This document shows positions 1-64,000 of a DNA stretch of 64,000 bases, piece by piece. Positions within the stretch are counted from its first letter, which is position 1. Each line of letters starts with the position of its first letter. The position numbers and the translations under genes are program-made. The stretch is from Bacteroidota bacterium. GTDB lineage: Bacteria > Bacteroidota > Bacteroidia > Chitinophagales > BACL12. The stretch spans positions 417,914 to 481,913 of the forward strand of contig JADJJZ010000003.1 of NCBI GenBank assembly GCA_016706255.1, given 5' to 3'. The notes under the pieces are model-generated. The model searched no databases and was not told the origin of the DNA. It saw nothing but the letters and a program-made list of their open reading frames with translations.

Positions 1-1751
1 CGAAACGTTGTTTTCGCGGCGGCGCAATGGATTTTGATGATTTATTATTAAAAACACATGAACTGCTCGAACGTTTTCCTGATGTATTATATAAATATCA
101 ACATCGTTTTAAATATGTAATGATTGATGAGTTTCAGGATACTAACTTTTTACAATATTCTATCGTAAAACGCATTGCTGATGTATTTCAGAATATTGCT
201 GTTGTTGGTGATGATGCGCAAAGTATTTACGCTTTCCGCGGTGCAAGTATTGCTAACATTTTAAATTTCGAAAAAGATTTTCCCGAGGTAAAAACATTCC
301 GCCTCGAACAAAATTACCGCTCTACAAAAATTATTGTGGAAGCCGCAAATCATATCATCGGAAAAAATCAAAATCAGCTAGCCAAAAAAATATGGACCGA
401 TAATGTGGAAGGCGATACCATAAAGGTAATTCGCGCCATGAGCGATAATGAGGAAGGTCGTATGGTAGCAGACAGTATTTTTGAACAGCGTATGCGCGAC
501 CATATTAAGAACGGTGAATTTGCAATATTATATCGCACCAACGCTCAAAGCCGCGCATTTGAGGAAGGTTTGAGAAAACTCAATATTCCTTATCGCATAT
601 ATGGAGGTATTTCTTTCTACCAGCGAAAAGAGGTGAAAGATTTAATCGCTTATTTAAAATTAACAGTAAACCCACACGATGAGGAATCATTTAAACGTGT
701 AATTAATTATCCAGCACGCGGAATTGAAAAAACCAGCATCGAAAAATTAATGGTTTACGCGGCAGACAATGATAAAAGTTTGTGGACCATGTCGGAAAAT
801 ATTGACTTGTTGCAATTTAATTCCGGGACAAGAAAATTATTCGCCGACTTTGTTACCATGATCAAAAGTTTCCAGACCATGCTGGATAAAAAAGATGCAT
901 ATGAAGTTGCGAGTCATGTTGCTAAATCTACAGGATTATTAAAAGAATTATACAACGACCAAAGTGTTGAAGGTTTAAGCCGTTATGAAAATATTCAGGA
1001 ACTACTCAACTCTATAAAAGAGTTTGTAACACCTGATGAAGTTGATTCACCTGAATTTGTGCCAACGTTTACCGATGAACTGAAGGAAGAAAAAACGCTG
1101 AGCAATTATTTGCAACAGGTTGTTTTACTTACCGATGCAGATGCTGAAGGTAATGAAGATGAAACAGTAAAACTCATGACCATTCACGCTGCGAAAGGTT
1201 TGGAATTTAAAAGTGTATTTGTTGTAGGTCTGGAAGAAAATTTATTTCCGGGCACCTTATCCGTTTCCTCACGTGAAGATTTGGAAGAAGAACGCCGATT
1301 GTTTTATGTTGCGGTTACCAGAGCTGAACAAAAACTCACCATCACGCATGCTGCAACGCGATATAAATATGGTAATCTGGAATATTGCGAACCAAGCCGC
1401 TTTTTAGAAGAACTGCCACAAAATTTATTGCAATATGTAGGTTATAATTCAAAAAGTTGGACTGAAGAAAAAAGTAACAAACAATATGAAAACGGTACTC
1501 CGGTTACAAAAGTAAAACCTACAGTTCCGGTTAACACATATATCCATAAACCATCTGATAGTTTTGTCGCAGCATTTCCGGAAGAGTTACAATCAGGAAT
1601 GGACGTTGAACATCAAAAATTCGGGTATGGCAAAATTCTGGCAATGGAAGGTGCTAACGATGGTAAAATGGCAACCATATTTTTCCAGAACGCAGGTCAA
1701 AAAAAGTTATTGTTAAAATTTGCGAAACTGAGTATAGTAAAATCTGCATAA
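1..1751 (+). CDS. UvrD/PcrA-family SF1 DNA helicase, C-terminal part (5' end lies outside window)
   Basis: Reading frame is open to position 1. Motifs IDEFQDTN, VGDDAQSIYAFRGA, NYRST, TIHAAKGLEF and YVAVTRA match the family, as does the C-terminal FGYGKI tail typical of UvrD/PcrA. Confidence 0.9.
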   Translation, partial: KRCFRGGAMDFDDLLLKTHELLERFPDVLYKYQHRFKYVMIDEFQDTNFLQYSIVKRIADVFQNIAVVGDDAQSIYAFRGASIANILNFEKDFPEVKTFRLEQNYRSTKIIVEAANHIIGKNQNQLAKKIWTDNVEGDTIKVIRAMSDNEEGRMVADSIFEQRMRDHIKNGEFAILYRTNAQSRAFEEGLRKLNIPYRIYGGISFYQRKEVKDLIAYLKLTVNPHDEESFKRVINYPARGIEKTSIEKLMVYAADNDKSLWTMSENIDLLQFNSGTRKLFADFVTMIKSFQTMLDKKDAYEVASHVAKSTGLLKELYNDQSVEGLSRYENIQELLNSIKEFVTPDEVDSPEFVPTFTDELKEEKTLSNYLQQVVLLTDADAEGNEDETVKLMTIHAAKGLEFKSVFVVGLEENLFPGTLSVSSREDLEEERRLFYVAVTRAEQKLTITHAATRYKYGNLEYCEPSRFLEELPQNLLQYVGYNSKSWTEEKSNKQYENGTPVTKVKPTVPVNTYIHKPSDSFVAAFPEELQSGMDVEHQKFGYGKILAMEGANDGKMATIFFQNAGQKKLLLKFAKLSIVKSA

Positions 1752-1785
1752 CAGCAGCAATTCATCACAGGAATAATTTAATTTA

Positions 1786-2508
1786 TTGAAACCGGCTCAA
1801 ACTATTATCAACCTCTGGTCAGGTCCGCGGAATATTTCTACGGCAATGATGTATGCATTTTCGCAACGTAAAGATGTGCGCGTTTTTGATGAACCACTAT
1901 ATGCGCATTACTTGCGTGTAACCGGATTAAATCATCCCGGCAGAGAAGAAGTACTCGCTGCACAAAACAATGATGGTGATGCTGTTATGGATAATTTTTT
2001 ATTCGACAATTTTACACGCCCGGTACTGTTTTTAAAACAAATGACACATCATTTGGTAGATATTGATTTGCGTTTTCTTGAGCAATCAAAAAATATTATT
2101 TTAATTCGCGATCCCAAAAAAGTGTTGCATTCGTATGGTAAAGTTATTGAACAACCAACATTGGAAGATATCGGCATAAAACAAAGTTTCGAATTGTTTG
2201 AATACCTGCAAAAAGCACAATTGCATTGTTTAGTGGTTGATGCAGATACCATATTAAAAGACCCCGAGGCAGCTTTAAAAACCATTTGTGTTTCATGTGA
2301 TATTCCTTTTTTACCGGCTATGTTAAGTTGGGCACCGGGGCCAAAAAAGGCAGATGGTGTTTGGGCGAAATACTGGTATGAAAATGTGCATGCCTCATCC
2401 GGTTTTCAGGAATATCAGGAAGAGGAAATACACTTATTGTCGAATTTACAAAAAGTATATGAAACGGCAGTTCCGTTTTACGAAAAATTAAAAAAACACG
2501 CCATCTGA
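1786..2508 (+). CDS. Sulfotransferase-fold (P-loop-like) protein of unknown substrate
   Basis: TTG start. N-terminal SGPRNISTAMM resembles a 5'-PSB loop and ILIRDPKKVLHSY resembles a 3'-PB motif. The stop lies 1 nt before the next gene's ATG. Confidence 0.5.
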   Translation: MKPAQTIINLWSGPRNISTAMMYAFSQRKDVRVFDEPLYAHYLRVTGLNHPGREEVLAAQNNDGDAVMDNFLFDNFTRPVLFLKQMTHHLVDIDLRFLEQSKNIILIRDPKKVLHSYGKVIEQPTLEDIGIKQSFELFEYLQKAQLHCLVVDADTILKDPEAALKTICVSCDIPFLPAMLSWAPGPKKADGVWAKYWYENVHASSGFQEYQEEEIHLLSNLQKVYETAVPFYEKLKKHAI

Positions 2509-2509
2509 T

Positions 2510-3391
2510 ATGCAGCAGCAATTTAATCCGAAAAACGAAAACATTTTTATCTGGGTAAAAGATAAATTATATCCGCGCAGCGAAGCAAAAATTTCTGTTT
2601 TTGATTCTGCGGTTCAGGGTGGTGATGCTGTTTGGGAAGGATTACGTGTATATAATGGAAATGTGTTTTGTTTATATGAACATCTTGAACGCCTGCAGGC
2701 AAGTGCACATGCTATGATGTTTCAGCAAATACCGGATAATGATTTTATTATACATGCTATTGAATCAACGTTAAAGGCAAACGATATGTTCGATGGTGCA
2801 CATATTCGTTTAACATTAACACGTGGTGAAAAAATTACCTCAGGAATGGACCCGCGCTTAAATCAGTCTGGTTGTACATTAATTGTGCTGGCAGAATGGA
2901 AAGAACCGGTTTATACAAATGCAGTTACACTAATTACATCTTCTGTTCGTCGCAACAGTCCTGCCAATTTAGATTCAAAAATCCATCACAATAATTTAAT
3001 CAATAATATTCTTGCAAAAATAGAAGCCAATGTCGCTGGTGCTGATGATGCTTTGATGCTTGACAATAATGGTTTTATATCGGAGACAAATGCCTGTAAT
3101 ATTTTTATGATTAAAAACGGAATGGTATTTACACCAAATGCCGATGCTTGTCTGCCCGGAATTACCAGAAAAACAGTAATTACCATCTGCAACCAAAATA
3201 ATATCCCAATCCATTTAAAAAATATTTCGCTCACCGAAATGTATAATGCCGATCAGGTTTTTACAACAGGAACAATGGGTGAATTAACTGCCGTGAAAAT
3301 GATTGACGGACGAACAATTGTGAATAGGAGTGGAGTTGATTTGATGCAAACCATTAACAATTTATTCAGCAAACTTACTCATGGAGTGTAA
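2510..3391 (+). CDS. Class IV (fold type IV) PLP aminotransferase; BCAT / D-amino-acid aminotransferase / ADC-lyase family
   Basis: 293 aa with family-typical segments (SVFDSAVQGGDAVWEGLRVYNG, IRLTLTRG, ETNACNIFMIKNG, PGITR, FTTGTMGE). Confidence 0.8.
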   Translation: MQQQFNPKNENIFIWVKDKLYPRSEAKISVFDSAVQGGDAVWEGLRVYNGNVFCLYEHLERLQASAHAMMFQQIPDNDFIIHAIESTLKANDMFDGAHIRLTLTRGEKITSGMDPRLNQSGCTLIVLAEWKEPVYTNAVTLITSSVRRNSPANLDSKIHHNNLINNILAKIEANVAGADDALMLDNNGFISETNACNIFMIKNGMVFTPNADACLPGITRKTVITICNQNNIPIHLKNISLTEMYNADQVFTTGTMGELTAVKMIDGRTIVNRSGVDLMQTINNLFSKLTHGV

Positions 3392-3509
3392 ATTGTTTTT
3401 GCTCTATTTTGACTGTAACCATTTGATAACTACTTAATTCTGTTTTATTTATATGTATTGGTGATTGCGAATGATATCAAATTTTGGTATATTTGATAAA
3501 ACCTTCCAT

Positions 3510-4718
3510 ATGAAATTAACAACTACCCCAAAACGCTTGACGGCCTATTCTACGATGGCTGCAGCAGTTTTAGCCATTCCAAAAGATGCCGATGCCCAAG
3601 TTATTTACACCGATATTAATCCTGATAAGGTGGTATTTACAACGGGACCTTTGGACTCTTTACATCTTGATGTAGATGGCGACTCAGTAACCGATTTTAT
3701 TTTTAATGCATTTTATTTTTACTCTTCCTACACAGCTTCAGGAAATAATTACGACCATCTTGGTGTCCAGGGAGTTAATGGTGCAAGAATTGCCTATACC
3801 TTGCAATCGACAAATATTTATACCTTTTCGAATGCATTATTTACTAATCTAAGTGCAAAATTTGCACAAATATTACCTGCAAATACACCCATCAATAACA
3901 CATTAAATTTTGCTAATAATGCTGAATTTTTTTACCAACAATGTTTCAATGCAATATATTCGAGTGCGCCTGATTATTGCTGGACTCAAGGTATGGGTAT
4001 CGGCGTTGTAAAATATATTGGCTTCCGGTTAAAAAACGGCCCACTAAAATATTATGGCTGGATGCGGGTTTCAATCAGTAATACCACACCGTTTGTTCCA
4101 GTGCCAACTTCCATTAATATTTTAGATTATGCCATCAATTGGACACCAAATACGCCAATTCTTGCAGGTCAGGGTCTCATTTGTATTGTTACTGATCCAT
4201 TAGGCACTGGAACTACCGCTGCACATTGGGCAAAAGTATATTGGGAGCCACAACCGGGATTATCCTATTACGAAGTAGCTTACCGGGAACCGGGTGGTGT
4301 TTGGGAATCTAAATTAGTAGCACCGGATAAAACGAGCACTAAAATAAACGGATTAAACTGCAGTACTGATTATGAATGGCAAATTCGTTGTGCCTGCGCC
4401 GACGGGTCGTTGTCTGAATATTCTGAATCACAGTTTTTTACAACAGCTTCGTGCAGACTTGAAAATGAAGCAGACGACGATTCAGATGAAGCAGTTTCTA
4501 TTTATTCGAATGCAAATCGGGTATTTGTTTATTTTGATGAACCCTTAACAGAACCTGCTCAATTATTTATATATAACATGTTGGGGCAAATAATGTTAGC
4601 CACACCGGTTGAAAATCAGCAAAATATTTTCGAATTAAATTTACCTACGGGAATGTATACTGCAAATCTCGTTACCCCAACCGGTAACATTGGAAAAGTA
4701 ATTGCAATTAATCAATAA
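3510..4718 (+). CDS. Secreted protein with an FN3-like domain and a T9SS C-terminal sorting domain
   Basis: Signal peptide MKLTT...AIPKDADAQ starts at the internal ATG 3510 (the maximal ORF starts at 3465). There is an FN3-like YEVAYREPGG...YEWQIRC segment and an ~80 aa C-terminal beta-rich tail (LFIYNMLGQ...GMYTANL...KVIAINQ). Confidence 0.7.
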   Translation: MKLTTTPKRLTAYSTMAAAVLAIPKDADAQVIYTDINPDKVVFTTGPLDSLHLDVDGDSVTDFIFNAFYFYSSYTASGNNYDHLGVQGVNGARIAYTLQSTNIYTFSNALFTNLSAKFAQILPANTPINNTLNFANNAEFFYQQCFNAIYSSAPDYCWTQGMGIGVVKYIGFRLKNGPLKYYGWMRVSISNTTPFVPVPTSINILDYAINWTPNTPILAGQGLICIVTDPLGTGTTAAHWAKVYWEPQPGLSYYEVAYREPGGVWESKLVAPDKTSTKINGLNCSTDYEWQIRCACADGSLSEYSESQFFTTASCRLENEADDDSDEAVSIYSNANRVFVYFDEPLTEPAQLFIYNMLGQIMLATPVENQQNIFELNLPTGMYTANLVTPTGNIGKVIAINQ

Positions 4719-4729
4719 TAAATTGAATG

Positions 4730-4775
4730 AATCAAATAAATATGATTGGCAAAATCGTATTTATTTGATTTTTTG
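4730..4775 (+). terminator. Rho-independent terminator candidate (AT-rich 13-bp stem plus T-run)
   Basis: aatcaaataaata (4730-4742) pairs perfectly with tatttatttgatt (4758-4770) and is followed by tttt. It lies between the convergent ends of the T9SS gene and truA. Confidence 0.5.
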
Positions 4776-4794
4776 TATTGTTGAGTAGTAATAA

Positions 4795-5532
4795 TTAATC
4801 GATATAATCATAATCCACCCGGATTAAAAATAATCCATGCGCAGGCGCGCTTAATGCAAATTTAAAACGCTCTTTATTGCTAATGCCTGAATCAAATTCG
4901 GCAATTGTCATTTTATGTTTGCCGATTTGAATCATTGCGCCAACAATTAACCGTACCATACCACGTAAAAATCGGTCGGCTGAGATGTAAAATACTTTAT
5001 TATCCCCTTCATCCCGCCAATAACAATCTACAATATTTACGATAGTTGTTTTTGAACCCTGATTGCTTTTACAAAAAGATGGAAAGTCGTTATATTTTTT
5101 TAAAATGTCACACGCTTGTTGCATCAAATCAAAATCCAGGTCCCGAAAATGACGAAATACCATCAGGTCGGTTGCAAATGGATTTTTTTGAAAAGTGATG
5201 TGATATTCATACGCTCGTAATTTTGCGTCAAAACGGCTATGTGCTTTTTCGTGGACAGGAATACAACGTTTTATAGCAATCCGTGCAGGTAAAAACTGAT
5301 TTAATCGTAAAGTGAATTTTTCCGGAATTTCTGAATTGGTATCAAAATGTAAATAAAATTGTGATGCATGAACCCCGGCATCGGTTCGACCGCAGCCAAC
5401 GCAGTGGATGTCATCTCGCAAAATAGTGGATAACGCTTCATCAACCTTTTGTTGCACACTGATGCCATTAGGCTGCCATTGCCAGCCCACAAAATCGGTT
5501 CCCCGATAGGCAATTTCTAAAAAATACCGCAC
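4795..5532 (-). CDS. truA: tRNA pseudouridine(38-40) synthase TruA
   Basis: MRYFLEIAYRGTDFVGWQ...GCGRTDAGVHA contains the catalytic Asp motif. Length is 245 aa, with a GTG start. Confidence 0.9.
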   Translation of the reverse strand: MRYFLEIAYRGTDFVGWQWQPNGISVQQKVDEALSTILRDDIHCVGCGRTDAGVHASQFYLHFDTNSEIPEKFTLRLNQFLPARIAIKRCIPVHEKAHSRFDAKLRAYEYHITFQKNPFATDLMVFRHFRDLDFDLMQQACDILKKYNDFPSFCKSNQGSKTTIVNIVDCYWRDEGDNKVFYISADRFLRGMVRLIVGAMIQIGKHKMTIAEFDSGISNKERFKFALSAPAHGLFLIRVDYDYID

Positions 5533-5612
5533 AGTGCAATATTAGGTAAATCTGCGATAATTGCCTGTGTAAATTTGTTTGCGGGTGCGTATCTTTGTCC
5601 AAACTTTAATTT

Positions 5613-6008
5613 ATGTGGCAACGTATTCAAACCGTATTTCTTTGCATCGCCGCACTGGCAGCAGTTGGATTTTTATTTGCTCCAATCGCAATAGAAAATG
5701 ATGTTGCTGTTTACGGAAAAACTAATGTAATCGCTTCAGCGATCGCCATTGGTATTGCTTTATTGAGCCTGTTTATTATTACCCAGTTTCAGGACAGGAA
5801 ATTGCAAATGCGTTTCACGATGATAAATATCATTATTGCATTTGTTCTGGCAATTGTAGCGGCAATTGGGGCTATGGGTAATTCGGCTACTCCGCGTTAT
5901 GAATTTGCAATTGGAATTCCGGTATTAATCATTATTGCCTTATTACTTGCCTATCGCAATATCAAAAAAGATGAAGACCTGGTTAAATCAATGGATCGTT
6001 TCAGGTAA
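5613..6008 (+). CDS. Small 4-TM membrane protein (DUF4293-like)
   Basis: The N-terminus MWQRIQTVFL and four hydrophobic segments resemble the Bacteroidota DUF4293 family as I remember it. TAtcTTTG lies at 5590-5597, upstream. Confidence 0.5.
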   Translation: MWQRIQTVFLCIAALAAVGFLFAPIAIENDVAVYGKTNVIASAIAIGIALLSLFIITQFQDRKLQMRFTMINIIIAFVLAIVAAIGAMGNSATPRYEFAIGIPVLIIIALLLAYRNIKKDEDLVKSMDRFR

Positions 6009-6125
6009 TTAATTGATATTCAGCATCTATCGATGAATCCGGTGCTAATAATTGTTTTTTTGACAATACGCACTTAATATTCAGCTAATCTTTCGCAGAT
6101 AATTTTGTGCCTTAATCGGCATAAA

Positions 6126-7351
6126 ATGAAATACCTGAGCATACTAATTTATGCTGTGATTGCACACTTAACTTGTACCGCACAAATTGCTGCCGGAGAT
6201 ATTGCGTTTGTTGGATTTAATGCGGATAACCCGGATCAGTTTACCATTATTACTACTAATTATTTAGAAGACGGCACCCAAATTTATTTTACGGATGCAG
6301 GTTGGACGGGCACTGCTTTATATGCAAGTGAAGGTAGTATTTTATGGACCGTGCCGACAGGCGGTTTACCAACCAATACCATGGTTACATTTACAGGTGC
6401 TGGAGCTGGAGGATTTACAACTTTTCCGACCGGAACCCTCGAGACCGGTGTGAGCGTTTCTTCAGGAACCATAGTAGCGAGTGGAATTGCAGCCAGTATG
6501 GCACTTACAACAAGTGGTGATCAAATATTGGCATTTACAGGTTCAATTGCCAGTCCGGTTTTTATTGCATGTGCTAATTTTAATGGCAGTTGGTCGTGGA
6601 CAGGAACAAATAATTCTGAACAAACATTAACTCCACCCGGTTAACAAGTGGAACAGATTGTGTAGTATTAAGCGATAGAGATAATGGCAAAATAGACTGT
6701 TTATTATTACCCGACCCGGCAACAGTGAGTGATTATAATAATGCTTCTAATTGGGTATATAATGATGCAACCAGATATACACTTCCACCTACATTAGGCA
6801 CTTGTGAATTTTTATTGCCATTAGATTTAATTGCATTTGATGGTACTATTTCAGAAAACGGAAATCAACTTAATTGGACAACTGCTAATGAAATCGATAT
6901 AAAAGAATTCATTATTGAAAGAAGTGCCAACGGTGAATCGTTTATTGCTGTTGGTGCTGTTGATGCAATTGGAGATGCACTTTCAGCTAATAGTTATGAA
7001 TTTATTGACGATATGCCTGCTGGAGGGGAAATGTATTATCGTTTAAAAATTACCAATCTGGATAATACTTATACCTACAGCAAAATTATTTTGATAGAAG
7101 ATGAATTAACAAATACAATAAAACTTTTCCCTAACCCGGTAACAGATTATGCAACACTCATATTTTCTAATAACTGCAACAATTGTAATATTCAAATATA
7201 TTCAGCAAACGGAAAGGTGATTGAAAATTTAGCAGTTTCTGTAAACGGCCAACAACATCTTGAAATAAACACCCAAAATTTACAACCGGGTTTTTATGTA
7301 ATAAGTATAGTTGGAGATGCGGTCAATCTAGCTATTCCGTTTATAAAATAG
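6126..7351 (+). pseudogene. T9SS-sorted secreted protein interrupted by a 1-nt frameshift near 6633-6643
   Basis: ORF 6105-6644 carries the signal peptide MKYLSILIYAVIAHLTCTAQ. ORF 6725-7351 carries the T9SS CTD (LFPNPVTDYATL...GFYVISI...IPFIK). The second frame is open back to 6620 and reads ...LTSGTDCVVLSDRD, continuing ...TLTPPG of the first frame. Confidence 0.6.
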
Positions 7352-7372
7352 TTATCCATTGCTTTGAATTAA

Positions 7373-7419
7373 AAATCCGCGGTATTAATTAAAATTTCCG
7401 CGGATTTATTTTTTATTTT
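7373..7419. terminator. Bidirectional rho-independent terminator candidate
   Basis: aaatccgcgg (7373-7382) pairs with ccgcggattt (7398-7407). A-run and T-run flank it on either side, and it lies between convergent gene ends (7351 and 7428). Confidence 0.6.
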
Positions 7420-7427
7420 AAATGTGC

Positions 7428-8942
7428 TTATTTCGATTCCGGTCGCATGTGCGGGAAAAATAACACATCCTGAATAGCGTGCTGATTGGTCATAATCATT
7501 GTTAAACGGTCAATGCCAATGCCGATGCCTGCTGTAGGTGGCATACCATATTCAAGCGCGCGTAAAAAGTCTTCATCCAATTGCATCGCTTCTTCATCGC
7601 CACGTTTGCCCAGTTCAAGTTGTGATTCAAAACGGTTGCGTTGGTCAATCGGGTCGTTTAATTCGCTGAATGAATTCAACATTTCTTTTCCATTACAAAT
7701 AGCTTCAAATCGTTCAACCAATCCTTCTTTGCTGCGATGTTTTTTCGCAAGCGGGCTCATCTCAACCGGATAATCAGTTATAAATGTAGGCTGAATTAAA
7801 AACGGTTCACATTTTTCTCCAAAAATTTCATCAATTAATTTGCCCTTCCCCATAGTTGCATCTACATGCACTTTTAAATTTTTTGCAGTAGCAAATAATT
7901 CCGTTTCATTCATATTTGAAATATCGATTCCGGTAAAATGTTCAATTGCTTCAAACATGGTAAAACGTTTCCATGGTCTTTTAAAGGAAATTAAATTATC
8001 ACCTACCTGCACTTCTGTGCTGCCATTAACTTCAATTGCAACCTTTTCAATCATCTCTTCAACAAAATCCATCATCCAGATATAATCTTTATAAGCAGCA
8101 TAAAATTCTACCTGTGTAAATTCCGGATTGTGAAACCTGTCCATACCTTCGTTACGGAAATCTTTTGAAAATTCATACACCCCATCATATCCGCCAACAA
8201 TTAAACGCTTTAAATACAACTCGTTTGCAATACGCATATATAATGTCATATCAAGTGCATTGTGATGCGTTTTAAACGGACGCGCAGCTGCACCACCATA
8301 CATAGGTTGTAAAATAGGTGTTTCTACTTCTATATAGCCAAAGCTGTTTAAAAATGTACGGATCGTATTTACCAGTTTTGTTCTTTTAATAAACACTTCA
8401 CGAACTTCAGGATTTACAATTAAGTCGACATAACGCATTCTGTAACGTTGCTCACTATCGGTAAATGCATCGTGCACATTTCCATCGGCATCTGTTTTTA
8501 CAATTGGAAGCGGACGTAAACTTTTACTCAAGAGTTTAAATTCACTAACATGAATGGTAGTTTCGCCTGTTTTGGTTGTAAACACATATCCTTTTACACC
8601 AATGATATCTCCGATGTCTAAATGTTTTTTAAATACTTCCTCGTATAAGGTTTTATCTTCTCCCGGGCAAATTTCATCACCCTTAACATAAATCTGAATT
8701 TTTGAAGAGCTGTCCTGTATAACAGCAAATGCTGCTTTACCCATAATACGTTTACCCATAACGCGACCGGCAAGGCTGACAGCTTTAAAGGCATCCGGAT
8801 TTTCCGGAAATTGTTTAAGGATATCTGCTGCCGGATGACTAATTTCAAATAATTCGGCAGGGTAGGGTTCAATTCCTAAATTGCGCAATGCCAAAAGGCT
8901 TTCGCGGCGTATTTGTTCTTGTTCTGTTAGGTGTTGTGACAT
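7428..8942 (-). CDS. lysS: Lysine--tRNA ligase (class II)
   Basis: 504 aa with an N-terminal OB-fold region and class II motifs ([15 protein letters not shown]). Confidence 0.95.
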
Positions 8943-8965
8943 TGTATTAACCTGATAATTTTGCG

Positions 8966-8973
8966 CAAAGATA
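8966..8973 (-). promoter_or_regulatory. Bacteroidota-type -7 box (TAtcTTTG) upstream of lysS
   Basis: The reverse complement of caaagata matches the TAnnTTTG consensus, 24 nt upstream of the lysS ATG. Confidence 0.3.
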
Positions 8974-9063
8974 CACAGTTAGGAATTGTGATTCGAAATT
9001 TGATGCGCAAATGCTGTTGTAGGTTAGTTTAAACACATCAGTAAAAGAGCACTAATTGAATTT

Positions 9064-9930
9064 TTACCGGTACTTAAAATACAGAATTCGGGCTTTCCCC
9101 TCCTGACCTTCATTTGTAATATACATGTCGCCGTTTGGGGTAAAAGTAATGCCTTCGGGTTTGTTGAATAGTACCGGGTCAAGCAATTTTATTTCTTTAA
9201 TAGTACTTGTTTCATCTACAACAAAAATTGCATGGTCTGCGGCATTTAAAATATATAAATTTCCGGTTTTAGGATGCAGGGCGATTGCTGAAATATTGAA
9301 TTTAAAGGTGTTTTTATTTTTGCCTTTTTTATTAGCGCCAATTTCACCCATGTCAAGATTCTTTTTTCGGGCATAGGCCATTGCGTCATCAACAGTTAAT
9401 GCGTATGTTGGATTTTTATGTAATTCTTTTTTCTCCCAGTCAAAACGATATATCTGTCTTGCGTTTTTTTCAGCATCGGCATCAATTATTTTATTTTTAC
9501 AACCAATCAGCAAACTTTTCGTATTCCGGTCAAAACATAAACCTTCATTATTGTCGGCAGGAACTCCGGTTGTATAACTTTTTGTTTTTATTTTCTTGCT
9601 GCTGTAATCACTTATTTCAAATAATTTACCATCACTTCGTAAAATATAAATATAATTATAGGCAATGGCAATACCCTCGTAATCACCGTCTGCATGAAAG
9701 GGATAACGTTCTTTAATGAAATTGTTTTTAATATCATAAATAAATAAAATGCCATTTTCGTCCTGCACACAGGCAACAGTGCTGTCGTTAATAAAAGCAA
9801 TACCGGAAATTTCCCTTAATGAGTCCGGTAATTCCAGCACTTTATCAGGTTGTGATAAATTATAATGCTTCAATTCCCGGCCCTGCACAAAAGTGAGCGC
9901 GATAAATGAACATACGAGGAGGTAATTCAT
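9064..9930 (-). CDS. SdiA-regulated (YjiK-like) beta-propeller domain protein, secreted
   Basis: Signal peptide present. Repeated blade motifs EISGIAF, DYEGIAI, NNEGLCFD and PEGITF are typical of the SdiA-regulated family. Confidence 0.55.
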   Translation of the reverse strand: MNYLLVCSFIALTFVQGRELKHYNLSQPDKVLELPDSLREISGIAFINDSTVACVQDENGILFIYDIKNNFIKERYPFHADGDYEGIAIAYNYIYILRSDGKLFEISDYSSKKIKTKSYTTGVPADNNEGLCFDRNTKSLLIGCKNKIIDADAEKNARQIYRFDWEKKELHKNPTYALTVDDAMAYARKKNLDMGEIGANKKGKNKNTFKFNISAIALHPKTGNLYILNAADHAIFVVDETSTIKEIKLLDPVLFNKPEGITFTPNGDMYITNEGQEGKARILYFKYR

Positions 9931-10011
9931 TTGGTGAAAATAACAAATTTCGTGCGAAACCTAAAACCGATGCATATTATTAAACGAAACTTGGTGGAAA
10001 TTTAGTGCAAC

Positions 10012-11685
10012 TTATTTTACCTCAATTTTTTGATGATAAAGTTTTCCGTCTATTTCTGCTTCTAATAAATAAATAGATGTCGGTAAATCTTTAATTTCAA
10101 ATTGATAAGTATTTTTTCCAGCAGGAATTCTATCATAATAAAATTGTTGTACATGTTTGCCGTCAATACTAATTATTGAAAATTTAGCTGTTGTTATAGT
10201 TGCAGATGAAACAATAAAACATGCATTGCCATTGTTTTCAAATAATTCAACCGAAATGGTTGACGTTGTGGTTTCAACAGGTAAAGAAAAACATTCCAAT
10301 ACCTCAGCGGCAGCACGGGCGCCACTTTCCAATGCACCGTGAACAGTAGAAGGATGGTTGTTATTAGTGGCTTCTCCTGCGAAAAATATTTTGCAATCTA
10401 TCGGTAAGGCCAAATCAATACGTGTGGTGTCTGTTTCTGTAGTATACGTATTTAATGCAGGGAATGAATATGCACCTTTAATGAATGGATGTTTGCCCCA
10501 ATCAGAAATAAAATTGTCAAGATAGTTTGCTGTTGCAGCACCATCAAATAAAGCATCAAGTTCTGCGAGTGCAACATCAACAGCTCCGGCTCCCAAGCTA
10601 CTCATATATTCTGCATTTTCTCCCATTATAAAACAAATTAAAACAGCATCAGTAGCGCCGGTTTTGTCGCGACCCGGATCCCAGATAAAAGTGGTATAAC
10701 CATCCATCGTCATATCCTGTATTTCATCTCCCCAAAAACGATTCGAAAATTTTAAAATTAATTTCATTCCTGCACCCATTTGTAAGGCATTAATAGCTGT
10801 TGATTTTACAAATGATAATAATGGCGTAAAAGAAATAGTATTTTCTTGTAAAATAGGAATAGGAACAGTAACAATTACTTTATCAGTTATAAATGATGAA
10901 CCATCAGCACATGAAACAATGGCATTGGTGCCTGAATAATTTATAGCAGTTACTTGTTTATTATATTGAATATCACTTAATATCGGATTAAAAAATAATG
11001 TTTCCAGAATTGATAAATAACTGTCGTCTAATAAATAATCTTTGCCTCCGGTTAACCACAATACTTCGCTAATGGCAATACTTTTCATACCAATACGTTT
11101 AATGGTAGTACCAAATTCAGAGCCAATCCATGCTTCGTAAACATGCCAGTATGGGTGACTTTCATCTATGCTATATTCTGAAAATAAATAATCACTCATA
11201 AAAATATCATCACCTGTATAGGCATACATGTTTAAATAAAATTGCCATGCAGCTTCCAGGTCGGCATCCCAATAAGGTTCTACTTCATAACCGGTGCCAA
11301 TTTGATACATTTCTTTATAAGCACCGTATTCCAATAATAAATCTGGATTGTAATCATTTATGGAACTCCATAAAAATGATGGTGGATCACCGGCAGTATT
11401 TCCTTTACCATGCACAAATTCAGCGCCTGCCTCTACATGAAAATCAGCAAATCCTTCCAATGGTTTTACGCGTCCGCCATGGGTATCTGATGCTTCAAGA
11501 ATAATAACATTTATGCCCGCTTCTTTTAATACTTTGGCAGCATATAAACCTGCTGCACCGGCACCAACTATAATTACATTTCCGGATGTAAGTTTTGGTG
11601 ATAATGTGGCTTTTAAAAATGATGGATTGATTAGCATTCCCGGAACAAGGAGGCTAAGGTTACGGACAAATTTTCTTCTGCGCAT
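10012..11685 (-). CDS. Flavin-containing amine oxidase family protein with a Tat-type signal and a T9SS-like C-terminal domain
   Basis: MRRRKFVRNLSLL is a twin-arginine-like motif. VIIVGAGAAGLYAAKVL...ILEASDTHGGR is a dinucleotide-binding fold. FFAGEAT is present near the C-terminus of the oxidase core. An extra ~85 aa beta-rich tail ends IYLLEAEIDGKLYHQKIEVK. Confidence 0.75.
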   Translation of the reverse strand: MRRRKFVRNLSLLVPGMLINPSFLKATLSPKLTSGNVIIVGAGAAGLYAAKVLKEAGINVIILEASDTHGGRVKPLEGFADFHVEAGAEFVHGKGNTAGDPPSFLWSSINDYNPDLLLEYGAYKEMYQIGTGYEVEPYWDADLEAAWQFYLNMYAYTGDDIFMSDYLFSEYSIDESHPYWHVYEAWIGSEFGTTIKRIGMKSIAISEVLWLTGGKDYLLDDSYLSILETLFFNPILSDIQYNKQVTAINYSGTNAIVSCADGSSFITDKVIVTVPIPILQENTISFTPLLSFVKSTAINALQMGAGMKLILKFSNRFWGDEIQDMTMDGYTTFIWDPGRDKTGATDAVLICFIMGENAEYMSSLGAGAVDVALAELDALFDGAATANYLDNFISDWGKHPFIKGAYSFPALNTYTTETDTTRIDLALPIDCKIFFAGEATNNNHPSTVHGALESGARAAAEVLECFSLPVETTTSTISVELFENNGNACFIVSSATITTAKFSIISIDGKHVQQFYYDRIPAGKNTYQFEIKDLPTSIYLLEAEIDGKLYHQKIEVK

Positions 11686-11721
11686 AAAGCAAATGTATTA
11701 AATCTGCTTGTTAAAAAATAG

Positions 11722-11762
11722 ACCTGTCAGGTTTAAACCTGCGTGGTTTAAACCTGACAGGT
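11722..11762. promoter_or_regulatory. Perfect 18-bp inverted repeat with nested GGTTTAAACC palindromes in a divergent promoter region
   Basis: acctgtcaggtttaaacc (11722-11739) pairs perfectly with ggtttaaacctgacaggt (11745-11762). It lies 37 bp from the amine oxidase ATG and 63 bp from the ALDH start, so it is not at any gene 3' end. Confidence 0.45.
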
Positions 11763-11824
11763 TTTTCAGTTACTTTTATTATCTTCGCAACCGTTAATCA
11801 ATTCGCAAACTTTACGGATACGAT

Positions 11825-13267
11825 TTGTTCATATTATCAAACTATATTGGAGGCAAGCTTCAACCGCCTGTAAGCGGTAATTATCTGGATAACTACAATC
11901 CGGCAACAGGCTCCGTATACGCACAAATTCCTGATTCAGACGAAAATGATGTTGAACTGGCTGTAACAGCAGCTAAAAACGCCTTTGCGGACTGGTCAAC
12001 AACTGATGCAGTTACCAGAAGTCGCATTTTATATCGGATTGCTGAGCTTATTGGTGAACGATTTGATGCTTTAGCGGAAGCCGAGTCAATGGATTCAGGT
12101 AAACCATTAGCCTTGGCAAAACGTATGGATATTACCCGGGCACGTGACAATTTTGAATTTTTTGCTGCTTCGGTGCTCCATTTTTCAAGCGAAAGCCATA
12201 ACCAGAAAGGAAAATTCATCAATTATACTACACGCTATCCAATAGGCGTTGTAGGTTGTATCTCTCCCTGGAACTTACCCTTATACTTATTCACCTGGAA
12301 AATAGCACCTGCTCTGGCCGCAGGCAATTGTGTTGTCGCCAAACCATCGGAAATCACACCGGTAACGGCTTTTATGTTATCTGAAATTTGTATCGAAGCC
12401 GGTTTACCAACAGGCGTCCTAAATATTGTACACGGAACAGGGCCGAAAACAGGTGCGGCCATCGTGAAACACCCATTAATAAAGGGAATATCGTTTACCG
12501 GAAGCACCAGAGCGGGCCGTGAAATTGCATCCGTGACGGCTCCGATGTTTAAAAAGGTCAGCCTGGAATTGGGCGGAAAAAACCCGGTAATTATTTTTGC
12601 CGATTGCGATTATGAGGAGATGCTGAATACTACGGTAAGAAGCTCTTTTACCAATCAGGGGCAAATTTGTTTGTGCGGAAGCAGGATTTATATAGAAAGC
12701 AGCATATATGAGCGTTTCAAGGCAGATTTTGTTGAAAGGGCCAAAAAGCTCATTGTTGGCGACCCGAAAGCGGCTGAAACCAATGTTGGTGCTGTTGTTT
12801 CTGAGGTGCATTACAATAAAATATTGAGTTATATCGACTTAGCTAAAGAGGAAGGTGGTAAGGTATTATGTGGAGGGGAAGCTGTAAAATTTTCAGGTGA
12901 CATGGAAAAGGGCTGGTTTGTTGCTCCTACTGTGATTGAGGGTTTAAATCAGCAGTGCAGGACGGTGCAGGAAGAAATTTTTGGGCCTGTAGTTACGCTA
13001 CACGCTTTTAATAACGACGAGGAAGCCGTAAATTTGGCCAATCAATCCGATTACGGTCTGGCCGCTGTAATCTGGACGAATCATTTAACTAGGGCACATC
13101 GCTTGTCTGAGCAGCTTGAAAGCGGTATTGTTTGGGTAAACTGTTGGTTAGAGCGCGATTTGCGCACACCATTCGGAGGCGTTAAACAATCCGGCGTAGG
13201 TCGCGAGGGCGGGGTTGAGGCTTTACGGTTTTTTACCGAACCTAAAAATATTTGTATAAAAATTTAA
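11825..13267 (+). CDS. NAD(P)-dependent aldehyde dehydrogenase, ALDH8 / 2-aminomuconate (2-hydroxymuconate) semialdehyde dehydrogenase-like
   Basis: The 480 aa appear collinear with remembered ALDH8A1-type sequences (SPWNLPLYLFTWKIAPALAAGN, SLELGGKNP, RSSFTNQGQICLCGSR, EEIFGPV, PFGGVKQSG). TTG start. Confidence 0.85.
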   Translation: MFILSNYIGGKLQPPVSGNYLDNYNPATGSVYAQIPDSDENDVELAVTAAKNAFADWSTTDAVTRSRILYRIAELIGERFDALAEAESMDSGKPLALAKRMDITRARDNFEFFAASVLHFSSESHNQKGKFINYTTRYPIGVVGCISPWNLPLYLFTWKIAPALAAGNCVVAKPSEITPVTAFMLSEICIEAGLPTGVLNIVHGTGPKTGAAIVKHPLIKGISFTGSTRAGREIASVTAPMFKKVSLELGGKNPVIIFADCDYEEMLNTTVRSSFTNQGQICLCGSRIYIESSIYERFKADFVERAKKLIVGDPKAAETNVGAVVSEVHYNKILSYIDLAKEEGGKVLCGGEAVKFSGDMEKGWFVAPTVIEGLNQQCRTVQEEIFGPVVTLHAFNNDEEAVNLANQSDYGLAAVIWTNHLTRAHRLSEQLESGIVWVNCWLERDLRTPFGGVKQSGVGREGGVEALRFFTEPKNICIKI

Positions 13268-13278
13268 AACGGAGGAAA

Positions 13279-14394
13279 GTGGCTTATTTTAAAAAAATCA
13301 GAAGAACCCCCACAACAGTTTTTACAGTCGGATTCGCGGCTGCGGCAATGTTCAGTGCATGTGGCACCTACACAGCTGCCGTACAAAACGATAACACAAA
13401 ATACACAGCGGTTGATACCGGAATTACACCATCTGAAGATCTTTTATTCATAGAAGATTTTTACGCTGAAGATGCTTCTAAAAAGGCAGAACCACGTTTA
13501 ACAATTGATTACACTCCCGAAGCAAATCTTCGCGGCCAGTTAAAATCTGCCGACGAACAATTGCCGATCAGTGAACAGTTGGTTTTACTTGGTGAAAATA
13601 TTCGCCTTAGTGAGCAGGCTGAAAACGAAAATATCGGTGGTCTCGATTATGCTACTCCTGAAGAAGCAGAAGATTTTGAAGTGTATGACGATTTGTTTTT
13701 AGCAAACGAATTAAATGCCGGTGCAATTTTTGACCCTTCTAAAATGACGGATAGCATTCAGGTGTTTTTAGTGAGTCCTTTTAGTAACTGCTATACGTTC
13801 CCATTAGGTAACAGTAAAGTAAACTCCGATTTTGGCTGGAGAAAAAGTCGCTTCCATTCAGGTATCGATTTAGACCTTGAAGTTGGCGATGATGTATATG
13901 CTTCATTCGATGGCATTGTTAAAAAGGCAGATGTTGTTTCCGGATATGGAAATTTAATTGTGGTAAAACATTTTAACGGACTGGAAACATATTATGCGCA
14001 TTTATCAAAAATATTAGTTGCAGAAGGTGATACTGTTAGCTCAGGCGAAAAAATTGCATTAGGTGGAAATACCGGCCGAAGCACCGGTCCGCACTTACAC
14101 TATGAATTACGTTACCGCGGAGCAGCAATTAATCCTAAATATATTGTTGATTTTAAAAATGCAGACTTAATTGCAGAAATGTTTTATTTGAAAAAAGAAC
14201 ATTTTAAACCAACAACTTCTACAACAAATGCTGCAGCATCAACAACAGCAAAAAAATATTATACCGTAAAAAAAGGTGATACTTTAGGAAAAATTGCTTC
14301 TCGCAATCATACCACAGTAGCTAAAATTTGTAAACTCAATGGCATCTCAAGTAAAAAAGTACTGAAGCCGGGGCAACGATTGAGAATAAAATAA
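13279..14394 (+). CDS. M23 family metallopeptidase with a C-terminal LysM domain (lipoprotein-like N-terminus)
   Basis: HSGIDL...GNLIVVKH...GNTGRSTGPHLHYE are M23 motifs. The C-terminal YYTVKKGDTLGKIA...LKPGQRLRI is a LysM domain. GTG 13279 is preceded by ggagg (the maximal ORF starts at 13252 and would overlap the ALDH gene). Confidence 0.85.
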   Translation: MAYFKKIRRTPTTVFTVGFAAAAMFSACGTYTAAVQNDNTKYTAVDTGITPSEDLLFIEDFYAEDASKKAEPRLTIDYTPEANLRGQLKSADEQLPISEQLVLLGENIRLSEQAENENIGGLDYATPEEAEDFEVYDDLFLANELNAGAIFDPSKMTDSIQVFLVSPFSNCYTFPLGNSKVNSDFGWRKSRFHSGIDLDLEVGDDVYASFDGIVKKADVVSGYGNLIVVKHFNGLETYYAHLSKILVAEGDTVSSGEKIALGGNTGRSTGPHLHYELRYRGAAINPKYIVDFKNADLIAEMFYLKKEHFKPTTSTTNAAASTTAKKYYTVKKGDTLGKIASRNHTTVAKICKLNGISSKKVLKPGQRLRIK

Positions 14395-14412
14395 AAATAT
14401 TTAAATATTAAA

Positions 14413-14440
14413 AGCCCTCCAACTCGGAGGGCTTTTTTTT
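14413..14440. terminator. Rho-independent terminator (bidirectional context)
   Basis: agccctcc (14413-14420) pairs with ggagggct (14426-14433), followed by T8 and preceded by an A-run. It lies between convergent gene ends. Confidence 0.75.
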
Positions 14441-14466
14441 GATGTGTTATAAGGAGGAAACGTTAA

Positions 14467-15636
14467 TTAATGCTTTACCACAAATTTTTTGGTATCGATT
14501 GTTGAATTTTCTTCATTGTAAATCCGAAGCACATAAACTCCCGAAGCAAAAGTATTTGTCGCTATTTTCATGTCACTATTGCGGAATTGTTTTGTCGTAA
14601 TCAGCACACCGTTTATATCGAAAATTTCAATTCTGTATTTCCCGGTATTAGTTACAGCAACAGAAATGAAATCACTTGCCGGATTCGGATATAAATCGGT
14701 TATTATAGAAGTTTTACTGGTAACAATTTCTTTTGGTTTCCCGATACCATCAATATTTCCCTTTATTCCAATAACAACAGGATAAAAATTCATATTCACA
14801 CGCGCATCCTTTGCCATGGTTATAATTTGTTCCATGCTATAATTGCTGCGCGGAGGTAATAAACTCGGTGCATCGCCAATTAATAATACAATACGTTTTC
14901 TTCCGGTAATCCAATTCATTTCCTCAATGGTTTTAGCGATAGCATCATTTACACTTTCTTCATAATCGCCACCACCTGTTGTGGTTATACCATTAATAAT
15001 AAATGGCAATGTATCATAATTATTTGTAAGCGGATATTTCTCAAACCATAAACCGATATCTGCATTTTTATCACCATAAAAAACAAATCCAACTCGGGTA
15101 TTTTCATAGGTTTTAATTTGTGATACAATTTTTGAAATACTTGTTTTTATTTCTGCAATATCATCAGACATGCTTCCGGTTTTATCTACTAGAAAAACTA
15201 AATCGGTTTCACCTGACATATAAGTTTTAATGATATCACTTATGGCATCAACTACAAATTTGGCGTTGTCAATCATATAAACTTCACCACCTGAAGCATC
15301 TGCAATTCCTGAAAACATTTTAACCGTAATGTTATTATAAGCATCAGCAACACTATTTAATTGCGGAAGATCAGGATTTAATTTCAATTGCCGCTGTATT
15401 TCTTCATCAATACTAAGGTCCACCTTTTTTGAAAGAGGCGTTTTTTCTTTGCGTTTTGCATTTAGTACAATGTCAGGTGCCGGAATAGAATCTGCTTTTT
15501 TTGTAATTGGAGCACTAATGGTGTCTTTAACTGAAATTTTGGTGGCAGAGGAAACAGAATAATCCGGTTCGGCATTATCGCAATTTGTAAGTAAAAACAA
15601 CAAGCCGATAAGTGTGGTAAAATAAACTTTTTTCAT
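14467..15636 (-). CDS. vWA-domain protein with a lipoprotein-like signal and a T9SS C-terminal sorting domain (paralogue A)
   Basis: The signal ends LLTNC. The MIDAS-like motif is LVFLVDKTGSMSDD. The CTD reads LYPNPASDFISV...GVYVLRIY...KKFVVKH. Confidence 0.7.
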   Translation of the reverse strand: MKKVYFTTLIGLLFLLTNCDNAEPDYSVSSATKISVKDTISAPITKKADSIPAPDIVLNAKRKEKTPLSKKVDLSIDEEIQRQLKLNPDLPQLNSVADAYNNITVKMFSGIADASGGEVYMIDNAKFVVDAISDIIKTYMSGETDLVFLVDKTGSMSDDIAEIKTSISKIVSQIKTYENTRVGFVFYGDKNADIGLWFEKYPLTNNYDTLPFIINGITTTGGGDYEESVNDAIAKTIEEMNWITGRKRIVLLIGDAPSLLPPRSNYSMEQIITMAKDARVNMNFYPVVIGIKGNIDGIGKPKEIVTSKTSIITDLYPNPASDFISVAVTNTGKYRIEIFDINGVLITTKQFRNSDMKIATNTFASGVYVLRIYNEENSTIDTKKFVVKH

Positions 15637-15683
15637 AAGAACGGATATGGTTTAGGTGCTTAAAAAAATGGCATTGAATAATA

Positions 15684-16886
15684 TTATTTATGTTGAACAA
15701 TAAATTTTATTGTGTCTGCGGTTTTATTGGATTCGTTTATAATTCGAGCAATATAAACGCCCGGTGGTAAATCCCATGTATAAAAAGTAAAGTTGTCGCC
15801 TGTAAATGATTTAGACTGGAGCAAATTACCGTTTATATCAAAAAGTTGTGCAGTATAGTTGCCGGCTGACTGCGTGTGTAATAACATTATATTATCTGCC
15901 GGATTTGGATAAATTGTTTTTATAATTGCACTTGATTTAGGTTCGATATCAGCTATGCCTACCTTGCTATTAATACCTTCCTTTAATCCGATGACTATGG
16001 GATAAATATTCATCGTAACATTATATCTGGCAATACAATTTAAAACTTCTGTTGTAGTAAATTCACTAAGCGGGGGTTCCAGACTTGGTGCATCGCCAAT
16101 CAATAAAACTAAACGCCTTGCAGTGAATGACCAATTCATATCATTTAAAGTATACATGATAGCATCATTAACACTTTCAGGTAAGTCATAACCACCACCG
16201 TAGGTTCTTGTATTTTGAATTATAGAACGAATCTCATCAGTGTTTTCAGTTAGTGGATGTGCCTGAAGCCATTTTTTACCATCAGTATTTTTATCAGCAT
16301 AAAATACTAAACCAATTCGAATTGGCTTAAATTGTTCTAATACATTTATAATTTCAGTTAATCCATTTTTTACCGCTAACAAATCATCATTCATACTTGT
16401 TGACCGATCCATTAGAATTACTAAATCGATTCCACTTTCTCCATAATTGGTAAATACATCAATAATAGCCGGCACCAAATATTCTGCATTATCAATACAA
16501 TAAAGTTCTCCCTCCGAAGCATCAGCAATGTTGTTAAATAGCTGAACCTCTGTTTCATCAATTAGTTTTTTTAATCCCTTAATTTTTGGTAATTCCGGAT
16601 TTAAAAGCATTTGCCGTTCAATTTCGGCATCAGTTATAGTTGCTAATTTAGATATTAGGTTACTCGTTGCAGAGCCGATTGTTGTGTCAACCGTTTTTGC
16701 ATGCCAGGTAATTTTTTCCGGTAAAACGGCTGTCTCCCCTAAACCAACCAATAAAGTAATCTCAGGTGAAACATAAACAGTGTCATAAAACGTTATAGTC
16801 GCTATATTTTCAGGCGGAGTAATTGTGGGGTCGCAACTACTAATAATAAAGCATAATAAAATAAAATGGGTACAGTTTGGTTTCAT
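15684..16886 (-). CDS. vWA-domain protein with a lipoprotein-like signal and a T9SS C-terminal sorting domain (paralogue B)
   Basis: The signal ends IISSC. The MIDAS motif is LVILMDRSTSMNDD. The CTD reads IYPNPADNIMLL...GVYIARII...IKFIVQHK. It is collinear with 14467-15636. Confidence 0.7.
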   Translation of the reverse strand: MKPNCTHFILLCFIISSCDPTITPPENIATITFYDTVYVSPEITLLVGLGETAVLPEKITWHAKTVDTTIGSATSNLISKLATITDAEIERQMLLNPELPKIKGLKKLIDETEVQLFNNIADASEGELYCIDNAEYLVPAIIDVFTNYGESGIDLVILMDRSTSMNDDLLAVKNGLTEIINVLEQFKPIRIGLVFYADKNTDGKKWLQAHPLTENTDEIRSIIQNTRTYGGGYDLPESVNDAIMYTLNDMNWSFTARRLVLLIGDAPSLEPPLSEFTTTEVLNCIARYNVTMNIYPIVIGLKEGINSKVGIADIEPKSSAIIKTIYPNPADNIMLLHTQSAGNYTAQLFDINGNLLQSKSFTGDNFTFYTWDLPPGVYIARIINESNKTADTIKFIVQHK

Positions 16887-16966
16887 AAAAAGTTGGTTGG
16901 AGTGAAACGAACTGCCGCAGAGAAAATGAATAACGGTGGACCATTTAAAATTCGTATGTTAAATTG

Positions 16967-16974
16967 TAATTTTG
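16967..16974 (+). promoter_or_regulatory. Bacteroidota-type -7 box (TAatTTTG) upstream of the RidA-family gene
   Basis: Exact TAnnTTTG match 22 nt upstream of ATG 16996. Confidence 0.3.
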
Positions 16975-16995
16975 TCAGTATTGAATCTTTAAATC

Positions 16996-17418
16996 ATGAG
17001 CAACAATATCATCCATACCAACAAAGCCCCTGAACCTGTAGGTTTATATCCGCATGCTCGAAAAGTGGGCAATTTGCTTTTTTTATCAGGCATTGGCCCT
17101 CGTGAAGCAGGAACAAACAAAATACCCGGTGTGGAAATCGATAAAAATGGTAATTTCAATACCTTCGATTTTGAAGCGCAATGCCGTTCGGTATTTAATA
17201 ATGTGCGCACTGTTTTAGAGGCTTCCGGCGCCAAATGGGAAGATTTGGTGGATGTAACTGTTTTTCTAACCAATATGCAACGCGACTTTGCTACTTATAA
17301 CCGCATTTATGCAGAGTATTTTAAAGATGCCCAGCCTTGCAGAACCACAGTTGGTATTACATCACTCCCTACACCTATTGCAATTGAACTAAAGTGTATA
17401 GCCGCAATTTCGGAATAA
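16996..17418 (+). CDS. RidA/YjgF/UK114 family reactive-intermediate deaminase
   Basis: 140 aa. APEPVGLYPHARKVGNLLFLSGIGP and the C-terminal CRTTVGI...IELKCIA are family-typical. Confidence 0.85.
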   Translation: MSNNIIHTNKAPEPVGLYPHARKVGNLLFLSGIGPREAGTNKIPGVEIDKNGNFNTFDFEAQCRSVFNNVRTVLEASGAKWEDLVDVTVFLTNMQRDFATYNRIYAEYFKDAQPCRTTVGITSLPTPIAIELKCIAAISE

Positions 17419-17480
17419 ATCTGCTCCGTTAAATAAACTTTTATTCTTAGCATTTCCCTGCTTTTCGATGCCAAAAGCCT

Positions 17481-17488
17481 TACCTTTG
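17481..17488 (+). promoter_or_regulatory. Bacteroidota-type -7 box (TAccTTTG) upstream of uvrA
   Basis: Exact TAnnTTTG match in the RidA-uvrA spacer. Confidence 0.3.
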
Positions 17489-17589
17489 CACGTTCGAATA
17501 TTTTGGAATTCGGGGGAGAAAAAGTGAAAAAAACAAAATCTACTATAAAAGAAGCCGTGCAAAACCTGCCGGAAATCAGCGAGAAGGAA

Positions 17590-20418
17590 ATGACCTACCT
17601 CGAGGTGCAGGGTGCGCGAGTGCATAATCTTAAAAATATTAATGTTTCTATTCCTAGAAACAGTCTGGTAGTTATTACCGGTGTTAGCGGCAGCGGAAAA
17701 AGTTCGCTTGCTTTCGATACCATTTATGCAGAAGGTCAGCGCCGGTATATGGAAAGTTTTTCTGCCTATGCGCGACAGTTTTTTGGTGCGATAGAAAGAC
17801 CTGATGTAGATAATATTTCAGGTTTAAGTCCGGTTATTTCGATTGAACAAAAAACAACAAATAAAAACCCGCGCTCTACAGTTGGAACAATAACTGAAAT
17901 TTATGATTTTATGCGACTCTTGTTTGCAAGAGCTTCAGATGCATACAGTTATGCGACAGGTGAAAAAATGGTTCGCTTTACCGAAGAACAAATTATTCAA
18001 AGTGTTATCGGTAAATTTAATGGTAAACGCATTGTGCTACTGGCCCCTGTTGTGCGTGGCAGAAAAGGGCATTACCGCGAATTGTTTGAGCAAATTCGCA
18101 AACAGGGATTTTTAAAAGTAAGGGTTGATGGCGAGATAAAAGACCTTTTACCAAAAATGCAGGTCGACCGATATAAAATGCACGATATCGAAATTGTAAT
18201 CGACCGGTTTAAAGTAGATGAAAATGATTTGGTGCGTATTAAACAAAGTGTTGCACAAGCATTAAAATCGGGCAAACAATTTATCATGGTAATGGATGCG
18301 GATAAAGGAACCGTATTTAATTATTCTAAAAAATTAATGTGCCTCGCTTCAGGCATTTCTTACGAAGAACCATCGCCTAATACATTCTCATTTAATTCAC
18401 CTTATGGGGCCTGTCCGAAGTGTAAAGGGCTGGGTGTTGTTTATGAAGTAAATCTGGAAACCCTTATGCCGGATAAAAATAAAACCATTAATAATGGTGG
18501 TATTGTGGCTTTGGGCGAATTCCGCGATAATATTTTATTCAAACAAATTAAATCGATAGCTACAAAGTATAAATTTAATTTATCTACACCAATAAAAGAT
18601 ATTCCTAAAAAGGGTTTAAATGCAATTTTATTTGGGGGAGAAGGTGATGCGGAATTGCCTGAAGATGATACGGTTTTTTTAGGCGAAGCAGACAGATGGT
18701 ACACACTCGAATTTGGCGGATTAACAAAATTAATTAAACGCTGCTTTTCTAATTCCATTTCCGAAAACATGCGACGATGGTCAGAGGATTTTATGGAAAA
18801 AGCAACTTGCGATGAATGCAACGGAACAAGATTAAAAAAAGAAGCGCTGTATTTTAAAGTAGATGAAAAAAATATTGCCGAATTGGCATTAATGGATATT
18901 AAAGATTTGCACGATTGGTTTAGTGATGTGGATGAAAGAATGAGTGCAAAACAACAAACTATTGCAAAAGATATTTTAAAGGAAATTCGAGCACGTATTG
19001 GCTTTATTAAAAATGTGGGGCTCGATTATCTGTCACTCGACAGGCCAACCAGAACACTAAGTGGTGGCGAATCGCAGCGCATACGACTGGCAACACAAAT
19101 TGGCTCTCAATTGGTTGGTATTACATATATTTTAGATGAGCCCTCAATTGGCTTACATCAGCGCGATAACAATAAATTAATTGAAGCCTTAAAAGATTTG
19201 CGTGACAGCGGTAATACCGTTTTGGTTGTTGAACATGATAAGGACATGATGATGCATGCCGATTATGTTATCGACCTTGGACCCGGAGCAGGTATTCACG
19301 GTGGCGAATTAGTTGGTGAAGGCGACCCGGTTACATTTATGAAAGCAGGAACCATTACTGCTGAATATTTAACAGAGCAAAGAAAAATTGAATATCTTAC
19401 CACAAGAAGAAAAGGTAATGGGAAAGAAATTGTATTGCAAGGTGCAACAGGACATAACCTGAAAGATGTTTCTGTAAAGTTTCCCCTAGGTATTTTAATT
19501 TGTGTTACCGGTGTGAGTGGAAGTGGAAAATCGAGTTTAATTAATTCCACTTTATTTCCCATCATGCAACAACATTATTATAACTCACTGAAAAAACCTT
19601 TGCCTTATAAAAAAATAGACGGATTAAAACATATTGATAAAGTAATCGAAATTGATCAGTCACCAATTGGCAGAACACCACGTTCTAATCCTGTTACTTA
19701 TATTGATGTGTTTTCTGAAATTCGAAATTTATTTGCCTTAGTTCCGGAAGCAAAAATTCGTGGTTACAAAGCAGGACGTTTTTCATTTAACGTAAAAGGT
19801 GGACGCTGCGATGTTTGTGAAGGCGGAGGTATGAAGGTTATTGAAATGAATTTTTTACCGGATGTGTATGTGGAATGCGAAAAATGCAGGGGTAAAAGAT
19901 ACAACCGCGAAACCCTGGAAATTTATTATAAAGGAAAAAATATTGCAGATGTACTGGACATGACCGTTGATCATGCTTCAGACTTTTTTGAAAATCATCC
20001 GCGTATTTTCAAAAAAATAAAAACTTTACAGGAAGTTGGTCTAGGATATATTCGTTTAGGGCAGGCCTCCACAACATTAAGTGGTGGTGAAGCTCAACGT
20101 GTTAAACTGGCTGAAGAATTATCGAGAAAAGATACAGGCAATACTTTTTATATATTAGATGAGCCTACTACAGGATTACATTTTGAAGATATACGCGTAT
20201 TAATGAATGTAATTAACGATTTAGTAGAAAAAGGCAACACGGTTTTAATTATTGAACACAATCTTGATGTAATTAAACTGGCTGATCATATTATTGACCT
20301 TGGCCCTGAAGGCGGCGCCGGCGGTGGAAAAATTATTGTAGAAGGTACACCGGAACAGGTTGCAAAAAATGCAAAAAGTCACACCGGTAAATATCTTAAA
20401 CTGGAAATGAAACTGTAA
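17590..20418 (+). CDS. uvrA: Excinuclease ABC subunit UvrA
   Basis: [53 protein letters not shown] aligns with the E. coli UvrA N-terminus as I remember it. It has two ABC modules and zinc-finger cysteines. The maximal ORF starts at TTG 17503, but ATG 17590 fits the conserved N-terminus. Confidence 0.95.
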
Positions 20419-22848
20419 TTATTTTTTACGAATTCTGTTGAATGTAAAAAAACGTTTCCAAAATGATTTCGGATTAACTGTATCTGAATAATAATCATTG
20501 TATCCGGTATAACCGTAGCCATAACCATATCCATAACCGTAGCCGTAACCATATTCTGTTCCACTGGCATTAGCATCATTTACTACAATACCAATATTGG
20601 TCAAATGATTATCATTATACAAACGATTAACATTTCCGATAAAGTTGCGTTTTGAATAATTTACACGAATCATGTAAATCGCTAAATCTGCTTTTGCCAT
20701 AATAGGAATAGAGTCAGAAACTATACCTACCGGAGGGCTGTCAATTATTACAAAATCGTAAATGGCCAGCAAATCTGCCATTAGTTTATCACATGCCGGT
20801 GATACTAATAACTCGGCCGGATTCGGTGGCACAGGACCTGCAATTAAAATATCGCAACCGGCTTCTTCAAGCGGCTGAATACAATCCTGGAAATTATCTT
20901 TATTAATCAGGATAGTACTAACCCCCTGCTGATTTTTTAATTTAAATGCTTTATGCACTTTTGGTTTCCGTAAATCGAAATCCACCAAAATAACTTTTTT
21001 ACCTGCTGAACTAATTACGTTCGCTAGATTTAATGCCGTAAACGTTTTACCCTCACCACTCACGGTTGAAGTAATTACAATCAATTTGCCTTTGTCATCA
21101 CTTTTAAGGAAATATTGCATATTACTTCGTATTGCTCTAAACGACTCGGCAATATGTGATTTCGGACTTGCAGTTACCACAATTTGTGGGGTGTCCATTT
21201 TCGATTTATTATACATAGGCAATGCACCAAGTAAAGGTACATTTGTTGATTTCTCAACATCAGGAACACCAATAATTGTGCTGTGCAATAGGAAGCGTAA
21301 ATATATATGGGCAAATGATATACCAATACAAATGAGTATCGCTAAACCCCAGATTTTAGCTTTTACCGGTGCTACCAGTGAGCCACGTTCACCTGAATCA
21401 AGAATAATGTAATCACTGCTCATACCCGCAAGCGTAATTTCATATTCCGATTGTTTTTCAAGGAGTAATAAATAATATTTTTCCTTTAAATCATTTAATC
21501 GGGTTAATCGCGCAAATTCAGATTGTTGTTCAGGTAATTTTAAAAATTCACCTTCGTATTTGTTTTTTTCTTCAGTAAGGTAATTATCACGAACCTCAAG
21601 CTTTTTTTCAGCGTTTACAATTGCCTGTTTAAAGTTTTCGGTAACTTTTGAAATTTGTTTGTTGATAGAAGTTAAACGTGGATCTGAAGATGGTACACTG
21701 AGTATGAGCGTTTCTTTTTCTTTGTTTAAATCAACCAGCGAATTGAGGTAAGGCGTAAAATCACTGTATTCTAAATCACCAAAATAATTCGCCAGCGCAT
21801 CAAGGTCACTGTTTTTGTTATTCGTAAAATCTTTAAGCCACTTTAAACTTTTTTGTTCAAGGGTAACCTGAAATTTAGCCTGATCAATCTCATTTAACTT
21901 TTGAACAATATTAGACTCTGCGAGTTCCGGGCTAATTATGAGATTTTCCTTTTTGAAGGTTTTCAACAAATTTTCCTGGTCATACAATTCTTTTTCAAGC
22001 GAATCAATTTGATCTTCAATAAAATTGATTATCATTTCGGCACTTCCGGCTTTTCTTGTTAAACTCATATTCACAATTTCGCCGGCAATCGTATTTACAA
22101 CATCTTTTGTTTTTACAGGATTATTATCCCGATAGTTAATTACAATTTTACCACCATAAAGATTATCTACATCTATCTCTACTTTCCCTTCAATTCGTTC
22201 GGCTTCTCTATTAATGTCATTTATAACAAAATAATAATTTTCATAAAACGACTTTTCTCTTTCTTTTTTCAGGTGGGCAGTAATATTAAATTCAGGAGTG
22301 CTAAATGGTTTTTCAAAATCGAAATTATATTCTATATGTTCTCCGCCTATTTCATATTTTATCACATAATGCGAAGGATCAATTACGTGTAAATCAATTT
22401 TTTTACCAACGATGCTGGAATCCAGCACTTGTACTTTTACGTCAAACGGACTTGCATTATAAACCTCACCCTCCTTTACGCGTTCACGAATAAAATAAGA
22501 TACTTGCAATGGAAGCGATTTCAACGCTTTAATTTTATAACCTTTAGAATTAAGGATGGTCATCTCCTCATTCAAACGGTCAACATTGGTATTGGAAACG
22601 AGTATACCTAAATCAATGGAGTTATCTTTTGATTTATCTTTAAATTGAACATCCGCCTGCGATTCATACAGTGGGCTGGTATATCGCCCTATTAAATAGG
22701 ATGCTACAAATGCTAATATGATATATAAAACTATCCACCAACGCGTTAACCATCCAATCGTTAAAAATAATTTCCAGTTAAACGACTGATCTTCGTTCGC
22801 ATCACTGCTATTTAATATTTCATTTCCATTAGTTGCCATTCCGCACAA
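20419..22848 (-). CDS. wzc: Polysaccharide co-polymerase / BY-kinase (Wzc-like tyrosine autokinase)
   Basis: The N-terminal Wzz-like domain has two TMs and a long coiled coil. The C-terminal kinase has Walker A SGEGKTF, A' VILVDFDLRKP and B FVIIDSPP, plus a Tyr-rich tail. Confidence 0.85.
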   Translation of the reverse strand: MCGMATNGNEILNSSDANEDQSFNWKLFLTIGWLTRWWIVLYIILAFVASYLIGRYTSPLYESQADVQFKDKSKDNSIDLGILVSNTNVDRLNEEMTILNSKGYKIKALKSLPLQVSYFIRERVKEGEVYNASPFDVKVQVLDSSIVGKKIDLHVIDPSHYVIKYEIGGEHIEYNFDFEKPFSTPEFNITAHLKKEREKSFYENYYFVINDINREAERIEGKVEIDVDNLYGGKIVINYRDNNPVKTKDVVNTIAGEIVNMSLTRKAGSAEMIINFIEDQIDSLEKELYDQENLLKTFKKENLIISPELAESNIVQKLNEIDQAKFQVTLEQKSLKWLKDFTNNKNSDLDALANYFGDLEYSDFTPYLNSLVDLNKEKETLILSVPSSDPRLTSINKQISKVTENFKQAIVNAEKKLEVRDNYLTEEKNKYEGEFLKLPEQQSEFARLTRLNDLKEKYYLLLLEKQSEYEITLAGMSSDYIILDSGERGSLVAPVKAKIWGLAILICIGISFAHIYLRFLLHSTIIGVPDVEKSTNVPLLGALPMYNKSKMDTPQIVVTASPKSHIAESFRAIRSNMQYFLKSDDKGKLIVITSTVSGEGKTFTALNLANVISSAGKKVILVDFDLRKPKVHKAFKLKNQQGVSTILINKDNFQDCIQPLEEAGCDILIAGPVPPNPAELLVSPACDKLMADLLAIYDFVIIDSPPVGIVSDSIPIMAKADLAIYMIRVNYSKRNFIGNVNRLYNDNHLTNIGIVVNDANASGTEYGYGYGYGYGYGYGYTGYNDYYSDTVNPKSFWKRFFTFNRIRKK
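20488..20553 (-). repeat. Tyr cluster encoded as (YG)7-Y-T-G-Y-N-D-Y-Y in the Wzc tail
   Basis: Read directly: ata/gta (Tyr, antisense) alternate with acc/gcc/tcc (Gly, antisense) across 20509-20553. There are 11 Tyr in 22 residues. Confidence 0.9.
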
Positions 22849-23637
22849 TTATTTACTAAGATTAACAAAGAAAGCATATATCACAACAATGCTGGAAACT
22901 GTTGTGATAATCGGGGCCAATTCACGAAAAACAGTGGCATTTAATACGGGTTCTATATAAATAATATCATTTGGTTGCACATACGTGCTCGCGGCTTGTA
23001 AGCCTGATATTTCTGAAAGATCAATTATCTGAGTTTGAGGTGCACCATTAATGTTTCTGATAACAGTAATTTTAGCTGCTTTACCATTTTCGGGAACACC
23101 ACCTGCAGCACCAATCGCTTCTATTATTGTCATGTCGGGCCTGTCCAACAAAACTTTACGCGATTCTGAACTCCCGCGATAAACCGTAACAAATTTATTT
23201 ACGACTAATACATTAACATATGGGTCAATGTAATTTTTACTGTAAGCTTCAGTTAATTTTATTTCAGCTTCACGTGTAGTTAGTCCTTGTAATTGTATTA
23301 CTCCGATTATCGGCAAATTAGCTTCACCTTTTGCATCAATCGTGTAACTTAATGAAGTTGTTGACGCCTGCAAGGCAACTTCATTCGATGAAACAATTTG
23401 TGGCTCTATCAATGAATATCCACCCTTTGGAAAAACCAACACATTCAGTACATCACCTTGTGTTATCCTAAAATCAGGGCTTACTGTATCCAAAAAAGTA
23501 GTACCCACATAATTTTTATCTGCCTTAAGCATCCGATTCGGATTAAATACGCTGCAGGCTTGGAAAATTGGTGTTATAAATGCTAAATATAGGATACCCC
23601 TTAAAATAAAGGTCAATTTCTTATCGCTGGTCAACAT
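22849..23637 (-). CDS. wza: Outer-membrane polysaccharide export protein (Wza-like, Poly_export plus SLBB)
   Basis: Lipoprotein-type signal ...IFQACS. GDVLNVLVF and the NxDIIYI-type SLBB motif (QPNDIIYIEP) are present. It sits directly upstream of wzc with 0-nt spacing. Confidence 0.8.
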   Translation of the reverse strand: MLTSDKKLTFILRGILYLAFITPIFQACSVFNPNRMLKADKNYVGTTFLDTVSPDFRITQGDVLNVLVFPKGGYSLIEPQIVSSNEVALQASTTSLSYTIDAKGEANLPIIGVIQLQGLTTREAEIKLTEAYSKNYIDPYVNVLVVNKFVTVYRGSSESRKVLLDRPDMTIIEAIGAAGGVPENGKAAKITVIRNINGAPQTQIIDLSEISGLQAASTYVQPNDIIYIEPVLNATVFRELAPIITTVSSIVVIYAFFVNLSK

Positions 23638-23755
23638 TATCTTTTATTGTGTGCTGTTTTCTAACCCCCTAATAACCAACAAATATATGATTTCAGACTG
23701 ATTCCCAATGGAATTTTGACCTTAAATAAGGTTATTTGGTAGCGGTAATATCTGC

Positions 23756-25672
23756 CTACCGGCTTTTGTCTAAGGCTTCAAAATCAGAATTTTTACTGAT
23801 AAATTCCGGAATAAATGCCTTTAAGGATGTAACAACCTGAATCGTATCTCCCGAATTCAAGGCTAATTTAAGATTATTTATATGTGTTTGCACCACCTCA
23901 CTCGGGTATTGTGTAGTTATCGCAATTTTAATTTTGTGATGATGTGTAGGTAAGGTATTTTCATTTGTATTGAGCAATTCTTCATGTAATTTTTCGCCCG
24001 GACGTAATCCGGTGAAAATAAACGGAATATCTTTTTCCGGCTCCAGACCGCTCAATAGCACCATTTTTCTTGCCAAATCAATAATTTTTACCGGTTCACC
24101 CATATCAAATAGGTATAATTCGCTGGTTTTACCCATTGTGGCAGCCTCGAGCACTAACTGACAAGCTTCTGCAATGGTCATAAAATATCTGGTTACTTCA
24201 GGGTGCGTTATTGTAAGTGGTCCACCCGCTTCAATTTGTTTACTAAAGTAATTTACTACAGAACCATTACTACCCAATACATTTCCAAACCGTGTAGTAG
24301 TAAATACCGTTTTAATGGATGTATCTTTCGATTTATCCTGAACATAAATTTCGGCAGCCCTTTTTGTTGCACCCATTACATTTGTCGGATTAACTGCCTT
24401 GTCAGTTGATATCATAACAAATTTTTCAACCGCATTTGAAATTGCAAGGTCTACCAGATTTTTTGTCCCGAAAATGTTTACATCAATCGCTTCAATTACA
24501 TTTTGTTCCATTAATGGAACGTGTTTGTAAGCCGCTGCATGAAAAATAATTTGCGGTTTATAATTTGTAATGATTTGTTCTAAACGTTTGTAATTGGTAA
24601 TATCACAAATAACATATACGATACTGCAATTATTGTTATTTAATTTAAAAAACAAATCCATTTTCACATCAAATAAAGCACTCTCTGCCTGGTCTAATAA
24701 AATAAGCTGACCTGGTTGAAACTTTAAGATTTGTTTCACCATTTCACTGCCAATTGAGCCGGCAGCTCCGGAAATTAGAATGGTTTTTCCCGAAAAATTA
24801 TTTTTTAATTTTTCATTTTCAAGCAAAATAGGCTCCCTGCCTAAAAGGTCTTCAATGTTAATATTTTTAATTTGTTGTAAACTCAATTGACCGTTAATCC
24901 AATCGGTAACAGGAGGCACAGACTTAACGCTGATCTGATTTTCAAGGCAATAAGCAACCACTTCATTTTTACGGTTTATTTCTATATCGTTAATGCCAAT
25001 TATCAATTCTTCAATGGCGTATTTACTTAAAAGGGTGCTTAATTTTTTTGAAGAATAAATTTTTATCCCTTCAATTGTCTTATTGATTTTAGACGCATTG
25101 TCATCTAAAAATGCAATAACAGAATAATTGGTATTTGTATCATTTTTTAACGCCTGTAAAACACTTAACCCTCTTCTTCCTGCACCATAAATAACAACAG
25201 GAATAGGGGTTATTTTATGCCTGTTCGCCTGATAAAAAAATACTTTTATACCATATCGGCTGAAAATTAAAAGCGAAATACTTAATGCAGCATGAATAAT
25301 GGCAATAGCAATCGGTAATATTCCAGGTGTAAAATAATATGTTTTACTTAATCCGGAAATAATTATTACTAAAAGTGTGGCAGCTAATCCTGCTTTTATT
25401 AAACGCAGCGCATCTGCAATGCCGGAGTGACGAATTATTCCATCGAATGATTTAAAGGCAATAAAACTAATTCCAAAAAGTGCCGTTGTTAAAAAGGTAT
25501 CACCCAGGTAATCTTTAAATGAAATTGCAGCTACATTAAAATTATATCGCAAAATATAGGCGACTCCATAGGTGAATATGGTAATGATAATATCAAAACC
25601 AAACACTACCCATTTGGATAAAATGCGTGTACCGAATTCACGGTTTATATAATTGTTCCACCTTTCGGTCAT
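23756..25672 (-). CDS. Membrane-anchored UDP-HexNAc 4,6-dehydratase family protein (CapD/PglF/WbpM-like)
   Basis: 638 aa with 4-5 N-terminal TMs followed by an extended SDR domain (ILISGAAGSIGSEM, FHAAAYKHVP). Confidence 0.85.
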   Translation of the reverse strand: MTERWNNYINREFGTRILSKWVVFGFDIIITIFTYGVAYILRYNFNVAAISFKDYLGDTFLTTALFGISFIAFKSFDGIIRHSGIADALRLIKAGLAATLLVIIISGLSKTYYFTPGILPIAIAIIHAALSISLLIFSRYGIKVFFYQANRHKITPIPVVIYGAGRRGLSVLQALKNDTNTNYSVIAFLDDNASKINKTIEGIKIYSSKKLSTLLSKYAIEELIIGINDIEINRKNEVVAYCLENQISVKSVPPVTDWINGQLSLQQIKNINIEDLLGREPILLENEKLKNNFSGKTILISGAAGSIGSEMVKQILKFQPGQLILLDQAESALFDVKMDLFFKLNNNNCSIVYVICDITNYKRLEQIITNYKPQIIFHAAAYKHVPLMEQNVIEAIDVNIFGTKNLVDLAISNAVEKFVMISTDKAVNPTNVMGATKRAAEIYVQDKSKDTSIKTVFTTTRFGNVLGSNGSVVNYFSKQIEAGGPLTITHPEVTRYFMTIAEACQLVLEAATMGKTSELYLFDMGEPVKIIDLARKMVLLSGLEPEKDIPFIFTGLRPGEKLHEELLNTNENTLPTHHHKIKIAITTQYPSEVVQTHINNLKLALNSGDTIQVVTSLKAFIPEFISKNSDFEALDKSR

Positions 25673-25813
25673 AAACTTTGGTTCAACTGACAGTTGTTCA
25701 AGGGGACAGAGTAATGGCTGTTGGTGCTCAGGTTATTGGTTCACGGCCAATAACATGGGCTTTCAATATGCAAATGTAGAATAAAAAAATGAGTGGAGAG
25801 ATGCTGCCTTTTA

Positions 25814-26944
25814 TTAGGCAGTTGCTGTTTCCAGTAAAGTGCAGATTTGATCTAACTGAGATTCTGTTAGTGCAGAGCCCGACGGTAAGCAAAGGCCCTT
25901 ATTAAATAGGGTTTCACTAATACCTGTTATAAAAGCAGGATATGATTTAAAGACAGGCTGCAGATGCAATGGTTTCCATAGCGGACGACTTTCAATATTA
26001 TGCTTTTCGAGTTCTTGCCTGAAATATTCAGGTGAATGCGTAATTTCTTTATTATTAATTTGTAAAGTAGTTAGCCAGCGATTTGAAAAATAATGCGCAG
26101 GTTCATTTAAAAATTCAAAATGACCGGAACCACCTAACCTGTTTTGGTAGTACGAAAAAATATTTCTTCGTGCGGTGATACGTTGTGGCAACACTTCCAT
26201 CTGGCCCCTGCCAATTGCGGCACAAATATTACTCAGCCTGTAATTATAGCCAATTTGCGAATGCTGGTAATGTGGTGCTGCATCTCTTGCTTGTGTAGCC
26301 AAAAATCTTGATTTTTTTATCGCTTCATCATTGTTTGAAATAAGTGCTCCACCACCGGATGTTGTAATTATTTTATTTCCATTAAACGACAAAATTCCGT
26401 AGCTGCCCAAAGTGCCTGTTAATTTATTATTAATTTTTGAGCCTAACGATTCTGCAGCATCTTCAATTACCGGTATTCCATGTGCGTTTGCAATTTGTAA
26501 CAGTTCATCCATTTTTGCAGGCATACCATATAAATGAACAATAATTATTGCTTTTGGTTTTTTATTTTGACGCAAACAAAATTGAATGGCTTCTTCCAAC
26601 TGCTCCGGGTCCATATTCCATGTTTCCGGTTCGCTGTCTACAAAAACAGGTATTGCCTTTTGATAAATTATTGGATTTGCTGATGCTGAAAAGGTGAACG
26701 AGGGACAAATTACATAATCATTCTGTTGAACATTTAATAAAATTAACGCAAGATGTAAAGCTGCCGTGCCTGATGATAATGCCGCACACGATGTAATAGG
26801 TAAATAATTTTGAATTGCTGTTTCAAATGCATCTACATGCGGGCCAAGCGGAGCAATCCAATTGGTATCAAAGGCATTTTGGATATACTCCATTTCTTTA
26901 GCCCCCATATGGGGAGGAGATAAATATATTCTTTGATTTTCCAT
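25814..26944 (-). CDS. DegT/DnrJ/EryC1/StrS family sugar aminotransferase (PglE/WcfR-like)
   Basis: 376 aa with SGTAALHLAL and FNGNKIITTSGGGAL (PLP-Lys context). Confidence 0.85.
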   Translation of the reverse strand: MENQRIYLSPPHMGAKEMEYIQNAFDTNWIAPLGPHVDAFETAIQNYLPITSCAALSSGTAALHLALILLNVQQNDYVICPSFTFSASANPIIYQKAIPVFVDSEPETWNMDPEQLEEAIQFCLRQNKKPKAIIIVHLYGMPAKMDELLQIANAHGIPVIEDAAESLGSKINNKLTGTLGSYGILSFNGNKIITTSGGGALISNNDEAIKKSRFLATQARDAAPHYQHSQIGYNYRLSNICAAIGRGQMEVLPQRITARRNIFSYYQNRLGGSGHFEFLNEPAHYFSNRWLTTLQINNKEITHSPEYFRQELEKHNIESRPLWKPLHLQPVFKSYPAFITGISETLFNKGLCLPSGSALTESQLDQICTLLETATA

Positions 26945-26962
26945 CTGCTGTTTTTTGTATGC

Positions 26963-27580
26963 TTAAATATTTTTATGATTACGCCGCACAATATCAAGAT
27001 CTGCTAATTGTGAACGAGGGTCAGAAACTACACCACTTCGCCGCAAAACATATTTAACGGTTTTAATTACAATTTGTACATCTGTTTTTAAACGGATGTT
27101 TTTTACATAGGTAATATCGTATTGTAAGCGTGTATCCCAGTCAATAGTGTTTCTCCCGTTTACCTGTGCAAGTCCGGTAATTCCGGGTTTTACTAAATGC
27201 CGTTGATGCTCAGTTGTTGTATAATATGGCAGGTATTTAATTAATAATGGCCTCGGACCAATCCAACTCATTTGCCCGAATAAAATATTAAATAGTTGAG
27301 GTAATTCATCCAGTGACGTGCTGCGTAAAAATGTGCCAGCTTTGGTAATACGATGTTTATCACTTGCATAATTATTTTCTTTTTCAGGCAACATCGTAAT
27401 AAATTTATATATGGTAAAAATGCGCTCGTTTTTGCCAACTCGTTTTTGCACGAAAATAATATGACCCTTAAAATTGATAAAACAAAATAGACTAATAACC
27501 AGCATTAATGGAGAAAGTATAATAACTGCCATTAATGCAAATACAAAATCCAATAGCGGCTTTATGATATTACGATACAT
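26963..27580 (-). CDS. Small undecaprenyl-phosphate sugar-1-phosphate transferase (PglC/WcfS-like initiating enzyme)
   Basis: MYRNIIKPLLDFVFAL...SPL TM helix. KFITM, DELPQLFNIL, SWIGPRP and PGITGLAQV motifs are present. The internal ATG at 27580 is preferred over the maximal start at 27622. Confidence 0.85.
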   Translation of the reverse strand: MYRNIIKPLLDFVFALMAVIILSPLMLVISLFCFINFKGHIIFVQKRVGKNERIFTIYKFITMLPEKENNYASDKHRITKAGTFLRSTSLDELPQLFNILFGQMSWIGPRPLLIKYLPYYTTTEHQRHLVKPGITGLAQVNGRNTIDWDTRLQYDITYVKNIRLKTDVQIVIKTVKYVLRRSGVVSDPRSQLADLDIVRRNHKNI

Positions 27581-28856
27581 TTCTACTTGTAGTATAATCT
27601 GGTGTAATTTGTTTTTTGCCAAGATGTAATTTAATAGCCTGAAGGTAATTTAAAGCCAAAACATTTCTGTCAAAATGTACTTTTGCATAACGATAGCCAT
27701 TTTCGCCCTGACTAATTATTAATTCCTTGTTCAACAAATATTTTTCAATTACCTGAGCCAGATGGTGTGGGTTTTCCGGTTCAACAAAAGTGCCGGCATT
27801 TGCAGTTTCAACCAGTGCTCGGGAAACTCCGTCAATGGCTAATACTACCGGTTTTTTGCAAGCCATATAATCAAATGTTTTATTGGAATATACTGTTTTA
27901 AAAGTTTCCGCTTTTTTTAACACTGATAATCCCAAATCACAAGCCAGTATATATTTTAATGCAGCTTCTTTAGTTACAGAATCTATAAAAATTACATTTG
28001 TTAAACCCTTTTGTTTAGCTTTTGCAATTAGCTCCTGTTTTTGCATGCCATCACCAATTAACAAAAACACAACATCCCGGTGCTTTAATAAATCAGCCGC
28101 TTCGAGCACTTGTGTTAAATGATTAGCCACGCCATGTGCACCTACATAACAAAGTGCAAGAGTTTGTTCATTTATACCAATTGATTTTCGATATGCCTTT
28201 ATGTCGAAATTTGCTAATAAATTATCGCTGATATCAAAATCAGCAGCATTTGGGAAATAGATAATTTTTGATTCAGGTATGCCTTTTTTATCAATTAATG
28301 TATCACGCATAGCCGGTGTTAGCACATTAATTAAGGTAGATTTTTTGTATAAAGATTTTTCAAGCCGATAGGCCATTTTAATGGCTGATTTATTTTTAAG
28401 CACCCCCGTATCAATAGCCGACTCCGGCCAAAGGTCTCTGATTTCAAAAATAAATGGTATACGCTTAAATAAACTTAATACCCGTGCTATAATACCCACT
28501 GTTAAAGGTGGTGAGCTCACAATAATACAATCATATTTTTCACGTGCTTTAATTAACCCGCCATAAATACCGGAAAAAACAAATGCAAAATAAGCATTGA
28601 GGCGACCTCTGAAATGATTATTATATGATTTTGAAACATGTGTTCGAATCACCTTAATGCCAGGCGCAAATTGTTCAACATGTACATATTTATTATCATA
28701 CTTAGGATTGCGAATACCTTTTGTGTAATGGGTCATTCCTGCAATTACTGTTACCGTATTGCCTTCTGCAACCCAAATTTTACTCATAGCATTCCATCTC
28801 AAACCACCCGGGTCATCGGTCTCCTGAAAATATTGATGAATGAGTAATATGTGCAT
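27570..28856 (-). CDS. GT4 glycosyltransferase, WbuB-like
   Basis: MHILLIHQYFQ...DPGGLRWN N-terminus is typical of WbuB-type GT4 enzymes, with a C-terminal GT-B E-x7-E region. Confidence 0.7.
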   Translation of the reverse strand: MHILLIHQYFQETDDPGGLRWNAMSKIWVAEGNTVTVIAGMTHYTKGIRNPKYDNKYVHVEQFAPGIKVIRTHVSKSYNNHFRGRLNAYFAFVFSGIYGGLIKAREKYDCIIVSSPPLTVGIIARVLSLFKRIPFIFEIRDLWPESAIDTGVLKNKSAIKMAYRLEKSLYKKSTLINVLTPAMRDTLIDKKGIPESKIIYFPNAADFDISDNLLANFDIKAYRKSIGINEQTLALCYVGAHGVANHLTQVLEAADLLKHRDVVFLLIGDGMQKQELIAKAKQKGLTNVIFIDSVTKEAALKYILACDLGLSVLKKAETFKTVYSNKTFDYMACKKPVVLAIDGVSRALVETANAGTFVEPENPHHLAQVIEKYLLNKELIISQGENGYRYAKVHFDRNVLALNYLQAIKLHLGKKQITPDYTTSRNVS

Positions 28857-28860
28857 GCTG

Positions 28861-30741
28861 TTAAAGGGCTCTGATATGTGTGGTTATTTTATTTGTATGT
28901 GTACTAAAAATGTATTGTTCACATTTTATTTTTTCTGCGTAGCTGCCTGAATAAAACCCTGTTTCAATTTGACGCTCAATATTAATTCCTTGTTCATCAA
29001 CAGCACTAATTACAAAGTTGGTGTCAAAACTAATATCTGGGTGCCATATTTGTTGAACTGGCTTTTTTTCAGAGTTATCAATTATATCTATTATTGTCCA
29101 ATCCGGCCGGCCTTTTATTTTAGTAACCGTTCTTTCATGTGTAATCCATTTTCCGGATTGCCGGAATGCTTTTATTTTCCCGTTAAACGTATAACTGTTT
29201 TCATCCTCAGTTGTGGTAGCATGAATTACTTTGGACCAGAAATACCAAATAAATCTGGGGCCTTTTAACATCTGATCCAATTGATTATATGTTACGGTAT
29301 TGTGCGACTGTGTTCCAAAAAAATATAGGATATCCGATTTATCTGTGTTATATCTAAAGCTGCCACCATCTCTCATTATATTAATATCACCATTCCAAAT
29401 ATCAATATGTAACTGGTCGGCTTGGGATGGTCTGTTTTTAAATGCACAACAGGTAATATAGGTAAATTGTTCTTTTTCTCTAAAAGTATAATACCCGCTG
29501 TCGCTATAATTGCGAACCCCTTTTAATGGTGCATAATTTGTCTGAAACCCGGAAGTTTGATTTTGAAACCATAAAGTGTCTTCAAAAACAGTATTTTCTA
29601 AATACTCAATTCCTAAACTATTTGCCAGGCACTGTAACTGAGGTCTGAAGTCATTAAACAGATTATCATTTAACGGAAAAAATAAGGAACCATCGTTAGC
29701 TCCGTAGTTGGGTAATTTTCCCGTTTTTTCATTCGTGCATTGAATTAAAAATTGTAAGGATGATGTTAATCTTGTAATTAATTTTTCACTAAGCGATATC
29801 GAATTTAATTTTGCTATTTTCAAAATCCATGTGTACACCTGTATTATTACCCGATGGTAATTCATAGAATATTGCAAATAGGTGCCATCGTTGAAAATTT
29901 GGTAAACGCCTTCACGCTCTAAAATCGATAAGGCATATTTTTGCCAGTGTTGCGCTTCCTTCAACTGCGGAAATAAAACACTGTAAACAAATAATGCCGC
30001 AGCTTCTGTTATCACGTGGTTATTGCGAACGAACTTTTCTGCATAATGGAAATTACAATAAATAAGTTGTAATTGTTCGTAAACTGAACACATTATTTTT
30101 TGCCAAACGGCTTCATCAAATTGTTCATCTTGTTGATAGAAGTGTAAAGCAAATAGCCAATTTAAAACACGAATGGCTATTTCCTGGCCCGAAATATAAT
30201 GTGGGCCGAAATTGATTGGATTAGCATCAATAAACGAGGTAATTTCACTAATTACAAATGAAGTTGAATTACTTGAATAATGATGGTCATACCGAATAAT
30301 GTCAAAGAGGTAACAAAAACGAGCTCTTTCCCAAATGTTTTTAATGTCTTCACCTTCAGAGAAATCGTCGAAATCAAGATAATGTTTATCTGCCGTATAT
30401 TTTTTGCCTGTAAAAGGATCGGTATGCCAATCGCGAATGTTTGGAATTGGCAAATATTGTGTGTTGAAAAATGGATAAGCGCCACCAAATATTTTGTTGG
30501 CTTTGGTTTCTAAAACAGGGTTTTGTTTTTTGGGGATAACTATTTGTTCTTGTGGTGGGATAAAAAATTTACAAGTACTATTTTCCCACTCAGATTTTGA
30601 TACCGGAAATATTTTAACAGGTTCAACACTGTGTTTGTTTCTATAAATAACTGATTTACTCCAAATAGAATAAACACCTCTGTTTAATAGATACCTGAAA
30701 CCGGCTTGCTGAAAATATGAAATATATTTATTTATGGCCAA
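28861..30741 (-). CDS. Heparinase II/III-fold (alginate-lyase-superfamily) protein with no signal peptide
   Basis: RNNHVITEAAALFVYSVLFP (the NH...E...AL toroid motif) and QADQLHIDIWNGD...RDGGSFRY (the H-x-H/D beta-sandwich motif) are present. The N-terminus MAINKYISYFQQAGFRY is not hydrophobic. Confidence 0.65.
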   Translation of the reverse strand: MAINKYISYFQQAGFRYLLNRGVYSIWSKSVIYRNKHSVEPVKIFPVSKSEWENSTCKFFIPPQEQIVIPKKQNPVLETKANKIFGGAYPFFNTQYLPIPNIRDWHTDPFTGKKYTADKHYLDFDDFSEGEDIKNIWERARFCYLFDIIRYDHHYSSNSTSFVISEITSFIDANPINFGPHYISGQEIAIRVLNWLFALHFYQQDEQFDEAVWQKIMCSVYEQLQLIYCNFHYAEKFVRNNHVITEAAALFVYSVLFPQLKEAQHWQKYALSILEREGVYQIFNDGTYLQYSMNYHRVIIQVYTWILKIAKLNSISLSEKLITRLTSSLQFLIQCTNEKTGKLPNYGANDGSLFFPLNDNLFNDFRPQLQCLANSLGIEYLENTVFEDTLWFQNQTSGFQTNYAPLKGVRNYSDSGYYTFREKEQFTYITCCAFKNRPSQADQLHIDIWNGDINIMRDGGSFRYNTDKSDILYFFGTQSHNTVTYNQLDQMLKGPRFIWYFWSKVIHATTTEDENSYTFNGKIKAFRQSGKWITHERTVTKIKGRPDWTIIDIIDNSEKKPVQQIWHPDISFDTNFVISAVDEQGINIERQIETGFYSGSYAEKIKCEQYIFSTHTNKITTHIRAL

Positions 30742-32658
30742 TTAATTCTGTCTGCTATCGTTAGTATAAAATTGCTCCATCCAGCTTTGAATCGCCATCA
30801 TTGTTAATATGGTATAGGAGCCATCCACTCGACCCTTTTTATTATCAGCAATTAATTGCTGCACTGCAGGGTAATTAAATATTTGGAATTTGTTTAACGC
30901 TGATTCCGACAAACGCTCTTCCAACATTTCCGCTAAATCATGATTTATCCATTTACGCACAGGAGCGCCGAAGCCTGTTTTGGAACGGTTTACGATATTT
31001 GATGGTAGATGTTTGCCTGCTATTTTTCTTAATACATGTTTTGTTTCTAAATTCCTGAGTTTAAGATTCGGAGGAAGTTTAGTGCTCATTTTTACCAAAT
31101 CCAAGTCTAAAAAGGGAACACGCACTTCTACACCGGCTGCCATTCCCATTTTGTCCGTATAATTTAAATTATGGTCAACTAAAAAAGATTTTAAATCCAA
31201 ATACAACATTTTATTTAATAAACTTTCCTCATCCGGTATCTGTTCCAGTGCGAGATATAAATATTCTTCCGGGTTGTAATTAATAACCTGTGACTGGATA
31301 TCAGGATGGAACAATTGTAAATTATCACAAATCGGAAACCATTCAAAATAACCAATCAAACGCGATATTGAACTATCCTTATTTCTTTTAATGAATTTAT
31401 TTAATCTTCGAATGGTAGGTTTATTTACATCTTTTAACTGTAAATATTTTGTAGCACCATGAAAAATGAACGATGGAACATTTTTAATTAGATTATCCAT
31501 TTTAATCGCCTGGTGGCGGCGGTACCCCGAAAATACATCATCGCCACCTGCTCCACTAATTAAAACTTTTATTCCCATGTTTCTGGCAGCCTCACAAACT
31601 TTGTAAACATATAATGGCGCAAAATCTGCTTGCGGCTCATCAAGATGCCAGATCATTTTGTCAAATTCCTGAACAATACTAATACTGCCATCTACATGGT
31701 GTAATTGAACACCTAACTTTTCCGCTGCTTGTTTGGCGTAATAAAAGTCAGCTTTAAATCCTTCACTTTCTTCGTCATTGCCGCTCTGTATGGTAAAACA
31801 ATTAATGGTAGTATTTGGTGCGCTGCGTTTTGCTTCGGCAACTAACACGGATGAATCGATACCGCCTGATAAGAAAAATCCTACCGGTACATCACTTAAT
31901 AACTGCGACTGAACTGCATTTTGAATTTTATTTTCTACAGTATCAATCCACATTTCATCTGTATAAAATTCTCGTGAACCATCAAATGGTATTTCGAAAA
32001 ACTTCTTTTTTACATAAGTGGAACTATCTTGTGTATTAATAGTAAAACATTCTCCCGGTAATAATTTGCTCACATACAAAAATGGTGTCACTTCACCCGG
32101 CGACCATAAGAAATTCATATAATTTACCAGTGCCCGATAATTTATCGTTTTATCGAACCCATCCAGATATATTAATGATTTTAATTCTGAACCAAAGGCA
32201 AAAGCGGCCCCTTTTTTATAAATATAAAATGGTTTAACACCCATTTGGTCCCTTGCTGCAAACAAATTATGCGATACTTTATCATAAATAGCAAAAGCAA
32301 AAATGCCATTTAACATGTTCAGTATTTTTTCACCAAACTGTATATAGCCTAATAATACGGTTTCTGTATCCGACTGACTGGCAAAAGTTACACCGTAAAG
32401 TGCTAATTTATTTCTGATGTCAAAATGATTATAAATTTCACCGTTAAAAATAATAACATACCGACCGCTTGAATCATACATTGGTTGGTCGCCATGTGCA
32501 CTGAGGTCTTGTATTTTTAAACGATGGGTGCCTAAAATGACTGAATCATCTTCATAAATGCCACTTTTATCCGGACCGCGATGTTTAATTACATCAAATG
32601 CGGCAGCAAACGAATTTTTTGTATTACTATTTTTAATTAATCCTAAAATGCCGCACAT
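30742..32658 (-). CDS. Glutamine-hydrolysing asparagine synthase family amidotransferase (AsnB/WbpS-like)
   Basis: MCGILG is an Ntn nucleophile N-terminus. SGGIDSS is the PP-loop. Length 638 aa. Confidence 0.9.
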   Translation of the reverse strand: MCGILGLIKNSNTKNSFAAAFDVIKHRGPDKSGIYEDDSVILGTHRLKIQDLSAHGDQPMYDSSGRYVIIFNGEIYNHFDIRNKLALYGVTFASQSDTETVLLGYIQFGEKILNMLNGIFAFAIYDKVSHNLFAARDQMGVKPFYIYKKGAAFAFGSELKSLIYLDGFDKTINYRALVNYMNFLWSPGEVTPFLYVSKLLPGECFTINTQDSSTYVKKKFFEIPFDGSREFYTDEMWIDTVENKIQNAVQSQLLSDVPVGFFLSGGIDSSVLVAEAKRSAPNTTINCFTIQSGNDEESEGFKADFYYAKQAAEKLGVQLHHVDGSISIVQEFDKMIWHLDEPQADFAPLYVYKVCEAARNMGIKVLISGAGGDDVFSGYRRHQAIKMDNLIKNVPSFIFHGATKYLQLKDVNKPTIRRLNKFIKRNKDSSISRLIGYFEWFPICDNLQLFHPDIQSQVINYNPEEYLYLALEQIPDEESLLNKMLYLDLKSFLVDHNLNYTDKMGMAAGVEVRVPFLDLDLVKMSTKLPPNLKLRNLETKHVLRKIAGKHLPSNIVNRSKTGFGAPVRKWINHDLAEMLEERLSESALNKFQIFNYPAVQQLIADNKKGRVDGSYTILTMMAIQSWMEQFYTNDSRQN

Positions 32659-32664
32659 AAAATA

Positions 32665-34770
32665 TCAATCAATTTCGATAACCTTTTTTGTAGCAATACT
32701 TTCTTCAGCAGCAAATGTTGCCAAAGTAGTATTTTTTAATGATTCGAAGCTGGTATATGGAGACTTCCCATTTTCTAAAATATCAATTACCGCTGCAAAC
32801 TGTGCGTCATGACCCTTGTCCTGACTGTGCAGCGGATTTTTAAATGTGGTTACTCCAAAAGTTTTCAGGGATTTAAAATTGTCAATTACAATTACCTTAT
32901 TGCCGACAAAGATTTCAATTTTTTCTTTGGGATATTGCTTGCTGCCATTGGCCAGGTAATTTATAGTTCCATGGCTGCCATTTTTATATGTTAAATGAAT
33001 TATTGTATTTTCAAGATGATTAGAAACAGGTGCATCAGTTGCATAAACAGTATTAATTAAACTACCGGTAAAATAACTCATCAGATCAAAGAAATGACAA
33101 GCTTCACCTATTAGTCGGCCACCTCCGGTTTTTTTATTATATAACCAATGGTCATCTGGTAATTTACCTGCATTAATTGTAATTATAATATTCGCCAACA
33201 TGTTATCTCCAACCAATGATTTTGCCTTAACTGCAAGGGGTGCATGACGCCTGTTAAATCCGGCAAATAAGGCCGTTTCTGTTGTATAGTGAGCTGTTAT
33301 TTGCTCAAGCTGTTCTAAATTTAATGCTAAAGGTTTTTCTACAAATACATGCTTACCGGCAGCTAAAAACTGTGCTGTTAGTTCGGCATGTGTATCGTGG
33401 CGTGTTGCTATTATTACAAAATTAACATCTGGGTCGTTTAAAATAATTTGATTATCTGTAATAGCCTGATGAATGCTGTGTTTTTTTGCAATATCGGTAA
33501 CATCTAAACCATCATTGCCGCTAATGTATTTAATATAAACACCGGTTTTCGATAAAGCAGGCAATAAGGTTATTTTACTAAAATTACCTGCTCCAATAAT
33601 TGCTGCAATCGTTTTGCCTTTTGATTTTATATTTTGTGTAACCGTAATACGTTGTGTCGGGTGATTTGAGCCGGAATATGTTATTATCGCAGCAATCGTA
33701 TGCGCATCTGATATTTTATCGTAAAGTGTTATTACATTTTCAAATGCTGTTTTTTGCGTAATTAATGGCGTTACTGCAATTTGTTTTGTTGCAAGCGCCT
33801 TTAGTACAGTCTCGAAATTCCGTTTAGCGGTCCATTTAACATAGGCCTCCGGATAATCTATGCCCTGCTGTTCATATTGCTCATCATAACGTCCCGGTCC
33901 GTATGAGCACGAAACCTGAAATAGTATTTCTTTTTTATAAAACTCGCTACGCTCAAGGTTTAGGTCAATAACTCCAATTAAAATTATGTGCCCGCGTTTT
34001 TTGGTAGCCCTTGCAGCAATATTAATCAGGTTATCGTTTTTTGCGGATGCTGCTATAAAAATCACATCGAATCCAAGCCCATTGTTTTGACTTTCACTTA
34101 TGCTTTCAATAGATGTAGTATTGGTATTATAAGCTTCAATTTGTAATGATTTTGCGATTTGTATTTTTTCAGGTGCAATATCAAAAGCTACAACATGACA
34201 GCCCGATGCTTTTAGTAGCTGACAGGTGATTAATCCGATTAACCCTAAACCAATTACAGCAACAGTATCGCCTATTTGAGGTTTTGCTAATCTGATTGCT
34301 TCCAACGCAATGGAGCCTACAACTGTAAATGCAGCTTCCTCATCTGAAACATTTTCAGGAATTAATGCAACAAGATTTTTTGGCACACAAACAAACTCAG
34401 CATGAGTGCCATTACTTGCCACGCGATCACCAATTTTAAATTCTTTTATATCATCTGCTATTGCAACTACTTCACCTACATTACAATAACCAAGTGGCAG
34501 CGGTTCATCCAATCGCCGGAAAACTGCATCCAGAGTTGGTAATAAACCATCTGTTTTAATTTTATCTAGAACCTGCGCAACACGGTCGGGATTTTGTCGC
34601 GCTTTCGTTATTAAATTTGCTTTACTGAATTCAACCAACATTTTTTCCGTGCCCGTAGATACCAAACTTGTGGTAGTGCGAATTAACACATGTCCGGGTT
34701 TTAGCGCCGGAGAAGGTACATCTTCCAAAATTGTTTTACCGGATTGGAGATGTTGAATCAGTTGTTTCAT
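32665..34770 (-). CDS. Bi-domain oxidoreductase: N-terminal MDR (zinc-ADH-like) fused to a C-terminal Gfo/Idh/MocA domain
   Basis: The first ~350 aa have an MDR Rossmann (VAVIGLGLIGL). The second half has IIGAGNFS...EKPLA, the Gfo/Idh/MocA signature. Confidence 0.75.
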   Translation of the reverse strand: MKQLIQHLQSGKTILEDVPSPALKPGHVLIRTTTSLVSTGTEKMLVEFSKANLITKARQNPDRVAQVLDKIKTDGLLPTLDAVFRRLDEPLPLGYCNVGEVVAIADDIKEFKIGDRVASNGTHAEFVCVPKNLVALIPENVSDEEAAFTVVGSIALEAIRLAKPQIGDTVAVIGLGLIGLITCQLLKASGCHVVAFDIAPEKIQIAKSLQIEAYNTNTTSIESISESQNNGLGFDVIFIAASAKNDNLINIAARATKKRGHIILIGVIDLNLERSEFYKKEILFQVSCSYGPGRYDEQYEQQGIDYPEAYVKWTAKRNFETVLKALATKQIAVTPLITQKTAFENVITLYDKISDAHTIAAIITYSGSNHPTQRITVTQNIKSKGKTIAAIIGAGNFSKITLLPALSKTGVYIKYISGNDGLDVTDIAKKHSIHQAITDNQIILNDPDVNFVIIATRHDTHAELTAQFLAAGKHVFVEKPLALNLEQLEQITAHYTTETALFAGFNRRHAPLAVKAKSLVGDNMLANIIITINAGKLPDDHWLYNKKTGGGRLIGEACHFFDLMSYFTGSLINTVYATDAPVSNHLENTIIHLTYKNGSHGTINYLANGSKQYPKEKIEIFVGNKVIVIDNFKSLKTFGVTTFKNPLHSQDKGHDAQFAAVIDILENGKSPYTSFESLKNTTLATFAAEESIATKKVIEID

Positions 34771-35915
34771 TTAGGTTGTAATTTTTTAATGGCATTTGCA
34801 TTTTTAAGAAGCCATTTTGTAATTCTTTCTGCAGCTTTGCCGTCACCATACGGATTTGTTTTTTTCGACATTTTCGAATAAACACTTTTTGAAGAAAGCA
34901 ATAAGTTGATTTGTTGCACAATTTTATTGATATCTGTCCCTACCAATTTAACCGTGCCCGATTTTATTGCTTCCGGACGTTCAGTTACATCACGCATTAC
35001 TAAAACAGGTTTACCTAAAGATGGTCCCTCTTCCTGTATGCCTCCTGAATCGGTTAATATAAGATAAGCTTCTTTCATTAAATAAATAAAATCAGGGTAG
35101 GAGAGTGGGTCAGTTAAAATGATATTTGGTGTGGCACCAAGTTCTGTTTCAATTGGCGTTTTTATATTGGGGTTTAGATGTACAGGATATATAATTATTG
35201 CATTAGGATTTGTTTTAGCAACTTTTAATAAAGCCTTACAAATATTTGCAAAACCTTTTCCAAAATTTTCTCGGCGATGACCCGTAACTAAAATAATTTT
35301 TTTACCGGAGCCAACAGCCAGTTTTAATCCTAAATCATTTACCTGATTAGAAAATCCAGTCACCTTTTTAGCAGTGTGCAATAAGCTGTCAATTACGGTA
35401 TTTCCCGTTTTTACAATTTTTGTTTTTGCAACGCCCGACTTCACGAGGTTAGTTGTGTTAAGCGTTGTTGGCGCAAAATGAACAGAAGCAATTTGTGAGG
35501 TTAACACCCGATTTGCCTCCTCAGGAAAAGGAAAATTTAAATTCCATGTGCGCATACCTGCTTCAACATGTCCCACTGGAATCCTTCGATAAAATGCGGC
35601 AAGGGCAGCGGCAAAAGAAGTATTGGTATCACCATGCACCAATACAATGTCCGGATTGGCTTGAGTGAAAACAACATCTAAACCGGATATGATTTTAGCA
35701 GTAATAGCATTTAGTGATTGATCGTGCTGCATGATGTTTAAGTCAAAATCAGGGACTATATCAAAAAAGGATAATACCTGATCCAACATACTGCGATGTT
35801 GTGCAGTAACACATACTAAACAATTACTGTTTTTCTGTTTTTTTAGATTTAAAACTACCGGTGCCATTTTAATTGCTTCCGGCCTTGTTCCAATTATTAC
35901 TAAAGTAGTTAACAT
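34767..35915 (-). CDS. wecB: UDP-N-acetylglucosamine 2-epimerase (WecB family; non-hydrolysing versus hydrolysing not resolvable by eye)
   Basis: VIIGTRPEAIKMAPV, HVEAGMRT and TDSGGIQEE motifs. Confidence 0.85.
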   Translation of the reverse strand: MLTTLVIIGTRPEAIKMAPVVLNLKKQKNSNCLVCVTAQHRSMLDQVLSFFDIVPDFDLNIMQHDQSLNAITAKIISGLDVVFTQANPDIVLVHGDTNTSFAAALAAFYRRIPVGHVEAGMRTWNLNFPFPEEANRVLTSQIASVHFAPTTLNTTNLVKSGVAKTKIVKTGNTVIDSLLHTAKKVTGFSNQVNDLGLKLAVGSGKKIILVTGHRRENFGKGFANICKALLKVAKTNPNAIIIYPVHLNPNIKTPIETELGATPNIILTDPLSYPDFIYLMKEAYLILTDSGGIQEEGPSLGKPVLVMRDVTERPEAIKSGTVKLVGTDINKIVQQINLLLSSKSVYSKMSKKTNPYGDGKAAERITKWLLKNANAIKKLQPK

Positions 35916-37198
35916 TATAAGGGTTTTATCGAACCAATTACGATTTTCTTTTTTGTCAGCATTTCCTGATTGGCCTTCAAACGTTTTTGATCATAATAAG
36001 GCGGAATATTAAACAATAACATAAAAATAAACCATGGGTAAAACAAAAACTGACCACCGGTTAAATTACTTTCAAAAAAGGGAATAATTGCAAATGGTGT
36101 TATTAATAGAAAGTATTTAGAATAGTATTTCGCATAATAATAGAACGGTCGAATGATCATAAAATTTATAAACATTAAAAATAATGCAATACCACCGCCG
36201 AATAATACTTCCAGATAGGAATTATGATAGTCACCTAATCCTTCACCATGAATTATTCTTTCGTAATTAAACATACCCGCTCCGGTTACCCATAAATATT
36301 TATCTTCATTAAATTCACTAATGGCGAGTTTTGCTGTATTAAACCGGGCTTCCCCAGTTTCTAACTGTGTTTCAGTATCATTTAAACGTGTTTGCAACGA
36401 AGAGTCCGGTAAGTTATAAAACCATATGATACCTGCAATCGGTAAAATGGCCAGTAATATTTTGAAATCGGTTCGTATTGTTTTTAAACGGAGCGCAAAA
36501 ATTACCATGGCTAAAGCTATTGCCAGCCATGATGCCCGGTTCCCACTTATTAATACAAGATATAATGCTACTACATTGGTAAACAATAAAAATATTTTAT
36601 ATGTTTTTCCGGGTTTTGTACTTAGCCATACATCCAGACTGGTTATCATGAATACAGCACATGACCAGCCATATTGATTGGATACTAAAAACTGACCTTC
36701 GGTTGATCCCTGCCCGTAAATGGTAGTTTGTGAAAATCCGGCCCCGCTTAGCAAGAATAAAAAGACCGGCATTGCGTAAATAATATTGAATGACCTTGCA
36801 AACGCCTTCAGCAAGGCAAATGCATTGTATTTATTTGTTAAATTATGAATGGATACATACAAATATAAAAAAGGTAATAAAAAAGTCATCGAACGCGAAA
36901 TGGCAAAATAAACGTTCTCAGCAAAAAAAGTCATGAGTAATACCCAAAATGAAAATACCATCATATAAAGAAACGTTGGGCTGGGAATTGGATTTTTACC
37001 CAATTTGGCATTTCTGAATAAAGAAAAAATAGAAAGCACTAAAACAAAACTTTTTACAATTTTCATTATACCTACCGATTGCAATTCTGTATAAACGGCT
37101 AAGGCATAACCGAAAATCACCAGAAAAGCATTAATATTCAGTAATATGAAATCCATATCTCTGAATATTTTTTTATTTTCGGATAATTGCTTACTCAA
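35915..37198 (-). CDS. O-antigen ligase/polymerase-like polytopic membrane protein (Wzy candidate)
   Basis: ~10 TMs and a Wzy_C-like segment (GNRASWLAIALAMVIF) followed by a large loop. The stop overlaps the wecB ATG (TAATG). Confidence 0.6.
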   Translation of the reverse strand: MSKQLSENKKIFRDMDFILLNINAFLVIFGYALAVYTELQSVGIMKIVKSFVLVLSIFSLFRNAKLGKNPIPSPTFLYMMVFSFWVLLMTFFAENVYFAISRSMTFLLPFLYLYVSIHNLTNKYNAFALLKAFARSFNIIYAMPVFLFLLSGAGFSQTTIYGQGSTEGQFLVSNQYGWSCAVFMITSLDVWLSTKPGKTYKIFLLFTNVVALYLVLISGNRASWLAIALAMVIFALRLKTIRTDFKILLAILPIAGIIWFYNLPDSSLQTRLNDTETQLETGEARFNTAKLAISEFNEDKYLWVTGAGMFNYERIIHGEGLGDYHNSYLEVLFGGGIALFLMFINFMIIRPFYYYAKYYSKYFLLITPFAIIPFFESNLTGGQFLFYPWFIFMLLFNIPPYYDQKRLKANQEMLTKKKIVIGSIKPL

Positions 37199-38294
37199 AC
37201 CTTATGATTTTGGTTACAAAATTGCTAAATAACGCCTGCAGGTTAAATTGTTTAACATATGTAAGGGCAGCTAAACGTTTTTCGGCTGCTAAATTAGTAA
37301 AAGTAAGGGCTTCATGAATTGCCCCTGCTAAGTCTGTAATATTTCCCGGCTCCACCATCCATCCATTTTTACCATTGTCCATAACTTCAGGAATGCCACC
37401 GGTGTTAGAAGTAACAATTGAACAACCTAAAGCCATGGCTTCTAAATTTGCTACACCCAAAGCTTCTTTAAAAGAAGGGACACAGAAAATATCTGCCGAT
37501 TTCATCAGCTCATATATTTTTTCCTGCGGCACAATGCCTTCAAACTGCAAATGCACATCACTGCCCTTCAATTTTTCTAAAAGTTGATCGGCTACATAGT
37601 GCGGTGTGCCTGCAACTATGAAAGTCAACGGGCGATTCAAATTTTTAAGTGCTTCAGCAAGTATAAACAACCCACCCCGTTGATAGTCATTTTTTACAAA
37701 TAAAATTACAGGTTCGGTGTTGTTTCTTGGTGATAAAAATGGCGCTATTTCAATTGCTTTGTATAAATAATTTATTTTTCGTGGTGCAATAGCATATTTG
37801 ACTTTTAAATAATTATAGAGATAGTTTGAGTTTGCTACTATTTTTCTACAGGTTTTTGAGGCAAGCCATTCAGTAATAAAAAACACATGCGCTTTATTCC
37901 ACTTAAATTTTAAAAAACCGGCCTTAAAATTGGCAGATGCATTATTATCGTCATTTATAAAGCCAATCGTGTTTTTGAACCATATGCCACTCCATAAACC
38001 AATAATGGCATTGTTGTAAATAAGAATATCAAACGGGTAACCATTTTTCCGAATATGCATTGCTGTGGAGTGATATTGAAACATCCGTAAAAACATACCG
38101 GCAGGTTTTAATACTGAGGGGATATTTAAATTTTGTTTGTAAACTTTTCCTGCAATAGGTTTTTGTACATCTTCAGTTAATACCCGAACTTCGTAATCAG
38201 GATATACATCCTGTAATCGCAATAACAAATGAGCAAATTTTGCCGGGCCATTCGATACCACCTCAAAAGCATTTGTGCAAAATAATATTTTCAT
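37191..38294 (-). CDS. GT4 family glycosyltransferase
   Basis: C-terminal SFKEALGVANLEAMALGCSIVTSNTGGIPEV is the E-x7-E GT-B motif. Confidence 0.75.
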   Translation of the reverse strand: MKILFCTNAFEVVSNGPAKFAHLLLRLQDVYPDYEVRVLTEDVQKPIAGKVYKQNLNIPSVLKPAGMFLRMFQYHSTAMHIRKNGYPFDILIYNNAIIGLWSGIWFKNTIGFINDDNNASANFKAGFLKFKWNKAHVFFITEWLASKTCRKIVANSNYLYNYLKVKYAIAPRKINYLYKAIEIAPFLSPRNNTEPVILFVKNDYQRGGLFILAEALKNLNRPLTFIVAGTPHYVADQLLEKLKGSDVHLQFEGIVPQEKIYELMKSADIFCVPSFKEALGVANLEAMALGCSIVTSNTGGIPEVMDNGKNGWMVEPGNITDLAGAIHEALTFTNLAAEKRLAALTYVKQFNLQALFSNFVTKIIRFE

Positions 38295-39343
38295 TTTGCG
38301 TGCGCGGTTATTAAAATGTCCTCGATTTTTTCCCAGGTATATGTTTCAATCAAATCTGGAGAAAATGAAAATGTATTCTTTTTAGCACTAAGTTCGGCAA
38401 GTAATTCGATGGGATTGAATGTATTGTAATTATCGATAACTACACCGATTTTATTTTCTTTTACAAAAGTTGATATTTTTATTTCTGCATTTGCAATTAC
38501 CGGTGTGTGTGTTTGAATGGCATCATATATTTTGTTTGGACTTGCATTAATATTGTTCTCGTTGTTGGAGGCGTAAACACATAAAATGTAATCAGCCTCA
38601 GTTGCTGCAATACTTAAAGCCTGTTCTTGAGTCATAATTCCTCTGTAATCTACCTGAGGATGTTTAATTAATTCCCTTGATTGTTCATCGGCAAACCAGC
38701 CTGCCATAATAATTTTAACATTATTATCAACGGCTAATAACTGGTTTACTAAATCTGTTCCCCTGTTTTTACCCAACCATCCATTGTAAAGCAGTGTGAG
38801 TGAAGATGATGCGGAGTTAACCCTGATTGGACCGGTGTAATGATATGGGAAATTTTCAAGGACCCGTATTTTATCTTGGGTAAAATCGGGCATCAACGTT
38901 TTTCGGTTATTGTCTGTAACTAGAATTACATCTACCGGCGCATATATTATTTTTTTTATCAGTAACCATTTATTCCTGCTTTTATTTTTCATGAGGAATA
39001 TTGAGTCGAAAATATCCAACACAACATGTTTTCCAAACATGAAGGGATAAAAAAAGATCATCAATTGTTCATTGATAACATGTATGCTGTCATAACCCTT
39101 AAAAGCTAATTTAGTTACCAGCCATAACTGCTTTAAAATTGTAAGTGGCCTGTTTCGCTTACCGGATATAAGATAAAAATATTTACAGTAATTCCGGGCA
39201 TAACTTTCCTTATTGGATAATCCAACTCCTATAAAAGTTACCTCATATTGCTGCGACAAGGTTTTAAGTTCCTTGTTGATACGCATATCAGAACCATCAT
39301 TGGAGCTGATAAATAATACGCGGCGTTTAGCTGATTTATTCAA
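38291..39343 (-). CDS. Putative GT-B glycosyltransferase (family unclear)
   Basis: Rossmann-like N-terminus (VLFISSNDGSD) and C-terminal nucleotide-sugar-like half. Position in the operon supports the call. No strong motif recognised. Confidence 0.4.
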   Translation of the reverse strand: MNKSAKRRVLFISSNDGSDMRINKELKTLSQQYEVTFIGVGLSNKESYARNYCKYFYLISGKRNRPLTILKQLWLVTKLAFKGYDSIHVINEQLMIFFYPFMFGKHVVLDIFDSIFLMKNKSRNKWLLIKKIIYAPVDVILVTDNNRKTLMPDFTQDKIRVLENFPYHYTGPIRVNSASSSLTLLYNGWLGKNRGTDLVNQLLAVDNNVKIIMAGWFADEQSRELIKHPQVDYRGIMTQEQALSIAATEADYILCVYASNNENNINASPNKIYDAIQTHTPVIANAEIKISTFVKENKIGVVIDNYNTFNPIELLAELSAKKNTFSFSPDLIETYTWEKIEDILITAHAK

Positions 39344-39345
39344 TG

Positions 39346-40584
39346 TTAATTAACCTGCTTTACCTGAGTTTTCGGAGCAAACAATTTATAATGGATAAGA
39401 ATATTATACAAACCTGCTACTAATAATACATAAGCGCCAAATAAATAGGCCTGTATTGGTGGGTAGTATAAACAAAACGAGCCCGCATACAAAGCAATAC
39501 TTATTAATATGAGATATTGTTTTGAGGTTATTAATAAAATAAAGAAAATAAAACCTGTAAAAGCCAGTAGCATATTTAACCACACAATATTTAAAGTAAC
39601 ATACCCCGGCGAAAAACTTTGGAAGCTGTTGAGTATGGCATTTCTAATAAAAAGCCATGGGTTTTCATTGGCAATTTCAACTACGGCATCCTTCGTGATT
39701 GTTTGATAGGCATTAATAACTTCAGGGTCATAATAATTATACCCAATGCGCGCCTCTAATTCTACTCCTGTTACTTTTTCATAAAGGGCATAACCTTCTT
39801 CATCAGAAAGTGTTTTTACGTGTTGGTTCGGGTAAGCAGCAATGCCAACATAAATGGTATGCCAGATGTTCTTTTCTGTTGGTTTGTTAATGGTGATAAA
39901 ACCTATTGCAAATAAAGTAGTAAGGGCAACAGCATGTTTAATAGGAATATATTTAAATAACAAACCCAAAGTCAGCAAGCTGATGAATAGAATGGTAATT
40001 CTGGAAAGCGTAGCAAAAATTAATATTATCCCTAGAAGGTATACGAGTTTTACATTTTTAACGGACGCATTCAGCAGGTAAACTATTAAAAAACCGGGTA
40101 TGCATTGCCAGAAATAGTAGTAATCTAATACAACGAACTTAATAATTATTGGATTAATAACATATAATAAAATAAATAGTATCCGAAATTGTTTTGTCTT
40201 TATCGTGTTCAATAATAAAAAACATAATAGTAAATGTGTGATAACTTGTAATAATATCAGTGCATTAATATCTCCGGCAAATGGAAAAACAAAAGTTGCA
40301 AACCGAATAATATAAGCAAACCCTACAGGGTTGTGATTGTAATGTTCAAGATTTGAAGATTTATTGAAATGATATTTATATTGATCGAAGATTGGAAGCG
40401 TTTTAAATTTAATGACTTCTTCTTCATCAATCATAAAATCACCACCGGCACGCAAATTGGCTGCAGCTGAAAAATAAGGGCCGGTCCAGTTGTTGTTTTC
40501 TAACGTGGATGCAGTATACCTTACAATAAAGTATCCCTCAATTGCTACCAATAATATTAATAAACAATAATGCCAGATTCTCAT
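39346..40584 (-). CDS. Polytopic (~11 TM) membrane protein of unknown function; possible second polymerase or GT-C-like enzyme
   Basis: Hydrophobicity pattern only, with a soluble loop of ~90 aa (KNIWHTIYV...IANENPW). Confidence 0.35.
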   Translation of the reverse strand: MRIWHYCLLILLVAIEGYFIVRYTASTLENNNWTGPYFSAAANLRAGGDFMIDEEEVIKFKTLPIFDQYKYHFNKSSNLEHYNHNPVGFAYIIRFATFVFPFAGDINALILLQVITHLLLCFLLLNTIKTKQFRILFILLYVINPIIIKFVVLDYYYFWQCIPGFLIVYLLNASVKNVKLVYLLGIILIFATLSRITILFISLLTLGLLFKYIPIKHAVALTTLFAIGFITINKPTEKNIWHTIYVGIAAYPNQHVKTLSDEEGYALYEKVTGVELEARIGYNYYDPEVINAYQTITKDAVVEIANENPWLFIRNAILNSFQSFSPGYVTLNIVWLNMLLAFTGFIFFILLITSKQYLILISIALYAGSFCLYYPPIQAYLFGAYVLLVAGLYNILIHYKLFAPKTQVKQVN

Positions 40585-41513
40585 TTCAACAAACTTTCAT
40601 AGTCTAATAATTCCCTTAATCCAATTTCTATATCATACATGCACTTGAACCCTCCGGTTGCAGCCAGTTTATTTGTGGCGCCTTTTTGAAATAATTTGTC
40701 CTGAGCTCTATATTTAAGCGGATTTGTATTAATGATTATGTTTCGGTTAGTGATTGTTCCAATGAATTCTATTATATCTTTCATAGCATAATCAACGCCG
40801 GAACATAAATTAATTGTTTCTATAGTATTGCCCTTGGTTCTATTGCTTATTGCAATAATTCCTGCAGCAGCATCTTTTACATAAATAAAATCGCGACGTG
40901 GTTCAATATTACCTAAGTCTAAAATATCGCCCTGTTTTAGCTGATTTATTATTTCCGGAATAATATGTGGATTAGTCTCCCTGGGTCCATAAACATTAAA
41001 CAAACGAATCACATGATAGCGGGTAACAGGATTGCGTATCGCATATAATTTGCATAAATTTTCAACTGCCAGTTTCGAGTGGCTGTAAGCATCAAATATT
41101 TTTATTTCAGATGTATCTTCTTCTAACCCTAAATCACTATCCGCATAAATTGAACCACTAGATAAAACAGTGCAATTTGAGATGTTATTAATGCTGCAAC
41201 TTTCTAAAACATGTATCGTACCTGTTACATTTACCGACTGTGTCTTTAATGGAAATTGATTGCATTGCGGTATAAAATGCATAGCAGCCAAATGTATAAC
41301 AGAATCCGGCATTTCTTTACTGATGCAGTTCTGCACTTCGTCAAAAACTGTAATATCTGATTTGTATAATTTAATTTTATCAAGGATGTCCCCAATGTCA
41401 GGAGCCATTCCTGTGCAATTGTCTAACACTACAACTTCATTATCCGCAGCTAGTAATTGTCTGACAAGTTCATTGCCCACAAAACCTAATCCACCTGTTA
41501 CAAGGTATTTCAT
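40581..41513 (-). CDS. NAD-dependent sugar-nucleotide epimerase/dehydratase (extended SDR)
   Basis: VTGGLGFVGNEL Rossmann fold and the YSHSK catalytic Y-x3-K. Confidence 0.85.
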   Translation of the reverse strand: MKYLVTGGLGFVGNELVRQLLAADNEVVVLDNCTGMAPDIGDILDKIKLYKSDITVFDEVQNCISKEMPDSVIHLAAMHFIPQCNQFPLKTQSVNVTGTIHVLESCSINNISNCTVLSSGSIYADSDLGLEEDTSEIKIFDAYSHSKLAVENLCKLYAIRNPVTRYHVIRLFNVYGPRETNPHIIPEIINQLKQGDILDLGNIEPRRDFIYVKDAAAGIIAISNRTKGNTIETINLCSGVDYAMKDIIEFIGTITNRNIIINTNPLKYRAQDKLFQKGATNKLAATGGFKCMYDIEIGLRELLDYESLLK

Positions 41514-42574
41514 AAAATAAGATGTTGATAATACTGTAATAATAATTTCCCTACAGTTTCAGGACTGTTATCTTTCACTGTTGAATCAACAGTCAGGTTA
41601 TTGTGTTTATGTAGAAGTGCATTTTGCATACTATTTAATAAACTCGATATATTTCCCGATTCAAATGGGTAATAGGGCAAATTTTCACAACTTTCAGCAA
41701 TTACAGGATGATTATTTGCAATCACAGGAATATTAAAATCTTTAGCCATAACCAGTGAACCCGGATTAAGGGGAACATCTAAATAATTCAATATTAAACA
41801 ATCTGCAGCATTCATAAACTGTTGTATCTCATTATTGGGAATAAAACTATTGTTTAATATTATACTACCATCTAATAATTCACCTGCCTCTAATTGTAAT
41901 TTATTGAAATAGTCAGACGATATACTTTTACCGGCAATAATTAATTTGCAGTTTTGATTTTGTAATAATTTGAAGGCTGCGATAGCTTGCTCTATTCCTT
42001 TATACGGTTGTAAGCGACCTAAAACCAAAAAAACAAATGAACCGGATACGCCCATCTTTTCTTTTGCTTCCAATTTGGTAATTTGATTCGGGTATATTGA
42101 TTTGTAACTGATATGAGGAATTATGACAGTTTTTTTGTTTTGAATTTGATAATAACTTTCAAATATTTCTTTTGCTGCATCACTCATAAACACAATGCCA
42201 CGGCAGCGTTTTAGTATCTTCCCAATCCATTTTAATTCTGTTGCTTGCGACATGCCAATAGGATTGTGGGCACTTATATTTTCAGCAGAATATACAGTAG
42301 GATACTTTTTAAGTATGTTTAATGTTAGCAATAAACTGATTTGTTTTACAACCCTTGTAAAAATATTTTTCCCCATATATAAATCATGAGGCCAAAATAC
42401 ATGAATGATGTCCGGTTGTGCAGGTTTAAGTGTAAGTAACGGAAAAAATTTTATACCAGGAACTTTTATTACTTCCACGCCATTATTTTCTAAACCCTGT
42501 ATAATTAGATTCTGATATGGGTTTGCCTGGGTAAGGCCATAAGGGAAAAAAGCAACTTTTATTTTAGCTTGCAT
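41510..42574 (-). CDS. GT-B glycosyltransferase (GT1/GT4-like)
   Basis: Two-Rossmann layout, with the C-terminal half showing VLGRLQPYKGIE...PGSLVMA. Confidence 0.6.
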   Translation of the reverse strand: MQAKIKVAFFPYGLTQANPYQNLIIQGLENNGVEVIKVPGIKFFPLLTLKPAQPDIIHVFWPHDLYMGKNIFTRVVKQISLLLTLNILKKYPTVYSAENISAHNPIGMSQATELKWIGKILKRCRGIVFMSDAAKEIFESYYQIQNKKTVIIPHISYKSIYPNQITKLEAKEKMGVSGSFVFLVLGRLQPYKGIEQAIAAFKLLQNQNCKLIIAGKSISSDYFNKLQLEAGELLDGSIILNNSFIPNNEIQQFMNAADCLILNYLDVPLNPGSLVMAKDFNIPVIANNHPVIAESCENLPYYPFESGNISSLLNSMQNALLHKHNNLTVDSTVKDNSPETVGKLLLQYYQHLIL

Positions 42575-43117
42575 TTATTGAAATAAAGGCCTGTGCTTTT
42601 TAGTATATAATAATTTACTTTCCCTAACCCCTATTGGTTTAGCCGGCATGCCGCCAACTATTACCATCGGCTCAATCGATTTAGTTACTACAGCACCTGC
42701 GGCAACTACAGCGCCTCTGCTTATTTTAATTCCGGGCAATATGGTAACTCTGGTACTAATCCAAACAAAATCCTCAATTATAACCTCGCCACCGCTGTCT
42801 TTATGATAATCATCATGAACATCATGTTCCAATGTCCAGATATTTGTTTCCTGCGCTATATCAACGTTATTGCCAATAGTTAATTTGGCATTTCTGCCAT
42901 CTAATAGCACACGTTGATTGAATACATTATTATCGCCAATAAAAATATTACGCGGATTTCTAAATGTGACACCCATTAAAAAGGAATTGTTTTTACCAAT
43001 ACTGCCAAATAGTGGTTTGAAAAACAACAACCTGATATGGTGCGAAGGTATGTTTGTTATGCACCTGTTAATTATATACAGGTAAAATGAATAAATGAAA
43101 TAATTTATCTTTTTCAT
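42575..43117 (-). CDS. Left-handed beta-helix (hexapeptide-repeat) acyl/acetyltransferase
   Basis: Hexapeptide repeats (IGDNNVFNQRVLLDG, IGNNVDIAQ, VWISTRVTILPGIKISRGAVVAAGAVV). Confidence 0.8.
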   Translation of the reverse strand: MKKINYFIYSFYLYIINRCITNIPSHHIRLLFFKPLFGSIGKNNSFLMGVTFRNPRNIFIGDNNVFNQRVLLDGRNAKLTIGNNVDIAQETNIWTLEHDVHDDYHKDSGGEVIIEDFVWISTRVTILPGIKISRGAVVAAGAVVTKSIEPMVIVGGMPAKPIGVRESKLLYTKKHRPLFQ

Positions 43118-44384
43118 ACCTGCATAGTTAAAACCGCTGCTAATGCGTCAAACGATTGAACTGTAAATCGTGCAGCGGTTTTTTTATTGAAATCTAAATA
43201 TTTGTCAGATTGAATATCCTTCAATGTTGCGATTAACTGGGATTCTGATGTTATCACATTCAATGGGTTATCAGTTATCAAATACTTTTCATTTTGATAC
43301 TGATGAATAAAATGATATAAACTAATTGCCGCATTGTTATAAGTTGTGATATCCAATATAAAAGAGGGTGTATTTGTAAAGCATGCTTCTAATCCCAGCG
43401 TTGTGCCAAGATGAAAAAAGCTACAGCATTATTTATGGATGTGAATTTTGAAATAATGTCTTCGTCTTTTATGGATAAATCGGTTTGTTTGTAACTGTTG
43501 TCTAAAACCACATTACTTTTCTTTAATAATGAATCATACATAGCCCAGTTACTAAAATTCGGATAAGGTCGAACATACAATTTATAATCAGGGTAAACTT
43601 GTGCTATACAATCAGCAAGTTTACCAATTATAATTACTTCTTGTTCAACTAATTCCGGTATACCAATTCCACAACCAAAATAAAAGTAAGGATTTTGATT
43701 TTGGTTAGATGTTGTGCTACGAAGAAATTGCTCAATGTAACCCAATTGTGTAGAACCGAAAATGGTAATGTGCTCAGCAGGAACACCTTGTAACTCCATC
43801 ACATCATTTGCAATATCTTGATTCCATACCAAATATTGCACACGTTTTGAAAATCGCACATGCTTGCACGCGTGATCCCAGCTATAAACATAAACCTGGG
43901 TTGGTATTTGCTCCCTAACTAATCGGGCAAATAGATAGTCGTCGTATATTTCAGTAAAGGCAATCATTTTATCTACCCCGCTTAAATCTGTTTTGCCTTT
44001 ATAGTCTATCGTATTCAAGTAAAAATCGTATGAAATAAAATGTGGTGCTGCCTGCTGATATTTTAATAATTGCTCAGCCTTTTTCCTTTGATTAATATCT
44101 TTTAGTCCAACACCTTTGTATGCCTCCATCAGGTAATAATTTTTCACCGATTTAGGTAGGCGCTTAAACAATAAATATAATCGCGTATAAAAAATATTTT
44201 TTTTTGTGGTTAGATGTTCATCTATAATTCTGCATTCCATACCGGGAATCATGAACTTTTGTATTAACTGTTCATGTTCTTTTCTTATAAAAACAACCAC
44301 TTTGTGATTTATGCATATGCTTTTGATTAATGCACGAACATCATTTCTGAAATCAAAAAAAGTAAGCATTAACCCAATTGTCAT
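43114..44384 (-). pseudogene. GT-B-like transferase (family unknown) split by a frameshift in an A6/T6 homopolymer at 43414-43419
   Basis: ORF 43389-44384 stops 8 codons after the T-run. The frame of ORF 43114-43356 is open back to 43428 and reads ...FFHLGTTLGLEACFTNTPSFILDITTYNN, a typical GT-B C-terminal motif. One extra T would fuse the two. Confidence 0.55.
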
Positions 44385-45913
44385 GTAACGATGTCGCTTG
44401 CTGGTTTGTGTTGCACCGAACTAAACTGACCAAAAATATTTTCGGTCTTAATAATTTTATAGAATATAAAACTTAACAGCCCTAAAAAGCCTACAAATAG
44501 GATTGCCTGCAACGTGAGATTATGTGCATAATTTGCTACGAGGTAATTTATCCCAAAGGCAATTGCAATTAAGCAAACTACCAACAATAGGAACCCCTTG
44601 TTGATTTTGGTGAATTTAACCGGATATTCAAATTTCTTATAAAATAAGGTATATGAAAAAATAAACTCACAAATAATTTGAACCAAAGTGCCGATGATAA
44701 CTCCCTGAAAACCTAGCAGTTTTGAAAGTGTTATACTTAGTATTACATTAATAAGAACAGAAATCAACGAAAACTTTACAATAATACGTATATAATTACT
44801 GTGTAAAAGAGTTCGATAAAATGGTGTATATAACATTGAAATGCATAAACCTGCCAAACTTAAAATGCCCCATTTGATATAGATATTGTAGATGTCTGTT
44901 CCCAGCCAAAGTGTTAATACCTGATTATAAAAAATTGCAGTTAGTAATGTTATGCTTAGCATAAATAGGAATGCAGTTCTAATTACCTTTCCAGTGAAAT
45001 TAAAATATGCGGTTTTGTCTTTTTCCAGATTTAAACGGGTAAGCATTGGCTGTATTACCGGGAATGAGATTGATGTGACTCCTCTCAATACAAAATAAGG
45101 TTTTGTGATAATCGTATAAATAGTAACTGAGGCAACATCTAAAACACTGGCAATTATAAAACGATCGGCTTGAACAGCCATAAAACTTATTAGCGACAAT
45201 AAAAAAACCTGCATAGAATATCCAGAATACGGTGTAGAAAAAATGGACTTTCCGCTTAGCAATTTTATGGATAATCCTTTTAATAACTTTTTAATTGAAA
45301 CCAGATATAAGTCACAAAGTAAAGTAAGTAAGGTGGTTAGTGTTGTAAGTGCGGCAAAAATATTTAAAGTGATGAGGTTAGTAAATTGAATACCTAAAAC
45401 AATTAACAGGTTTAAACCAATAATGGCTAATTGATATTTATTGCGGATTAGAAAATGTTTATTGGCAGTTAAAATATTTTGTGGCACAGCATCAAGTGTA
45501 ATCAAAAAAGAATTTATGGCAGCTAAACTGAACAATAGCAATGATGATTTTGCTGTTTCACTTGATATGTTAAATAATGTATCACTAAAAAATCCAATCG
45601 CCAACATAAAAATGGCAATTACAAAGGCAGCGTAAAAATTAAACGAGATTCCTGCACTGATGGCTTCCTGGTATTTGCCTGAATTTTGATCGGCATTATA
45701 TTCTATAGTATATCTGAAAATAGATTTTGAGGAACCGAAGTCAAAAGCAGCCATTGCTGAGGATAAACCAAAACATATAATATACAACCCATATTGTTCG
45801 GCACCGTAAGCATGCAAACATACCGGAAGCGCATATATTCCTAAAAGGATACGAACAGCAAAAATGAAATAGTTGCTGCTGATATTTTCAATAAATTTTT
45901 TGGACTCGCTCAT
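44381..45913 (-). CDS. wzx: MOP-superfamily oligosaccharide flippase (Wzx)
   Basis: 510 aa with ~14 TMs, an N-terminal amphipathic segment and an operon context typical of Wzx. Confidence 0.75.
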   Translation of the reverse strand: MSESKKFIENISSNYFIFAVRILLGIYALPVCLHAYGAEQYGLYIICFGLSSAMAAFDFGSSKSIFRYTIEYNADQNSGKYQEAISAGISFNFYAAFVIAIFMLAIGFFSDTLFNISSETAKSSLLLFSLAAINSFLITLDAVPQNILTANKHFLIRNKYQLAIIGLNLLIVLGIQFTNLITLNIFAALTTLTTLLTLLCDLYLVSIKKLLKGLSIKLLSGKSIFSTPYSGYSMQVFLLSLISFMAVQADRFIIASVLDVASVTIYTIITKPYFVLRGVTSISFPVIQPMLTRLNLEKDKTAYFNFTGKVIRTAFLFMLSITLLTAIFYNQVLTLWLGTDIYNIYIKWGILSLAGLCISMLYTPFYRTLLHSNYIRIIVKFSLISVLINVILSITLSKLLGFQGVIIGTLVQIICEFIFSYTLFYKKFEYPVKFTKINKGFLLLVVCLIAIAFGINYLVANYAHNLTLQAILFVGFLGLLSFIFYKIIKTENIFGQFSSVQHKPASDIVT

Positions 45914-45947
45914 ATCAAATTGCCTTCAAAGCAATTCCGTGCAACGA

Positions 45948-46424
45948 TTATTCAGATAGAAGATAATCGTCTACAAATTCTCTTATAGCTCCTTCGCCAC
46001 CATTTTTTTGTAAATGGATAATTCCTGGAATCGCTTTAACGTGTTTTGTTGAATTGGCAGGACAAGCAGCAATGCCTACAGCCATCAACAAGTCAATACA
46101 ATTAATATCGTCACCAATATAGGCGACATCTTTAATAGAAATATTTTCTTTTACACATATTTCTAAAGCGGCTGCTAGTTTACCTTTAAAGCCCGCCCCC
46201 TGATATACATAATCAACTTTTAATTTTGCAGCCCTGCGTTCAACTATTTTTGTATGCTCAGTGGTTATAATTCCTGTTTTAATGTTGGCCTCCCTTAATA
46301 AATTAAAAGCCATGCCATCATGGGTATTGAATTTTTTAAATTCATCGCCATTTTCAGTATAATACATTCCGGCGTCAGTCATTACACCGTCAACATCAGT
46401 CAAAAATAATTTTATTTTATGCAT
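45948..46424 (-). CDS. HAD-IIIA C0-type phosphatase, KdsC / KDN-9-P / Neu5Ac-9-P phosphatase family
   Basis: LFLTDVDGVMTD is HAD motif I. GIITTE and YIGDDINC are motifs II and IV. Length 158 aa. Confidence 0.8.
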   Translation of the reverse strand: MHKIKLFLTDVDGVMTDAGMYYTENGDEFKKFNTHDGMAFNLLREANIKTGIITTEHTKIVERRAAKLKVDYVYQGAGFKGKLAAALEICVKENISIKDVAYIGDDINCIDLLMAVGIAACPANSTKHVKAIPGIIHLQKNGGEGAIREFVDDYLLSE

Positions 46425-46429
46425 AAAAA

Positions 46430-47401
46430 TTATTGTGGATAGGGAGCATTAAATAAATTGTAGTAATAATTTATGGTTGCACATTCATCAGTATTGGTGA
46501 TATTCTCCCAATATTTAATGTAACGTTTTGAATTGCGTTTGTAACTATGTCGTGTTATTGGACGTTGATCGTTTGATGTAATTGATTCAAGGTGCGATTG
46601 AGTGACATAATTTTTAGAAAATTGCAATTCTTGAGAAAGTGCAGCCACTTCTTGTGGTGGATTACTCATCAATGTTTCAAAATGAACAATTTTGTAATTC
46701 TTACGATTTGCAGATTGCACATTTAAAAAGTAATGCAGCAAAGCAGTTTGCAGTGCCATCCTTTCTAAAGGCGACATCTGTGCAATTTTGTTTATAGTGA
46801 TATTGTCGCGATGAATATCATATCGTTTAAAATAAGGATGGGTATAAATGATATTAAGTCGCTGAATAGGGTCCCATTTTAATTTATTTAAACTGGTAAC
46901 TATACTCAATGGATTTCGCATCAGGATAATTCCCAAATGATCCCCGAGCAACGGTGCTGCATCTTCCAGGCAAAACGACAAACCCGGATCCTTAATGATT
47001 ATTCTGCGTTTTCTTAATGGTAACGATTTGTGTAACGCCAGCTTCGTAAGGTATGGATACCAACGTCCACTTTTTCTGTAATGTGACCAGTTTTTAACCG
47101 CTACTATTTCTTTATATATTGAACTGATTTGTGCTGAATTAAAAGGCTGATTGCTGTTTATTTTTGCAAGTTCAGAATTCCAAAGTATTGTATTTCTTAA
47201 AAACGGTTCGTGATATAAAAATACTTTGTTGGAATTGAATATTTCTTCAACTGTGGTAGTTGCAGATCGTGGTGCTCCCGTAATAATAACCGGTAAACCA
47301 TTTTCTACCGGGCTGACAGACTTAAATGCATAATCGATTAAATCATCCAATACACACGTTAAGCGTTGTGGTATTTTGTCTATTCTTACCATGCTGTCCA
47401 C
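46430..47401 (-). CDS. Sulfotransferase-fold protein (putative PAPS-dependent)
   Basis: VIITGAPRSATTT is 5'-PSB-like and ILMRNPLSIVTS is 3'-PB-like. It is embedded between the SDR and HAD genes. Confidence 0.45.
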   Translation of the reverse strand: MDSMVRIDKIPQRLTCVLDDLIDYAFKSVSPVENGLPVIITGAPRSATTTVEEIFNSNKVFLYHEPFLRNTILWNSELAKINSNQPFNSAQISSIYKEIVAVKNWSHYRKSGRWYPYLTKLALHKSLPLRKRRIIIKDPGLSFCLEDAAPLLGDHLGIILMRNPLSIVTSLNKLKWDPIQRLNIIYTHPYFKRYDIHRDNITINKIAQMSPLERMALQTALLHYFLNVQSANRKNYKIVHFETLMSNPPQEVAALSQELQFSKNYVTQSHLESITSNDQRPITRHSYKRNSKRYIKYWENITNTDECATINYYYNLFNAPYPQ

Positions 47402-48207
47402 CCTCCGTCAACTGTCAATACACTTCCTGTCATATAACTTGAAGCATCCGATACTAAAAATGTAAATGGTCCTGTTACTTCCGATTTATCAGACATTCTA
47501 CCCATCGGACTTAATTCAGCAAAGTTTTTAAGAAATGCTTCATCATGATTATTAAATATGCCATGCGGTGCTATTGCATTGCACCGAATTTTATTTTTGG
47601 CATAAAAAGTTGCGATATATCGGGTTAAATTCGGAATTACTGATTTAGTTATAACATAATCAACTGGCTTAAATTGCTGATTGCCATCTCCAAAATCATA
47701 TAAACCCTGATTAGGGGCAACTAATGAATAGGTTGAAGCTACATTTATAATATTGCCATAACCTTGTTTCAACATTTGTTTAATTGCTAATTGCGTTATC
47801 AGAACTAAACCTTTAACATTTACATCAAATGATTTTTGTAATAAGTCTAGCGGAAAGTTTTCAAACCTTGTTGAATTATTTTCCGCATTCGCGCTTTTAT
47901 CAAATTTTGCATCAATGGCTGCATTATTTATCAGCACATCAATACGTTTAAATTTTTTAATAGCATTTTGTATACAGGCGTTGCACGACTTCTCCTTTGT
48001 AATATCAGTTATGCAAACCAACGTGTTTTTAGAATAGCCTAATGCTTTTAATTCTGCTTCAGCTTTTAAGGCTAACCGTTTATTGCTATCTGCCAACACA
48101 ACTTTAGCACCTTGCATAGCAAAACTTTTAACCAATGTCATGCCAATCAATCCAAAAGCACCGGTTAACAAAATCACTTTGTTTTCAATTGTAACAATTT
48201 CATTCAT
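47386..48207 (-). CDS. Classical SDR family oxidoreductase
   Basis: LTGAFGLIG, NNAA and the Y-x3-K context (YVITK). Confidence 0.8.
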   Translation of the reverse strand: MNEIVTIENKVILLTGAFGLIGMTLVKSFAMQGAKVVLADSNKRLALKAEAELKALGYSKNTLVCITDITKEKSCNACIQNAIKKFKRIDVLINNAAIDAKFDKSANAENNSTRFENFPLDLLQKSFDVNVKGLVLITQLAIKQMLKQGYGNIINVASTYSLVAPNQGLYDFGDGNQQFKPVDYVITKSVIPNLTRYIATFYAKNKIRCNAIAPHGIFNNHDEAFLKNFAELSPMGRMSDKSEVTGPFTFLVSDASSYMTGSVLTVDGGWTAW

Positions 48208-49168
48208 TTTGGCACAAATTAATAATTACCGCTGACTCTTCAATTTGTTGCAGCGAAATGGCTGTCACATTATCGTTGTTTATTTCACTAATAAAATGGG
48301 ATAATTCCGTTTTAAATAAATCATTTCTGTCAAAATCAGCAATTGTTTCTACCTGCTTGATTCCTTTGTGGTGTATGGTTATTGTTGCAGAGAAGTATTC
48401 TGCCTCCACCGTTGCATCTTCAAAAATAAAAATGTATTTGCGTTGGGGTATTTGCTCCAGGTAGTTCAAATGTACCTGCGCTGTGATGTCATTTTGATAT
48501 GAAATTTGAAAGTCGGCAACACTTTCTACATCAATATTTAAATTACTGCTATAACCGAATTTTTTTGCAACTGTTTTAATCTTACTGTCTGCCAACCAGT
48601 TAACTAAATCCAGGTCATGACTCAATGTTAAAGCAACACCACCACCCATATTTTTATTGGCAGCATAAGATGTTTTATAATCTTCATAAGGATGCCAATC
48701 CGGCAAATAGCTGCCCCAATGTGTTCTAATACTATGCAATTTCCCATATTGATTAGATTTTATCATCGCTTTTATCTGAATCATATGCGGATGAAAGCGC
48801 ATCATATAGGCAACCTGAACTAACTTGCGATACTTATTTACTGCTGCATTTAATTGTTCAAGATGTTCATTTGAGTGGGAGAGGGGCTTTTCTACCAAAA
48901 CATGAAATCCGGCTTCCAAACATAACAGCGTTTGCTCAAGATGTTGATTTGTTGGGGTGCAAATTATTGCGAATAAAATTTTTTCTTTAGGTATGGATGA
49001 CCAATCTGTGTGTATAACAATTGCTGAATTCGTTATATTCCTAAAAGGTAAATTGCGCTGACGATAAACATGAATATTTTGATAACCCATTGCTAACAGA
49101 TTGCCGATATGCCGCTCTCCAATTGAACCGGCACCAATAACTAAAACACCCTCCTTCTTATTCATCAA
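48200..49168 (-). CDS. Gfo/Idh/MocA family NAD(P)-dependent oxidoreductase
   Basis: VIGAGSIGERH and VEKPLS signatures. Confidence 0.85.
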   Translation of the reverse strand: MMNKKEGVLVIGAGSIGERHIGNLLAMGYQNIHVYRQRNLPFRNITNSAIVIHTDWSSIPKEKILFAIICTPTNQHLEQTLLCLEAGFHVLVEKPLSHSNEHLEQLNAAVNKYRKLVQVAYMMRFHPHMIQIKAMIKSNQYGKLHSIRTHWGSYLPDWHPYEDYKTSYAANKNMGGGVALTLSHDLDLVNWLADSKIKTVAKKFGYSSNLNIDVESVADFQISYQNDITAQVHLNYLEQIPQRKYIFIFEDATVEAEYFSATITIHHKGIKQVETIADFDRNDLFKTELSHFISEINNDNVTAISLQQIEESAVIINLCQNE

Positions 49169-49886
49169 ATTTGATACAATCGCTGTTTTGAATTAATTCT
49201 TCGGCTTTATAAAAACTTGCAACATCATCAATATCTATCGCATATTTTCTTTCAATTAAATAGGGCAATATTTTTTTTCCGCTCATACTGTGCTGCTCTG
49301 TTATTGCAGCGGTTTTTATAATATCCAAAGTTCCTGTTTGCCAGTAAACAGTTGGTAGTTTTTGCCTTGGCTGATTATATGGTTCTTCAATATGCTGCAA
49401 TTTCAACAACGGTTCCATGGCATCGTTATTATTCACGTTGAGCAACCACATTTTAAATGGCGTTATGGGCGATTCAGTTATTGATCGAACGGAATCGGCA
49501 TCACTGTTTAATAATTTTGTTATTGCTTCATCTATCCATCCTGAAAACCGAATTGGAGATGTTGGTCTTAACTGAACAATGATATCCGGAACATAATTTT
49601 CATTTTCTTTCATCCATTTTAACTGATGTTCAAAAACAACAAGATCTGTTGCTACATCATCAGCAAGATGCGCCGGACGCATAAAGGGAATGGCCGCTCC
49701 GTATTGTTTACCAACCGCTGCAATTTCTTCACTGTCGGTATTTAAGGTTATTCTTGTAATTAATTTACTTGCTTGTGCTGCCGCAATACTATATGCCAAT
49801 AATGGATGTTGCAATAGTGGTTTGATGTTTTTACCGGGTAAACCTTTACTGCCGCCTCTTGCCGGAATTATTGCCAGAATTTCCAT
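49158..49886 (-). CDS. Acylneuraminate (CMP-ulosonic acid) cytidylyltransferase family protein
   Basis: AIIPARGGSKGLPGKN N-terminus and LRPTSP motif. Length 242 aa. Confidence 0.85.
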   Translation of the reverse strand: MEILAIIPARGGSKGLPGKNIKPLLQHPLLAYSIAAAQASKLITRITLNTDSEEIAAVGKQYGAAIPFMRPAHLADDVATDLVVFEHQLKWMKENENYVPDIIVQLRPTSPIRFSGWIDEAITKLLNSDADSVRSITESPITPFKMWLLNVNNNDAMEPLLKLQHIEEPYNQPRQKLPTVYWQTGTLDIIKTAAITEQHSMSGKKILPYLIERKYAIDIDDVASFYKAEELIQNSDCIKFDE

Positions 49887-50761
49887 TAATTATCTGATTT
49901 TAATTTTTTACGCTGCACTAATTCTACCGGTAAAATTTCTGATGCTTTATATTGTAATGCTTCATGTGTATGTTGCAAATCACGAATCAGTTTTTGTAAT
50001 CCGGGAACTTCCAAACTTGCCGCATGATCTGTTCCTTTCCAGGTGCGATCTTTTGTAAAATGGCGTTCTATCCACGTAGCTCCTAAGGTATAGGCTGCTA
50101 TATCTATTGCAATACCTAAATGATGGCCGCTAAATCCAACGGATTGCACTTGCTCACCATATTGATCATGTAGTTTTTTAATTTCCAATAAACAAATTTC
50201 ATTAAATTGAATCGGGTAACCACTTGTGCAACTATATAGTACCAATCGATTTTTTAATTTTTCAGAATTAAATAAATCGATAATGGTTTTTATTTCACTG
50301 CTGGTAGTCATGCCTACCGAAATATGAACATCTCCCAAATAATTATCGCGAATTAATTCCAATAATTGAATATTATGATTACAGGCAGATGGAATTTTAA
50401 TAAAATCAGGCTGCAATGCGATAATTTCGTTTGCGCTGGTAATGTCCCAAACCGATGCACTGTAGCCGATGCCAATACTTTCAGCATACAATTTTAGTTC
50501 GCCATGTTGTTCAGCAGTAAATTCAAGATATTCACGGTGCTGACCGTAAGTGTTACCATAACTTTGCCAAGGTTCTGGATGTGGTGCGTTGTATTGTGTA
50601 TCACTTAATAATTCTTTGGGGTTTCGTTTTTGAAATTTTGCATAATCCGCGCCACATTCTTTTGCCAAACGAATTAATTCTTTTGCAATTTCAAAATTCC
50701 CCATATGATTACAACCAATTTCTGCAATCACTTTCGGAGCCTGATAATTAAATTGAAACAT
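49886..50761 (-). CDS. NeuB-family PEP-condensing ulosonic acid synthase, TIM-barrel only (no C-terminal SAF domain)
   Basis: IAEIGCNHMGN, AKFQ, KIPS, SGHHLG and ERHFT...DHAASL motifs. At 291 aa it ends right after the barrel. Confidence 0.8.
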   Translation of the reverse strand: MFQFNYQAPKVIAEIGCNHMGNFEIAKELIRLAKECGADYAKFQKRNPKELLSDTQYNAPHPEPWQSYGNTYGQHREYLEFTAEQHGELKLYAESIGIGYSASVWDITSANEIIALQPDFIKIPSACNHNIQLLELIRDNYLGDVHISVGMTTSSEIKTIIDLFNSEKLKNRLVLYSCTSGYPIQFNEICLLEIKKLHDQYGEQVQSVGFSGHHLGIAIDIAAYTLGATWIERHFTKDRTWKGTDHAASLEVPGLQKLIRDLQHTHEALQYKASEILPVELVQRKKLKSDN

Positions 50762-50827
50762 TTTTTTACAGCTTCGCCTCCTCAGTCACATAAGCGTGTT
50801 GAGCAGACAGGTTTTAATTAATAATAT

Positions 50828-51370
50828 TTATTCAGCTGCGTTGTTATTCCACAACACAATTGAATTATCAAGATAGCCTTTAGCCTTCCAGCCCGGATAT
50901 GATTCCAGACTCAAAACCAGGGCTGATACTTTTCGGTTAATAAGCGCTTCGGTTTTTTTAACCCAATAACTTAGTTTTTCATTATCTACCTCACCAACAA
51001 TTACCAGTTCAATTACACCGGTATCTTTCCCTTCCGCATAATCGCCGGTTATAAATGCATAACTGATATCGCCAATCTGATTTACGATATTTTCTACTAC
51101 TTTATCTAATCCAAGATATTTTCTAACTAAACTTTTTAATTCTGGAAAAAGCGGATGTTTTTCATTTGCCCGATATTGAATGGTATTGCCTTCATCAAAA
51201 GAAACTAAAAATCCGGCTTTGGAAAGTTTGTTGAGTTCCAAACGAACTGCATTGGTAGATTCATGCATCTCCTTCGCCAAACCACGAAGATGGGCAGACG
51301 ATTTACTGTTTGAAAAAAATTTCAACAACAGTTTAATACGTGTTCTTGATGTTATTAAGGATTCTAACAC
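50828..51370 (-). CDS. Winged-helix (ArsR/MarR-like) transcriptional regulator at the head of the polysaccharide operon
   Basis: N-terminal RTRIKLLLKFF...HLRGLAKEMHESTNAVRLELNKLSKAGFL is an HTH. It is the first gene of the co-directional block. GTG start. Confidence 0.55.
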   Translation of the reverse strand: MLESLITSRTRIKLLLKFFSNSKSSAHLRGLAKEMHESTNAVRLELNKLSKAGFLVSFDEGNTIQYRANEKHPLFPELKSLVRKYLGLDKVVENIVNQIGDISYAFITGDYAEGKDTGVIELVIVGEVDNEKLSYWVKKTEALINRKVSALVLSLESYPGWKAKGYLDNSIVLWNNNAAE

Positions 51371-51377
51371 AAACTTG

Positions 51378-51400
51378 AATGAGTAACAAATTTACTCATT
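51378..51400. promoter_or_regulatory. Palindrome AATGAGTAA-N5-TTACTCATT overlapping a minus-strand -7 box (TAaaTTTG, 51387-51394)
   Basis: Perfect 9-bp arms read directly. The loop plus one arm contains the TAnnTTTG match 17 nt upstream of the regulator's GTG. Confidence 0.4.
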
Positions 51401-51448
51401 TGAATAAAATTTGCAAATCCCCAAATCTGGTTACAAAATACTACACCC

Positions 51449-52273
51449 TCAAATTGCCTGCCGAATCCTGAGTAAACCGGCTAAAAGCGCCTCCATTTCT
51501 GCAAGTGGAACCATATTCGGCCCGTCGCTGAGCGCAACTTCAGGGTTAGGATGTGTTTCGATAAAAAAGCCGTCTACGCCTACTGCTGCGGCAGCTTTGG
51601 CGAGATATGGAGCAAATTCCCTTTTGCCACCACTTTTGCCACCGGCTCCTCCGGGCATTTGAACACTGTGGGTTACATCAAAAATTACCGGTGCAAATTG
51701 GCGCATAATTGGTAACGAACGCATGTCTACTACTAAATTATGATACCCAAAAGAGGCTCCTCTTTCAGTAAGTAATACATTATTATTACCTGTTGAAGCA
51801 ACTTTTTCTACCGCATAGGCCATGTCTTCAGGCGCCATAAACTGGCCTTTTTTCACATTCACAGCTACTTGTGTGTTCCCTGCTGCTAATAACAAGTCGG
51901 TTTGGCGACACAAAAAGGCCGGAATTTGTAAAACATCAACTACACCCGCCGCCTGTGCAGCATGTTCCGGCAAGTGAATATCTGTTAAAACCGGCACCCC
52001 GATTTCTTCCTTTATTTGTTTTAAAATTTGCAAACCACTGTCTATACCTTCTCCTCTGAAAGACCCGCCTGCTGTGCGATTGGCCTTATCAAACGATGCT
52101 TTAAATATGTAGTTATAACCCAATTTTCCTGCCACCAGCTTCATTTTTTGTGCTACTTCGCGACAAAGCTCTAGGCTTTCAATAACACAAGGGCCGGCTA
52201 TTAATAATGGTGTTGCTTCACCTACTGTAATGGTTGATCCTATTTTAACTGGAGCAGAAAACGTTTTAAACAT
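51449..52273 (-). CDS. kdsA: 3-deoxy-8-phosphooctulonate (Kdo-8-P) synthase
   Basis: [20 protein letters not shown] and DVTHSVQ motifs. ATG 52273 is preferred over TTG 52288. Confidence 0.9.
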
Positions 52274-52528
52274 GCCACAAAATTGCAAAAAATATGTGGC
52301 AAGATTTGATTTTACGATACAGCCCTAAAGCTGCCGTTTTTTCAAATACATACGGTATATAATATATAATAGCGGAAACAAAAACATGGGCTTGGGTTTA
52401 GAGGTTGGGAGAAGGGAATTGACCCGCCCCGCCTTTATTCGGGTGATGACAAGTATAAAAACGACCAAATATTTATTCCAAGAGCATCAAACCTGCACAT
52501 AATAATGTGTAAAGACGGGGCAGAAGTG

Positions 52529-53332
52529 CTAATTCCGCTCGATATTGTCCAATCTGCTTTTCAGCAAATGCACCTGTGTGGTAAGATCACCGATAAGTTT
52601 ATCCAAATCGTTTTTCTTTACAGGCATATAGGACGATAATTTACTTTTCACAAACCAGATTTCCTTAACATCATCAATATCTACAACTATTTCAGGATAA
52701 GCATCGTTGTCGCTGATGAGATATAACTTATGCTCCGTTTCGGCCTTGTTTATCAGCCTTTTTACCAAAACATTGTCGGCAGTAACAACTACGTGTATAT
52801 ATCCATCGCGAACATCTTTAAAATGATTATCGCAAAAACGACCAATTACATAATCGCCATGCTGTATTGTATCCTGCATACTGTCTCCCTCAATCTGAAA
52901 ACATCTGAAAGTGCCATTCCTATAGTCGGAACCGGGTAACTTAAACGCCGGTAACTCCTTGTAATACTCAGGCTCCAAGTATCGCGTTGGATAACCGGCC
53001 GCTGCTTTGGTATCCACCATCACAATATTTTCCTGCCCCTGCTCATCTACTGTAATTACAATCGGTCTGTAAATAATTGTGCCGCTTCCTTTTTCTACAT
53101 CCTTAGTACTTACCTGCTTTATTTTTTTTGTCAGGTCAGTATGCAACAACTCGTCAATCGTTATGTCAAATACTTTGACTATTTCCAACAAAGTCTTATG
53201 ACCCGGATTTGCGAGGTTGGCTTCAATGTTCGCAATCGTTGTGCGTCCTACGCGGATAAGGTCTGCAAGTTCCTGCTGACTGAGCTTTCGCTCGTTGCGG
53301 AGATGTCTGAGATTTGAGCCTATTAATGCCAT
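52529..53332 (-). CDS. CI/XRE-type HTH plus S24 (LexA-like) self-cleaving peptidase repressor; candidate non-canonical Bacteroidota LexA
   Basis: NLRHLRNERKLSQQELADLIRVGRTTIANIE is the HTH. AAAGYP is an Ala-Gly cleavage-site context. GDSMQDT carries the Ser and VKRL the Lys. There is an extra ~45 aa coiled-coil-like C-terminal tail. ATG 53332 is preferred over the maximal start at 53395. Confidence 0.7.
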   Translation of the reverse strand: MALIGSNLRHLRNERKLSQQELADLIRVGRTTIANIEANLANPGHKTLLEIVKVFDITIDELLHTDLTKKIKQVSTKDVEKGSGTIIYRPIVITVDEQGQENIVMVDTKAAAGYPTRYLEPEYYKELPAFKLPGSDYRNGTFRCFQIEGDSMQDTIQHGDYVIGRFCDNHFKDVRDGYIHVVVTADNVLVKRLINKAETEHKLYLISDNDAYPEIVVDIDDVKEIWFVKSKLSSYMPVKKNDLDKLIGDLTTQVHLLKSRLDNIERN

Positions 53333-53354
53333 AACGTAAAATTTAATTTTGTTT

Positions 53355-53395
53355 TTGTCAGGAAATATGACTTTATTTGTCAAAAATAATGACAA
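53355..53395. promoter_or_regulatory. Two tandem operator-like sites, TTGTCA-N7-TGACtt (53355-53373) and TTGTCA-N7-TGACAA (53377-53395), spaced 22 bp
   Basis: Read directly in the 65-bp divergent spacer. -7 box candidates are TAatTTTG (53344-53351, plus strand) and TAttTTTG (53381-53388, minus strand, inside the second site). Confidence 0.45.
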
Positions 53396-53397
53396 TT

Positions 53398-54471
53398 ATG
53401 GAATTTCCAAAATTTGATGAAAATTTTTTTAAAGGTCGCGGTGCTCAGATAAATCCGTTTAACCCTTTTCATGCCTCAAACGTAACAGCAGAGCACATTG
53501 AAGGGCTTGATGAAGAATTATTATCACCCCGTCAAACCCAATTTTACAGCGAACATCCGAAAAAAATTCTAAATAAGCTCGAAATGCCCGATGCGGCTAT
53601 GATGTACTCCGTAAATCCTTATCAGGGTTGCGAACATGGATGTATCTATTGTTATGCCCGAAATTCTCATAATTATTGGGGATTTAGTGCCGGCCTCGAT
53701 TTCGAAACTAAAATTATTATTAAACATAATGCAGCCGAATTACTCGAAAAAGTGTTCATGGAGCAAAAATGGGTGCCCGGACCGGTAACTTTTTCAGGTA
53801 ATACCGATTGTTATCAGCCCGTTGAACGCAAAATGGGTATCACCCGCAGCTTATTAGAGGTATGTAACAGATTTAAAAACCCTGCCGGAATTATCACTAA
53901 AAATCAACTTATCCTCCGCGATCTGGATATTTTGCAAGACCTAGCGAAAGACAATCTCATATTTGTAAATATTACGGTAACCACATTACAGGAATCATTA
54001 CGTCGTCAGCTGGAACCACGCACTACCAGTTGCGGTGGCCGCTTAAAAACTATTGAAAAACTTGCTGCAAAAGGAATACCGGTTGGTGTTATGATTGGGC
54101 CAATTATTCCCGGACTCACCGATTCGGAAATTCCTGATATTATTAATGCTGCTGCCGACCATGGCGCACAAACTGCCAATTATACCATGGTGCGTTTGAA
54201 TGGTGCTTTGGATAAAATTTTTACCGACTGGATTTGGAAAACGTATCCGATGAAGGCAGAAAAAGTTTTGAATAACATCCGTTCTACACATCAAGGGCAA
54301 CTGAACGACAGCCGATGGTCGCTGCGCATGCGTGGTGATGGTGAACTGGCAAATAGTATTCATCAGTTATTTTATCTCATGCGCGATAAATATATGCCAA
54401 ACCGAACACCATTTGAATATAATATTAAATCGTTTAAACGGCCCGGACAACTTACCCTGAATTTTGATTAG
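53398..54471 (+). CDS. Radical SAM protein, SplB-like / PA0069 family (DNA-repair photolyase-like, COG1533)
   Basis: The N-terminus FKGRGAQINPFNPF is typical of the family. GCEHGCIYCYA is the CX3CX2C cluster. Confidence 0.75.
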   Translation: MEFPKFDENFFKGRGAQINPFNPFHASNVTAEHIEGLDEELLSPRQTQFYSEHPKKILNKLEMPDAAMMYSVNPYQGCEHGCIYCYARNSHNYWGFSAGLDFETKIIIKHNAAELLEKVFMEQKWVPGPVTFSGNTDCYQPVERKMGITRSLLEVCNRFKNPAGIITKNQLILRDLDILQDLAKDNLIFVNITVTTLQESLRRQLEPRTTSCGGRLKTIEKLAAKGIPVGVMIGPIIPGLTDSEIPDIINAAADHGAQTANYTMVRLNGALDKIFTDWIWKTYPMKAEKVLNNIRSTHQGQLNDSRWSLRMRGDGELANSIHQLFYLMRDKYMPNRTPFEYNIKSFKRPGQLTLNFD

Positions 54472-54559
54472 TGATGTAGTTGTTAAACTATACAACATTC
54501 TGGGTGCAATGGTTTGACCGAATTCATTTAGCTTTACATGTAATTTTTTTGTAGGGCAA

Positions 54560-55552
54560 ATGGGTTTGAAACAAAGTTATTTTACTATTTATAACAAGCG
54601 AAATCGTAAGTCGGCTATCGCTACACTTGCTGATAAAACCGGAATGCGTATTATATTCCCATTTTACCATGTTGTAAGTGATGAGCCCGTCCAACATATT
54701 AATTACCTCTATAAAGTAAAAACGACAAAACAATTTATTGCAGATTTAAATTTTTTACTGGAAAATTATTTACCACTTGCAATCGATGATTATCAAAACG
54801 GAAACTACAATCCGGAAAAAAATTATTTTGTATTAAGTTTCGATGACGGCCTGAGTCAAATGGCTCATGTGGTTCATCCTATTTTAAAATCATTATCTAT
54901 TCCCGCTTTATTTTTTTTAAACTCCGGATTTATTGATAATACTGCTTTATTTTATCGGTATAAAGTAGCATTGCTGTTAGCTGAGATAGAACATACTGCG
55001 CTGGCAACACAAATTTCTGCTGTATTATCATTAAATAAAATTAAAGTTGCTGACCCGGTAAAATATTTATTACAGCTTAAATATAAAGACACGAATTTAA
55101 TTGATTCAATAGCGAAGTCCTGCAATTATAACTTTGAAGATTATCTCAAAAATGCACATCCATATCTGTCCACCAATCAAATTTTTGATTTGATAAAAGA
55201 TGGACATACCGTAGGTGCCCATTCGGTTGATCATCCCTTGTACAGTGCCATTGACCCGCAATTGCAATTTGTTCAAACGCGAGACAGCATGCGGTTTATA
55301 AACGAAAAATTTAATCTCCCCAAAAATTACTTTGCTTTTCCTTTTACTGCTGATGGTGTTGTAAAAGAATTATTCCCTGCTATGTATAGTGAATTAAATA
55401 TTCATAAAAGTTTTGGAACTGCCGGGTTGCAAAAAAATAAAATTAACAATCATATAGAAAGAATTCCTGCCGAACACCAAACTTATAATTTGGAAACGTT
55501 GGTAAAAAATGAATATCATTATTTTCAATTTAAAAAAATGTTTGGCAAATGA
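54560..55552 (+). CDS. Polysaccharide deacetylase (NodB-homology / CE4-like) family protein
   Basis: LSFDDGL is motif 1 and GAHSVDHP is the H-x3-H metal-binding motif 2. Confidence 0.75.
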   Translation: MGLKQSYFTIYNKRNRKSAIATLADKTGMRIIFPFYHVVSDEPVQHINYLYKVKTTKQFIADLNFLLENYLPLAIDDYQNGNYNPEKNYFVLSFDDGLSQMAHVVHPILKSLSIPALFFLNSGFIDNTALFYRYKVALLLAEIEHTALATQISAVLSLNKIKVADPVKYLLQLKYKDTNLIDSIAKSCNYNFEDYLKNAHPYLSTNQIFDLIKDGHTVGAHSVDHPLYSAIDPQLQFVQTRDSMRFINEKFNLPKNYFAFPFTADGVVKELFPAMYSELNIHKSFGTAGLQKNKINNHIERIPAEHQTYNLETLVKNEYHYFQFKKMFGK

Positions 55553-56427
55553 GTTTGGTAAACACATTGATAATTGGTGCAGGAAGAAGTGGAACTACAT
55601 CTTTGTATGCCTATCTTGAAAAACATCCGGCGGTAAATTTTTCTATCACAAAAGAATTACATTATTTTTCTATACCGGATTTATACAACCGTGGTGAAAA
55701 TTATTTTCACAGTTTATTTACTGATCGTAATAAAAAAATTATTGCCACTGCAGATACTTATTTGCTTATGGACACAGATGCGCCTGCAAGAGTAAAAGCT
55801 TATAATGCAAATATGAAGCTGATTATTATGTTGCGCGAACCGGTTGCACGTGCTTACAGCAATTTTAATTATTCAGTAAATTTTGGGCACGAAAAATCAG
55901 ATATTTCTTTTTTAGAAACGATTAAACTCGAGCCTGGCAGATTAAATTCTGAGGACATTGTAGAAAAAAATAACTTATGTCATTTTTACGGCAGTTTATA
56001 TTATAAACATATCAGTTACTGGAATAAATATTTTCCGTCAGATCAAATTTTAATTTTCAAATTAGCAGATTTAAAAAATAATCCTGAACAATTTTATAAA
56101 AATGTGTGTATTCAGCTGGGAATAAATTATGTTCCGTTTGAAAAACAGGATAAAGAATTTAACGTTGCTACCGGTGCAAAAAGTAAATGGCTGCAACAAT
56201 TATTATTAAATCGTAACAATCCGGTACGAAAAGTATTATCGTTTATGCTCAGACCATTTAGAAAATTGGTTATACAATCGGGTATGATAGATAAAGTATA
56301 TGCGCTCAATAAAAAAACAATAACTATTCAGCCTTTAACTGATGAAGAGAAGCAGATAGCTAAGGCATATTTTAAGGAAGATGAAGAATTATTGATTAAA
56401 ACCTATGGTATTTCACTCAATAATTGA
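55549..56427 (+). CDS. Sulfotransferase (Sulfotransfer_1-like, NDST/3-OST/NodH-type motifs)
   Basis: IIGAGRSGTTSLYAYLEKHP is the 5'-PSB motif. KELHYF is present. MLREPVARAYSNFNY is the 3'-PB motif. The ATG overlaps the deacetylase stop (ATGA). Confidence 0.8.
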   Translation: MSLVNTLIIGAGRSGTTSLYAYLEKHPAVNFSITKELHYFSIPDLYNRGENYFHSLFTDRNKKIIATADTYLLMDTDAPARVKAYNANMKLIIMLREPVARAYSNFNYSVNFGHEKSDISFLETIKLEPGRLNSEDIVEKNNLCHFYGSLYYKHISYWNKYFPSDQILIFKLADLKNNPEQFYKNVCIQLGINYVPFEKQDKEFNVATGAKSKWLQQLLLNRNNPVRKVLSFMLRPFRKLVIQSGMIDKVYALNKKTITIQPLTDEEKQIAKAYFKEDEELLIKTYGISLNN

Positions 56428-56509
56428 CACTTTAACAAAATTTTAATAAACTTTTTTCCTCTTTATACCATTGATAAACTTATTTGACCAAAACTACTAC
56501 CACTATAAA

Positions 56510-57574
56510 ATGAATAATGTTAATCGAATAATTGTTGGTTTTACTGCAAGCATGGCGATATTACTTTCTGCCTGCGGTAAAGCAGAATCCAAAACAGAAA
56601 CCTTGCCTGCAGCAGCCCCGGTTGCACAACCTGTTCAGGCATTTGTTGCAGGAAGTGCGAGTTTGAATAATGTGATTGATGCCACCGGTACTGTTTTGGC
56701 AAATGAGGAAGTAGAAATTCGAAGTGAAATTCAGGGCAGAGTTACAGGCGTTTATTTTAAAGAAGGTGAATTTGTTGCTGCAGGAAAATTGTTAATTAGC
56801 ATTGATGATAAAGAACTACAAGCACAATTAAAAAGAACCGATTTATCTATACAACTTGCAAATGAAGATGAAACGCGTAAAAAGAAATTAACTGATATCG
56901 GCGGTTTAAGTAAAGAAGATTATGATGTTGCTCTAAACTATCTCTTAAAATTAAAAGCTGAACGCGAATTACTAGTTACGCAAATTGAAAAAACAAAAAT
57001 TACTGCGCCGTTTTCCGGTGTTATTGGATTGCGATATATCAGTGAAGGTGGGTATGTAACACCGGCTAATTTAATTGCAACATTACAACAAACCAATCCC
57101 ATTAAAGTAGAATTTAGTATTCCTGAAAAATATGCAGGTAATATTAAAAATGGCTCAATAGTAAATTATACGGTTGAAGGTAATACAAAAACGTATTCGG
57201 CAACTGTTTATGCAAAAGAACCTAAAATTGATCCTGCAACAAGAACAATAAAAGTTAGAGCAACCGGTCCTAATAATGATAATATGCTTGTGCCAGGTGC
57301 TTTTGCTAAACTGGAAATTGATTTAGCAACTATTGCTGATGCCATTGTTGTTCCGTCTGAAGCACTTGTGCCTACAATTAAAGGTCAATCAGTAATGCTG
57401 GTTAAAAATGGTAAAGCAACTATGACTGTTGTTACTACCGGAATTAGAACTGAAACCACTACACAAATTGTTGATGGTGTTGTTCCGGGAGATACAATTG
57501 TAGTTACCGGATTATTAACTGTTCGTGATGGAATGCCCGTTAAACCAATTGTTATTGAAAAAATAAATAAATAA
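56510..57574 (+). CDS. RND efflux periplasmic adaptor (MFP/HlyD family) lipoprotein
   Basis: Lipobox LLSACG, with a coiled-coil hairpin and beta-barrel segments. ATG 56510 is preferred over the maximal start at 56471. Confidence 0.85.
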   Translation: MNNVNRIIVGFTASMAILLSACGKAESKTETLPAAAPVAQPVQAFVAGSASLNNVIDATGTVLANEEVEIRSEIQGRVTGVYFKEGEFVAAGKLLISIDDKELQAQLKRTDLSIQLANEDETRKKKLTDIGGLSKEDYDVALNYLLKLKAERELLVTQIEKTKITAPFSGVIGLRYISEGGYVTPANLIATLQQTNPIKVEFSIPEKYAGNIKNGSIVNYTVEGNTKTYSATVYAKEPKIDPATRTIKVRATGPNNDNMLVPGAFAKLEIDLATIADAIVVPSEALVPTIKGQSVMLVKNGKATMTVVTTGIRTETTTQIVDGVVPGDTIVVTGLLTVRDGMPVKPIVIEKINK

Positions 57575-57584
57575 TTCAGGCGAT

Positions 57585-60500
57585 ATGAATATTTCCTCTC
57601 TTTCAATTAATCGCCCGGTAATGGCTACCGTTATTTCGATTTTAATTTTATTATTCGGAATAATCGGATACTCATTTTTAGGTGTGCGGGAATACCCAAG
57701 TGTTGACCCGCCTATTATTACAGTATCAACAAATTATATTGGTGCTAACGCAGATGTTGTTGAATCGCAAATTACCGAAGTTCTCGAAGAAAATATTAAT
57801 GGTATTGCCGGCATCCGTTCATTATCTTCTACAAGTGCTGATGGAAGAAGTACAATTACCGTTGAATTTGAATTAGATGTTGACCTTGAAGCTGCCGCTA
57901 ATGATGTACGCGACCGTGTAAGTCAGTCGGTTCGTAACCTGCCGCCCGATTGTGATCCGCCTGTAGTTGCAAAATCGAGTGCCGATTCCAATCCGATTGT
58001 TTCCATGACCATTCAGAGTAATCAGCGCTCATTACTGGAATTATCAGAAATAGCAAATAATGTATTTAAAGAACGATTGCAAACAATTCCGGGAGTAAGT
58101 GAAATAAGGGTTTGGGGAGAAAAAAAATATTCGATGAAATTATTGCTGGATCCGGTTAAACTGGCAGGCTATAATTTAACTCCCCTTGATGTAAGAGATG
58201 CTTTAAATAAAGAAAATGTTGAATTACCTACAGGAAGAATTGAAGGTTACAATACAGAACTTTCTATTCGCACATTCGGACGATTAACTTCTGAAGAAGA
58301 TTTTAATGAGTTGATTATTAAAGAAACAGATGGGGCAGTTATTAAATTAAAAGATATTGGTTCTGCAAAATTATTACCTGAAAATGAAAGAACAATTTTA
58401 CGCGGTAATGGTGGAATTCCTCAAGTGGCAGTTGCCATTACACCACAACCCGGGTCTAATTATATTGACATAGCTGATGAATTTTATGCGCGCGTCGAAA
58501 ATATTAAAGATGAATTACCCGACGATTTACAATATAATATTGCATTAGATACGACACTTAGTATTCGTAAAGCGATTGATGAAGTTAAGGAAACACTGGT
58601 TATTGCTTTCATTCTTGTTGTATTAATCATATTTGCATTTTTACGCGACTGGCGAACAACTTTAATTCCGGTAATTGCTATCCCGATTTCATTAATAGGT
58701 GCATTTTTTATCATGTACATTGCCGGTTTTTCAATAAATATTTTAACCCTGCTCGGAATTGTTTTAGCAACCGGTATTGTGGTAGATGATGCCATTGTGG
58801 TATTGGAAAATATATATGCAAAAATTGAACGTGGCATGGCTCCGAAAGAAGCCGCACATGAGGGCTCCAAAGAAATTATTTTTGCAATTATTTCAACAAC
58901 TGTAACACTCGCAGCAGTATTTTTACCGATAATTTTCCTTCAGGGATTAACGGGCAGGTTATTCCGCGAATTTGGAATTACCGTTGCCGGATCAGTTATT
59001 ATTTCAGCAGTTGTTTCATTAACCTTAACGCCAATGATGAGTTCGCGGATTTTAAAACACCGCGAAAAACATAATTGGCTGTATCGTGCAACTGAACCAT
59101 TTTTCGTGGGTTTGGTTGGGGGATATCACCGTTCGTTAAAAATATTATTGCGCACACCTACTATTGCATTTTTAATCATGCTAATTTCTGGTGGAATTAT
59201 TTATTATTTCGGAGGAAAATTACCGGAAGAATTAGCGCCTATGGAAGATAAAGGGCGTTTTGTAATTAATTCTACTGCACCCGAAGGAACTTCATTCGAA
59301 AAAATGGATGCCTTTAATCAGCAATTGGTAGAAATAGTTGATACATTACCTGAAAAGGCAAATATTATTGCAGTTACTGCACCAAGTTTTGGTTCATCCA
59401 GCGCGGCAAATTCAGGGTTTATTCGTGTCAATTTGGTTGAAGCAGAAGATCGGGATAAATCGCAGCAACAAATAGCGGATGAAATGGCCGCTATCGTTAA
59501 AAAATATAATTTCGCAAGAACATTTATCAGTCAGGAACAAACTATTGGTGGCGATAGACGTGCAGGCCTACCTGTGCAGTATGTTATCCAGGCTCCTGAT
59601 TTCGAGCAACTACGAGCTGTTATTCCAAAATTTATGGAGCAAGCTGCTCAGGATCCTGCTTTTCAGGTGGTAGATATTAATTTGAAGTTTAATAAACCCG
59701 AATTAACCGTTGAAATTGACCGCGACAGAGCACGTGCACTCGGAGTTACCGTGCGCGATATTGCAGAAACATTACAACTCTATTTCAGCGGACAACGCTT
59801 CGGATTTTTTATTTTTAATAATAAACAATATCAGGTAATTGGTCAGGCTACACGTGATAATCGTGATGAGCCTTTTGATTTGAGTAAAGCTTATGTAAAA
59901 AATAGTCGTAACGAGTTAATTCAACTTGATAACTTAATTACATTAACAGACAATAGTTCACCTCCTCAACTATTTCGTTACAACAGATATGTGTCTGCAA
60001 CAATTTCTGCAAACCCTGCTCCGGGTTATACAATTGGTGACGGTATTAAAGTAATGGATAATATTGCAGAAAAAACGTTGAACGACGATTTTTCTACTGC
60101 ATTAGCAGGTACTTCTAAAGAATTTGCGGAAAGTAGCAATAGTTTGCAGTTCGCATTTTATCTGGCATTAATATTAATTTATTTAATTCTTGCCATACAA
60201 TTTGAAAGTTATCGCGACCCTTTAATTGTAATGTTTACTGTTCCGCTAGCACTTGCCGGTGCGGTGTTATCACTGAGTATTTTTGGTCAGACATTAAACA
60301 TATTTTCTCAAATCGGAATTATTGTTTTGGTGGGGATAGTAACTAAAAACGGGATATTAATTGTTGAGTTCGCCAATCAACGTAAAGCAGCAGGCTTAAC
60401 AAAAATGGAAGCTGCTCTCGATGCTGCAACTCAGCGTTTCCGACCAATTTTAATGACAAGTTTTGCAACGGTTTTAGGGGCTTTGCCAATTGCACTTGCA

Positions 60501-60653
60501 CTCGGTGCTTCATCAAAAAGCCGTGTATCAATGGGTATCGCTATTATTGGCGGATTGCTATTTTCACTTGTATTAACATTATATGTTATCCCTTTACTTT
60601 ATTTGCTCATGTCAGCAAGAAATAAAAAAATTCAACAATCAAATGAAAATTAA
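57585..60653 (+). CDS. RND inner-membrane efflux permease (AcrB/HAE1-like)
   Basis: 1022 aa, 12-TM architecture, N-terminus SSLSINRPVMATVISI, and VVDDAIVVLENI in TM4. Confidence 0.95.
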   Translation: MNISSLSINRPVMATVISILILLFGIIGYSFLGVREYPSVDPPIITVSTNYIGANADVVESQITEVLEENINGIAGIRSLSSTSADGRSTITVEFELDVDLEAAANDVRDRVSQSVRNLPPDCDPPVVAKSSADSNPIVSMTIQSNQRSLLELSEIANNVFKERLQTIPGVSEIRVWGEKKYSMKLLLDPVKLAGYNLTPLDVRDALNKENVELPTGRIEGYNTELSIRTFGRLTSEEDFNELIIKETDGAVIKLKDIGSAKLLPENERTILRGNGGIPQVAVAITPQPGSNYIDIADEFYARVENIKDELPDDLQYNIALDTTLSIRKAIDEVKETLVIAFILVVLIIFAFLRDWRTTLIPVIAIPISLIGAFFIMYIAGFSINILTLLGIVLATGIVVDDAIVVLENIYAKIERGMAPKEAAHEGSKEIIFAIISTTVTLAAVFLPIIFLQGLTGRLFREFGITVAGSVIISAVVSLTLTPMMSSRILKHREKHNWLYRATEPFFVGLVGGYHRSLKILLRTPTIAFLIMLISGGIIYYFGGKLPEELAPMEDKGRFVINSTAPEGTSFEKMDAFNQQLVEIVDTLPEKANIIAVTAPSFGSSSAANSGFIRVNLVEAEDRDKSQQQIADEMAAIVKKYNFARTFISQEQTIGGDRRAGLPVQYVIQAPDFEQLRAVIPKFMEQAAQDPAFQVVDINLKFNKPELTVEIDRDRARALGVTVRDIAETLQLYFSGQRFGFFIFNNKQYQVIGQATRDNRDEPFDLSKAYVKNSRNELIQLDNLITLTDNSSPPQLFRYNRYVSATISANPAPGYTIGDGIKVMDNIAEKTLNDDFSTALAGTSKEFAESSNSLQFAFYLALILIYLILAIQFESYRDPLIVMFTVPLALAGAVLSLSIFGQTLNIFSQIGIIVLVGIVTKNGILIVEFANQRKAAGLTKMEAALDAATQRFRPILMTSFATVLGALPIALALGASSKSRVSMGIAIIGGLLFSLVLTLYVIPLLYLLMSARNKKIQQSNEN

Positions 60654-61956
60654 TGCTAAATATTTTATCAGCTTAATAATAGTTGTTGCTCTAACTTCAA
60701 ATGCAATTGCACAAACGCTAACCTTAGTGGAAGCAAGGGCATTAACCTTAAGTAATAATTATGGCATACAAATTCAGCAATTAAATTCAGATATTACTGC
60801 ATTGCAAAACAGTGCCGGTTATGCCGGTATGTTACCAACTATTTCGGCAACTGCAGCTTATAACACCGAATTAACCAATTCAGAGCAAAAATATTTTAGT
60901 GGAGATGTAAGGTCAGTTACCAACGCAGGGGCTAATGCTTTTGATGCGGGTGTTTATTTAAACTGGACACTTTTTGATGGTTTTGCCATGTTTGCTACAC
61001 GCGATAAATTAAATGAATTGGCAGCAAAAGGTGAATTACAATTAAAAAATGAAATAGAATATACCATGTATGATTTGAACGCAGCATGGTATCAGATGAT
61101 TCAATTACAGGAAGCAGCTGAGGTTAACAAGAAAAACATTGAGGTTTCACTTGAACGTTATCGTATTGCAAAAAACCGAGAAACACTTGGTGCAGCTTCA
61201 CACCTGGATGTGTTGCAGGCTGAAGTTGATTTGCATACTGATAGTGCGTCACTCATGCAAACTAATTTACAATTAAAAAATACAAAAGCTAAAATAAATA
61301 ATATCATTGGCAGAGATCCTGCAACTGAATTTAATTCTACTGAAAAAATTACAGTTAATACTGGAATTATTTATAGTGATGTAATAACTAAATCTATTGA
61401 AAATAATACAGAACTCCAAATAGCAAAAAAAGATGAAGCCATTTATAATCTACAGGTAAAAGAATTTAAGGCTTTGTTGTATCCTGAATTAAACTTGACC
61501 GGCGGATATGGTTATCTTAAATCAACTTCTGAATCCGGATTTGTGGAGTCTAATCTGAATTATGGGCCATCTGTTGGATTGTCATTAAATATTCCATTAT
61601 TTAACGGTTTTACTACTTCCAGAAATATTGATATTGCACAAATCGGACAACAAATAGTAACAACTCAAACACAACAATTGCAGTTGGATATTAATACATG
61701 GATTTATACTTTATACAACCAGTATTCCACCTCATTGGCGTTAATGGAATTGGAGCAACGTAATATTGAAGCAGCGCAACAAAATGTAACCATTGCGTTG
61801 GCAAAATTTGATTTGGGTAATATCACTTCAGTTGAACTTAGGGAAATTCAACAGGCATTATTGAACGCTCAAAACCGATTGCTGGTCGAAACCTTAAACG
61901 CTAAACTTGCAGAATTGCAATTAATGAAAATAAGCGGTCAGTTGCCCGTAAATTAA
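60643..61956 (+). CDS. TolC-family outer-membrane efflux channel
   Basis: Signal peptide MKINAKYF...SNAIAQ and a duplicated OEP repeat pattern. The ATG overlaps the RND gene end by 11 nt. Confidence 0.85.
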   Translation: MKINAKYFISLIIVVALTSNAIAQTLTLVEARALTLSNNYGIQIQQLNSDITALQNSAGYAGMLPTISATAAYNTELTNSEQKYFSGDVRSVTNAGANAFDAGVYLNWTLFDGFAMFATRDKLNELAAKGELQLKNEIEYTMYDLNAAWYQMIQLQEAAEVNKKNIEVSLERYRIAKNRETLGAASHLDVLQAEVDLHTDSASLMQTNLQLKNTKAKINNIIGRDPATEFNSTEKITVNTGIIYSDVITKSIENNTELQIAKKDEAIYNLQVKEFKALLYPELNLTGGYGYLKSTSESGFVESNLNYGPSVGLSLNIPLFNGFTTSRNIDIAQIGQQIVTTQTQQLQLDINTWIYTLYNQYSTSLALMELEQRNIEAAQQNVTIALAKFDLGNITSVELREIQQALLNAQNRLLVETLNAKLAELQLMKISGQLPVN

Positions 61957-61995
61957 GCGACAATCTCAACAATTAGTTATTACGTATATCATAAT

Positions 61996-62649
61996 ATGTA
62001 TTTAATTGCATGTTTAATGTTATTTTTTAATTCGCCGCAACCAAAGCAACATACCATGTTATGCCTTGGTGATAGTTACACGATTGGTCAGTCCGTAGAA
62101 ACCTCAGAACGTTTCCCGGAGCAAACCGTTTCCAAACTTGCTGATAAATCAAACAGTTTTAATGCACCGGAAATTATCGCCCGCACCGGATGGACATGTG
62201 ATGAACTGAATAAGGCAATTAATCAAAAAAATATCAAAACAACTTTTGATGTTGTCACTTTGCTGATTGGCGTGAACGACCAGTTTCGCGGATATGACAC
62301 AACCGGTTATGCAACAGATTTTGAACAATTATTAAAAACGGCCATACAATTTGCAAATAATAAACCCGCACATGTTTTTGTATTAAATATACCTGATTAC
62401 GATGTAACTCCCTTTGCCGCAAATGCAAAACAAACGCCCGGACAGATTGCAGCTGATATCGATAACTTTAATACTATTAATAAGCGCATCGCCAATAAAT
62501 ACCATGTCAATTATATTGATATTACTCCAATTTCCAGAAAAGCTGAAAGTCAATCAGATTTAATTGCCTATGATGGATTACATCCTTCTGGTAAAATGTA
62601 TGGTTTGTGGGCAGATAAATTAGCTGAGTTAATCAGCACAATTTATTAG
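61996..62649 (+). CDS. SGNH/GDSL-family hydrolase
   Basis: LCLGDSYT (block I Ser), GVNDQ (block III) and DGLHPS (block V). Confidence 0.8.
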   Translation: MYLIACLMLFFNSPQPKQHTMLCLGDSYTIGQSVETSERFPEQTVSKLADKSNSFNAPEIIARTGWTCDELNKAINQKNIKTTFDVVTLLIGVNDQFRGYDTTGYATDFEQLLKTAIQFANNKPAHVFVLNIPDYDVTPFAANAKQTPGQIAADIDNFNTINKRIANKYHVNYIDITPISRKAESQSDLIAYDGLHPSGKMYGLWADKLAELISTIY

Positions 62650-64000
62650 TAATTAATATTACTGCTCAACCATTTTTCCATTACTTCAGGTGACATGTTT
62701 TTTCGTTTGGCTAAATCAAGCACCTGGTCTTTACCTATTTTACCCGTTCCGAAATATTTTGCTTCCGGATGTGCAAAGTACCAACCACTAACACTAGCTG
62801 CAGGATACATAGCCATACTGTCGGTAAGCTGAATGCCAATATTTTCTGTTACCTTAAGTAAATTAAATAAGGTAATTTTTTCGGTATGATCAGGGCATGC
62901 TGGATAACCGGGCGCAGGTCTTATACCCACATAATTTTCACTGATGAGTTGCTCAGTTGAGTTGTTTTCATCTTTGGAATAACCCCATAATTCTTTGCGC
63001 ATTAATTCGTGCATACGTTCTGCAAATGCTTCTGCTAACCTGTCGGCAAGTGCTTTTAATAAAATGCTGTTATAGTCATCATGTTGTGCTTCAAATGCTG
63101 CAACTTTACCCTCAATATTAAACCCGGCACTTACCGCAAATGCACCTAAATAATCTGTTTTCCCCGATGTTTCAGGTAAAATAAAATCGCTCAGGCAATA
63201 ATTAGCCTGACCGTCAACCTTTTTATTTTGCTGTCGAATATGATGTAATGTGCAAATCACTTTATTGTTATCATCCAACAACTCAATGTCATCTTCAACT
63301 GAACGCGCTTTGAAAATTCCCACTACTGCTTTTGCTGTGAGCCATTTTTCTGCAACTATTTTATCAAGTAAAACCTGTGCATCTTCAAATAATTTTTGTG
63401 CTGCTTCACCTATAAGTTCATCTTCCAAAATAGCAGGATATTTTCCATGTAATTCCCATGTTTGAAAAAATGGTGTCCAGTCGATATATTTTACTAACTC
63501 TGCAATAGGATAATCATCAAATGTTTTAATTCCGGTAAAACTTGGTGTTACAGGATTATACTCAGTATCTTTTAATTGAATTTTGTTTTTACGAGCATCT
63601 GCCAAACTCAAAAATCCTTTAAAAGATTGTTTTGATTTGTGGTTTTGATTTAAGATGGCATATTCATCTTTTATTTCCTGAACAAATGCTGTCTTTTCAT
63701 GATTCAACAATTTTCCTGCAATGGTAACACTGCGCGATGCATCGGTAACATGAATTACAGGCTGATTATATGCAGGTGCAATTTTAACTGCTGTATGCGT
63801 GCGGGATGTAGTTGCACCACCTATTAATAACGGAATGGTGAAATTTCTTTTTTCCATTTCAGATGCCACATAAACCATTTCATCAAGAGAAGGCGTAATT
63901 AATCCGCTTAAGCCAATTATATCTACCTTCTCACTTATTGCAGTATTTAAAATCTTCTCTGCATTTACCATCACCCCTAAATCAATTATTTCATAATTGT
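62646..64000 (-). CDS. metH: Methionine synthase MetH, C-terminal B12-binding and AdoMet-activation domains (5' end outside window)
   Basis: The frame is open to the window edge (..NYEIIDLGVMVNAEKIL). LSGLITPSLDEM and GYPACPDH motifs are present, along with the activation-domain C-terminus. Confidence 0.9.
   Translation of the reverse strand, partial: NYEIIDLGVMVNAEKILNTAISEKVDIIGLSGLITPSLDEMVYVASEMEKRNFTIPLLIGGATTSRTHTAVKIAPAYNQPVIHVTDASRSVTIAGKLLNHEKTAFVQEIKDEYAILNQNHKSKQSFKGFLSLADARKNKIQLKDTEYNPVTPSFTGIKTFDDYPIAELVKYIDWTPFFQTWELHGKYPAILEDELIGEAAQKLFEDAQVLLDKIVAEKWLTAKAVVGIFKARSVEDDIELLDDNNKVICTLHHIRQQNKKVDGQANYCLSDFILPETSGKTDYLGAFAVSAGFNIEGKVAAFEAQHDDYNSILLKALADRLAEAFAERMHELMRKELWGYSKDENNSTEQLISENYVGIRPAPGYPACPDHTEKITLFNLLKVTENIGIQLTDSMAMYPAASVSGWYFAHPEAKYFGTGKIGKDQVLDLAKRKNMSPEVMEKWLSSNINY

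Follow-up and report, generated by a model that had tools for sequence, protein, structure and literature searches.

A Wzx/Wzy-type polysaccharide locus with a predicted sulfotransferase inside a probable Kdn-type cassette in a sludge Chitinophagales bacterium

A 31-kb polysaccharide (capsule or slime) gene cluster lies at positions 20419–51370 of the 64-kb stretch of DNA analysed here (the window). With moderate confidence, it is explained as a chromosomal, vertically inherited capsule or EPS locus that would use the Wzx/Wzy route and Wza/Wzc export to make a sulfated Kdn-type polymer. The host is an uncultured Chitinophagales bacterium (Bacteroidota) from activated (wastewater) sludge.

Gene order and enzyme families

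The locus comprises 26 consecutive ORFs (158–809 aa by ORF calls), all on the minus strand and named g1 to g26 by ascending coordinate. The minus-strand run continues upstream past g26 into kdsA (51449–52288) and a LexA-like HTH-S24 regulator (52529–53395). About half of the junctions in the block overlap, in agreement with an initial annotation that had described about 26 minus-strand genes with many overlaps of 1–16 nt: there are five ATGA overlaps (−4; six with g18 restored), two TAATG overlaps (−1) and others of −8, −8, −11 and −16 nt, while three junctions abut (0 nt). Real intergenic gaps measure only 118, 141, 66, 34 and 18 nt, an apparent 271-nt gap (43118–43388) being the dead 3′ part of g18. 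No terminator-like site occurs within the intergenic gaps of the locus. Bacteroidota −7-like TAnnTTTG motifs are present in the three largest true gaps, including one upstream of g3 inside the 141-nt gap, and the motif TAAATTTG lies upstream of g26.

Families were assigned with Pfam and NCBIfam HMMs, and the substrates of the proposed pathway are inferred. These models backed nearly every family call of the initial annotation, including its AsnB, MDR-GFO fusion, cytoplasmic heparinase-fold, acetyltransferase and 4-amino-sugar priming genes. They recognized Wzc, Wza, Polysacc_synt_2, DegT, Bac_transf and Wzy_C for export and priming; GT4 (four times), Hepar_II_III_N+C, Asn_synthase+GATase, an ADH_zinc_N+GFO fusion, Epimerase_2 (WecB) and Hexapep for modification and transfer; and HAD, Sulfotransfer_3, SDR, GFO, CTP_transf_3 and NeuB in the 5′ cassette. 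The block had also been said to start with a winged-helix regulator. The gene is there (g26, 50828–51370) and encodes a small conserved protein, 79–84% identical to the copies in relatives, that may be a winged-helix DNA-binding regulator; its only matches are weak ArsR-like ones (E 9e-4 and 3e-3), with no Pfam match at E 1e-3 or better.

The priming genes are compact. A membrane-anchored PglF/WbpM-type UDP-HexNAc 4,6-dehydratase, g3 (23756–25672; PF02719 Polysacc_synt_2, 387 bits; CoA_binding_3 N-domain; three N-terminal hydrophobic segments), and a DegT/LegC-like PLP sugar 4-aminotransferase, g4 (25814–26944; PF01041, 316 bits; LegC family TIGR04181, 381.9 bits, slightly below the cut-off of 420), would yield UDP-4-amino-4,6-dideoxy-HexNAc. 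The priming enzyme g5 (26963–27622; probable start ATG at 27580), a small monotopic phosphoglycosyl transferase (PGT; PF02397 Bac_transf, 199 bits; a single N-terminal hydrophobic helix), would transfer this sugar to undecaprenyl phosphate.

Four further genes would produce a residue derived from ManNAc that is both oxidised and amidated (uronamide-type). The first, g10 (34767–35915), is a non-hydrolysing UDP-GlcNAc 2-epimerase (WecB; TIGR00236, 480.6 bits, cut-off 210); NeuC was rejected as its identity, as the NeuC model gives just 111 bits against a cut-off of 235.9. A bi-domain oxidoreductase, g9 (32665–34770; PF00107, PF08240, PF01408, PF22725), fuses an MDR Zn-ADH-like part to a GFO/IDH/MocA part, and the conspecific copies carry the NCBI name ‘bi-domain-containing oxidoreductase’. 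The AsnB-type glutamine-dependent amidotransferase g8 (30742–32658; TIGR01536, 423.5 bits, cut-off 267; XrtA/PEP-CTERM amidotransferase model TIGR03108, 414.7 bits, under its cut-off) begins with MCG, so that the Cys2 nucleophile is present. Lastly, g7 (28861–30741) is a cytoplasmic heparinase II/III-fold protein (PF16889, 70.5 bits; PF07940, 60.2 bits) with neither signal peptide nor TM segment, whose PDB sequence matches are to heparinase III only (E 4e-9); it is proposed to be a uronate-modifying enzyme with epimerase or lyase-like chemistry. The GT4 glycosyltransferase g6 (27570–28856; PF00534, PF13579; WcaI family NF007640, 124 bits, under cut-off) would add the finished residue.

The centre of the locus encodes the GT4 enzymes g12 (37191–38294; PF00534, 105 bits) and g16 (41510–42574; PF00534, 53.5 bits) and a probable GT-B enzyme, g13 (38291–39343), which has a weak, sub-threshold match to Glyco_trans_1_4 (E 0.012) and orthologues with a precomputed weak Gtf3_C annotation. 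These three would add the remaining sugars. A WcaF-like hexapeptide-repeat O-acetyltransferase, g17 (42575–43117; PF00132; NF007797, 77.7 bits, under cut-off), would O-acetylate. Also central are g15 (40581–41513), an extended-SDR NDP-sugar epimerase/dehydratase (PF01370, 160 bits; every NCBIfam equivalog score under its cut-off), and g14 (39346–40584), a polytopic membrane protein by topology (about nine hydrophobic segments) with no Pfam or NCBIfam match.

The ulosonic-acid cassette

The NeuB/CMP-ulosonic-acid cassette named in the initial annotation was confirmed by HMM and can be narrowed. Its gene set is NeuB-CMP-transferase-GFO-SDR-sulfotransferase-HAD. The short NeuB-family ulosonic-acid (9-phosphate) synthase g25 (49886–50761; PF03102, 220.5 bits; best PDB match 6NCS, a 290-aa synthase) scores far under the NeuB and PseI equivalog cut-offs, and the CMP-ulosonic acid synthetase g24 (49158–49886; PF02348, 80.8 bits) reaches 152 bits with the PseF model (cut-off 205.7). 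Because both lie far below every NCBIfam equivalog cut-off, the identity of the sugar rests mainly on the phosphatase. This enzyme, g20 (45948–46424), is a C0-type HAD phosphatase scoring 179.2 bits with the Kdn-9-phosphate phosphatase model NF058599 (cut-off 180). Its best PDB sequence match (144 bits) is 3E81/3E84/3E8M/4HGO, which we take to be Bacteroides thetaiotaomicron BT1713; KdsC proteins in the PDB reach at most 95 bits and 4HGN 54.7 bits. As g20 is thus nearest to the B. thetaiotaomicron Kdn-9-P phosphatase, with every KdsC much further away, the cassette probably makes a Kdn-type ulosonic acid and not a generic sialic acid. The B. thetaiotaomicron Kdn route is established, leading from Man-6-P and PEP through Kdn-9-P and Kdn to CMP-Kdn (PMC6200933).

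In the proposed pathway, g25 would condense PEP with a hexose-6-phosphate, g20 would strip the 9-phosphate and g24 would add CMP, giving a CMP-activated Kdn-type nonulosonic acid (NulO). Two additional oxidoreductases imply a product other than plain Kdn, and this pair may alter one centre through oxidation and reduction. The GFO/IDH/MocA oxidoreductase g23 (48200–49168; probable start ATG at 49165; PF01408, PF22725) is like PtmF in size and family label, the latter having been described as a 326-aa oxidoreductase beside PtmA and LegF (PMC4481668). The partner of g23, g22 (47386–48207) is a PtmA-like classical SDR (PF13561, 148 bits) whose NCBIfam matches, PRK09186 at the top (171 bits) and FlagModPtmA lower in the list (142 bits), are both under cut-off.

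These PtmA-like matches are one reason to consider that the cassette makes another nonulosonic acid, of legionaminic or pseudaminic type or Neu5Ac, with the GFO/SDR pair in the PtmF/PtmA role and g3/g4 feeding a 4-amino-6-deoxy precursor instead of priming. A GFO of PtmF size adjoins the CMP-transferase, like in Leg clusters, g4 comes close to the LegC model, and no NulO in sludge EPS is more abundant than PseAc2/LegAc2 (PMC10483923). This outcome is nevertheless judged unlikely: a hydrolysing NeuC/LegG epimerase is absent, g10 being WecB-type, and the cassette has no LegH/PseH-type N-acetyltransferase. The cassette has a Kdn-9-P-type phosphatase, and Leg and Pse routes require none. Moreover, g3–g5 form a classic dehydratase-aminotransferase-PGT priming trio 20 kb from the cassette, and around the cassette of Telluribacter humicola the fetched ±10 kb contain neither a gene for a DegT-type aminotransferase nor one for a PglF-type dehydratase. 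A Kdn-type sugar is the preferred reading.

The sulfotransferase and a candidate transferase

Within the NeuB cassette, g21 (46430–47392) overlaps its upstream neighbour g22 and ends 5 nt from the downstream g20. It is solidly predicted to be a genuine PAPS-type sulfotransferase of a narrow, divergent subfamily. The initial annotation had called it a sulfotransferase-fold gene, and the HMM check for an unrelated family spoke for that call: g21 matches PF13469 (Sulfotransfer_3; 29.7 bits, GA 27), carries the PAPS-binding motifs GAPRSATT and RNPLSIVTS, and keeps P41, R42, S43, T46, E62, K134 and S167 invariant across 20 homologues of 20–96% identity. Its AlphaFold (AF2) model has a pLDDT of 90.1, and all of the top 50 PDB fold matches are sulfotransferases. 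With neither TM segment nor signal peptide, g21 would act as a cytoplasmic PAPS-dependent enzyme, translationally coupled in the cassette, that adds sulfate, prior to flipping, either to the nonulosonic acid or to the repeat unit on its lipid carrier.

The gene order from the regulator through NeuB, CMP-transferase, GFO, SDR, sulfotransferase, HAD and Wzx to g18 is kept in sister species, with identical neighbours and sulfotransferase identities of 58–62%. The whole ulosonic-acid cassette recurs in other Bacteroidota. In T. humicola it lies, without the sulfotransferase, in a Wza/Wzc/Wzy locus. In locus L012, a NeuB-CMP-GFO-SDR-g18-like cassette is followed about 2.7 kb further downstream by a g21 homologue of 23% identity; in L011, a g21 homologue of 34% identity, a GFO/SDR pair and a homologue of g18 are all found on one contig. 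Homologues of g21 more distant than these occur in Wzy or Polysacc_synt loci rich in GTs, where the 9 kb fetched to either side contain no NulO cassette.

If g21 were inactive, or acted on some small molecule or a different glycoconjugate, the exported polysaccharide would not be sulfated. The Pfam score only just above threshold would fit such a role, as would an Ala in the 5′-PSB motif GAPRSATT where Gly is usual, the ‘hypothetical protein’ label given by NCBI to a copy in the cluster of at least 90% identity, and the absence of PAPS synthesis genes from the 64-kb window. Two more genes for sulfotransferases lie in the window, however, and imply a PAPS supply. The invariance of catalytic and PAPS-binding positions down to 20% identity, the tight placement of g21 within the operon, the retention of this position in sister species and the occurrence of every homologue with examined context in a polysaccharide locus further make an unsulfated product improbable.

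The candidate gene for transfer of the ulosonic acid is broken in this genome. In g18 (43114–44384; remaining ORF 43389–44384), a 1-nt homopolymer frameshift near 43413–43420 (T6 here versus T7 in six contigs that are 99.3–99.6% identical) leaves 331 aa, against 423 aa in intact relatives. The family, with 564 representatives, matches no Pfam domain. Its members follow the NulO cassette and flippase in three related loci (L007, L010 and L016) and directly follow the SDR in L012; a distant member shows a faint Glyphos_transf match and distant member P0257 is fused to a hexapeptide domain. Purely through guilt by association, g18 is a candidate ulosonic-acid transferase. Given the frameshift, this strain may not add the ulosonic-acid residue at all.

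Inheritance, export and product

The central part (35.9–47.4 kb) had been described as more AT-rich than its flanks, and windowed GC agrees: 33.6% at 35900–47400, 35.2–35.5% in the rest of the locus and 36.7% outside. The centre is among the three lowest of 210 sliding 11.5-kb windows (minimum 33.5%, start 35751) and differs from the rest of the window (Mann-Whitney p = 1.6e-4). The dip is real but small, at 2–3 points, as is typical where loci of this kind encode membrane proteins and GTs. The horizontal acquisition that it was thought to hint at fared less well. A recently acquired island, covering the block or its centre, could account for the low GC, for the absence of g14, g15 and g17 from one sister species, where other genes replace them, and for the faster divergence of Wzx, g18 and GTs between species (41–57% identity versus 84–94% in the flanks). 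Yet the chromosomal neighbours and both fetched locus ends are unchanged in species with housekeeping genes 84–94% identical. Neighbours common to relatives are kdsA, the LexA-like regulator, a radical SAM gene, a deacetylase, a second sulfotransferase and an RND pump, and the orthologues in these relatives are 58–94% identical. The window contains no tRNA gene, and no integrase or transposase family was found among its scanned ORFs of at least 100 aa. With this shared context, the lack of tRNA genes and of integrase or transposase families among the scanned ORFs, and the small GC dip, recent acquisition of the whole block is not supported and is considered quite unlikely. Between species only the central GT/Wzy part is swapped, the usual pattern for such loci; O-antigen and CPS loci ordinarily exchange their centres in this way, through homologous recombination between the conserved flanks. 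The serotype-variable centre consists of g12–g17. There, g14 is present in the related locus L010 and absent from L007 and L013, and in a sister species its place is taken by a PMT_2-like membrane protein.

The description of a Wzx/Wzy-type locus with a Wza/Wzc end also stands, with Wza, Wzc and Wzy recognized by HMM. Wzc (g1, 20419–22848; probable start ATG at 22839) is a PCP-2a chain-length regulator and BY tyrosine autokinase (TIGR01007, 146.5 bits, cut-off 108) with Wzz and P-loop domains and a C-terminal tyrosine cluster, YGYGYGYGYGYGY. The Wza-type outer-membrane polysaccharide export lipoprotein g2 (22849–23637; PF02563 Poly_export, 55.3 bits; SLBB_2) has an N-terminal hydrophobic signal with the lipoprotein-like end ...FQAC. 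The Wzy-type polymerase is g11 (35915–37198; PF04932 Wzy_C, 39 bits, GA 31.7; about nine hydrophobic segments). Topology and position suggest that g19 (44381–45913; 510 aa, about 12–14 hydrophobic segments) is a putative Wzx-type flippase; it has no Pfam or NCBIfam family match, and hhalign against a Polysacc_synt protein was negative. No Wzb/CpsB phosphatase gene occurs in the block. In the proposed scheme g19 would flip the repeat unit, g11 would polymerise it and Wzc/Wza would export the polymer. An LPS O-antigen is very unlikely as the product: the Wzx/Wzy type, the position directly downstream of kdsA and the ‘O-antigen ligase’ name of the Pfam family matched by g11 would suit it, but the block ends in Wza and a complete Wzc BY-kinase, tyrosine cluster included, a hallmark combination of capsule/EPS export as opposed to O-antigen ligation.

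Given the enzyme families present and a genuine PAPS-type sulfotransferase, an acidic, amidated, amine-bearing, O-acetylated and sulfated product can reasonably be inferred, in line with the decorated acidic heteropolysaccharide, possibly sulfated, amidated and amine-bearing, that was first suggested. The enzyme mix had been called uncommon. Essentially all of its families are there, but cyanobacteria are known to have Wzx/Wzy loci with a sulfotransferase, as for synechan (PMC8205485), and further clusters for sulfated capsules are on record (PMC11641403, PMC11766843), so the mix is less uncommon than claimed. The gene combination is unusual, in a locus type that is otherwise ordinary.

Fragments of the locus are found in activated-sludge metatranscriptome assemblies, as low-depth assembled contigs with possible DNA carry-over. 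High-molecular-weight sludge EPS holds both Kdn and sulfated glycoconjugates, for which the responsible sulfotransferase genes are unidentified (PMC10483923). The sugar polymer built by this sludge bacterium's locus is probably acidic, with sulfate and a sugar resembling sialic acid among its components.

Architecture of the capsule/EPS locus

Open reading frame (ORF) calls and family HMMs confirm a polysaccharide locus of 26 genes, all on the minus strand, at 20419-51370, as the initial annotation had described. The block is a genuine capsule or exopolysaccharide (EPS) locus with a standard architecture and a noteworthy set of decoration genes, numbered here from g26 at the 5′ end to g1 at the 3′ end. 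Nearly all of the gene families named earlier were recovered by HMM, although the proposed winged-helix regulator is weak (ArsR-like HTH only) and the proposed Wzx has no family match.

The initiating polyprenyl-phosphate phosphoglycosyl transferase (g5) was assigned by PF02397 (199 bits), and the Wzy polymerase (g11), with about nine hydrophobic segments, by PF04932 (39 bits; GA 31.7). For export, g2 encodes a Wza-type lipoprotein that matches PF02563 of the OPX family, while Wzc (g1) combines Wzz and P-loop domains, scores 146.5 bits on TIGR01007 (cut-off 108) and ends in a C-terminal (YG)n tyrosine tail. None of the 26 locus genes matches the LMW-PTP or PHP phosphatase families expected of a Wzb/CpsB phosphotyrosine phosphatase, unlike in Telluribacter humicola, where CpsB sits between Wza and Wzc; a cognate phosphatase gene may lie elsewhere in the genome. 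The 510-aa product of g19 has about 12-14 hydrophobic segments. It returned no Pfam or NCBIfam match even at E 5, and comparisons with MurJ and Polysacc_synt flippases were negative by both BLASTP and hhalign, leaving g19 a putative flippase by inference only.

At the 3′ end, a priming trio consists of a PglF/WbpM-type membrane 4,6-dehydratase, a DegT/LegC-like aminotransferase and the small Bac_transf phosphoglycosyl transferase. Since no N-acetyltransferase adjoins this trio, a free 4-amine on the product is possible. The next module encodes a WcaI-like GT4 (g6), a heparinase II/III-fold protein (g7) without a signal peptide or transmembrane segment, an AsnB amidotransferase (g8) whose MCG N-terminus is intact, an MDR and GFO fusion of 701 aa, and a WecB (g10) of clearly non-hydrolysing type (480 bits). 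In XrtA/PEP-CTERM EPS systems, the TIGR03108 amidotransferase is accompanied by heparinase-fold and oxidoreductase genes. The module resembles these systems in that g8 scores 414.7 bits on TIGR03108 and both Wzc and g6 match PEP-CTERM-associated models; however, all three scores fall below the model cut-offs, and neither exosortase nor PEP-CTERM genes turned up here. Literature searches on the heparinase/AsnB module returned nothing usable. The centre of the locus holds Wzy, three GT-B enzymes, a nine-TM protein without a family assignment (g14), an extended-SDR epimerase (g15) and a hexapeptide O-acetyltransferase (g17).

About half of the junctions in the locus overlap (ATGA, TAATG, or -8 to -16 nt), three further junctions abut, and the true gaps measure only 118, 141, 66, 34 and 18 nt. 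Each of the three largest, located 5′ of g26, g3 and g2, contains the Bacteroidota -7-like motif TAnnTTTG, and no coding-strand terminator-like hairpin was found in the locus gaps. The block may thus comprise one long unit from g26 to g4, plus g3, plus g2-g1. Scans for sigma-70-type promoters, whose consensus is unsuited to Bacteroidota, gave no clear excess of sites: compared with shuffled controls, one region had fewer than the mean and the other exceeded it by about 2 sd. Scanning the window against Rfam gave no match. The first gene, g26, codes for a small protein whose ArsR-like HTH matches are all weak, and searches against PHROGs and relaxed Pfam gave weak, inconsistent HTH hints only. 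Regulation of the Bacteroides UpxY/UpxZ type was rejected, as g26 has no NusG or KOW match.

Upstream of g26, the same-strand run extends through kdsA and then a LexA-like regulator. This HTH and peptidase S24 regulator (minus strand) is divergent from a radical SAM gene (52529-54471 for the pair). The latter, at 53377, belongs to the PA0069 family (451.8 bits; cut-off 360) and was rejected as a locus member on this ground and for its divergent orientation; the pair is probably DNA-damage-related and unconnected to the polysaccharide locus. At the other boundary, uvrA (plus strand, ending at 20418) and wzc (minus strand, ending at 20419) converge with zero spacer and no terminator-like hairpin between them. 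Elsewhere in the window, proteins with T9SS C-terminal sorting domains, including two tandem VWA-domain proteins, are encoded at 14467-16886 (minus), 3465-4718 (plus) and 6725-7351 (plus), which supports the assignment to Bacteroidota.

A divergent sulfotransferase within a probable Kdn-type cassette

The 5′ part of the locus encodes g18, g19, a HAD phosphatase (g20), a sulfotransferase (g21), an SDR (g22), a GFO oxidoreductase (g23), a CMP-transferase (g24), a NeuB-family synthase (g25) and the small g26. The HAD protein scores 179.2 bits on NF058599, the NCBI model of Kdn-9-phosphate phosphatase, just under its cut-off of 180. Its closest PDB sequence, 3E81/3E84/3E8M/4HGO (144 bits, against at most 95 bits for KdsC), is one we take to be Bacteroides thetaiotaomicron BT1713. 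In the alignment with that chain, Glu and Lys of g20 fall at its positions 56 and 67, presumably the residues for Kdn-9-P specificity, which Lu and colleagues reportedly described in 2009; literature searches on KDN9P specificity residues returned nothing usable. The synthase g25 is short (291 aa) and matches PF03102 (220 bits). Its scores on the NeuB and PseI equivalog models are well short of the cut-offs, and the PDB entry that it matches best is a synthase of 290 aa. The CMP-ulosonic acid synthetase g24 matches PF02348 (80.8 bits).

No hydrolysing 2-epimerase (LegG/NeuC or PseG) was found in the locus, g10 being of WecB type and scoring 111 on the NeuC model against a cut-off of 235.9. An N-acetyltransferase of the LegH/PseH type is likewise absent from the locus, and g17 reaches 43.8 bits on NeuD against a cut-off of 160.8. 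A route from Man-6-P and PEP through Kdn-9-P and Kdn to CMP-Kdn is established (PMC6200933). This known phosphorylated route, the probable Kdn-9-P type of the HAD protein and the lack of both a NeuC/LegG-type epimerase and LegH/PseH favour a Kdn-type sugar as the predicted cassette product.

In B. thetaiotaomicron, as related by the papers citing the original work, BT1714 is a Kdn-9-P synthase and BT1713 a Kdn-9-P phosphatase, and a CMP-Kdn synthetase completes the set (Wang et al., 2008, cited in PMC6200933 and PMC10483923). Like that pathway, the present cassette unites a NeuB-family synthase, a C0 HAD phosphatase and a CMP-transferase, but it adds a GFO oxidoreductase, an SDR and a sulfotransferase, and its short synthase is far below every NCBIfam equivalog cut-off. 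In family, size and genomic surroundings, the GFO and SDR proteins are similar to PtmF and PtmA from legionaminic-acid clusters. Such clusters in Campylobacter, Vibrio fischeri and Plesiomonas (PMC4481668) share with the cassette a nonulosonic acid (NulO) synthase, a CMP-NulO synthetase, an oxidoreductase of about 320 aa and an SDR of about 255-270 aa. In contrast to these PtmA/PtmF/LegF/LegI sets, the cassette lacks equivalents of LegB, LegH, LegG and PtmE and possesses a phosphatase, and all its Leg and Pse model scores are below cut-off. The GFO/SDR pair could catalyse an oxidation-reduction epimerisation of either a hexose-phosphate or the nine-carbon sugar; in that case the cassette would make a variant of Kdn, not Kdn itself.

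The sulfotransferase gene lies 5 nt from the HAD gene and overlaps the SDR gene by 7 nt from its likely ATG start at 47392, or by 16 nt from a GTG start at 47401. The sulfotransferase fold claimed for it is borne out by a match to PF13469 above the gathering threshold, conserved PAPS motifs and fold searches. It passes PF13469 narrowly (29.7-29.8 bits; GA 27). Among 5.8 billion clusters, its close relatives number just seven (58-96% identity). Searching with a profile added 12 further homologues, down to 20% identity, and all 19 carry PF13469 and/or PF00685. When genome contigs were searched with a profile from the shallow g21 alignment, only two loci were returned, both from Chitinophagales/Bacteroidetes sludge MAGs. 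Following the usual definitions of the 5′-phosphosulfate-binding (5′-PSB) loop and the 3′-phosphate-binding (3′-PB) motif, these read GAPRSATT and RNPLSIVTS in g21. Residues P41, R42, S43, T46, E62, K134 and S167 are invariant in all 20 sequences of the family, and R159 is at least 90% conserved; the invariant positions coincide with the PAPS pocket.

An AF2 model of g21 built from the 20-sequence alignment reached a pLDDT of 90.1 and a pTM of 0.89; the alignment was needed, as prediction from the single sequence gave a pLDDT of 32. Foldseek searches of this model against the PDB returned sulfotransferases for all of the top 50 matches (best E 1.3e-6), including the CurM sulfotransferase domain, TPST1/2, cytosolic SULTs and Stf1/Stf9, whereas the family profile found nothing meaningful among PDB sequences. 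The closest solved folds are tyrosylprotein sulfotransferase and CurM-type domains (3AP3, 5WRJ and 4GBM; E 1e-6 to 1e-4, TM 0.45-0.6). Their identity to g21 is just 11-14%, and g21 presumably acts on a sugar instead of a peptide or acyl chain. The TPST2 spacing of the 5′-PSB Arg, the Glu base and the 3′-PB Arg and Ser resembles that of R42, E62 and R159...S167. The enzyme has no membrane or signal segment, so it would have to act before flipping.

Conservation, recurrence and the g18 family

In five homologous loci from sister species (L007-L010 and L013), the chromosomal neighbours are unchanged and the order regulator-NeuB-CMP-GFO-SDR-sulfotransferase-HAD-Wzx-g18 is kept. Sulfotransferase identity is 62% in L007-L009 and L013 and 58% in L010. 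Identity amounts to 84-94% for kdsA, the LexA-like regulator and the radical SAM protein, 57-89% for the cassette, and 41-74% for Wzx, g18 and the glycosyltransferases. Three central genes (g14, g15 and g17) are missing from L007 and L013, which encode a PMT_2-like membrane protein in their place. Conserved flanks around a variable centre are the normal pattern of O-antigen and capsule loci.

The initial annotation had also noted an AT-rich centre and read it as a hint of horizontal acquisition. Windowed GC agrees with the first point: the central 11.5 kb, at 33.6% GC in a window of 35.7% GC overall, is among its most AT-rich stretches, and just 3 of the 210 sliding windows reach a value this low (p = 1.6e-4). 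The shift is only 2-3 points. The second point is not upheld. Recent horizontal acquisition of the block is not supported, given the small GC shift, the synteny conserved in relatives, and the absence of tRNA genes from the window and of integrase or transposase families among the window ORFs scanned. Instead, the locus centre has likely been exchanged by recombination. The decorated polymer chemistry originally proposed is nevertheless plausible, even as the transfer attached to it is unsupported.

The cassette recurs in other Bacteroidota. In T. humicola (GCA_054780935.1, 429-17218) it stands without a sulfotransferase in a Wza-CpsB-Wzc...Wzy locus, with a putative flippase between the HAD gene and the g18 homologue, and a methyltransferase and a hexapeptide acetyltransferase after the latter. 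Another locus (L012, 1818-6651) contains a NeuB-CMP-GFO-SDR-g18-like cassette, preceded by a TylF-type methyltransferase and followed about 2.7 kb downstream by a 23%-identical sulfotransferase. O-methyltransferases adjoin the cassette in the T. humicola locus. In a third (L011), a sulfotransferase of 34% identity is encoded on one contig together with three others, a g18 homologue and a GFO/SDR pair. Remoter homologues lie in Wzy or Polysacc_synt loci rich in glycosyltransferases, and the 9 kb fetched on each side of them holds no NulO cassette. Judging from these genomic contexts, the g21 family is one of polysaccharide-locus sulfotransferases whose closest branch is repeatedly tied to a NulO module. 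The recurrence of the cassette, its occurrence without a sulfotransferase in T. humicola and the adjacent O-methyltransferases point to a widespread, uncharacterised NulO module that gathers lineage-specific sulfo-, methyl- and acetyltransferases as interchangeable decorating enzymes.

The g18 protein (423 aa when intact) found no meaningful match in Pfam, NCBIfam or PDB sequences, including when its family profile was searched against the PDB. Its family is large, with 377 word-index matches and 564 representatives by exhaustive search, and extends to the cultured Cytophagales Runella, Telluribacter, Rhabdobacter and Persicitalea. Members lie 3′ of the cassette and flippase in L007, L010 and T. 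humicola and directly after the SDR gene in L012; the Runella homologue is solitary. Of 16 distant relatives scanned against Pfam, one matched Glyphos_transf faintly and one was fused to a hexapeptide acetyltransferase. The invariant motifs YSWDH...RPYP...HLGTTxGLE bring GT-B CMP-sugar and CDP-glycerol transferases to mind. With low confidence, g18 is a candidate ulosonic-acid transferase.

In the window, g18 is shortened to 331 aa by a run of six rather than seven T residues (T6 and T7) at 43413-43420, losing the invariant HLGTT...E part. Six near-identical contigs and two sludge runs carry T7, while T6 is found in the window and in contigs of two other sludge runs, and the T6 variant is probably real in populations. 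It may act as a natural on/off switch or mark a pseudogene; less probably, it reflects a platform-specific homopolymer sequencing error.

Sulfotransferase genes in the window and sulfation of sludge polysaccharides

Two further sulfotransferase genes lie in the window. At 54560-56427 (plus strand), a gene for a cytoplasmic CE4 polysaccharide deacetylase with a PgaB-like N-domain overlaps a Sulfotransfer_1 gene by 4 nt. Among solved structures, the latter is best related to heparan-sulfate glucosamine 3-O-sulfotransferases (E 7e-16 to 6e-11) and to the sulfotransferase domain of NDST1 (E 1e-6). The two genes together resemble an N-deacetylase/sulfotransferase that has been split. They are kept beside the locus in sister species (58-71% identity) and may modify its polymer or a different one. 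The third sulfotransferase gene of the 64-kb window, a Sulfotransfer_5 gene (PF19798, 171 bits) at 1786-2508 (plus strand), is directly upstream of a class IV aminotransferase of branched-chain/D-amino-acid type (2510-3391). No ATP sulfurylase or APS kinase was found among the window ORFs scanned; three sulfotransferase genes within 64 kb make a PAPS supply in the genome likely.

Sulfated polysaccharide loci have been described in other phyla. Synechan (xss) of Synechocystis PCC 6803 is a Wzx/Wzy-type sulfated EPS with sulfotransferases in its locus (PMC8205485), and sulfated capsule clusters are known from Vibrio sp. KMM 8419 (PMC11641403) and Cobetia marina (PMC11766843). As in the present locus, assembly genes and cytoplasmic PAPS-type sulfotransferases share one cluster. 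However, the Cobetia cluster has an ABC transporter and its own PAPS genes, and none of the three has a sulfotransferase within a NulO cassette. Literature searches found no described locus of that kind, and none from Chitinophagales. A survey of mat metagenomes reported zero sulfotransferase matches in Bacteroidetes MAGs (PMC9723792). In granular and activated sludge, the high-molecular-weight EPS contains Kdn, other NulOs and sulfated glycoconjugates; its sulfotransferases were not findable by homology, and the missing genes were named as a bottleneck (PMC10483923).

The lineage carrying the locus is detected in many wastewater metagenomes. Identical or near-identical window proteins occur in the Chitinophagales/Bacteroidetes MAGs GCA_016711785.1, GCA_963169285.1 and GCA_030157895.1 and in many activated-sludge and wastewater assemblies, which identifies the host as an uncultured Chitinophagales bacterium of sludge. 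Low-depth contigs of sludge metatranscriptomes span much of the 5′ half of the locus, including g21, which weakly suggests that this part is transcribed in situ. The locus offers a concrete candidate for the missing genes, namely a subfamily of divergent sulfotransferases that is physically linked to a Kdn-type cassette within a capsule locus of the Wzx/Wzy type. It also brings forward two uncharacterised elements found widely across Bacteroidota, namely the domain-less g18 family and the NeuB-CMP-GFO-SDR-HAD cassette.

It is a tentative and rather unlikely proposal that g21 sulfates the NulO itself, whether free, CMP-activated or on the lipid-linked unit, to yield a sulfated, O-acetylated Kdn-type sugar with the g18 family as its dedicated transferase. 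If true, a common activated-sludge lineage of Chitinophagales would make a bacterial equivalent of the sulfated sialic acids known from animals. Together with the neighbouring CE4 deacetylase and heparan-sulfate-type sulfotransferase pair, it would explain at the genetic level why Kdn and ‘sulfated glycosaminoglycan-like’ signals occur side by side in sludge EPS.

Follow-up and report, generated by a model that had tools for sequence, protein, structure and literature searches.

A heparinase-fold protein as a candidate uronate C5-epimerase in a cross-phylum polysaccharide cassette with an optional AsnB-type amidotransferase

Results

An eight-gene cassette within a capsule/O-antigen cluster

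The window, meaning the whole 64,000-nucleotide stretch of Bacteroidota DNA analysed here, carries a minus-strand capsule/O-antigen cluster with Wza, Wzc and Wzy. Within this cluster lie eight minus-strand genes. The first encodes a WecB-type non-hydrolysing UDP-GlcNAc 2-epimerase (34767..35915, 382 aa), which scored 480 bits against TIGR00236 (cut-off 210 bits) and matched Epimerase_2 with an E value of 4e-115. Its stop overlaps by 4 nt the start of the BiOR gene (32665..34770, 701 aa), whose product combines an MDR-type N-terminal domain with a C-terminal GFO/IDH/MocA domain (Pfam ADH_zinc_N and GFO_IDH_MocA). After 6 nt follows an AsnB-type glutamine-dependent amidotransferase (30742..32658, 638 aa; TIGR01536, 423 bits; GATase_7 and Asn_synthase domains) and, at a gap of 0 nt, the GnlB/WeeF-like protein HEP of the heparinase II/III fold (28861..30741, 626 aa, TTG start; PF16889 and PF07940), the only PF07940 gene of the genome. 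These three open reading frames had been described in this way by an earlier sequence-only reading, and their spacing suggests that BiOR, AsnB and HEP are co-transcribed.

Another 4 nt separate HEP from a WcaI/WbuB-like GT4 glycosyltransferase (27570..28856, 428 aa; Pfam Glycos_transf_1 and Glyco_trans_4_4, NF007640). Next come a priming enzyme, the PglC-type phosphoglycosyl transferase Bac_transf (26963..27622, 219 aa; PF02397, E 5e-59), a DegT/PglE-type sugar aminotransferase (25814..26944, 376 aa; PF01041, E 5e-94) and a PglF/CapD-type membrane UDP-GlcNAc 4,6-dehydratase (23756..25672, 638 aa; PF02719, E 6e-116). We propose that the latter two serve the synthesis of a bacillosamine-type first sugar.

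HEP has a lyase-type fold and a modified active site

HEP matched both heparinase II/III profiles of Pfam (Hepar_II_III_N, E 2e-19; Hepar_II_III_C, E 3e-16). Its AlphaFold2 model (pLDDT 89.6, pTM 0.91) was closest to PL12 heparinase III (Foldseek E 6e-20; VIA Z 25), whose structures include Pedobacter HepC (4mmh), Bacteroides BT4657 (5jmd/5jmf) and 4fnv. PL12 was also the best match in sequence (profile E 1e-21) and shares the two-domain architecture of toroid and β-sandwich, although identity amounts to 14-17%. The fold assigned from motifs alone was thereby confirmed, and the motifs themselves are real: N241-H242...E246 and H445-x-D447 are invariant in 30 homologues, as are N294-Y295-(H296)-R297 and H480-N481. 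In comparison to PL12, R437, H445, D447 and a GANDG motif are invariants specific to the HEP family.

In Pedobacter HepIII, the aligned counterparts of N241, H242 and Y295 are N240, H241 and Y294. The Ralstonia and P. mosselii proteins, with 28-30% identity, retain all three residues. The third PL12 catalytic residue, His424 of Pedobacter HepIII, is however replaced by Pro438, which is invariant in the HEP family. The active site is therefore not simply that of the lyase or of dermatan sulfate epimerase 1 (DS-epi1).

Human DS-epi1 (6hzn) aligned to the HEP model with Z 20.1 and an rmsd of 4.3 Å over 501 residues, a score comparable to those of PL15/17/21 lyases. The human enzyme, 11% identical to HEP, works in the Golgi lumen, where its substrates are polymer chains, and no orthology is implied. 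With its lyase-type fold, DS-epi1 (and, by analogy, GLCE) nevertheless sets a precedent for such a fold epimerising uronate C5 instead of cleaving.

HEP and 29 homologues have basic, amphipathic N-termini. In a crude hydropathy check, a signal-peptide-like hydrophobic core was not found in any of these proteins (maximal 15-residue Kyte-Doolittle mean ≤1.13), in line with the earlier remark that HEP lacks a hydrophobic N-terminus. By this crude test HEP is most likely cytoplasmic. It differs from PL12 heparinase III both in lacking a signal peptide (same check) and in its biosynthetic rather than PUL context.

The nearest solved relatives of HEP are all lyases, and its Asn/His and Tyr residues are retained. 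Degradative enzymes do occur in EPS operons, AlgL in alginate operons being an example. HEP might thus be a true lyase or trimming enzyme which, like AlgL, cleaves the uronate-containing product or stalled intermediates for quality or chain-length control. We consider this very unlikely. Housekeeping lyases are periplasmic, yet the 30 HEP homologues lack a signal peptide by the crude check; the HEP gene is tightly coupled to oxidoreductase and glycosyltransferase genes, not to export genes; an invariant proline stands where PL12 has its third catalytic residue, a His; and the sugar with which the cassette is associated has an inverted C5. We instead propose that HEP is a uronate C5-epimerase, and most likely a part of biosynthesis rather than a degrading enzyme. 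The sequence-only reading had likewise taken HEP for a cytoplasmic, biosynthetic uronate modifier, a view now supported by the missing signal peptide, the biosynthetic context, the conserved residues and the fold shared with DS-epi1; for the trimming enzyme that it also considered, nothing was found to favour it over an epimerase.

The core cassette is conserved across phyla

Synteny was surveyed in 81 related loci, with denominators that vary per neighbour (70, 57, 61 or 55). A WbuB/WcaI-like GT4 gene lies directly downstream of HEP, within 300 nt, in 68/70 loci, and the two genes often overlap. BiOR is found upstream of HEP in 48/57 loci and a WecB-type 2-epimerase (Epimerase_2) in 46/57, while Bac_transf follows within 4.5 kb downstream in 42/61. 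Bacteroidota and Proteobacteria alike keep a DegT-type gene downstream of the cassette, and Ralstonia, Thiothrix, Rhodoferax and Marinobacterium have a PglF-like gene at the same position. Six proteobacterial loci share the order BiOR-HEP-GT4-Bac_transf-(PglD)-DegT-PglF; the P. mosselii counterparts of PglF, Bac_transf and BiOR are 36%, 40% and 44% identical to the window proteins. The context of HEP homologues was always biosynthetic. By gene order, positions 23756-35915 of the window are a single copy of a cross-phylum cassette. BiOR, WecB and HEP, together with GT4 and the bacillosamine genes, make up its functional unit, to which AsnB is an optional addition.

The near-universal adjacency to GT4 would also fit HEP as a non-catalytic scaffold or substrate-binding partner of the glycosyltransferase. 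About 90 residues of the HEP family, including the lyase-type active-site motifs, are however invariant across phyla at 28-52% identity, and we find such a role scarcely credible.

AsnB is an accessory of the cassette

The window AsnB starts with MCGILG, so that the Cys2 nucleophile is present, and both of its domains are intact. An orthologous AsnB occurs in only 8/55 loci. The trio of BiOR, AsnB and HEP is not the conserved unit. AsnB orthologues (40-77% identity) adjoin BiOR in P. mosselii, in Marinobacterium and in Bacteroidota, where they stand beside it in two different positions and in at least four HEP clades. One locus (L009) is a collinear relative without AsnB. In a second (G207) a close AsnB relative adjoins BiOR and HEP is absent, and in a third (G305) a 45%-identical AsnB lies directly upstream of a heparinase-fold gene from a second subfamily, behind which comes a GT4 gene. 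Judged by this distribution, AsnB is an optional accessory module that recurs across phyla (Bacteroidota, Pseudomonas mosselii and Marinobacterium). Its neighbour in the recurring loci was always BiOR or a heparinase-fold gene.

WbpS (P. aeruginosa O6), WbqG (E. coli O121) and WbtH (Francisella), uronate amidotransferases of the AsnB family, are encoded in O-antigen clusters. In domains and context the window AsnB resembles them: all combine a class II glutamine amidotransferase domain carrying Cys2 with Asn_synthase, and all sit in a polysaccharide cluster beside uronate-pathway genes. Whereas those proteins belong to D-GalNAcA pathways, the window gene is placed inside a BiOR-HEP cassette. 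AsnB here probably turns a uronate carboxyl into a carboxamide.

Collinearity with Ralstonia eps and relation to GnlA/GnlB

The Ralstonia solanacearum eps (EPS I) operon (CP144383.1, RSgd_p1021 to p1018) encodes a 'putative dehydrogenase', a 'heparinase II/III-family protein', a GT4 and a sugar transferase. It is collinear with the window over BiOR, HEP, GT4, Bac_transf, (acetyltransferase), DegT and a PglF-like gene, with identities of 43% over 709 aa for BiOR, 30% for HEP (E 1e-56), 30% for GT4, 53% for EpsC/WecB and 40% for Bac_transf. The Ralstonia operon contains wecB-wecC and lacks AsnB, whereas the window has wecB without wecC and AsnB inserted between BiOR and HEP. The EPS of P. solanacearum GMI1000 is among the glycans that carry an α-L-GalNAcA-(1→3)-β-D-Bac motif (PMC11200240).

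In the emulsan (wee) cluster of A. venetianus RAG-1, weeE/weeF are the equivalents of the gnlA/gnlB genes known from Acinetobacter baumannii K loci, and synthesis of UDP-L-GalNAcA has been postulated for WeeE/WeeF (PMC9676051). Compared by description only, this pair fits the window genes and the GnlB fold matches HEP, while AsnB is not mentioned in the descriptions. A 2026 preprint found GnlB structurally related to heparinase, read this fold as 'suggesting a different functional role' and questioned the assigned role. Collinearity with Ralstonia EPS I (L-GalNAcA) and the gnlA/gnlB naming lend weight to the earlier idea that a hexuronic acid, epimerised and/or amidated, may be the product of the block.

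BiOR and the choice of sugar

Both Rossmann motifs of BiOR and, in its GFO domain, E478-K479-P480, H559 and D562 are invariant in 58 homologues. The MDR half carries G-Y95-C96 in place of the zinc-ADH GHE, and its chemistry is less certain because this canonical ligand motif is missing. We propose that BiOR inverts C3 via a keto intermediate and that WecB performs the C2 inversion. D-GlcNAcA and L-GalNAcA differ at exactly C2, C3 and C5, and these three centres match the three non-glycosyltransferase enzymes of the core cassette.

A UDP-sugar 6-dehydrogenase was not found in the window cluster, and only 2/81 loci have one within 10 kb. The genome contains no WecC equivalog, its two dehydrogenases being TviB-like and UDP-glucose-type, which makes the source of the uronate less certain. 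Since HEP and its Ralstonia counterpart share only 30% identity, Bacteroidota might make another stereoisomer. The cassette sugar might differ from that of Ralstonia and Acinetobacter and be L-GulNAcA (ManNAcA epimerised at C5), L-AltNAcA or a non-uronate L-HexNAc; for the last of these, BiOR itself would oxidise C6. Besides the scarcity of linked 6-dehydrogenases, the lack of a WecC equivalog and the non-canonical MDR half, the roughly 30% identity of HEP and GT4 to the proteobacterial proteins fits this idea, and the A. baumannii nomenclature paper assigns L-GalNAc, not the acid, to gnlB alone (PMC9676051). Yet full-length BiOR is 43-44% identical across phyla and the eight-gene order is kept whole across them. 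Ralstonia carries WecC as well as BiOR, making BiOR unlikely to be the 6-dehydrogenase, and a carboxylate is required by AsnB. A different sugar altogether appears improbable to us.

Discussion

With moderate confidence, we favour as product an N-acetyl-L-hexosaminuronic acid in activated form, with UDP-L-GalNAcA as its most probable identity; this would be put on a lipid-linked bacillosamine-type sugar. In the proposed route, an unlinked dehydrogenase would oxidise C6 of UDP-GlcNAc and WecB would invert C2. BiOR would then invert C3 by way of a ketone, which one domain makes from the C3-OH and the second reduces from the opposite face. In HEP, Asn/His would hold the carboxylate while Tyr removes the C5 proton and gives it back; the free 4-OH offers no good leaving group, so that epimerisation rather than β-elimination would result. 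In the clade of the window, AsnB, inserted between BiOR and HEP, would make the C6 carboxamide and yield L-GalNAcAN. On the lipid primed by PglC, GT4 would finally form a disaccharide of the L-GalNAcA(N)-(1→3)-Bac type.

The order of the last steps might be different. Animal GLCE, the DS-epimerases and alginate AlgG epimerise at the polymer level, and to our knowledge all lyase-fold or lyase-like uronate epimerases described so far work on chains, not on nucleotide sugars. This favours a scheme in which GT4 adds a D-HexNAc-uronate to Und-PP-Bac and HEP subsequently epimerises the terminal C5 at the cytoplasmic face; the lipid-linked sugar may be the substrate of AsnB as well. The fold common to HEP and DS-epi1, a cleft suited to oligosaccharides and the adjacent, often overlapping GT4 gene are consistent with this scheme. 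However, HEP has no detected membrane anchor, sequence does not discriminate between action before and after transfer, and the gnlA/gnlB pair has been named as nucleotide-sugar enzymes, itself a postulate (PMC9676051). We regard epimerisation after transfer as rather unlikely and retain the activated sugar as the substrate of HEP.

The core cassette is widespread and had already been named; what the present analysis contributes is the linkage of AsnB to it. Most likely, a rare L-amino-sugar acid is made in the cytoplasm and added to a surface polysaccharide, and in this organism AsnB probably makes its amide.

Gene organization of the cassette

The sequence-only reading had described three adjacent genes, and all three were recovered where it had placed them, each on the minus strand and with the 0-nt gap between AsnB and HEP; Pfam and NCBIfam searches confirmed their domain assignments. 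HEP (28861-30741, minus strand), a cytoplasmic heparinase II/III-fold protein of 626 aa with a TTG start, matches Hepar_II_III_N and Hepar_II_III_C in Pfam. The amidotransferase AsnB (30742-32658, minus strand, 638 aa) matches GATase_7 (E 8e-39), Asn_synthase (E 2e-80) and TIGR01536 (423 bits), and the bi-domain oxidoreductase BiOR (32665-34770, minus strand, 701 aa) carries ADH_zinc_N and GFO_IDH_MocA domains (Pfam/NCBIfam). WecB, the UDP-GlcNAc 2-epimerase (34767-35915), overlaps BiOR by 4 nt; 6 nt separate BiOR from AsnB, and 4 nt separate HEP from the WcaI/WbuB-like glycosyltransferase GT4 (27570-28856). Judged from spacing only, we infer that the block is co-transcribed. A scan for sigma-70 consensus promoters and terminators returned only sub-background or in-gene matches, the consensus not being informative for a Bacteroidota-like genome.

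The cassette lies within a long minus-strand polysaccharide cluster, with Wzc/Wza (20419-23637) at one end and a NeuB/cytidylyltransferase cassette near 50 kb at the other. Domain searches identified Wza, Wzc and Wzy, which mark the locus as one for a capsule or O-antigen. In the upstream portion of this cluster (45948-52288), genes for an SDR, a CMP-sugar cytidylyltransferase, a NeuB-family synthase and a DAHP-synthase-family (KdsA-like) protein accompany a sulfotransferase-like gene (46430-47401) and a gene for a second GFO/IDH/MocA oxidoreductase (48200-49168), this one stand-alone; the set looks like an ulosonic-acid cassette inside the same locus.

Fold, active site and location of HEP

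An AlphaFold2 model of HEP (pLDDT 89.6, pTM 0.91) was compared with known structures, a check that the earlier reading had proposed. Foldseek placed PL12 at the top (E 6e-20), ahead of PL15, PL33, PL17, exo-heparinase and heparinase II, and human dermatan sulfate epimerase 1 (DS-epimerase 1) was also among the matches. VIA-align gave a Z score of 25 for PL12 (4mmh/4fnv, ~510 residues) and of 20-23 for the other lyases; DS-epimerase 1 (6hzn_A) aligned over 501 residues with a Z score of 20.1 and an rmsd of 4.3 A. A profile search of the PDB with HEP yielded PL12 heparinase III enzymes only (E 1e-21 to 4e-14). The model thus predicts the (alpha/alpha) toroid plus beta-sandwich fold of PL12 and the Tyr-His lyases.

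In an alignment of 30 homologues with 39-52% identity, ~90 residues of HEP are invariant. These include N240-N241-H242...E246, N294-Y295-(H296)-R297, G347-x-N349-D350-G351, R437-P438, H445-x-D447 and H480-N481, so that both motifs named from the sequence, N241-H242...E246 and H445-x-D447, are borne out. N241, H242 and Y295 share their columns with N240, H241 and Y294 of Pedobacter HepIII (numbers read off the printed alignment). We take N240/H241 of that enzyme to be the carboxylate-neutralizing Asn/His, Y294 the catalytic Tyr and His424 the third catalytic His. While HEP shares the Asn/His and Tyr motifs with PL12, the column of His424 is occupied by the invariant Pro438 in the HMM alignment. 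The expectation of an intact catalytic set therefore holds for N241, H242 and Y295 but not for the third PL12 His, which is absent from HEP at the aligned position; the nearest invariant His, H445, follows seven residues on. Relative to the His/Tyr/His constellation of the DS-epimerase 1 type, HEP keeps the toroid-domain His and Tyr, with H445 as a candidate counterpart of the second His.

A PL12 or Tyr-His lyase would be expected to be secreted or periplasmic, with a signal peptide or lipobox, and to be encoded in a degradative locus, whereas HEP has no hydrophobic N-terminus and a biosynthetic context. In agreement with the earlier claim that a signal peptide is lacking, a crude hydropathy test detected no hydrophobic N-terminal stretch in any of the 30 homologues (highest 15-residue Kyte-Doolittle mean <=1.13). 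Instead, the N-termini of the family are basic amphipathic helices that form part of the fold. The context was biosynthetic, not degradative, in all HEP loci examined, and HEP is the sole PF07940 gene of the 5.1-Mb genome.

Conserved gene order and distribution

A single-protein search with HEP returned no relative among related loci, which were found by an alignment-based scan. In total, 499 species genomes encode a HEP relative, and 80 of these loci plus one metagenomic locus were fetched. Neighbors were counted by tblastn with the proteins of the window. A WcaI/WbuB-like GT4 gene was located <=300 nt downstream of HEP in 68/70 loci, and BiOR <=6.5 kb upstream in 48 of 57. In 46/57 loci, the upstream genes included one for an Epimerase_2 protein scoring above the WecB equivalog cut-off. 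Downstream, a PglC-type priming enzyme (Bac_transf) was present in 42 of 61 loci, in most cases with DegT and a PglF-like dehydratase after it. Only 8 of the 55 loci with enough upstream sequence had an orthologous AsnB (>=40% identity). The proposed three-gene block was thus confirmed in its BiOR-HEP linkage but not as a trio of BiOR, AsnB and HEP, which is not the unit according to these counts. The core consists of BiOR, WecB, HEP and GT4 together with bacillosamine-type priming genes, and AsnB is accessory.

HEP was encoded in 16 of 401 sampled Bacteroidota genomes, spread across 14 genera, a patchy occurrence as expected of serotype genes. HEP belongs to a large family: at E <= 1e-30, clustering at 50% identity gives 3,320 representatives. 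Cultivable carriers of the cassette include Chitinophaga sp. CF418, Dyadobacter psychrophilus and P. mosselii. In Flavipsychrobacter stenotrophus (L080, 7362-9983), a gene for an 873-aa multi-PAS histidine kinase is situated between the Epimerase_2 gene and HEP. Gaps of ~2.5 kb at the corresponding position of several related Chitinophagaceae loci (e.g., L030, L033 and L044) suggest the same insert. Two loci assigned to other groups, from a 'Bordetella parapertussis' MAG (L051) and an 'Arcobacter sp.' MAG (L029), are nested in Chitinophagaceae/Bacteroidota clades of the HEP tree, probably reflecting mis-binned contigs and not transfer.

AsnB as an optional module

A FastTree phylogeny of 83 HEP proteins placed HEP of the window in a 10-member clade with an SH-like support of 99. 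AsnB is located between BiOR and HEP in seven of the ten members. Of the others, L010 encodes AsnB directly upstream of HEP on a contig that stops before BiOR, L009 is collinear without AsnB, and L012 is cut off by the contig end. In three other HEP clades an orthologous AsnB (45-48% identity) is encoded upstream of BiOR, either directly adjacent (L017) or at a distance of ~1.8-1.9 kb (L037 and L074).

The three closest AsnB relatives in the Bacteroidota sample (45-47% identity) belong to the genomes G311, G207 and G305. G311 has the order AsnB, BiOR, Epimerase_2, HEP, GT4 and Bac_transf. In G207 (L087, G207:C1, 8078-12102), AsnB (46% identity) and BiOR (45%), overlapping by 4 nt, close a GT-rich operon and have no HEP adjoining them; the sole PF07940 gene of this genome lies 2.6 Mb away from the pair. 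BiOR and AsnB may work without a lyase-fold protein. In G305 (L088, G305:C6, 4681-9859, on the minus strand), the gene immediately downstream of AsnB (45% identity) encodes a 581-aa heparinase II/III-fold protein, and a GT4a-like gene (31% identity) comes next; this locus has no BiOR, and a GT9 heptosyltransferase gene is found upstream. The 581-aa protein (PF07940, 141 bits) shares 25% identity with HEP over 151 aa of the active-site region and retains the GNH and MYH motifs. By sequence, G305 is a second arrangement of AsnB, lyase-fold protein and GT4 with a different heparinase-fold subfamily. We also considered AsnB as an enzyme specific to the cassette and rejected this in view of these 45-47%-identical relatives with BiOR alone (G207) or with the other subfamily (G305).

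Among Proteobacteria, AsnB immediately precedes BiOR-HEP-GT4 in P. mosselii and Marinobacterium; the protein of P. mosselii is 41% identical to AsnB of the window and likewise starts with MCGILG. AsnB is missing from the blocks of Ralstonia, Thiothrix, Rhodoferax and another Pseudomonas, Pseudomonas sp. S 311-6. As AsnB stands beside BiOR or heparinase-fold genes in both Bacteroidota and Proteobacteria, it represents a recurrent, optional cross-phylum module.

AsnB of the window starts with MCGILG and contains a class II GATase domain with the N-terminal Cys (Cys2) and an Asn_synthase (PP-loop) domain, which point to glutamine-dependent amidation of a carboxylate. It resembles the WbpS/WbqG-type uronate amidotransferases in domain make-up and in being linked, time and again, to uronate-pathway genes of polysaccharide loci. 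Since the uronate C6 is the only carboxylate made by the cassette, the predicted product is a uronamide (L-GalNAcAN).

A collinear block in the Ralstonia eps operon

Pseudomonas aeruginosa, Ralstonia, Vibrio and Acinetobacter build L-GalNAcA and related L-hexosaminuronic acids into O-antigens, capsules and exopolysaccharides, and the Ralstonia EPS contains the motif L-GalNAcA-(1->3)-Bac (PMC11200240). A HEP homologue was present in 132/132 Ralstonia megaplasmid records in PLSDB. In CP144383.1, it lies inside the eps operon, which runs wzb, wzc, wecB, wecC, epsE, epsF, GT4, acyltransferase, a 713-aa 'putative dehydrogenase', the heparinase II/III-family protein, GT4, sugar transferase, acetyltransferase, DegT and PglF-like. 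Compared to the window, identities are 43% for BiOR (over 709 residues), 30% for HEP (E 1e-56), 30% for GT4 (E 1e-57), 53% for WecB and 40% for Bac_transf. These comparisons show a collinear block of five homologous proteins (30-53%) in an organism whose polysaccharide contains L-GalNAcA. The conserved block maps one-to-one onto the disaccharide, with the cassette, GT4, PglC, PglE and PglF each accounted for. The same block was identified at five more proteobacterial loci, in P. mosselii, Marinobacterium, Thiothrix, Rhodoferax and Pseudomonas sp.

At 23756-27622 of the window, no acetyltransferase gene is found between the PglF-like, DegT and PglC-like genes, whereas the Ralstonia, Pseudomonas, Marinobacterium, Thiothrix and Rhodoferax blocks have a PglD-type gene at that position. 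The first sugar of the window may carry a 4-amino group that is free or differently acylated.

In Acinetobacter, GnlB is described as structurally related to heparinase (2026 preprint). Likened by description only, the window cassette resembles the A. baumannii K-locus pair gnlA/gnlB (weeE/weeF), postulated for UDP-L-GalNAcA, in having a heparinase-fold protein in a capsule/O-antigen locus. A homologue search from the Ralstonia protein returned many Proteobacteria and no Acinetobacter among the best 120 matches.

Proposed pathway and the source of the uronate

The GFO/IDH/MocA domain of BiOR contains an invariant EKP, H559 and D562 and weakly matches UDP-GlcNAc 3-dehydrogenase and inositol 2-dehydrogenase. 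In its MDR domain the Rossmann motif is intact, and G-Y-C is found where zinc-ADHs have G-H-E. At residues 38-42 and 94-96, invariant S-x-G-T-E and G-Y-C replace the Cys and G-H-E ligands of zinc-ADHs, and a Y290-G-x-G-R-Y...Y-E...D-Y-P stretch is conserved in the same half. The MDR half is probably zinc-free.

L-GalNAcA differs from D-GlcNAcA at C2, C3 and C5, and the core cassette encodes exactly three non-transferase enzymes, WecB, BiOR and HEP. To our knowledge, no enzyme of L-GalNAcA or L-hexosaminuronic acid biosynthesis has been demonstrated. We propose that WecB would act as the C2 epimerase. With an oxidase and a reductase of opposing facial preference in one chain, BiOR would turn C3 over via a 3-keto intermediate. 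In HEP, the lyase-type residues would neutralize the uronate carboxylate and abstract H-5, and reprotonation from the other face would epimerize C5. As O4 is a free hydroxyl and offers no leaving group, epimerization is the expected outcome, for which DS-epimerase 1 provides a precedent with a fold of this type. The substrate of HEP could be a UDP-sugar or a lipid-linked disaccharide. By analogy, we infer UDP-L-GalNAcA as the product of the cassette, and in the window variant AsnB would amidate the uronate at C6 to give L-GalNAcAN.

This route needs a 6-dehydrogenase. While the Ralstonia eps operon has both wecB and wecC, no UDPG_MGDP_dh gene is present in the window cluster, and one occurs within 10 kb in only 2/81 loci. 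BiOR was considered for this role and set aside, since Ralstonia has WecC as well as a 43%-identical BiOR, making BiOR unlikely to be the 6-dehydrogenase. The genome has two UDPG_MGDP_dh genes, both away from the cluster: a TviB-like one (447 bits, below the cut-off) and one for a UDP-glucose dehydrogenase. The genome's only TviB-like UDP-HexNAc 6-dehydrogenase (429 aa) adjoins an RmlB dTDP-glucose 4,6-dehydratase gene on another contig (L004, G000:C29:920994-924260) and is the best candidate for the uronate source of the window cluster.

Discussion

Our data support the direction of the sequence-only reading, which favored a biosynthetic uronate-modifying enzyme for HEP: the context is biosynthetic, the Asn/His and Tyr are kept, the fold is shared with DS-epimerase 1, and the Ralstonia eps block is collinear. 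The window system appears to be the AsnB-bearing variant of a putative cassette of the already named gnlA/gnlB type. The core cassette is already recognized in the literature; our searches for publications joining heparinase with asparagine synthase, O-antigen or capsule found nothing. New here are the synteny statistics, an AsnB that is accessory yet recurrently linked across phyla, the G305 arrangement of AsnB, a second HEP subfamily and GT4, the missing 6-dehydrogenase, and the Pro at the PL12 His424 column.

As a tentative wider reading, which we regard as quite possible without favoring it, the HEP family would be a large class of putative uronate C5-epimerases of the cytoplasm, in which the catalytic machinery of polysaccharide lyases is applied to nucleotide-activated or lipid-linked monosaccharides. 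Their C3-epimerase partner would be BiOR, a fused oxidase/reductase, with AsnB as a dedicated partner fixing the L-uronamide, and the repeated adjacency of AsnB to BiOR and to the G305 subfamily would reflect a general logic of lyase-fold epimerase plus amidotransferase plus GT4 across phyla.

If HEP is an epimerase, a polysaccharide-lyase fold would have been recruited for biosynthesis in bacteria, as it has in animals with DS-epimerase, and the annotations 'heparinase' and 'alginate lyase' in capsule loci would be systematically misleading. The optional AsnB may serve as a genetic marker predicting whether the sugar is in its acid or amide form, which matters for serotype prediction from sequence.
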